41,694 nucleotides of DNA from Nemertoderma westbladi (Eukaryota > Animalia > Xenacoelomorpha), in NCBI GenBank assembly GCA_032718475.1, contig JAUCBJ010000363.1, forward strand, positions 1 through 41,694. The letters run 5' to 3'. Both the position numbers and the translations under genes were made by a program. A model generated the notes under the pieces. It was not told where the DNA came from. It was given only the letters and a program-made list of their open reading frames with translations, and searched no databases. Numbering within the stretch: position 1 is the first letter of the stretch; each line of letters begins with the position of its first letter. This document shows positions 1 through 41,694 of this stretch, piece by piece.

Positions 1-49
1 TTAAGTATAATAATCAAATTTGTCGGTATAATGATAATATTATAAATAC

Positions 50-340
50 AATAACCTTACTTCGCCGTAGCTCGCCCCACAACTCATTAATGGCGCCCAT
101 ATGCTAAGGCTTCACTCGCTTCATGGCTCGCCCCATTTTTTCAATGTTGGAAAGGAATGAAGGGGACGTCGGGTGATGGTGGTAGTGGTAATGATGTTGT
201 GGGTGAGGAAGAACTCACTTCACGGCTCGCCCCCATAAGTCTGTGTTTATTTACCTTTTTTAGTTGTTGCGTCATAACCTTACTTCGGCGCTATCACTCA
301 CACTTCGACGCTATCACTCACTTCATGGCTCGCCCCATAG
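50..340. repeat. Short dispersed direct repeats, possibly a non-autonomous element remnant
   Basis: cttca(t/c)ggctcgccccat near 120, 217 and 321; ataaccttacttcg near 51 and 274. Confidence 0.6.
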
Positions 341-463
341 GTAGAATAATCAAATCATGTTAAAGACTTTTATAATAACAAACGTCTGCAACCCACTTAC
401 TATATTGGGTTTTACCTATTGCGGATGCACAATGGTAACCATAGTAACCATGGCGGGGTCAAG

Positions 464-671
464 AATGGTAACCATGGTAACCATAGTAAGTGGGTGGGGC
501 AACAATAGTAATCATAGTAAGTAGGCGGGGCACGCCTGCAAACTGGTCTTATACCGTGTATGTCACATATATACACAGTGGTGACATATGTTACATATGC
601 ACAATGGTAACCATGGTAACCATAGTAAGTGGGTGGGGCAACAATAGTAATCATAGTAAGTAGGCGGGGCA
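464..671. repeat. Two direct copies of a roughly 69-bp block
   Basis: aatggtaaccatggtaaccatagtaagtgggtggggcaacaatagtaatcatagtaagtaggcggggca at 464-532 and 603-671. Confidence 0.9.
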
Positions 672-725
672 AGAGCCGTTCGGCAAATTCTTTAACATGG
701 TAGACTATGGCAGACGCTGTCTCAA

Positions 726-2516
726 TCACGTTGTTATGCCTACTACTCCGGTGCTACTAACCTCCTCCGATAGGTGGGAGTCGATGTCCGTACCGATACT
801 ACTAACCTCATCCGATAGGTGGGAGTCGATGTCCGTACCGGTACTACTAACCCCATCCGATAGGTGGGAGTCGATGTCCGTACCGATACTACTAACCTCA
901 TCCGATAGGTGGGAGTCGATGTCCATACCGGTGCTACTAACCTCCTCCGATAGGTGGGAGTCGATGTCCGTACCGATACTACTAACCTCATCCGATAGGT
1001 GGGAGTCGATGTCCGTACCGGTACTACTAACCCCATCCGATAGGTGGGAGTCGATGTCCGTACCGGTGCTACTAACCTCCTCCGATAGGTGGGAGTCGAT
1101 GTCCGTACCGCTACTACTAACCTCCTCCGATAGGTGGGAGTCGATGTCCATACCGGTGCTACTAACCTCCTCCGATAGGTGGGAGTCGATGTCCATACCG
1201 GTGCTACTAACCTCATCCGATAGGAGGGAGTCGATGTCCGTACCGCAACTACTAACCTCCTCCGATAGGTGGGAGTCGATGTCCGTACCGGTACTACTAA
1301 CCTCCTCCGATAGGTGGGAGTCGATGTCCGTACCGGTACTACTAACCTCCTCCGATAGGTGGGAGTCAATGTCCGTACCGGTACTACTAACCTCCTCCGA
1401 TAGGTGGGAGTCGATGTCCGTACCGGTCCTACTAACCTCCTCCGATAGGTGGGAGTCGATGTCCGTACCGCTACTACTAACCTCCCCCGATAGGTGGGAG
1501 TCGATGTCCGTACTGGTACTACTAACCTCCTCCGATAGGTGGGAGTCGATGTCCGTACCGGTGCTACTAACCTCCTCCGATAGGTGGGAGTCGATGTCCG
1601 TACCGGTACTACTAACCTCCTCCGATAGGTGGGAGTCGATGTCCGTACCGAAACTACTAACCTCCTCCAATAGGTGGGAGTCGATGTCCGTACCGAAACT
1701 ACTAACCTCCTCCAATAGGTGGGAGTCGATGTCCGTACCGAAACTACTAACCTCCTCCAATAGGTGGGAGTCGATGTCCGTACCGCTACTACTAACCTCC
1801 TCCGATAGGTGGGAGTCGATGTCCGTACTGCTACTACTAACCTCCTCCGATAGGTGGGAGTCGATGTCCGTACCAGTACTACTAACCTCCTCCGATAGGT
1901 GGGAGTCAATGTCCGTACCGCAACTACTAACCTCCTCCGATAGGTGGGAGTCGATGTCCGTACCGCTACTACTAACCTCCTCCGATAGGTGGGAGTCGAT
2001 GTCCGTACCGAAACTACTAACCTCCTCCAATAGGTGGGAGTCGATGTCCGTACCGCTACTACTAACCTCCTCCGATAGGTGGGAGTCGATGTCCGTACTG
2101 CTACTACTAACCTCCTCCGATAGGTGGGAGTCGATGTCCGTACCAGTACTACTAACCTCCTCCGATAGGTGGGAGTCAATGTCCGTACCGCAACTACTAA
2201 CCTCCTCCGATAGGTGGGAGTCGATGTCCGTACCGCTACTACTAACCTCCTCCAATAGGTGGGAGTCGATGTCCGTACTGGTACTACTAACCTCCTCCGA
2301 TAGGAGGGAGTCGATGTCCGTACTGGTACTACTAACCTCCTCCGATAGGAGCGAGTCGATGTCCGTACCGCTACTACTAATCTCCTCCGATAGGAGGGAG
2401 TCGATGTCCGTACCGCTACTACTAATCTCCTCCGATAGGAGGGAGTCGATGTCCGTACCGGTACTACTAACCTCCTCCGATAGGTGGGAGTCGATGTCTG
2501 TACCGGTACTACTAAC
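726..2516 (-). other. Possible in-frame read-through of exon 4 as an acidic Ser/Thr-rich 15-aa repeat tail ending at TGA 726
   Basis: Same frame as exon 4 (2516-2255 = 87 codons to the annotated ORF) and no stops. It could equally be intronic if the GTTAGT donor at 2516 is used. Confidence 0.3.
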
Positions 2517-2523
2517 CTCCTCC
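748..2523. repeat. 45-bp minisatellite, about 39 units
   Basis: Consensus + strand ccggtactactaacctcctccgataggtgggagtcgatgtccgta. In the exon 4 frame it reads (EEVSSTGTDIDSHLS)n with no stop. Confidence 0.99.
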
Positions 2524-2659
2524 CGCGTCTCATCCTTGTCTCCACGAATTTTCAGTTTCCGTCTCAGCGGTGGTTTTCCATCGTCGACACGTTTTTTCGC
2601 TTTGTACTCCTCTAGAAGAACTTTCGTTTTCGCATCAACTTTAACAACAAGTTTCTTTC
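2517..2659 (-). CDS. RBM25: RBM25-like exon 4: end of RRM and charged linker
   Basis: Acceptor gttacag| at 2660 is phase 1 and joins exon 3 in frame to give GKKLVVKVDAKTKVLLEEYKAKKRVDDGKPPLRRKLKIRGDKDETREE (cf. RBM25 EKKLLVKVDAKTKAQLDEWKAKK). The 3' end is placed at candidate donor GAG|GTTAGT. If that donor is unused, the frame runs through the 45-bp repeat to TGA at 726-728. Confidence 0.9.
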
Positions 2660-5600
2660 CTGTAACAATAATATGAAATATTGATGTAAGTGTGAGTAAT
2701 CGAAATATTCTGGACGATGATGAAAATGTGTAACTTGTTCGTTTCGTTGATTATTAGCAGTTTACACACAGTGTAAATTAAATCTACTGTATTTATGTTA
2801 GTTGTGTGTGTGTTACGTAGGTCGTAGGTACTGTAGGTAGATCTGGAGAGGGCTCTTTCCGCCAATCATCAGCTGTGCTGCCTCATAATTTTACTTTGGA
2901 GTTTCATGCAATAAAATAAATTATAATAATAATAATAAAAGTTCCCACCCAGTGTGTATTATTGTATCACGGGCGTAGCGTAGCCAGGATTTATCTTGGG
3001 AAGGGCCAAACTTTTAGATATATTTCGTTGTTACCTTTCAATGTGCTATAAACTATAATAAAATTCTAATATAATATCATTCAGCACATGGATAATTCAA
3101 CCAGTTAAGTTTATAGTTAGTGTACGAGTTCAGCCGGAAGTATCATCTGTAACCAGAAGTCACGCATCCCTACATTTGAGTTCGTCATCCACGGTTATGG
3201 CACAATCCACTACGTCATTAGAACTGCCTGGCCAGATTGTAGCCCCGTAACCCTGCACCATCACCAAACCCTAGGCCATGCCAAGGTCGTCGACCCCCTC
3301 ACAGGCAGAGGGAGCTGGAGTGAAGGACTGCGAAGAGCAATCAACGCCGAATGCCCCCCAATACACACGCGAGACCCCTGTCACGCATGCCATCCCGCTT
3401 AGTGACAAGCGTTTCTGCGAGATGGCGGATTAGAATCTGGGTCTCGGTGCACCAGATGCCATCGGTGGTCGAACGGTTGGTTTGAGTGTACGAAGTCGCG
3501 TCCGCGTTAATAACGGCTATGTCAAATGAAGCGACTCGTTGGTTCACCCAGACCCCCCATGCAACCAGGTCTGCCCACACTCCCCCCACCTCACGGCCCT
3601 CTCTGGTCTCTGTCCAGGTGCCCCCGGGAGAGGGTCACCTCGCGCTCCACGCTGGAGCTGCCGACCACATCGGCGATGAGGTCCCCAAAGACCTCCCGCA
3701 CCTCATCATGGCGCTTAATAATCAACCCGCCAGACTTGCAGCTTAGAGCATTTGAGGTGGAAAATGCATCTCCACAACCTTCGCACTTCGCTGAAAGACC
3801 CGGCGGGGTGAGACCATACCTCAGGGCCAGTCCGTCCCGAAATTCATCAGGACTCAGATCTGTGTGATCTAGGGTGGATGGCTGTGCGTAAGCCATCCTC
3901 CGATCTTGTGGGATACAGCACGTTGGACAGTTCGTTAGCAGGCTGGTGAGAGCGCTGAGACTGCTGCCTCCTCTGTTGTAGAGTGTATTTGACAGCCTGC
4001 ACCATGGATTGCTCCTTGATTGCCTCCCGTAGATGCTGTTCGTGGTCGGTCACTTGAAGGGGTTGTCCAGTGCTATAAACTTGGTAATTTACGAATAGTT
4101 AGTGCACAGGATGTATTACCATCGACTGGACATGGTAGTACTCACCCCATTTACAAGCCTTTTTACACTAATAATCTCCATTTGGTCGCCATAATACATA
4201 GCCCTCAAAGGAGCAAGGAGCTAAACCTACGGATCGCTCATTAACTTACCGGCTACAGTAAAGTCGTGTAGTAAACGGATCGCTCGTTAACTTACCGGCT
4301 ACAGTAAAGTCGTGTAGTAAACGGATCGCTCGTTAACTTACCGGCTACAGTAAAGTCGTGTAGTAAACGGATCGCTCGTTAACTTACCGGCTACAGTAAA
4401 GTCGTGTAGTAAACGGATCGCTCGTTAACTTACCGGCTACAGTAAAGTCGTGTAGTAAACGGATCGCTCGTTAACTTACCGGCTACAGTAAAGTCGTGTA
4501 GTAAACGGATCGCTCGTTAACTTACCGGCTACAGTAAAGTCGTGTAGTAAACGGATCGCTCGTTAACTTACCGGTTACAGTAAAGTCGTGTAGTAAACGG
4601 ATCGCTCGTTAACTTACCGGCTACAGTAAAGTCGTGTAGTAAACGGATCGCTCGTTAACTTACCGGCTACAGTAAAGTCGTGTAGTAAACGGATCGCTCG
4701 TTAACTTACCGGCTACAGTAAAGTCGTGTAGTAAACGGATCGCTCGTTAACTTACCGGCTACAGTAAAGTCGTGTAGTAAACGGATCGCTCGTTAACTTA
4801 CCGGCTACAGTAAAGTCGTGTAGTAAACGGATCGCTCGTTAACTTACCGGCTACAGTAAAGTCGTGTAGTAAACGGATCGCTCGTTAACTTACCGGTTAC
4901 AGTAAAGTCGTGTAGTAAACGGATCGCTCGTTAACTTACCGGTTACAGTAAAGTCGTGTAGTAAACGGATCGCTCGTTAACTTACCGGCTACAGTAAAGT
5001 CGTGTAGTAAACGGATCGCTCGTTAACTTACCGGCTACAGTAAAGTCGTGTAGTAAACGGATCGCTCGTTAACTTACCGGCTACAGTAAAGTCGTGTAGT
5101 AAACGGATCGCTCGTTAACTTACCGGCTACAGTAAAGTCGTGTAGTAAACGGATCGCTCGTTAACTTACCGGCTACAGTAAAGTCGTGTAGTAAACGGAT
5201 CGCTCGTTAACTTACCGGCTACAGTAAAGTCGTGTAGTAAACGGATCGCTCGTTAACTTACCGGCTACAGTAAAGTCGTGTAGTAAACGGATCGCTCGTT
5301 AACTTACCGGCTACAGTAAAGTCGTGTAGTAAACGGATCGCTCGTTAACTTACCGGCTACAGTAAAGCCGTTCAGTAAACGGATCGCTCGTTAACTTACC
5401 GGCTACAGTAAAGCCGTTCAGTAAACGGATCGCTCGTTAACTTACCGGCTACAGTAAAGTCGTGTAGTAAACGGATCGCTCGTTAACTTACCGACTACAG
5501 TAAAGCCGTGTAGTAAACGGATCGCTCGTTAACTTACCGGCTACAGTAAAGACGTGTAGTAAACGGATCGCTCGTTAACTTACCGGCTACAGTAAAGTCG

Positions 5601-8600
5601 TGTAGTAAACGGATCGCTCGTTAACTTACCGGTTACAGTAAAGTCGTGTAGTAAACGGATCGCTCGTTAACTTACCGGCTACAGTAAAGCCGTGTAGTAA
5701 ACGGATCGCTCATTAACTTACCGGCTACAGTAAAGCCGTGTAGTAAACGGATCGCTCGTTAACTTACCGGCTACAGTAAAGCCATGTAGTAAACGGATCG
5801 CTCGTTAACTTACCGGTTACAGTAAAGTCGTGTAGTAAACGGATCGCTCGTTAACTTACCGGCTACAGTAAAGCCGTGTAGTAAACGGATCGCTCATTAA
5901 CTTACCGGCTACAGTAAAGCCGTGTAGTAAACGGATCGCTCGTTAACTTACCGGCTACAGTAAAGCCGTGTAGTAAACGGATCGCTCGTTAACTTACCGG
6001 CTACAGTAAAGCCGTGTAGTAAACGGATCGCTCGTTAACTTACCGGCTACAGTAAAGCCGTGTAGTAAACGGATCGCTCGTTAACTTACCGGTTACAGTA
6101 AAGTCGTGTAGTAAACGGATCGCTCGTTAACTTACCGGCTACAGTAAAGCCGTGTAGTAAACGGATCGCTCGTTAACTTAGCGGCTACAGTAAAGCCGTG
6201 TAGTAAACGGATCGCTCGTTAACTTAGCGGCTACAGTAAAGTCGTGTAGTAAACGGATCGCTCGTTAACTTACCGACTACAGTAAAGTCGTGTAGTAAAC
6301 GGATCGCTCGTTAACTTACCGGCTACAGTAAAGCCGTGTAGTAAACGGATCGCTCATTAACTTACCGGTAAAGTCGTGTAGTAAACGGATCGCTCGTTAA
6401 CTTACCGGCTACAGTAAAGTCATGTAGTAAACGGATCGCTCGTTAACTTACCGGCTACAGTAAAGTCGTGTAGTAAACGGATCGCTCGTTAACTTACCGA
6501 CTACAGTAAAGTCGTGTAGTAAACGGATCGCTCGTTAACTTACCGGCTACAGTAAAGCCGTGTAGTAAACGGATCGCTCGTTAACTTACCGGCTACAGTA
6601 AAGTCGGGTAGTAAACGGATCGCTCGTTAACTTACCGGCTACAGTAAAGTCGTGTAGTAAACGGATCGCTCGTTAACTTACCGGCTACAGTAAAGTCGGG
6701 TAGTAAACGGATCGCTCGTTAACTTACCGGCTACAGTAAAGCCATGTAGTAAACGGATCGCTCGTTAACTTACCGGCTACAGTAAAGCCATGTAGTAAAC
6801 GGATCGCTCGTTAACTTACCGGCTACAGTAAAGCCGTGTAGTAAACGGATCGCTCGTTAACTTACCGGCTACAGTAAAGCCATGTAGTAAACGGATCGCT
6901 CGTTAACTTACCGGCTACAGTAAAGCCATGTAGTAAACGGATCGCTCGTTAACTTACCGGCTACAGTAAAGTCGGGTAGTAAACGGATCGCTCGTTAACT
7001 TACCGGCTACAGTAAAGCCATGTAGTAAACGGATCGCTCATTAACTTACCGGTAAAGTCGTGTAGTAAACGGATCGCTCGTTAACTTACCGGCTACAGTA
7101 AAGCCATGTAGTAAACGGATCGCTCGTTAACTTACCGGCTACAGTAAAGCCATGTAGTAAACGGATCGCTCGTTAACTTACCGGCTACAGTAAAGCCGTG
7201 TAGTAAACGGATCGCTCGTTAACTTACCGGCTACAGTAAAGTCGTGTAGTAAACGGATCGCTCGTTAACTTACCGACTACAGTAAAGTCGTGTAGTAAAC
7301 GGATCGCTCGTTAACTTACCGGCTACAGTAAAGTCGTGTAGTAAACGGATCGCTCGTTAACTTACCGGCTACAGTAAAGTCGTGTAGTAAACGGATCGCT
7401 CGTTAACTTACCGGTTACAGTAAAGTCGTGTAGTAAACGGATCGCTCGTTAACTTACCGGCTACAGTAAAGTCGTGTAGTAAACGGATCGCTCGTTAACT
7501 TACCGGCTACAGTAAAGTCGTGTAGTAAACGGATCGCTCGTTAACTTACCGGCTACAGTAAAGTCGTGTAGTAAACGGATCGCTCGTTAACTTACCGGCT
7601 ACAGTAAAGTCGTGTAGTAAACGGATCGCTCATTAACTTACCGGTAAAGTCGTGTAGTAAACGGATCGCTCGTTAACTTACCGGCTACAGTAAAGTCATG
7701 TAGTAAACGGATCGCTCGTTAACTTACCGGCTACAGTAAAGTCGTGTAGTAAACGGATCGCTCGTTAACTTACCGACTACAGTAAAGTCGTGTAGTAAAC
7801 GGATCGCTCGTTAACTTACCGGCTACAGTAAAGTCGTGTAGTAAACGGATCGCTCGTTAACTTACCGGCTACAGTAAAGCCGTGTAGTAAACGGATCGCT
7901 CGTTAACTTACCGGCTACAGTAAAGTCGTGTAGTAAACGGATCGCTCGTTAACTTACCGGCTACAGTAAAGTCGTGTAGTAAACGGATCGCTCGTTAACT
8001 TACCGGCTACAGTAAAGTCGTGTAGTAAACGGATCGCTCGTTAACTTACCGGCTACAGTAAAGTCGTGTAGTAAACGGATCGCTCGTTAACTTACCGGCT
8101 ACAGTAAAGCCGTGTAGTAAACGGATCGCTCGTTAACTTACCGGCTACAGTAAAGTCGTGTAGTAAACGGATCGCTCGTTAACTTACCGGCTACAGTAAA
8201 GCCGTGTAGTAAATGGATCGCTCGGTAACTCACCGGTAAAGCCGTGTAGTAAACGGATCGCTCGTTAACTTACCGGCTACAGTAAAGTCGTGTAGTAAAC
8301 GGATCGCTCGTTAACTTACCGGCTACAGTAAAGTCGTGTAGTAAACGGATCGCTCGTTAACTTACCGGTAAAGTCGTGTAGTAAACGGATCGCTCGTTAA
8401 CTTACCGGCTACAGTAAAGCCGTGTAGTAAACGGATCGCTCGTTAACTTACCGGCTACAGTAAAGTCGTGTAGTAAACGGATCGCTCGTTAACTTACCGG
8501 CTACAGTAAAGTCGTGTAGTAAACGGATCGCTCGTTAACTTACCGGCTACAGTAAAGCCGTGTAGTAAACGGATCGCTCGTTAACTTACCGGCTACAGTA

Positions 8601-11600
8601 AAGCCGTGTAGTAAATGGATCGCTCGGTAACTCACCGGTAAAGCCGTGTAGTAAACGGATCGCTTGTTAACTTACCGGCTACAGTAAAGCCGTGTAGTAA
8701 ACGGATCGCTCGTTAACTTACCGGCTACAGTAAAGTCGTGTAGTAAACGGATCGCTCGTTAACTTACCGGCTACAGTAAAGCCGTGTAGTAAACGGATCG
8801 CTCGTTAACTTACCGGCTACAGTAAAGTCGTGTAGCAAACGGATCGCTCATTAACTTACCGGCTACAGTAAAGCCGTGTAGTAAACGGATCGCTCGTTAA
8901 CTTACCGGCTACAGTAAAGTCGTGTAGTAAACGGATCGCTCGTTAACTTACCGGCTACAGTAAAGCCGTGTAGTAAACGGATCGCTCGTTAACTTACCGG
9001 CTACAGTAAAGCCGTGTAGTAAACGGATCGCTCGTTAACTTACCGGCTACAGTAAAGCCGTGTAGTAAACGGATCGCTCGTTAACTTACCGGCTACAGTA
9101 AAGCCGTGTAGTAAACGGATCGCTCGGTAACTTACCGGCTACAGTAAAGTCGTGTAGTAAACGGATCGCTCGTTAACTTACCGGCTACAGTAAAGTCGTG
9201 TAGTAAACGGATCGCTCGTTAACTTACCGGCTACAGTAAAGCCGTGTAGTAAACGGATCGCTCGGTAACTTACCGGCTACAGTAAAGTCGTGTAGTAAAC
9301 GGATCGCTCGTTAACTTACCGGCTACAGTAAAGCCGTGTAGTAAACGGATCGCTCGTTAACTTACCGGCTACAGTAAAGCCGTGTAGTAAACGGATCGCT
9401 CGGTAACTTACCGGCTACAGTAAAGTCGTGTAGTAAACGGATCGCTCGTTAACTTACCGGCTACAGTAAAGTCGTGTAGTAAACGGATCGCTCATTAACT
9501 TACCGGCTACAGTAAAGCCGTGTAGTAAACGGATCGCTCGTTAACTTACCGGCTACAGTAAAGTCGTGTAGTAAACGGATCGCTCATTAACTTACCGGCT
9601 ACAGTAAAGCCGTGTAGTAAACGGATCGCTCGTTAACTTACCGGCTACAGTAAAGCCGTGTAGTAAACGGATCGCTCGGTAACTTACCGGTACAGTAAAG
9701 TCGTGTAGTAAACGGATCGCTCGTTAACTTACCGGCTACAGTAAAGTCGTGTAGTAAACGGATCGCTCATTAACTTACCGGCTACAGTAAAGTCGTGTAG
9801 TAAACGGATCGCTCGGTAACTTACCGGCTACAGTAAAGTCGTGTAGTAAACGGATCGCTCGTTAACTTACCGGCTACAGTAAAGTCGTGTAGTAAACGGA
9901 TCGCTCGTTAACTTACCGGCTACAGTAAAGTCGTGTAGTAAACGGATCGCTCATTAACTTACCGGCTACAGTAAAGCCGTGTAGTAAACGGATCGCTTGT
10001 TAACTTACCGGCTACAGTAAAGCCGTGTAGTAAACGGATCGCTCGTTAACTTACCGGCTACAGTAAAGCCGTGTAGTAAACGGATCGCTCATTAACTTAC
10101 CGGTAAAGCCGTGTAGTAAATGGATCGCTCGGTAACTCACCGGTAAAGCCGTGTAGTAAACGGATCGCTCGTTAACTTACCGGCTACAGTAAAGTCGTGT
10201 AGTAAACGGATCGCTCGTTAACTTACCGGTAAAGTCGTGTAGTAAACGGATCGCTCGTTAACTTACCGGCTACAGTAAAGCCGTGTAGTAAACGGATCGC
10301 TCGTTAACTTACCGGCTACAGTAAAGTCGTGTAGTAAACGGATCGCTTGTTAACTTACCGGCTACAGTAAAGCCGTGTAGTAAACGGATCGCTCGTTAAC
10401 TTACCGGCTACAGTAAAGCCGTGTAGTAAACGGATCGCTCATTAACTTACCGGTAAAGCCGTGTAGTAAACGGATCGCTCATTAACTTACCGGCTACAGT
10501 AAAGTCGTGTAGTAAACGGATCGCTCGTTAACTTACCGGCTACAGTAAAGCCGTGTAGTAAACGGATCGCTCATTAACTTACCGGCTACAGTAAAGTCGT
10601 GTAGTAAACGGATCGCTCGTTAACTTACCGGTTACAGTAAAGTCGTGTAGTAAACGGATCGCTCGTTAACTTACCGGCTACAGTAAAGCCGTGTAGTAAA
10701 CGGATCGCTCGTTAACTTACCGGCTACAGTAAAGTCGTGTAGTAAACGGATCGCTTGTTAACTTACCGGCTACAGTAAAGCCGTGTAGTAAACGGATCGC
10801 TCGTTAACTTACCGGCTACAGTAAAGCCGTGTAGTAAACGGATCGCTCATTAACTTACCGGTAAAGCCGTGTAGTAAACGGATCGCTCATTAACTTACCG
10901 GCTACAGTAAAGTCGTGTAGTAAACGGATCGCTCGTTAACTTACCGGCTACAGTAAAGCCGTGTAGTAAACGGATCGCTCATTAACTTACCGGCTACAGT
11001 AAAGTCGTGTAGTAAACGGATCGCTCGTTAACTTACCGGTTACAGTAAAGTCGTGTAGTAAACGGATCGCTCGTTAACTTACCGGCTACAGTAAAGCCGT
11101 GTAGTAAACGGATCGCTCATTAACTTACCGGCTACAGTAAAGCCGTGTAGTAAACGGATCGCTCGTTAACTTACCGGCTACAGTAAAGCCATGTAGTAAA
11201 CGGATCGCTCGTTAACTTACCGGTTACAGTAAAGTCGTGTAGTAAACGGATCGCTCGTTAACTTACCGGCTACAGTAAAGCCGTGTAGTAAACGGATCGC
11301 TCATTAACTTACCGGCTACAGTAAAGCCGTGTAGTAAACGGATCGCTCGTTAACTTACCGGCTACAGTAAAGCCGTGTAGTAAACGGATCGCTCGTTAAC
11401 TTACCGGCTACAGTAAAGCCGTGTAGTAAACGGATCGCTCGTTAACTTACCGGCTACAGTAAAGCCGTGTAGTAAACGGATCGCTCGTTAACTTACCGGT
11501 TACAGTAAAGTCGTGTAGTAAACGGATCGCTCGTTAACTTACCGGCTACAGTAAAGCCGTGTAGTAAACGGATCGCTCGTTAACTTAGCGGCTACAGTAA

Positions 11601-14600
11601 AGCCGTGTAGTAAACGGATCGCTCGTTAACTTAGCGGCTACAGTAAAGTCGTGTAGTAAACGGATCGCTCGTTAACTTACCGACTACAGTAAAGTCGTGT
11701 AGTAAACGGATCGCTCGTTAACTTACCGGCTACAGTAAAGCCGTGTAGTAAACGGATCGCTCATTAACTTACCGGTAAAGTCGTGTAGTAAACGGATCGC
11801 TCGTTAACTTACCGGCTACAGTAAAGTCATGTAGTAAACGGATCGCTCGTTAACTTACCGGCTACAGTAAAGTCGTGTAGTAAACGGATCGCTCGTTAAC
11901 TTACCGACTACAGTAAAGTCGTGTAGTAAACGGATCGCTCGTTAACTTACCGGCTACAGTAAAGCCGTGTAGTAAACGGATCGCTCGTTAACTTACCGGC
12001 TACAGTAAAGTCGGGTAGTAAACGGATCGCTCGTTAACTTACCGGCTACAGTAAAGTCGTGTAGTAAACGGATCGCTCGTTAACTTACCGGCTACAGTAA
12101 AGTCGGGTAGTAAACGGATCGCTCGTTAACTTACCGGCTACAGTAAAGCCATGTAGTAAACGGATCGCTCGTTAACTTACCGGCTACAGTAAAGCCATGT
12201 AGTAAACGGATCGCTCGTTAACTTACCGGCTACAGTAAAGCCGTGTAGTAAACGGATCGCTCGTTAACTTACCGGCTACAGTAAAGCCATGTAGTAAACG
12301 GATCGCTCGTTAACTTACCGGCTACAGTAAAGCCATGTAGTAAACGGATCGCTCGTTAACTTACCGGCTACAGTAAAGTCGGGTAGTAAACGGATCGCTC
12401 GTTAACTTACCGGCTACAGTAAAGCCATGTAGTAAACGGATCGCTCATTAACTTACCGGTAAAGTCGTGTAGTAAACGGATCGCTCGTTAACTTACCGGC
12501 TACAGTAAAGCCATGTAGTAAACGGATCGCTCGTTAACTTACCGGCTACAGTAAAGCCATGTAGTAAACGGATCGCTCGTTAACTTACCGGCTACAGTAA
12601 AGCCGTGTAGTAAACGGATCGCTCGTTAACTTACCGGCTACAGTAAAGTCGTGTAGTAAACGGATCGCTCGTTAACTTACCGACTACAGTAAAGTCGTGT
12701 AGTAAACGGATCGCTCGTTAACTTACCGGCTACAGTAAAGTCGTGTAGTAAACGGATCGCTCGTTAACTTACCGGCTACAGTAAAGTCGTGTAGTAAACG
12801 GATCGCTCGTTAACTTACCGGTTACAGTAAAGTCGTGTAGTAAACGGATCGCTCGTTAACTTACCGGCTACAGTAAAGTCGTGTAGTAAACGGATCGCTC
12901 GTTAACTTACCGGCTACAGTAAAGTCGTGTAGTAAACGGATCGCTCGTTAACTTACCGGCTACAGTAAAGTCGTGTAGTAAACGGATCGCTCGTTAACTT
13001 ACCGGCTACAGTAAAGTCGTGTAGTAAACGGATCGCTCATTAACTTACCGGTAAAGTCGTGTAGTAAACGGATCGCTCGTTAACTTACCGGCTACAGTAA
13101 AGTCATGTAGTAAACGGATCGCTCGTTAACTTACCGGCTACAGTAAAGTCGTGTAGTAAACGGATCGCTCGTTAACTTACCGACTACAGTAAAGTCGTGT
13201 AGTAAACGGATCGCTCGTTAACTTACCGGCTACAGTAAAGTCGTGTAGTAAACGGATCGCTCGTTAACTTACCGGCTACAGTAAAGCCGTGTAGTAAACG
13301 GATCGCTCGTTAACTTACCGGCTACAGTAAAGTCGTGTAGTAAACGGATCGCTCGTTAACTTACCGGCTACAGTAAAGTCGTGTAGTAAACGGATCGCTC
13401 GTTAACTTACCGGCTACAGTAAAGTCGTGTAGTAAACGGATCGCTCGTTAACTTACCGGCTACAGTAAAGTCGTGTAGTAAACGGATCGCTCGTTAACTT
13501 ACCGGCTACAGTAAAGCCGTGTAGTAAACGGATCGCTCGTTAACTTACCGGCTACAGTAAAGTCGTGTAGTAAACGGATCGCTCGTTAACTTACCGGCTA
13601 CAGTAAAGCCGTGTAGTAAATGGATCGCTCGGTAACTCACCGGTAAAGCCGTGTAGTAAACGGATCGCTCGTTAACTTACCGGCTACAGTAAAGTCGTGT
13701 AGTAAACGGATCGCTCGTTAACTTACCGGCTACAGTAAAGTCGTGTAGTAAACGGATCGCTCGTTAACTTACCGGTAAAGTCGTGTAGTAAACGGATCGC
13801 TCGTTAACTTACCGGCTACAGTAAAGCCGTGTAGTAAACGGATCGCTCGTTAACTTACCGGCTACAGTAAAGTCGTGTAGTAAACGGATCGCTCGTTAAC
13901 TTACCGGCTACAGTAAAGTCGTGTAGTAAACGGATCGCTCGTTAACTTACCGGCTACAGTAAAGCCGTGTAGTAAACGGATCGCTCGTTAACTTACCGGC
14001 TACAGTAAAGCCGTGTAGTAAATGGATCGCTCGGTAACTCACCGGTAAAGCCGTGTAGTAAACGGATCGCTTGTTAACTTACCGGCTACAGTAAAGCCGT
14101 GTAGTAAACGGATCGCTCGTTAACTTACCGGCTACAGTAAAGTCGTGTAGTAAACGGATCGCTCGTTAACTTACCGGCTACAGTAAAGCCGTGTAGTAAA
14201 CGGATCGCTCGTTAACTTACCGGCTACAGTAAAGTCGTGTAGCAAACGGATCGCTCATTAACTTACCGGCTACAGTAAAGCCGTGTAGTAAACGGATCGC
14301 TCGTTAACTTACCGGCTACAGTAAAGTCGTGTAGTAAACGGATCGCTCGTTAACTTACCGGCTACAGTAAAGCCGTGTAGTAAACGGATCGCTCGTTAAC
14401 TTACCGGCTACAGTAAAGCCGTGTAGTAAACGGATCGCTCGTTAACTTACCGGCTACAGTAAAGCCGTGTAGTAAACGGATCGCTCGTTAACTTACCGGC
14501 TACAGTAAAGCCGTGTAGTAAACGGATCGCTCGGTAACTTACCGGCTACAGTAAAGTCGTGTAGTAAACGGATCGCTCGTTAACTTACCGGCTACAGTAA

Positions 14601-17600
14601 AGTCGTGTAGTAAACGGATCGCTCGTTAACTTACCGGCTACAGTAAAGCCGTGTAGTAAACGGATCGCTCGGTAACTTACCGGCTACAGTAAAGTCGTGT
14701 AGTAAACGGATCGCTCGTTAACTTACCGGCTACAGTAAAGCCGTGTAGTAAACGGATCGCTCGTTAACTTACCGGCTACAGTAAAGCCGTGTAGTAAACG
14801 GATCGCTCGGTAACTTACCGGCTACAGTAAAGTCGTGTAGTAAACGGATCGCTCGTTAACTTACCGGCTACAGTAAAGTCGTGTAGTAAACGGATCGCTC
14901 ATTAACTTACCGGCTACAGTAAAGCCGTGTAGTAAACGGATCGCTCGTTAACTTACCGGCTACAGTAAAGTCGTGTAGTAAACGGATCGCTCATTAACTT
15001 ACCGGCTACAGTAAAGCCGTGTAGTAAACGGATCGCTCGTTAACTTACCGGCTACAGTAAAGCCGTGTAGTAAACGGATCGCTCGGTAACTTACCGGTAC
15101 AGTAAAGTCGTGTAGTAAACGGATCGCTCGTTAACTTACCGGCTACAGTAAAGTCGTGTAGTAAACGGATCGCTCATTAACTTACCGGCTACAGTAAAGT
15201 CGTGTAGTAAACGGATCGCTCGGTAACTTACCGGCTACAGTAAAGTCGTGTAGTAAACGGATCGCTCGTTAACTTACCGGCTACAGTAAAGTCGTGTAGT
15301 AAACGGATCGCTCGTTAACTTACCGGCTACAGTAAAGTCGTGTAGTAAACGGATCGCTCATTAACTTACCGGCTACAGTAAAGCCGTGTAGTAAACGGAT
15401 CGCTTGTTAACTTACCGGCTACAGTAAAGCCGTGTAGTAAACGGATCGCTCGTTAACTTACCGGCTACAGTAAAGCCGTGTAGTAAACGGATCGCTCATT
15501 AACTTACCGGTAAAGCCGTGTAGTAAATGGATCGCTCGGTAACTCACCGGTAAAGCCGTGTAGTAAACGGATCGCTCGTTAACTTACCGGCTACAGTAAA
15601 GTCGTGTAGTAAACGGATCGCTCGTTAACTTACCGGTAAAGTCGTGTAGTAAACGGATCGCTCGTTAACTTACCGGCTACAGTAAAGCCGTGTAGTAAAC
15701 GGATCGCTCGTTAACTTACCGGCTACAGTAAAGTCGTGTAGTAAACGGATCGCTTGTTAACTTACCGGCTACAGTAAAGCCGTGTAGTAAACGGATCGCT
15801 CGTTAACTTACCGGCTACAGTAAAGCCGTGTAGTAAACGGATCGCTCATTAACTTACCGGTAAAGCCGTGTAGTAAACGGATCGCTCATTAACTTACCGG
15901 CTACAGTAAAGTCGTGTAGTAAACGGATCGCTCGTTAACTTACCGGCTACAGTAAAGCCGTGTAGTAAACGGATCGCTCGGTAACTTACCGGCTACAGTA
16001 AAGTCGTGTAGTAAACGGATCGCTCGTTAACTTACCGGCTACAGTAAAGCCGTGTAGTAAACGGATCGCTCGTTAACTTACCGGCTACAGTAAAGCCGTG
16101 TAGTAAACGGATCGCTCGGTAACTTACCGGCTACAGTAAAGTCGTGTAGTAAACGGATCGCTCGTTAACTTACCGGCTACAGTAAAGTCGTGTAGTAAAC
16201 GGATCGCTCATTAACTTACCGGCTACAGTAAAGCCGTGTAGTAAACGGATCGCTCGTTAACTTACCGGCTACAGTAAAGTCGTGTAGTAAACGGATCGCT
16301 CATTAACTTACCGGCTACAGTAAAGCCGTGTAGTAAACGGATCGCTCGTTAACTTACCGGCTACAGTAAAGCCGTGTAGTAAACGGATCGCTCGGTAACT
16401 TACCGGCTACAGTAAAGTCGTGTAGTAAACGGATCGCTCGTTAACTTACCGGCTACAGTAAAGTCGTGTAGTAAACGGATCGCTCATTAACTTACCGGCT
16501 ACAGTAAAGTCGTGTAGTAAACGGATCGCTCGGTAACTTACCGGCTACAGTAAAGTCGTGTAGTAAACGGATCGCTCGTTAACTTACCGGCTACAGTAAA
16601 GTCGTGTAGTAAACGGATCGCTCGTTAACTTACCGGCTACAGTAAAGTCGTGTAGTAAACGGATCGCTCATTAACTTACCGGCTACAGTAAAGCCGTGTA
16701 GTAAACGGATCGCTTGTTAACTTACCGGCTACAGTAAAGCCGTGTAGTAAACGGATCGCTCGTTAACTTACCGGCTACAGTAAAGCCGTGTAGTAAACGG
16801 ATCGCTCATTAACTTACCGGTAAAGCCGTGTAGTAAACGGATCGCTCATTAACTTACCGGCTACAGTAAAGCCGTGTAGTAAACGGATCGCTTGTTAACT
16901 TACCGGCTACAGTAAAGCCGTGTAGTAAACGGATCGCTCGTTAACTTACCGGCTACAGTAAAGCCGTGTAGTAAACGGATCGCTCATTAACTTACCGGTA
17001 AAGCCGTGTAGTAAACGGATCGCTCATTAACTTACCGGCTACAGTAAAGTCGTGTAGTAAACGGATCGCTCGTTAACTTACCGGCTACAGTAAAGTCGTG
17101 TAGTAAACGGATCGCTCGTTAACTTACCGGCTACAGTAAAGTCGTGTAGTAAACGGATCGCTCGTTAACTTACCGGCTACAGTAAAGCCGTGTAGTAAAC
17201 GGATCGCTCGTTAACTTACCGGCTACAGTAAAGTCGTGTAGTAAACGGATCGCTCGTTAACTTACCGGCTACAGTAAAGTCGTGTAGTAAACGGATCGCT
17301 CGTTAACTTACCGACTACAGTAAAGTCGTGTAGTAAACGGATCGCTCGTTAACTTACCGGCTACAGTAAAGCCGTGTAGTAAACGGATCGCTCGTTAACT
17401 TACCGGCTACAGTAAAGCCGTGTAGTAAACGGATCGCTCGTTAACTTACCGGCTACAGTAAAGTCGTGTAGTAAACGGATCGCTCGTTAACTTACCGGCT
17501 ACAGTAAAGTCGTGTAGTAAACGGATCGCTCGTTAACTTACCGGCTACAGTAAAGCCGTGTAGTAAACGGATCGCTCGTTAACTTACCGGCTACAGTAAA

Positions 17601-20600
17601 GTCGTGTAGTAAACGGATCGCTCGTTAACTTACCGGCTACAGTAAAGTCGTGTAGTAAACGGATCGCTCGTTAACTTACCGGCTACAGTAAAGTCGTGTA
17701 GTAAACGGATCGCTCGTTAACTTACCGGCTACAGTAAAGTCGTGTAGTAAACGGATCGCTCGTTAACTTACCGGCTACAGTAAAGCCGTGTAGTAAACGG
17801 ATCGCTCGTTAACTTACCGGCTACAGTAAAGTCGTGTAGTAAACGGATCGCTCGTTAACTTACCGGCTACAGTAAAGTCGTGTAGTAAACGGATCGCTCA
17901 TTAACTTACCGGCTACAGTAAAGTCGTGTAGTAAACGGATCGCTCGGTAACTTACCGGCTACAGTAAAGTCGTGTAGTAAACGGATCGCTCGTTAACTTA
18001 CCGGCTACAGTAAAGTCGTGTAGTAAACGGATCGCTCGTTAACTTACCGGCTACAGTAAAGTCGTGTAGTAAACGGATCGCTCATTAACTTACCGGCTAC
18101 AGTAAAGCCGTGTAGTAAACGGATCGCTTGTTAACTTACCGGCTACAGTAAAGCCGTGTAGTAAACGGATCGCTCGTTAACTTACCGGCTACAGTAAAGC
18201 CGTGTAGTAAACGGATCGCTCATTAACTTACCGGTAAAGCCGTGTAGTAAACGGATCGCTCATTAACTTACCGGCTACAGTAAAGCCGTGTAGTAAACGG
18301 ATCGCTTGTTAACTTACCGGCTACAGTAAAGCCGTGTAGTAAACGGATCGCTCGTTAACTTACCGGCTACAGTAAAGCCGTGTAGTAAACGGATCGCTCA
18401 TTAACTTACCGGTAAAGCCGTGTAGTAAACGGATCGCTCGTTAACTTACCGGCTACAGTAAAGCCGTGTAGTAAACGGATCGCTCATTAACTTACCGGTA
18501 AAGCCGTGTAGTAAACGGATCGCTCATTAACTTACCGACTACAGTAAAGTCGTGTAGTAAACGGATCGCTCGTTAACTTACCGGCTACAGTAAAGCCGTG
18601 TAGTAAACGGATCGCTCATTAACTTACCGACTACAGTAAAGTCGTGTAGTAAACGGATCGCTCGTTAACTTACCGGCTACAGTAAAGCCGTGTAGTAAAC
18701 GGATCGCTCATTAACTTACCGACTACAGTAAAGCCGTGTAGTAAACGGATCGCTCGTTAACTTACCGGCTACAGTAAAGCCGTGTAGTAAATGGATCGCT
18801 CGGTAACTCACCGGTAAAGCCGTGTAGTAAACGGATCGCTCGTTAACTTACCGGCTACAGTAAAGTCGTGTAGTAAACGGATCGCTCGTTAACTTACCGG
18901 CTACAGTAAAGTCGTGTAGTAAACGGATCGCTCGTTAACTTACCGGTAAAGTCGTGTAGTAAACGGATCGCTCGTTAACTTACCGGCTACAGTAAAGCCG
19001 TGTAGTAAACGGATCGCTCGTTAACTTACCGGCTACAGTAAAGTCGTGTAGTAAACGGATCGCTCGTTAACTTACCGGCTACAGTAAAGTCGTGTAGTAA
19101 ACGGATCGCTCGTTAACTTACCGGCTACAGTAAAGCCGTGTAGTAAACGGATCGCTCGTTAACTTACCGGCTACAGTAAAGCCGTGTAGTAAATGGATCG
19201 CTCGGTAACTCACCGGTAAAGCCGTGTAGTAAACGGATCGCTTGTTAACTTACCGGCTACAGTAAAGCCGTGTAGTAAACGGATCGCTCGTTAACTTACC
19301 GGCTACAGTAAAGTCGTGTAGTAAACGGATCGCTCGTTAACTTACCGGCTACAGTAAAGCCGTGTAGTAAACGGATCGCTCGTTAACTTACCGGCTACAG
19401 TAAAGTCGTGTAGCAAACGGATCGCTCATTAACTTACCGGCTACAGTAAAGCCGTGTAGTAAACGGATCGCTCGTTAACTTACCGGCTACAGTAAAGTCG
19501 TGTAGTAAACGGATCGCTCGTTAACTTACCGGCTACAGTAAAGCCGTGTAGTAAACGGATCGCTCGTTAACTTACCGGCTACAGTAAAGCCGTGTAGTAA
19601 ACGGATCGCTCGTTAACTTACCGGCTACAGTAAAGCCGTGTAGTAAACGGATCGCTCGTTAACTTACCGGCTACAGTAAAGCCGTGTAGTAAACGGATCG
19701 CTCGGTAACTTACCGGCTACAGTAAAGTCGTGTAGTAAACGGATCGCTCGTTAACTTACCGGCTACAGTAAAGTCGTGTAGTAAACGGATCGCTCGTTAA
19801 CTTACCGGCTACAGTAAAGCCGTGTAGTAAACGGATCGCTCGGTAACTTACCGGCTACAGTAAAGTCGTGTAGTAAACGGATCGCTCGTTAACTTACCGG
19901 CTACAGTAAAGCCGTGTAGTAAACGGATCGCTCGTTAACTTACCGGCTACAGTAAAGCCGTGTAGTAAACGGATCGCTCGGTAACTTACCGGCTACAGTA
20001 AAGTCGTGTAGTAAACGGATCGCTCGTTAACTTACCGGCTACAGTAAAGTCGTGTAGTAAACGGATCGCTCATTAACTTACCGGCTACAGTAAAGCCGTG
20101 TAGTAAACGGATCGCTCGTTAACTTACCGGCTACAGTAAAGTCGTGTAGTAAACGGATCGCTCATTAACTTACCGGCTACAGTAAAGCCGTGTAGTAAAC
20201 GGATCGCTCGTTAACTTACCGGCTACAGTAAAGCCGTGTAGTAAACGGATCGCTCGGTAACTTACCGGCTACAGTAAAGTCGTGTAGTAAACGGATCGCT
20301 CGTTAACTTACCGGCTACAGTAAAGTCGTGTAGTAAACGGATCGCTCATTAACTTACCGGCTACAGTAAAGTCGTGTAGTAAACGGATCGCTCGGTAACT
20401 TACCGGCTACAGTAAAGTCGTGTAGTAAACGGATCGCTCGTTAACTTACCGGCTACAGTAAAGTCGTGTAGTAAACGGATCGCTCGTTAACTTACCGGCT
20501 ACAGTAAAGTCGTGTAGTAAACGGATCGCTCATTAACTTACCGGCTACAGTAAAGCCGTGTAGTAAACGGATCGCTTGTTAACTTACCGGCTACAGTAAA

Positions 20601-23600
20601 GCCGTGTAGTAAACGGATCGCTCGTTAACTTACCGGCTACAGTAAAGCCGTGTAGTAAACGGATCGCTCATTAACTTACCGGTAAAGCCGTGTAGTAAAC
20701 GGATCGCTCATTAACTTACCGGCTACAGTAAAGCCGTGTAGTAAACGGATCGCTTGTTAACTTACCGGCTACAGTAAAGCCGTGTAGTAAACGGATCGCT
20801 CGTTAACTTACCGGCTACAGTAAAGCCGTGTAGTAAACGGATCGCTCATTAACTTACCGGTAAAGCCGTGTAGTAAACGGATCGCTCGTTAACTTACCGG
20901 CTACAGTAAAGCCGTGTAGTAAACGGATCGCTCATTAACTTACCGGTAAAGCCGTGTAGTAAACGGATCGCTCATTAACTTACCGACTACAGTAAAGTCG
21001 TGTAGTAAACGGATCGCTCGTTAACTTACCGGCTACAGTAAAGCCGTGTAGTAAACGGATCGCTCATTAACTTACCGACTACAGTAAAGTCGTGTAGTAA
21101 ACGGATCGCTCGTTAACTTACCGGCTACAGTAAAGCCGTGTAGTAAACGGATCGCTCATTAACTTACCGACTACAGTAAAGTCGTGTAGTAAACGGATCG
21201 CTCGTTAACTTACCGGCTACAGTAAAGCCGTGTAGTAAACGGATCGCTCATTAACTTACCGACTACAGTAAAGTCGTGTAGTAAACGGATCGCTCATTAA
21301 CTTACCGGCTACAGTAAAGCCGTGTAGTAAACGGATCGCTCGTTAACTTACCGGCTACAGTAAAGTCGTGTAGTAAACGGATCGCTCGTTAACTTACCGG
21401 CTACAGTAAAGTCGTGTAGTAAACGGATCGCTCGTTAACTTACCGACTACAGTAAAGTCGTGTAGTAAACGGATCGCTCGTTAACTTACCGGCTACAGTA
21501 AAGCCGTGTAGTAAACGGATCGCTCGTTAACTTACCGGCTACAGTAAAGCCGTGTAGTAAACGGATCGCTCGTTAACTTACCGGCTACAGTAAAGTCGTG
21601 TAGTAAACGGATCGCTCGTTAACTTACCGGCTACAGTAAAGTCGTGTAGTAAACGGATCGCTCGTTAACTTACCGGCTACAGTAAAGCCGTGTAGTAAAC
21701 GGATCGCTCGTTAACTTACCGGCTACAGTAAAGTCGTGTAGTAAACGGATCGCTCGTTAACTTACCGGCTACAGTAAAGTCGTGTAGTAAACGGATCGCT
21801 CGTTAACTTACCGGCTACAGTAAAGTCGTGTAGTAAACGGATCGCTCGTTAACTTACCGGCTACAGTAAAGTCGTGTAGTAAACGGATCGCTCGTTAACT
21901 TACCGGCTACAGTAAAGCCGTGTAGTAAACGGATCGCTCGTTAACTTACCGGCTACAGTAAAGTCGTGTAGTAAACGGATCGCTCGTTAACTTACCGGCT
22001 ACAGTAAAGCCGTGTAGTAAATGGATCGCTCGGTAACTCACCGGTAAAGCCGTGTAGTAAACGGATCGCTCGTTAACTTACCGGCTACAGTAAAGTCGTG
22101 TAGTAAACGGATCGCTCGTTAACTTACCGGCTACAGTAAAGTCGTGTAGTAAACGGATCGCTCGTTAACTTACCGGTAAAGTCGTGTAGTAAACGGATCG
22201 CTCGTTAACTTACCGGCTACAGTAAAGCCGTGTAGTAAACGGATCGCTCGTTAACTTACCGGCTACAGTAAAGTCGTGTAGTAAACGGATCGCTCGTTAA
22301 CTTACCGGCTACAGTAAAGTCGTGTAGTAAACGGATCGCTCGTTAACTTACCGGCTACAGTAAAGCCGTGTAGTAAACGGATCGCTCGTTAACTTACCGG
22401 CTACAGTAAAGCCGTGTAGTAAATGGATCGCTCGGTAACTCACCGGTAAAGCCGTGTAGTAAACGGATCGCTTGTTAACTTACCGGCTACAGTAAAGCCG
22501 TGTAGTAAACGGATCGCTCGTTAACTTACCGGCTACAGTAAAGTCGTGTAGTAAACGGATCGCTCGTTAACTTACCGGCTACAGTAAAGCCGTGTAGTAA
22601 ACGGATCGCTCGTTAACTTACCGGCTACAGTAAAGTCGTGTAGCAAACGGATCGCTCATTAACTTACCGGCTACAGTAAAGCCGTGTAGTAAACGGATCG
22701 CTCGTTAACTTACCGGCTACAGTAAAGTCGTGTAGTAAACGGATCGCTCGTTAACTTACCGGCTACAGTAAAGCCGTGTAGTAAACGGATCGCTCGTTAA
22801 CTTACCGGCTACAGTAAAGCCGTGTAGTAAACGGATCGCTCGTTAACTTACCGGCTACAGTAAAGCCGTGTAGTAAACGGATCGCTCGTTAACTTACCGG
22901 CTACAGTAAAGCCGTGTAGTAAACGGATCGCTCGGTAACTTACCGGCTACAGTAAAGTCGTGTAGTAAACGGATCGCTCGTTAACTTACCGGCTACAGTA
23001 AAGTCGTGTAGTAAACGGATCGCTCGTTAACTTACCGGCTACAGTAAAGCCGTGTAGTAAACGGATCGCTCGGTAACTTACCGGCTACAGTAAAGTCGTG
23101 TAGTAAACGGATCGCTCGTTAACTTACCGGCTACAGTAAAGCCGTGTAGTAAACGGATCGCTCGTTAACTTACCGGCTACAGTAAAGCCGTGTAGTAAAC
23201 GGATCGCTCGGTAACTTACCGGCTACAGTAAAGTCGTGTAGTAAACGGATCGCTCGTTAACTTACCGGCTACAGTAAAGTCGTGTAGTAAACGGATCGCT
23301 CATTAACTTACCGGCTACAGTAAAGCCGTGTAGTAAACGGATCGCTCGTTAACTTACCGGCTACAGTAAAGTCGTGTAGTAAACGGATCGCTCATTAACT
23401 TACCGGCTACAGTAAAGCCGTGTAGTAAACGGATCGCTCGTTAACTTACCGGCTACAGTAAAGCCGTGTAGTAAACGGATCGCTCGGTAACTTACCGGCT
23501 ACAGTAAAGTCGTGTAGTAAACGGATCGCTCGTTAACTTACCGGCTACAGTAAAGTCGTGTAGTAAACGGATCGCTCATTAACTTACCGGCTACAGTAAA

Positions 23601-26600
23601 GTCGTGTAGTAAACGGATCGCTCGGTAACTTACCGGCTACAGTAAAGTCGTGTAGTAAACGGATCGCTCGTTAACTTACCGGCTACAGTAAAGTCGTGTA
23701 GTAAACGGATCGCTCGTTAACTTACCGGCTACAGTAAAGTCGTGTAGTAAACGGATCGCTCATTAACTTACCGGCTACAGTAAAGCCGTGTAGTAAACGG
23801 ATCGCTTGTTAACTTACCGGCTACAGTAAAGCCGTGTAGTAAACGGATCGCTCGTTAACTTACCGGCTACAGTAAAGCCGTGTAGTAAACGGATCGCTCA
23901 TTAACTTACCGGTAAAGCCGTGTAGTAAACGGATCGCTCATTAACTTACCGGCTACAGTAAAGCCGTGTAGTAAACGGATCGCTTGTTAACTTACCGGCT
24001 ACAGTAAAGCCGTGTAGTAAACGGATCGCTCGTTAACTTACCGGCTACAGTAAAGCCGTGTAGTAAACGGATCGCTCATTAACTTACCGGTAAAGCCGTG
24101 TAGTAAACGGATCGCTCGTTAACTTACCGGCTACAGTAAAGCCGTGTAGTAAACGGATCGCTCATTAACTTACCGGTAAAGCCGTGTAGTAAACGGATCG
24201 CTCATTAACTTACCGACTACAGTAAAGTCGTGTAGTAAACGGATCGCTCGTTAACTTACCGGCTACAGTAAAGCCGTGTAGTAAACGGATCGCTCATTAA
24301 CTTACCGACTACAGTAAAGTCGTGTAGTAAACGGATCGCTCGTTAACTTACCGGCTACAGTAAAGCCGTGTAGTAAACGGATCGCTCATTAACTTACCGA
24401 CTACAGTAAAGCCGTGTAGTAAACGGATCGCTCGTTAACTTACCGGCTACAGTAAAGCCGTGTAGTAAATGGATCGCTCGGTAACTCACCGGTAAAGCCG
24501 TGTAGTAAACGGATCGCTCGTTAACTTACCGGCTACAGTAAAGTCGTGTAGTAAACGGATCGCTCGTTAACTTACCGGCTACAGTAAAGTCGTGTAGTAA
24601 ACGGATCGCTCGTTAACTTACCGGTAAAGTCGTGTAGTAAACGGATCGCTCGTTAACTTACCGGCTACAGTAAAGCCGTGTAGTAAACGGATCGCTCGTT
24701 AACTTACCGGCTACAGTAAAGTCGTGTAGTAAACGGATCGCTCGTTAACTTACCGGCTACAGTAAAGTCGTGTAGTAAACGGATCGCTCGTTAACTTACC
24801 GGCTACAGTAAAGCCGTGTAGTAAACGGATCGCTCGTTAACTTACCGGCTACAGTAAAGCCGTGTAGTAAATGGATCGCTCGGTAACTCACCGGTAAAGC
24901 CGTGTAGTAAACGGATCGCTTGTTAACTTACCGGCTACAGTAAAGCCGTGTAGTAAACGGATCGCTCGTTAACTTACCGGCTACAGTAAAGTCGTGTAGT
25001 AAACGGATCGCTCGTTAACTTACCGGCTACAGTAAAGCCGTGTAGTAAACGGATCGCTCGTTAACTTACCGGCTACAGTAAAGTCGTGTAGCAAACGGAT
25101 CGCTCATTAACTTACCGGCTACAGTAAAGCCGTGTAGTAAACGGATCGCTCGTTAACTTACCGGCTACAGTAAAGTCGTGTAGTAAACGGATCGCTCGTT
25201 AACTTACCGGCTACAGTAAAGCCGTGTAGTAAACGGATCGCTCGTTAACTTACCGGCTACAGTAAAGCCGTGTAGTAAACGGATCGCTCGTTAACTTACC
25301 GGCTACAGTAAAGCCGTGTAGTAAACGGATCGCTCGTTAACTTACCGGCTACAGTAAAGCCGTGTAGTAAACGGATCGCTCGGTAACTTACCGGCTACAG
25401 TAAAGTCGTGTAGTAAACGGATCGCTCGTTAACTTACCGGCTACAGTAAAGTCGTGTAGTAAACGGATCGCTCGTTAACTTACCGGCTACAGTAAAGCCG
25501 TGTAGTAAACGGATCGCTCGGTAACTTACCGGCTACAGTAAAGTCGTGTAGTAAACGGATCGCTCGTTAACTTACCGGCTACAGTAAAGCCGTGTAGTAA
25601 ACGGATCGCTCGTTAACTTACCGGCTACAGTAAAGCCGTGTAGTAAACGGATCGCTCGGTAACTTACCGGCTACAGTAAAGTCGTGTAGTAAACGGATCG
25701 CTCGTTAACTTACCGGCTACAGTAAAGTCGTGTAGTAAACGGATCGCTCATTAACTTACCGGCTACAGTAAAGCCGTGTAGTAAACGGATCGCTCGTTAA
25801 CTTACCGGCTACAGTAAAGTCGTGTAGTAAACGGATCGCTCATTAACTTACCGGCTACAGTAAAGCCGTGTAGTAAACGGATCGCTCGTTAACTTACCGG
25901 CTACAGTAAAGCCGTGTAGTAAACGGATCGCTCGGTAACTTACCGGCTACAGTAAAGTCGTGTAGTAAACGGATCGCTCGTTAACTTACCGGCTACAGTA
26001 AAGTCGTGTAGTAAACGGATCGCTCATTAACTTACCGGCTACAGTAAAGTCGTGTAGTAAACGGATCGCTCGGTAACTTACCGGCTACAGTAAAGTCGTG
26101 TAGTAAACGGATCGCTCGTTAACTTACCGGCTACAGTAAAGTCGTGTAGTAAACGGATCGCTCGTTAACTTACCGGCTACAGTAAAGTCGTGTAGTAAAC
26201 GGATCGCTCATTAACTTACCGGCTACAGTAAAGCCGTGTAGTAAACGGATCGCTTGTTAACTTACCGGCTACAGTAAAGCCGTGTAGTAAACGGATCGCT
26301 CGTTAACTTACCGGCTACAGTAAAGCCGTGTAGTAAACGGATCGCTCATTAACTTACCGGTAAAGCCGTGTAGTAAACGGATCGCTCATTAACTTACCGG
26401 CTACAGTAAAGCCGTGTAGTAAACGGATCGCTTGTTAACTTACCGGCTACAGTAAAGCCGTGTAGTAAACGGATCGCTCGTTAACTTACCGGCTACAGTA
26501 AAGCCGTGTAGTAAACGGATCGCTCATTAACTTACCGGTAAAGCCGTGTAGTAAACGGATCGCTCGTTAACTTACCGGCTACAGTAAAGCCGTGTAGTAA

Positions 26601-28931
26601 ACGGATCGCTCATTAACTTACCGGTAAAGCCGTGTAGTAAACGGATCGCTCATTAACTTACCGACTACAGTAAAGTCGTGTAGTAAACGGATCGCTCGTT
26701 AACTTACCGGCTACAGTAAAGCCGTGTAGTAAACGGATCGCTCATTAACTTACCGACTACAGTAAAGTCGTGTAGTAAACGGATCGCTCGTTAACTTACC
26801 GGCTACAGTAAAGCCGTGTAGTAAACGGATCGCTCATTAACTTACCGACTACAGTAAAGTCGTGTAGTAAACGGATCGCTCGTTAACTTACCGGCTACAG
26901 TAAAGTCGTGTAGTAAACGGATCGCTCGTTAACTTACCGGCTACAGTAAAGCCGTGTAGTAAACGGATCGCTCGTTAACTTACCGGCTACAGTAAAGTCG
27001 TGTAGTAAACGGATCGCTCGTTAACTTACCGGCTACAGTAAAGTCGTGTAGTAAACGGATCGCTCGTTAACTTACCGGCTACAGTAAAGTCGTGTAGTAA
27101 ACGGATCGCTCGTTAACTTACCGGCTACAGTAAAGCCGTGTAGTAAACGGATCGCTCGTTAACTTACCGGCTACAGTAAAGTCGTGTAGTAAACGGATCG
27201 CTCGGTAACTTACCGGCTACAGTAAAGTCGTGTAGTAAACGGATCGCTCGTTAACTTACCGGCTACAGTAAAGCCGTGTAGTAAACGGATCGCTCGTTAA
27301 CTTACCGGCTACAGTAAAGTCGTGTAGTAAACGGATCGCTCGGTAACTTACCGGCTACAGTAAAGTCGTGTAGTAAACGGATCGCTCGTTAACTTACCGG
27401 CTACAGTAAAGTCGTGTAGTAAACGGATCGCTCGTTAACTTACCGGCTACAGTAAAGTCGTGTAGTAAACGGATCGCTCATTAACTTACCGGCTACAGTA
27501 AAGCCGTGTAGTAAACGGATCGCTTGTTAACTTACCGGCTACAGTAAAGCCGTGTAGTAAACGGATCGCTCGTTAACTTACCGGCTACAGTAAAGCCGTG
27601 TAGTAAACGGATCGCTCATTAACTTACCGGTAAAGCCGTGTAGTAAACGGATCGCTCATTAACTTACCGGCTACAGTAAAGCCGTGTAGTAAACGGATCG
27701 CTTGTTAACTTACCGGCTACAGTAAAGCCGTGTAGTAAACGGATCGCTCGTTAACTTACCGGCTACAGTAAAGCCGTGTAGTAAACGGATCGCTCATTAA
27801 CTTACCGGTAAAGCCGTGTAGTAAACGGATCGCTCGTTAACTTACCGGCTACAGTAAAGCCGTGTAGTAAACGGATCGCTCATTAACTTACCGGTAAAGC
27901 CGTGTAGTAAACGGATCGCTCATTAACTTACCGACTACAGTAAAGTCGTGTAGTAAACGGATCGCTCGTTAACTTACCGGCTACAGTAAAGCCGTGTAGT
28001 AAACGGATCGCTCATTAACTTACCGACTACAGTAAAGTCGTGTAGTAAACGGATCGCTCGTTAACTTACCGGCTACAGTAAAGCCGTGTAGTAAACGGAT
28101 CGCTCGTTAACTTACCGGTAAAGCCGTGTAGTAAACGGATCGCTCGTTAACTTACCGGCTACAGTAAAGCCGTGTAGTAAACGGATCGCTCATTAACTTA
28201 CCGGTAAAGCCGTGTAGTAAACGGATCGCTCATTAACTTACCGACTACAGTAAAGTCGTGTAGTAAACGGATCGCTCGTTAACTTACCGGCTACAGTAAA
28301 GCCGTGTAGTAAACGGATCGCTCATTAACTTACCGACTACAGTAAAGTCGTGTAGTAAACGGATCGCTCATTAACTTACCGACTACAGTAAAGTCGTGTA
28401 GTAAACGGATCGCTCATTAACTTACCGACTACAGTAAAGTCGTGTAGTAAACGGATCGCTCGTTAACTTACCGGCTACAGTAAAGTCGTGTAGTAAACGG
28501 ATCGCTCGTTAACTTACCGGCTACAGTAAAGCCGTGTAGTAAACGGATCGCTCGTTAACTTACCGGCTACAGTAAAGTCGTGTAGTAAACGGATCGCTCG
28601 TTAACTTACCGGCTACAGTAAAGTCGTGTAGTAAACGGATCGCTCGTTAACTTACCGGCTACAGTAAAGTCGTGTAGTAAACGGATCGCTCGTTAACTTA
28701 CCGGCTACAGTAAAGCCGTGTAGTAAACGGATCGCTCGTTAACTTACCGGCTACAGTAAAGCCGTGTAGTAAACGGATCGCTCGTTAACTTACCGGCTAC
28801 AGTAAAGTCGTGTAGTAAACGGATCGCTCGTTAACTTACCGGCTACAGTAAAGTCGTGTAGTAAACGGATCGCTCGTTAACTTACCGGCTACAGTAAAGC
28901 CGTGTAGTAAACGGATCGCTCGTTAACTTAC
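2660..28931 (-). other. 26,272-bp GT-AG intron splitting the RBM25 RRM
   Basis: GTAAGT at 28931 and CAG ending at 2660. Removing it restores contiguous RBM25-like sequence (LHDFTVAG-KKLVVKVDAKTK) with matching phase. Confidence 0.9.
3218..4053 (-). mobile_element. Degenerate 3' fragment of a CRE-like non-LTR retrotransposon (zinc knuckle plus restriction-like endonuclease)
   Basis: LSPDEFRDGLALRYG...C-x2-C...NALSCKSGGLIIKRHDEVRE, then ADLVAWGVW...FDIAV and LLFAVLHSSSLCL*GGRRPWHGLGFGDGAGL. Typical RLE-element C-terminus, broken by frameshifts and in-frame TGA stops. Confidence 0.8.
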
Positions 28932-28969
28932 CGGCTACAGTAAAGTCGTGTAGCAAACGGATCGCTCGT
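4229..28969. repeat. 46-bp satellite, about 540 units, derived from the exon 3 donor junction
   Basis: Consensus + strand acggatcgctcgttaacttaccggctacagtaaagtcgtgtagtaa. A small set of recurring point variants and a 40-bp variant lacking ctacag; no unique spacers. Confidence 0.99.
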
Positions 28970-29067
28970 AGAGACGCCTCGGGATCGGCGTATTCGCAGA
29001 ACCCGAATGCTTGGAGTTTACCATTGGCGCCCTGGACGCGTTTCCAATTCAATACGTAACCGCAAGT
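28932..29067 (-). CDS. RBM25: RBM25-like exon 3: RRM core (not in the ORF track)
   Basis: Acceptor atttcgcttag|, 136 nt (45 codons + 1). Translates to TCGYVLNWKRVQGANGKLQAFGFCEYADPEASLRAIRLLHDFTVA(G), very close to RBM25 KCGLVLSWKRVQGASGKLQAFGFCEYKEPESTLRALRLLHDL. Phase-1 donor CCG|GTAAGT. Its last 38 nt are the terminal unit of the 46-bp satellite. Confidence 0.95.
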
Positions 29068-29515
29068 CTAAGCGAAATACATAATGTAAATGAAATAATT
29101 AATTTATACCAAGTTAATATTAATCGATATGTAAAAATAATAAAAGCTAGTCTTATAACACATAACAACGTTATGTTTTTATTTAGAACGCCTTTGCTTT
29201 AGTTTAGTTCACTTCAATGTATGTATGCATAAACGACACACAAAATCAATTGAGAAAAATGCTCGAGGTTTATCCAAATTTACCATTATCGCAATAGAAA
29301 CAAGTTAAAGTGTCACCTACGCTACACATAGCTGGTCATTGTATGGAAACAATTTTGGTCTAATTCGAACGACAATTTTTTTGTAATTCGTTAACATCAA
29401 ACCAATCCTACAACTAAATCGCAAATCGTGGATTCCTTATTGCCATCGTATGTCACAATTATGAAACTCAGACTCTCATCCCTAATATTAGACGTATTTA
29501 GACGAGAGGACTTAC

Positions 29516-29715
29516 ATTTAGCATCTGTCGTATCATTCCATCTGGGGCGACGTCGGATATGTTACCAACGAACACGGTGGTAGCGGGTTTCTCGATACCC
29601 CCGTTACGGTGTTCGTCTCCACGGGTGGGCATCATTGGTCGAGGTAAAGACATCATTGGTGGGGGCATACGGGGCGGAGGGCCCATCCCCATTGGCATAC
29701 CCATTCTGTGCTGAG
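29516..29715 (-). CDS. RBM25: RBM25-like exon 2: proline-rich segment and start of RRM
   Basis: Acceptor ttctccctttactttag| and donor AAT|GTAAGT (phase 0). Encodes ...PATTVFVGNISDVAPDGMIRQMLN, matching the RBM25 RRM start as I recall it (TTVFVGNISEKASDMLIRQLL). Confidence 0.92.
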
Positions 29716-30166
29716 CTAAAGTAAAGGGAGAAAATTGTTAACTGGGTTAAACACATTGGTATAGTTTAACAGGTATACTCATTGGTTCAACATATGACTT
29801 AACACATTGGTTCATTTAACATACATAATAAGGTTTCAGGATAAAGGTCTTCGCATCCTCTGAGTTCAGTGGTTCATATAATTCCATCTGACTTTTTTTT
29901 TTCTAGGAAAAATGTTCTTCTAAATTCTTCTCTAACCGGGCTGCCGGGATACGGTGCAGAACGAAAATTACAAATAGTTATTTTCGGTATTCACGTGGGG
30001 CTGAAAAGTAACCATTCGCTTGTCTGAGTAACAGACAGCAGATAGTCCTGTAGTAGTGTAGTCTAGTATTGTAACTAGTAGGCCTATAGTCCAGTAGTCT
30101 GATAGTATAGTACAGTAATACAATACTGTAGGCCTACGGTAGGCCTACCGTAATAAATTACCGTAC

Positions 30167-30359
30167 CATGTTGCTGTTGTTGCATGGCCATCATTTGATT
30201 TGGCATTCCTGTATTGGGGGGCATTGGCATCATGCTATACCCGTATCCTCCACCACCCATCATTTGACCCATCATCGGCCGGTGTTGCTGACCCATAACA
30301 GGCCGCTGTGGTTGACCCATCATTGAGCCAGGCTGTTGTCCCATGTTCATGTTCATCAT
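30167..30359 (-). CDS. RBM25: RBM25-like gene, probable first coding exon (Met/Gln/Gly/Pro-rich N-terminus)
   Basis: Reads MMNMNMGQQPGSMMGQPQRP...QQQQH, with the same low-complexity composition as the next exon. First ATG is at 30359. Phase-1 donor G|GTACGG at 30167 fits the phase-1 acceptor at 29715. An alternative pair (ACG|GTAATT with CAG| at 29711) also keeps frame, so boundaries are uncertain. Confidence 0.65.
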
Positions 30360-31589
30360 CCTGTCTTCCTTATACCAAACTGCCAAATTAGCAGACTAGG
30401 AGGATATACAGTTATTTATACTATACTGTTATAGTAGGCCTATACCGATACCGGTAGGCCTAGACTAGAATTTCTCTGCTCTGGTTTACTGGCTGATTGG
30501 TTTAAAATTTAAATAAATACCGGTCAGCTGGTACAGAAACATGTACTGATCTGACTGACATGACTGATGTATGGGGACTGACTGACTGACTGACTGACTG
30601 ATGGATACCGGCAGACCGGTATACTGGACTGGCATGACTGGTATACTGGTATAGACATAAATACTGAAATAGGCCTACATAAATATAGGCCTAGGCCTAG
30701 GCAGCTAGGGGTACCGGTATATCTGTATATTGGTAATACCGCCGGTTTCACACCTACTGACCCAGACTGGAATCCATACATACTGACATAGGCCAGTAGG
30801 CTGTAGGCCTACTTAATCCATACATACTTTACAATAAAAGCTGAAAAGCGCGCAAATGCAGCAATGTGGCGCGTGGCGCGCTCGAAAATCGTAAAGCGCG
30901 CCGGCTCCGGCGCGTGGCGCTCCCAAAAATTCCAAAAAAAAATAAAAAAATAAAATAAAAACCGGCGCCGATTTGTTGGTTGATCAATTTTACGGAAGTG
31001 CCTTAAAAATTGCATTACCGGTCAGCCGGTAGGCTACCGGTAGCTCTTTAAAAATTTGTATATTGTATGGTTACTGCTGCAGTGCTGTACGTACAGGGAC
31101 AGATAGGCCTACAGGCTACAGCCTGACAGCCAGACAGCAATACCAGAGTAGGCCTACTGAGTACTGACTCTCTGACTCTGACATTGGCAGACTGGTTACA
31201 CTCCTTCAAAATTTAAATTGCATTGGAGCGGCGCTCTTCAAAATTGTTTCTATGTGCGGCGCGCTTAAAACAGTAAAAATTTCGTTGAGGGTGGAGGGGG
31301 GGGGGGGGGGGTTGCTTCGAAATTGCATCGGCGCGCTATCCGGCGCACTTTTTGGATGGATTCCATACAGGCTACTGAGACTGACCTAGGCCTACCGGTC
31401 AGCCGGTCTGGTCACCGGTAATGGATTATTACAGTACCGGTACCAGGCGCCAGGGTACCGTTATTACTACTACTACTACCTGACTACTACCAGACTACAG
31501 TATTCTGGTATTAGGCCAGTAGGCAGTAAGGTAGGCCTATAGGGCCTACATTCAGACATTTGACATTAGCAGATTAGGTCTGTAGGTAA

Positions 31590-33324
31590 GGTAGGACCAT
31601 GGCCTACTATATATATGGCCTAACATTAGGGCTCGATCGGAGTTGGGATTTGGCCGGAGCCGGAGCAGGAGCCGGAGTTGGACAATTTGGCCGGAGCCGG
31701 AGCAGGAGCCGGAGTTTTTCAAAAAAATTAAAAATTTAATTATTTATTAAAAAATAAATTATGCCTATGGTTATCGTTCGCCAATCGCTCATAATCAATC
31801 GTACTGTAGGTCTAATTAACTTCATAATTTATAGATTTACGAATTTTCAATTTAAAATTTTAAGTAATTAATTTAACACGGACAGACGGCCTGACGCTGA
31901 CGCTGTAGACAGGTAGAGGCAGAGAGGTGTGTACTGTAGGTAGCCTACCGTACTGCCGTACGTTTACCAGTACTGCAGTCAGGCAGTACAGTCTGACAGT
32001 ATGCTGACATGACAGCTGTAAATGGCTGCAGTGGCAGAGTGGTAGGCCTACAGTGTACAATCATAGCATTTACAATTTTTTACAGTAGGGCCTATCTGTA
32101 ATAGTCTGCTAGTCAGCCAGCTGGCCAGTACCAGTACTGCAGTACAGTCAGTCAGTCATTGACTTTAAGTAAATACTGCAGTATTATGCTTGACAGCTTG
32201 ATATTAAAGCTGTACTACTGACTACAGTACTTATAGTGTAAATAATTGTTCAGATTAGAATATGCACGAAATATAATACTTTATTAAAAAATTAACTCCG
32301 GCAATATTTTTACCGGAGCCGGAGCAGGAGCCGGAGGTGCCAAAATGGCCGGAGCCGGAGCCGGAGGCCGGAGCTCCGATCGAGCCCTACCTAACATGTT
32401 ATCGATTTGGCCTTAAAAAAGAGGCCAGTTTTTTTTTACACTATTTTGATATTTTGATATGGGGAGAGTCGGGGAGTTCTATAAATTTTTATTTGCTGCA
32501 ATTTGGTCAACGGACGTAATTGAAGTCTCCTCATTAAGCAAGATGCTAAATTTTATGGTAGCTAGTGTTTTAGATAGGTTTAGCTAGTAATTTCAACACT
32601 GGTTCCGACATCCTACTTCCCTCTATAAATTTTGTAGTAGGCCTAGCTAGTTCTTATTACTATTTGTATAGAAAATGTTCCAGAACATGTTAGCTATTCA
32701 TTTTTAAAAAAGTTATGTTCTAGAACAATTTTTTGTTCTTCTGTTACTTTTGAACATTTTTTAGAAAAAAATCTGGATTCTATTTAAAGCGCAAGGAATC
32801 GTTCTAAAACGTGTTTAAAATCAATAAAAAAAAAATAGGAAAAAAAATATTGTGAATATAATTTTTTGAAAAAAAAAATTTTGAAATTTTTTTATTGATT
32901 TAAACACGTTTTAGAACGATTCCATGCGTTTTAAATAGAATCTAGATATTTTTCTAAAAAATGTTCTAGAACAAAAAATCTAGAACGTGATTTTTTTTAA
33001 AATGAATAGCTAACATGTTCTGGAACATTTTCTATACAAATAGTAATAAGAACTAGCTACTACAAAAAATTTATAGAGGGAAGTAGGATGTCGGAACCAG
33101 TGTTGAAATTACTAGCTAAACTTATCTAAAACACTAGCTACCATAAAATTTAGCAACTTGCTTAATGAGGAGACTTCAATTACGTCCGTTGACCAAATTG
33201 CAGCAAATTAAAATTTATAGAACTCTCCCCATATCAAAATAGTGTAAAGAAAAACTGGCCTCTTTTTTTATGGCCAAATCGACAACATGTTAGGCCGTAT
33301 ATATAGTAGGCCTATAGTCCTACC
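31590..33324. mobile_element. Foldback or long inverted-repeat element, left arm interrupted by the hAT MITE
   Basis: 32398-~32833 is the imperfect reverse complement of ~32887-33290, with an AT-rich spacer of about 55 bp. Symmetry continues past the MITE: ggtaggaccatggcctactatatatatggcctaacat versus atgttaggccgtatatatagtaggcctatagtcctacc. Confidence 0.88.
31627..32389. mobile_element. Non-autonomous hAT-type MITE (763 bp)
   Basis: Perfect 16-bp TIRs tagggctcgatcggag (31627-31642) and ctccgatcgagcccta (32374-32389). 8-bp TSD cctaacat at 31619-31626 and 32390-32397. Subterminal ggagcc repeats at both ends. Confidence 0.92.
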
Positions 33325-34396
33325 AGTATACAGGCTGACAACAACCGGCAGACAGGTTAACTTAGGCCTAAGTGTTATTTTATTCACTTTTCCTTTTATG
33401 ATCTTTTATAAAAGAATTTTAATTTAATTTAAATTAATTAAATTTAAATTAATTTTAATTAAAAGATCTTTTATAATATTCTACTATCTTTAAAAAAAAT
33501 TAACATATCTCAATTCTATATATTATATTATAATCGTAATTAACTCACTCAAAATCAATTCACAAAATACTTTCAGTTTTTAATAATCTGTAATAATAAT
33601 TAATAATAATTATCTGTACAGTATATTTTAGGTGTACCAAAATATGCTTTAATCTATTACAACTGCAATACTCCTTCATCACAAAAATAGTTTTCCAAAT
33701 ACAAATTAAAAATAATACATGCACAATAATTAAATTATTAACATTGTAGGATCCGTCACAGACACAGGCGACCATGGAATTACCTTCCGAAAACCAAGGA
33801 ATTCCAGAAATAGGGCACGGATAAACAATGGTTTCGTCTACATTACGAGTATTTTGATGTGAGTTTTTCTGACTATCGTAATCACGACCAAGCAATGGTT
33901 TCGGACTACGCCCAGAAACTGTAACATTCGTAGGTAAAGGGGCGGTAGGTATGGACCGACTCTCAAACGAACGTTGTCTCTACTAATTTTTAGGTTGCCG
34001 TTGATAGGTACAATAGATATATTCTTATCATTTATTTCAGTTACTCTATGGTCCATTAAATTTTGGTGCAAGTTTATGTATGATCAGTGCCAGGTTTGAC
34101 AGAGTGGTTTCTGGCCCAGACAATATCAAAAAAATTAATAATCTCATCTCTCACTTTACGGTTATAATTTTGTTTTTGTCTATTTTGAGAAATTAAAATA
34201 TTTCTACGAGCTAAATTCCAAACAACTGACATATGTTCACCAATTAGTTTAGCACGTTTATGAGGAGTAAATATTTGACTTTTTTGTCCTCCTTTTTTTA
34301 CGAATTGTACGTAATGACTTTTGTTGTCCCTTTAATGACTTTTGTTGTCCTTTAATTACTTTTTATGTATGTATTTCTTCAAACTGTCAGACTGCT

Positions 34397-34600
34397 GATT
34401 TCTGGACTGTCAGACAGTTCATTTCAACATGCCTATGCCAAAACATTCAAAATTTGTCGATTTCTGGTCTGTCGGACAGTTGGTTTCACTATGCCTGTGC
34501 CAAAACATTCAAAATTCCATGATTTATAGACTATGAGATAGATTTCCATATGCGCCTGTGGTAAAAGACTCTAAATTTAATAGTTTGTGGTTGTTGTCGA
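34397..34600. repeat. Degenerate 62-bp tandem repeat, about 3 copies
   Basis: gatttctgg/gatttatag recurs at 34397, 34459 and 34521; ccaaaacattcaaaatt at 34438 and 34500. Confidence 0.75.
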
Positions 34601-34639
34601 TAATCGATTACCACATGACGTAGCATAAACACTCATTTT

Positions 34640-35160
34640 ATAGCCAAAAACAATTACCAATTGATGGAAAGGAGCAGGTTAAGGCCGGATTTTCTAACCA
34701 AAACAATAAACAGTCACTTTACCAAATGAAGGAAAGGAGCAGGTTACAGAGACTAGCCTTTCTAACCAAAACAATAAACGGTCACTTTACCAAATCAGGG
34801 AAAGGAGCGGGTTACAGAGGCGGGATTTTCTAACCAAAACAATGAACAATCACTTTACCAAATGAAGGAAAGGAGCAGGTTACATAGATGGTATTTTCTA
34901 ACCAAAACAATAAACGATAACATTACCAATTGAGAGAAAGGAGCAGGTTACAGAGGCGGGATTTCCTAACCAAAACAATAAACGATCACTTAACTAATTC
35001 AGGGAAAGGAGCAGGTTACAGAGGCGGGATTTTCTAACCAAAACAATAAACGAACACTTAACTAATTGAGGGGAAGGAGCAGGTTACAGAGGCGGGATTT
35101 TCTAACCAAAACAATAAACGCGATCATTTAACTAATTGAGGGAAAGGGGCAGGTTACAGG
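34640..35160. repeat. 68-bp tandem repeat, about 7.5 diverged copies
   Basis: ctaaccaaaac recurs at 34694, 34762, 34830, 34898, 34966, 35034 and 35102. Confidence 0.95.
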
Positions 35161-35223
35161 ATTTCCGGGATTTTGTGGGATTTTCTACTACTAGGATCGG
35201 CATGCTGCATTGCAGCTGCATTT

Positions 35224-36630
35224 TTAAGAATGCTGTGCCGGCGTGTCAACAAAATTGCACCGCCACAACTCCCTATCACCCATGACATTTGCTAGATCAT
35301 CCGCATCTTTAAGGCCAGTGTCCTTTAAGATGCGTCTCAAGAAAGTCATGGGCTGTCCACCATGCTTATTCACTCCATGAGGCTGCCAAAGTACAAGATT
35401 ATGCACTGGCTGGTCCTCACGGCGAAAGCAATGTCCTGCAAAGCGGAGGCGATTTTGTTCTAGTGTCAAGCTTGGGGGAACCAATGAGACACCTCCAATG
35501 TTATATAGTGTCTGGTTGGAGATATGTGCATTGTACTTGACACAATGAACCCGGCGTAGCATTCTTGTGAATGTACCATCCAGAGATTTGGTGTCCTCAG
35601 CTGTTAGAGCCCAGCATGGACTCCCGTAGAGGAGTACTGGAACTACTGCTGCTCTAAATAATCGGACCTTAAGTTTCCGATTAATTCTCGGTGACTTCCA
35701 AATCCTGGAAAGCCTATTCAAGGCTGCCCATGCCTTTCCCTTACGTATTCGAAGGTCCTCACCTGACTTCCGGATCCATGATCCCAGGTAACAGAAGTCG
35801 TCCACATGCTCAAGCATACCATCATTTGAGCTTATGCTCATCTGATCAGAGACTTGCTGATGACTTTCAAAGTTAACTGTCAAAATTTTGGTCTTTCTGG
35901 AGTTAATAAAAAGACCAACACTAGAAGCAGCATGTGCTAATGAGCTGAGGAGCCGTTGGGCTCCCTCTAGTGATTCTGAGAGTACTCCTAAGTCATCATC
36001 AAAGTCTAGATCAGTTAGGTACTTGGCAGGATTTCCTCGTCTTCTGGAGCCAGTAGGTGGAGTTATCATCACCCTATCATCATTATGATGATCTAAGGAC
36101 ATGCGTAGAACATAGTCAACCACAATTATGAACAAGAATGGTGCAAGTGTGTGTCCCTGGAGGACGCCCCATGACACTTCAAATGGTTCTGTATCACCGT
36201 CAACAGTAGACACAAATGTTGTCGAACCATCGTATACTGATCTGATTGCTGCAATAATTTCACCAGGAATCCCAGATTATGAAAGTATGCTGAACATACA
36301 TGAGCGAGAGACGGAATCAAAGGCCTTGAAGAAGTCAACAAAGATAACAGCCAGATGCCTGTCTTTCTTTTTTGATAACTCTGAATGGGCTCCATGGTCC
36401 CACGACCTTTACGGAACCCATTCTGATTTCCACGGAGCAGTGTCTCAATGGGATCCCTGATGCGATTCAATATAATTCTATTGTATAGCTTTGCAGCAAT
36501 CGAGATCAATGACATTCCCCGAAAAGAACCATAGAGTGTTAGGTTGCCCTTCTTGGGAACTGGCACCAACTTATTTGTTTTCATTTCTTGTGGGACTTTT
36601 GTTGCTCGGTACATGTCTAATATGATGGCG
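35224..36630 (-). mobile_element. 5'-truncated, frameshifted RTE-like LINE reverse transcriptase
   Basis: RT motifs LVPVPKKGNL...FRGMSLISIAAKLYNRIIL, NQNGFRKGRGT, GVLQGHTLAPFLFIIVVDYVL, TDLDFDDDL (FADD position altered), FCYLGS, VLLYGSPCW, RLRFAGHCFR. Split over two frames near 36380. Confidence 0.92.
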
Positions 36631-37803
36631 TCTTTATGTAACGCCAAAGTATATGTAACGGGTTGCGTCTTAATGTAACGCCAAAGTATACGTAACGGGT
36701 GGCGTCTTTATGTAACGCCAAAGTATACGTAATGGGTGGCATCTTTATGTAACGCCAAAGTATACATAACAGGTGGCGTCTTTATGTAACGCCAAAGTTT
36801 ATGTAACGGGTGGTGTCCTTATGTAACGCCAAAGTATACGTAATGGGTGGTGTCTTTATGTAACGCCAAAGTATACATAATGGGTGGTGTCCTTATGTAA
36901 CGCCAAAGTATACGTAACGGGTGGCGTCTTTATGTAACGCCAAAGTATACGTAATGGGTGGTGTCTTTATGTAACGCCAAAGTATACGTAACGGGTGGCG
37001 TCTTTATGTAACGCCAAAGTATACGTAATGGGTGGCATCTTTATGTAACGCCAAAGTATACGTAACAGGTGGCGTCTTTATGTAACGCCAAAGTTTATGT
37101 AACGGGTGGTGTCCTTATGTAACGCCAAAGTATACGTAATAGGTGGTGTCTTTATGTAACGCCAAAGTATACATAATGGGTGGTGTCCTTATGTAACGCC
37201 AAAGTATACGTAATGGGTGGTGTCTTTATGTAACGCCAAAGTATACGTAACGGGTGGTGTCTTTATGTAACGCCAAAGTATACGTAATGGGTGGTGTCTT
37301 TATGTAACGCCAAAGTATACGTAACGGGTAACGCCAACGTATACGTAACAGGTGGCGTCTTTATGTAATGCCAAAGTTTATGTAACGGGTGGTGTCCTTA
37401 TGTAACGCCAAAGTATACGTAATGGGTGGTGTCTTTATGTAACGCCAAAGTATACATAATGGGTGGTGTCCTTATGTAACGCCAAAGTATACGTAACGGG
37501 TGGCGTCTTTATGTAACGCCAAAGTATACGTAATGGGTGGTGTCTTTATGTAACGCCAAAGTATACGTAACGGGTGGCGTCTTTATGTAACGCCAAAGTA
37601 TACATAATGGGTGGTGTCCTTATGTAACGCCAAAGTATACGTAATGGGTGGTGTCTTTATGTAACGCCAAAGTATACGTAAAGGGTGGTGTCTTTACGTA
37701 ACGCCAAAGTATACGTAACGGGTGGTGTCTTTATGTAACGCCAAAGTATACGTAACGGGTGGTGTTTTTATGAAATGCCAAAGTATACGTAACTGGTGGT
37801 GTC
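36626..37803. repeat. 37-bp minisatellite, about 32 units
   Basis: Consensus ggcgtctttatgtaacgccaaagtatacgtaacgggt; period 37 (36638 to 36675). Confidence 0.97.
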
Positions 37804-38241
37804 TGCTATCTTCCTTTAGCAGTATTTGTATGATAATTCTCGTGTACCTCTCAACCATAAATTAATGTTTAATAACTACCTAGAATATTACGCCGGAACC
37901 TCAAAGAAAAAAAAGGATACTTTCTTAACATATTTTAATCCGGGTATCAAGCTGTGCGCAAAATGATTTAATTCTTCAGTAGTTACTTTTTTCACCCGAT
38001 ATACCCCATAATAAGGGAGAAAATTTAAGCGAAAAAGTAACCCAAGGATTACGATTGCATTAATTTTACTTTTTCCCGGTAAAAATTGTACTATAAGAAA
38101 ATGTGAAAATATTTTTGGTCGGAATTCCATATATTCTATTCCATGTATTGAAAGAGCATCGAAGTAGAAAAGGTTTGCAAGAAATTTGAACAAAATTCAA
38201 GCAGAGTAGTAGTACATACAGTAGTAACATTACAGTTAGTA

Positions 38242-38786
38242 CAGACCCCTATGACCCCGTAAGAAGTTTATATATGACCGAGCTACCCCACATAGATGTT
38301 TAGTACTGATGTGGGACATATCCCTTTTGGGTAGACTTCACTCGTATGGGTAGACTTCATCCGTTTGGGTAGACTTCACCAAACGGTTGCGTTGGTTATT
38401 TAGAGGGTCTGTAAACATAGAAACGGAGTAAATTACCATAGCAACAACTCTTATAGTATATTTTACCAATACAGCTAATATTGAAGGTCGTTTTCACTTG
38501 GTTGCTATGGTATTTTCAAAAAACTAAATATGCAATTAAATTCTTCAAAACCAAAAATAGTACACTTCCATAAATTTTAACTCGTCGTATCTTCTATAAA
38601 GGTTGTTGATATGGTAATTTCCTCGGTTACTAAGTTTATGTCATTAAGACCCACTAAAAAAAATCAGCGCAACCGTTTGGTGAAGTCTACACAATTTTGT
38701 TTATATGTCCCATATCTGTATTAAACATATATGTGGGGTAGCTCCGTCATATAAAAAATTCCTACGGGGTCATAGGTTGCAGCCTG
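38242..38786. mobile_element. MITE with long imperfect TIRs, TA-flanked (Tc1/mariner-like)
   Basis: cctatgaccccgta...agctaccccacata...gtagacttcaccaaacggttgcg is mirrored by cgcaaccgtttggtgaagtctac...tatgtggggtagct...tacggggtcatagg. Outer ends ta|cag...ctg|ta. Superfamily call is tentative. Confidence 0.8.
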
Positions 38787-39422
38787 TAGTAACTCTCGAC
38801 ACTTTATTAACCTCGCCGGCGCTCGGTAAATAAAATACCACAAGAAGAGTAAAAAAAAGATCTAGGGCGAACGTTCTAAAGTTGCAAAATAATACATAAA
38901 CTGTTACCGGAAATTACAGTAGAAAAATTAGCCTTTCTAGAAAAAAAAAGGTCGCCCTTCAGGTTGACAAGGTATCGGTATAATGACTCAGTTAATTAAA
39001 TTCTAGAAAAAAAAGTAAGACAATATTGGTGGGTGAATCTATATCGTAGGTAGTATTATAATCAGTACAATATAATGAAAGAAATGGATAGATTATTCGC
39101 CGATACCGCAGAACCAATGGGTTCGGCGCAGACAGACCCTAGCAGTCCCAAACGGAGGCATCCGGCCAAGTCAACCACCCACTCGGAATTTGGAATACAA
39201 TTTTATTCAAATTATTCAAAAACAACAACTTCGTGGAACGTAGATTTTGGAATAAATACCCGGTTCCAGATTACAACAGAGGAGAAACCGAAAGTCAACA
39301 GCGGAGAGAAGGAACCACGTAACCTATTCCTGGGTAATCACTGCAGTGTTGGGCCAATCATTTTTTTCTAACTAAAAGGTTATTAATAAAAAATAATTTT
39401 GACACTTCATTTTGAGGGCATT

Positions 39423-39904
39423 CCGGTATGTTTCGGTATTAGTGTGCCACGTCGTAACCGCTGACCAACCGGTATGTTTCGGTACTAGTTCGCCACATCG
39501 TAACCGCTGACCAACCGGTATGTTTCGGTACTAGTTCGCCACGTCGTAACCGCTGACCAACCGGTATGTTTCGGTACTAGTTCGCCACGTCGTAACCGCT
39601 GACCAACCGGTATGTTTCGGTAATAGTTCGCCACGTCGAAACCGCTGACCAACCGGTATGTTTCGGTAGTAGTACAGTAGTTCGCCACATCGTAACCGCT
39701 GGCCAACCGGTATGTTTCGGTACCGGTACTAGTTCGCCACATCGTAACCGCTGGCCAACCGGTATGTTTCGGTACTAGTTCGCCACGTCGAAACCGCTGA
39801 CCAACCGGTATGTTTCGGTAGTAGTACAGTAGTTCGCCACATCGTAACCGCTGGCCAACCGGTATGTTTCGGTACTAGTTCGCCACGTCGAAACCGCTGA
39901 CCAA
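39423..39904. repeat. 46-bp minisatellite, about 10 units, distinct from the large satellite
   Basis: Consensus ccggtatgtttcggtactagttcgccacgtcgtaaccgctgaccaa; some units carry short insertions (gtagtaca, ccggta). Confidence 0.96.
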
Positions 39905-40310
39905 TTTTTTTTACTATCAAATTTTTAAACATTTTTGAGGTAGAAATACTAGCTAGTACTTATCTTGTATCTTAGTTCAATCTGAGTAATTTTAGGTAGC
40001 TAGTGTTTAGATAGCTAGTAAATTTTTACTAGCTAGTAAAAATACTTTTTTTATTCAAAAGTTTTATTTAGGCCTAATTAGATTTACATATTTGATTTTC
40101 AGATAGCTAGTATTTTTGCTAGCTAGCTAGATTTATTTAGATAGTAAAAATAGAGATGTGAGGTGTCGGTTATATAATGCGTCGCTCCGAATAGCTGACA
40201 CACTCAGCAGACATCTACTGTACTCGTGTTGTTATTCTTCAATAATGGTGGTATAAAGTCAAACGTTAATGGCCCGGCACTAAAGTAACTCCCTTTTAGA
40301 CCAACACGAC

Positions 40311-40499
40311 ATGGAGATTCAGTCTACCGTAGGTTGGAACGGCATGTTTCTTAGGAACGCGAAACTAATCACCATTCTAATAGCACTTCTAGCAATTCTT
40401 ATCTTACTTTACTACAGTTGCTACACATCACCGGCGCCAAAACTAGAAGAATCTTGGTATAGAAGGGTAACTAAGAAACTTGGGTTCAAACAATACTAA
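40311..40499 (+). CDS. Hypothetical 62-aa single-pass membrane peptide
   Basis: ATG-initiated ORF with a strongly hydrophobic stretch (LITILIALLAILILLYY) and a basic tail. No recognised homology. Confidence 0.2.
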   Translation: MEIQSTVGWNGMFLRNAKLITILIALLAILILLYYSCYTSPAPKLEESWYRRVTKKLGFKQY

Positions 40500-40573
40500 G
40501 TTATACCTCCCGAAAGTAGAACTGTGTAGTAATTAGAAGCTAAGAAACTTGGGTTCAAACAATACTAAGTTAT
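40472..40573. repeat. 33-bp direct duplication
   Basis: taagaaacttgggttcaaacaatactaagttat at 40472-40504 and 40541-40573. Confidence 0.9.
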
Positions 40574-40598
40574 TTTAAAATTTACCAAATAATTAAAA

Positions 40599-41648
40599 TT
40601 TAAAAATTACCTCTCAGACCGCAAACAGAAAGTTAAAATCGGAAACATTTCTTCGACATATTAGACCGAAAAAAGGGGTGTCCCTCAAGGTACCCTAATG
40701 GGGCCTTTAATGTACACACTCTATACTAACACTATGCCATCTCTAGTAACTAAAAATACGTCCATGGTACAATACGCTGACGACACAGCCATATATATAT
40801 CAGGAAAAGATCCGGTCTACTTAGCAAGCGAATTAAAAAACATCATACATAATATTTCAAACATTTTCCAGGCATACAGTCTTCAAGTTAATCCAGATAA
40901 AACAGAACTTTTACTTCTACATCCACATAAAAATATAGACAATAATATTCCACAAATAAAAATTAAATTAAACGAAGAATGTATAATAGAACAATCGACT
41001 AGCGTACGATATTTAGGTATAAAAATAGACAATAAACTAGAATGGAAAGAGCAGATTGATTCAGTTATTAGTAAAATGGGTATGGCAATTTCGGGTCTAA
41101 GAAAAATTAAAGGGCAATTACCACTAAAAACGAAAATTACTTTATATAAAGCATTGGTTTTACCATACCATAATTATTGTTGCCAGCTGCTGTTATCTTT
41201 ACACAACGAATATGGACACAAAAAAATACTGTACCGTTTGGAAAAAATGCAGAACTTAGCACTACGTTGCATATTTAGCAAAAAACCAAAAGATTGTTCT
41301 GCTACCGAACTTCGCACAAAAGCTAAAATTCCAACTCTTTATGCATCTCGCGAATACTACGGCATCACCTTTTTACACAAATATTTACTAGGAATAGCAG
41401 AACCATTCAAACATCTCGACCTACCATTCTTAAAAAATGAAAACAAACAAATAAACCCACGAACATTTAAAATCAAAATGCCAAAAACTAAAAATTATTA
41501 CGGTCATACATCATTAACATATAAATTAATACAAATGTGGAATGAACTACCACAGGCAGTAACTTCCCAATACCAACACTTGAAAGAATTTAATGCAACC
41601 CTAAAAAAACATTACCTAACTCAGTACCACCGGGATGATACAACATAA
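40599..41648 (+). mobile_element. 5'-truncated CR1/L2-group LINE reverse transcriptase
   Basis: FKNYLSDRKQKVKIG...*...RGVPQGTLMGPLMYTLYTN, QYADDTAIY, LQVNPDKTELL, VRYLGIKID, LYKALVLP. In-frame TAG at 40662-40664 upstream of the annotated ORF. Confidence 0.92.
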
Positions 41649-41694
41649 CGCAAAAAACAATTACCTTTTTTTCATAGCATCTCGTAAATTGTGT

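Follow-up and report, generated by a model that had tools for sequence, protein, structure and literature searches.

Tandem copies of the exon 3 donor in an expressed RBM25 gene of Nemertoderma westbladi, probably a tolerated expansion

The arrangement of splice donors in tandem repeats is, as a class, already published for human F7, human ABCA7 and the lancelet mirages. In human F7, a 37-bp VNTR in intron 7 (IVS7) offers 5–9 donors, of which only the most upstream is used (PMC1557585), and in human ABCA7 a 25-bp VNTR in intron 18 reaches up to 10,678 bp, or ~427 units (PMC5954066; PMC13747324). The lancelet 'mirage' minisatellites occur in Adh3, troponin C, globins and PGBD5 and have been proposed as a source of new intron positions (PMC3087553; PMC3902484); normal splicing is undisturbed by them and the first donor is used (PMC3087553). 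In chicken, the RNA of the LL2R repeat concentrates spliceosomal snRNAs (bioRxiv 10.64898/2026.03.19.712899). Here we describe an array in RBM25, which is the homologue of Snu71 and associates with U1, if weakly, as an earlier note on this DNA had stated and as PMC5648754 bears out. New in this locus are the size of the array, the host gene and the position of the intron, which lies 14 nt off the usual animal site.

Host gene and transcript

The window, the whole stretch of 41,694 nucleotides of N. westbladi DNA that was analysed, carries RBM25, with all the parts of the gene described below, on its minus strand. The first coding exon in the window (30167–30359) has an open frame with the ATG at 30359, and a contig from run X4 extends the transcript at least to 30448. 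Exon 2 with the start of the RRM (29516–29715) was assigned from its translation and from the spliced X4 joints 29067–29516 and 29715–30167, both with GT-AG ends, and exon 3 with the RRM core (28932–29067, 136 nt) from 108 homologues and a gapless alignment of an X4 contig. Exon 4 (2517–2659, 143 nt), covered by the X4 contig over 2516–2658, ends at the donor GAG/GTTAGT, and past it the contig continues in sequence outside the window. The later exons, in which the C-terminal PWI domain of the RBM25 family would be expected, fall beyond the window as well. Together the four exons form a 224-codon frame with zero stops. The assignment to RBM25 made in the earlier note held, as 108 of 115 candidates matched, with identities to RBM25 proteins of up to 80–85% for exon 3 and of ~46–61% over 135–204 aligned residues for the RBM25-type N-terminal RRM (best 15 of the 108 fetched proteins). 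A close homologue was not found among the fetched proteins, and the RRM_1 match to exon 3 was weak (E 7e-4, under the curated cut-off).

In a 660-nt contig from run X4, the 136 nt of exon 3 abut the 143 nt of exon 4 with zero bases between them. X4 was catalogued as 'DNA?' by guess only; we treat it as RNA because exons are covered and GT-AG introns skipped. The contig is unbranched (depth 889.9) and contains the junction from 28932 to 2659, as expected from the earlier note, without an extra 46 nt and without an extra CCG. Since the first donor (28932) is thereby joined straight to exon 4, RBM25 is expressed and correctly spliced. The X4 contig and the DNA depth agree with a transcribed, spliced, single-copy locus, and a pseudogene is ruled out by the open frame, the spliced RNA and the single-copy depth across the exons. 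As X4 is a third sample, separate from the DNA samples, and its array may be short, this junction does not speak for the 544-copy allele. The X4 depths over three array bins (427.8, 649.4 and 218.8) equal exactly the share of the spliced contig, and therefore no array-derived X4 contig was among those aligned; elsewhere in the gene, X4 variants of depth 4.9 and 9.9 were retained next to 761.7. Contigs prove presence, not absence, rare variants drop out of them, and little can be learnt about nascent RNA from a library that leaves introns uncovered; the missing array contig is not counted as proof.

Anatomy and instability of the arrays

Intron 3 measures 26.3 kb and opens with 544 tandem units, mostly of 46 bp. 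TRF placed the array at 4229–28969 (period 46, 544.3 copies), and 540 of the 544 units retain a GT donor, four having lost it, which matches the ~540-copy, 24.7-kb array of RBM25's own donor described in the earlier note; 24.7 kb is an assembled length. Read on the minus strand, it consists of 544 full units, the true exon end included, and a 13-nt tail; there are 30 unit types, and 493 units have 46 bp, 49 have 40 bp and 2 have 45 bp. The unit combines 38 exon 3 bases with 8 intron bases, and the first copy that the transcript meets is the real exon 3 end, whose final 38 nt (28969–28932) supply the exon part; this boundary, proposed before, was confirmed by the spliced contig. The true intron 3 donor, CCG/GTAAGT (28924–28934), is the one used in the 660-nt X4 contig. 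Among the intact donors, 498 read CCG/GTAAGT, 30 TCG/GTAAGT and 12 CCG/GTGAGT. With its head-to-tail units and a first copy across the real exon-intron boundary, the array is by layout a donor-spanning minisatellite, and it shows high depth in the DNA runs X1–X3. Five units folded no better than shuffles (z 0.33), and metagenome contigs gave no match to the unit junction.

The rest of intron 3 (1,569 nt, 2660–4228, acceptor at 2660) contains dispersed repeats and shows multi-copy depth in the DNA runs. A frame at 3594–4049 is, by its motifs, presumably a degraded retroelement piece; no Pfam match was found in this remainder, for which an atlas gave only unnamed eukaryotic clusters, and no Rfam match was found in positions 1–6000.

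A second donor-spanning array, overlooked in the earlier note, lies at 748–2523 and contains 39.5 copies of a 45-bp unit with 7 exon nt and 38 intron nt. Intron 4 opens with these copies of its own donor (GAG/GTTAGT, 36 times), and the RNA likewise uses the first of them, via which the X4 contig leaves exon 4. Over ~600 codons the 45-bp array stays in frame without a stop; read-through of exon 4 into it as a coding repeat is rejected for the RNA seen, which departs at the first donor. Donor arrays open two of the gene's four introns, a hint at some bias, and the window holds three more minisatellites outside RBM25.

The intron 3 array looks young and unstable. Its units are 97.0% identical, exact nested duplications span 109 units (4,953 bp), 75 units and 53 units, and 87% of the array sits in exact repeats of at least 500 bp. 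Variable sites made up 3/9 of the donor positions vs 11/37 elsewhere in the unit (p = 1.0; 15 alleles, little power), and in the second array 2/9 vs 13/36. The ratio of summed to single-copy depth was 512–1101 in X1, 31–41 in X2 and 44–85 in X3, and 1,416–3,338 for the simulated assembled array, a crude comparison, as contig depth does not equal copy number and X2 and X3, from one sample, disagree ~7-fold on the 45-bp array. With the same proviso, the depth ratios of samples S1 and S2 are roughly 10–25-fold apart, which would put one sample at hundreds of copies and a second at tens.

Explanations for the array

Probably the array is a tolerated expansion of the exon 3 end and its donor in an expressed RBM25, and the neutral expansion that the earlier note had kept as a fallback fits best of the readings it offered. 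The array may have begun when a short segment over the exon-intron boundary was duplicated without damage to the exon, to be amplified by slippage and unequal exchange, with the expansion likely driven by unequal crossing-over. The array is likely tolerated because splicing takes the first donor and the other copies leave as intron. The most upstream donor would win, as tested in human F7, and a product of an internal donor, with a stop within 16–21 codons as computed for each of donors 2–12, would probably undergo nonsense-mediated decay. The array would cost the gene extra intron length and bring no new function. Decay of stop-bearing products is not the whole reason for the dominance of the first donor, because the 45-bp array is in frame and stop-free.

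That the array is real and its length overstated by the assembly is unlikely. The assembled 24.7 kb is nevertheless not proven, given the large share of exact repeats, including the perfect 4,953-bp duplication; the X1 depth falls under the simulated value, and neither array end is bridged by a contig with 31 letters on each side, the best reaching 24 nt in. Against this, the X1 depth corresponds to hundreds of copies, within ~2–3x of the assembled figure if the array is on a window-like haplotype, the assembly may itself derive from the X1 sample, and nested duplications are normal in satellites.

We consider it improbable that long alleles load U1 snRNPs, slow the removal of intron 3 and so lower RBM25 or raise exon 4 skipping, without being adaptive. 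The array presents 43.7 donors per 2 kb vs 'more than 5' in LL2R (bioRxiv 10.64898/2026.03.19.712899), and by analogy ABCA7 may serve as a counterpoint to tolerance, since there a long donor-containing array does alter splicing of the next exon: skipping of exon 19 rises 3.2-fold with array length, and splicing makes use of one internal donor (PMC5954066). However, the X4 contig holds exon 4, joined correctly, and, unlike LL2R, most units bear an acceptor-like CTGTAG (481 copies).

Going further, array length could act as a dial on RBM25: long alleles would load hundreds of U1 snRNPs (at ~8x the donor density of LL2R), form a local condensate and send part of the transcript into internal-donor products with a stop, a means for RBM25 to sense its own activity, and duplication of the junction might also explain the intron's unusual position. 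We give this combination little credence.

A selected autoregulation or U1 decoy, in which the level of RBM25 or U1 shifts splicing to internal donors or the array titrates U1, is very unlikely. RBM25 is implicated in alternative splicing besides being U1-associated (PMC5648754), and the related factor RBM39 is reported to autoregulate via a poison exon (PMC10477243). Internal-donor products would moreover stay hidden in steady-state RNA because of their early stops. However, the donor bases show no sign of selection among the 15 alleles, the array looks young and apparently varies at least tenfold in length, and it is not seen at the same donor in other animals among the 80 loci compared. One or two alternative donors would be enough for a feedback switch, which has no need of 540. 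The U1 pool of a cell, roughly a million in human cells, also far exceeds the few hundred sites that each nascent transcript from a single locus would offer. There is no evidence for a U1 decoy or sensor role, and the earlier note's proposal of a decoy, sponge or autoregulatory sensor is not sustained by RNA that uses the first donor, donor bases that are not spared and a copy number that seems so variable. Its further proposal, protection against premature cleavage, finds no support in the sequence, as neither AATAAA nor ATTAAA was found in the array or in the remaining 1,569 nt of the intron. A literature search gave no report of an RBM25 intronic tandem repeat or satellite, and for RBM25 autoregulation no RBM25-specific study among the matches listed.

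A division of every unit into a mini-intron of 43 nt and a microexon of 3 nt (GTAAGT...CTGTAG/CCG/), with the intron removed piecewise or alanine codons added, is hardly credible: CTGTAG does stand three bases before the donor in 481 units, but the RNA junction has no extra bases, the same AG is ignored in the true exon, and the lower size limit for animal introns usually lies around or above 43 nt.

Comparison with known systems

Among 80 RBM25 loci of other, distant organisms, many of them short or cDNA, none had an array at the intron 3 donor, and none of 72 anchored loci had a GT at the window's intron 3 position. By eye, ~5–6 of 10 bases agree between the ends of the intron and those of the exons beside it, a likeness partly imposed by the splice consensus; it was not accepted as evidence that the intron arose from a tandemly duplicated proto-splice site.

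Compared with ABCA7, the largest of the published cases considered (~427 units in 10.7 kb), the 540 donors in an assembled 24.7 kb extend the range of donor arrays. Should long and short alleles prove to segregate within a species, its heterozygotes would test first-donor choice against hundreds of identical competitors and show whether splicing is slowed, or U1 gathered, where pseudo-donors are dense. With 38 coding bases common to array and exon, the end of the RRM exon could also be rewritten by unequal exchange; exon alleles differ at one synonymous base at an array-covered site, and the window's exon 3 differs from the commonest unit by one synonymous base. Exon 3 has further variants at 29023 and 29041. 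The array would become surprising only with proof that RBM25 responds to its length or is subject to feedback through it.

In RBM25 the first unit crosses the exon-intron junction as in F7, the later units are identical pseudo-donors and the most upstream donor is used (PMC1557585), whereas the RBM25 array has 540 donors instead of 5–9 and its unit is mostly exon (38/46 nt). The lancelet mirages, from an invertebrate, likewise repeat exon-intron boundaries in tandem at several places in a gene, and their length is unstable, as that of the RBM25 array seems to be, but their clusters have 2–7 copies each, a range that does not include Adh3. Like the RBM25 array, LL2R is transcribed, repeated in tandem and dense in predicted donors; it is a ~160-kb non-coding unit with a donor excess and demonstrated snRNP accumulation, whereas the RBM25 array is the spliced-out intron of a coding gene. 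ABCA7 shares with RBM25 an array that begins at the donor, hundreds of copies and a premature stop upon internal-donor use (predicted in RBM25). Its length is highly variable, as rough depth suggests for RBM25, and its effect of length on splicing is demonstrated; unlike the RBM25 unit, the ABCA7 unit starts at the GT of the intron start, and the RBM25 array is 2.3x longer in bases.

The RBM25 locus and its repeats

A search with exon 3 of the minus-strand gene (29067-28932) gave 115 candidates, of which 108 were relatives, the named ones mostly RBM25, with identities of up to 80-85% and none of them close. Exon 3 forms a 224-codon open frame jointly with the exons at 30359-30167 and 29715-29516 and with exon 4 (2659-2517), which was also seen in a spliced contig, and the remaining exons fall beyond the window. 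The earlier note regarded RBM25 as the counterpart of yeast Snu71 associated with U1 snRNP, in agreement with passages of PMC5648754 that describe a Snu71 homologue with weak human U1 snRNP binding and an implication in alternative splicing.

For the array opening intron 3 (4229-28969), Tandem Repeats Finder reported a period of 46 and 544.3 copies. Read on the minus strand, it resolves into 544 full units, representing 30 types, plus a 13-nt tail. The basic unit is composed of 38 terminal exon nt and 8 intron nt; unit lengths are 46 bp (n=493), 40 bp (n=49) or 45 bp (n=2), with a mean identity of 97.0% among the 46-bp units. The GT donor is retained in 540 of the 544, and the unit that is transcribed first coincides with the real exon 3 end, in line with the earlier claim of about 540 copies of the RBM25 donor junction. 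Nested inside the array are exact duplications of 109 units (4,953 bp), 75 units and 53 units, and 87% of its length falls within exact repeats of 500 bp or longer. A second, 45-bp donor-spanning repeat opens intron 4 (748-2523; 39.5 copies), starting 7 nt inside exon 4, whose donor occurs 36 times within the repeat; as it is in frame and stop-free for about 600 codons, a gene predictor could misread it as a coding repeat. Introns 1 and 2 (451 and 448 nt) are without an array.

Three further minisatellites lie outside the gene, so arrays are locally common. One has ten 46-bp copies (39423-39904), each with the donor-like site CCG|GTATGT on the plus strand, and no exon was identified ahead of it; the other two, of 68 bp (34654-35159) and 37 bp (36626-37804), stand either side of a broken reverse-transcriptase element (about 35224-36707; RVT_1), and a second such fragment was found at 40665-41648 (RVT_1, E 1e-16). 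Upstream of the gene, nested inverted repeats (31629-31715 and 32312-32392; 32400-33280) look foldback- or MITE-like by eye. Near the far end of the intron 3 array, a multi-copy degraded piece (3254-4116; minus-strand frame 3594-4049) encodes an RHD motif together with a Cys/His cluster, features known from non-LTR retrotransposons with a restriction-like endonuclease; Pfam had no match to this piece and the atlas yielded unnamed clusters only. An adjacent intronic dispersed repeat (3055-3253) matches abundant contigs of the sequencing run X4, with depths as high as about 5,160, which continue into other sequence, and copies elsewhere are therefore strongly transcribed.

Sequencing support and array length

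Six public runs were listed, of which four contain part of the window (X1 from sample S1, X2 and X3 from sample S2, X4 from a third sample) and none has a recorded RNA label. The array sequence is deep in the three DNA runs X1-X3 from two samples. Its summed depth relative to single-copy depth was 512-1101 in X1, 31-41 in X2 and 44-85 in X3, compared to 1,416-3,338 when simulated from the window in the same bins, a crude ratio since contig depth is not copy number and the values of X2 and X3 for the 45-bp array lie about 7-fold apart. The figures point to an array of hundreds of copies in S1 and of tens of copies in S2; X1 may represent the assembly's own sample. No contig record bridged the array ends by the 31-letter rule, the deepest entry reaching 24 nt. 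The array is real and its exact assembled length unproven; that the assembly overstates the length is rather unlikely. At 2688-2755, both X1 and X3 depart from the window sequence at their full single-copy depth, with several small gaps, which reflects either allelic difference or misassembly at this point.

Donor use and possible function

X4 covers exons only, with introns 1 and 2 missing between their GT-AG ends, and therefore behaves as spliced cDNA. A 660-nt contig of this run (depth 889.9) has a gap-free alignment that starts at 29067, ends at the first donor and resumes in exon 4. Its coordinates accommodate exon 3 (136 nt) and exon 4 (143 nt) with zero nt between them, which shows that splicing takes place at the first donor; this result comes from one contig of one run, from a third sample whose array may be short. 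The earlier note had set 28932 against internal donors for the junction to 2659, and the contig joins the first donor directly. X4 shares four exon variants with S2, and two sites in exon 4 set it apart from X1 and X3. At the exon 3 end it matches the commonest array unit in all 26 aligned exon bases, while the window differs by one synonymous base at 28954, where X4 has the array consensus and the window's base occurs in five internal units; exchange between exon and array is a possible explanation for this sequence pattern. Use of internal donors 2-12 of intron 3 is predicted to lead to a stop within 16-21 codons each. The same 660-nt X4 contig exits exon 4 at the first donor of the 45-bp array before continuing into other sequence, and as internal-donor products of intron 4 would lack a premature stop, first-donor dominance is not solely due to decay.

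The intron 3 array is a real, unusually large donor-spanning minisatellite of an expressed splicing-factor gene; most likely it is tolerated, given that splicing takes place at the first donor. In ABCA7 intron 18, a 25-bp unit beginning at the donor is repeated up to about 427 times (10,678 bp), with one internal donor in low-level use and higher next-exon skipping in long alleles (PMC5954066, in part); for RBM25, a non-adaptive effect of array length appears unlikely. A selected feedback or decoy function is highly improbable: variable sites account for 3/9 donor positions (-3 to +6) versus 11/37 elsewhere (p = 1.0, a test of low power with 15 alleles), and for 2/9 versus 13/36 in the second array. 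RNA folding of five array units was no better than that of shuffles. Pseudo-donors in long introns are thought, in the portion of PMC3826338 consulted, to let U1 suppress premature cleavage signals; neither AATAAA nor ATTAAA occurs in the array or the rest of intron 3, leaving no canonical signal for such suppression, and the U1-mediated protection suggested earlier is not supported.

Comparison with other loci and known donor arrays

An array at the donor is absent from all of the best 80 of 98 confirmed metagenome RBM25 loci. In 72 anchored loci, many of them near-duplicates and hence not independent counts, GT at the window gene's intron 3 position was found in none; 33 have their reading broken at a GT that lies downstream of that donor (28932/28931) by 14 nt, 36 read through and 3 were unclassified. 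The intron 3 position is therefore uncommon, and the window gene is without the +14 intron. Mirages have been suggested to give rise to new intron positions (excerpts of PMC3087553); the present data provide no link between the young array and the shift in intron position.

Our literature search found no such array in RBM25. In human F7 intron 7, a 37-bp junction-spanning unit provides 5-9 identical donors, of which the most upstream alone is used (PMC1557585, in part), and lancelet mirages are exon-intron boundary duplicates of variable length in several genes with normal splicing (parts of PMC3087553 and PMC3902484). In chicken, spliceosomal snRNAs are concentrated by the LL2R repeat RNA, whose density of predicted donors exceeds 5 per 2 kb, according to sections of a preprint (bioRxiv 10.64898/2026.03.19.712899); the RBM25 array has 43.7 donors per 2 kb, but its acceptor-like sites are dense as well, at 38.9 per 2 kb.
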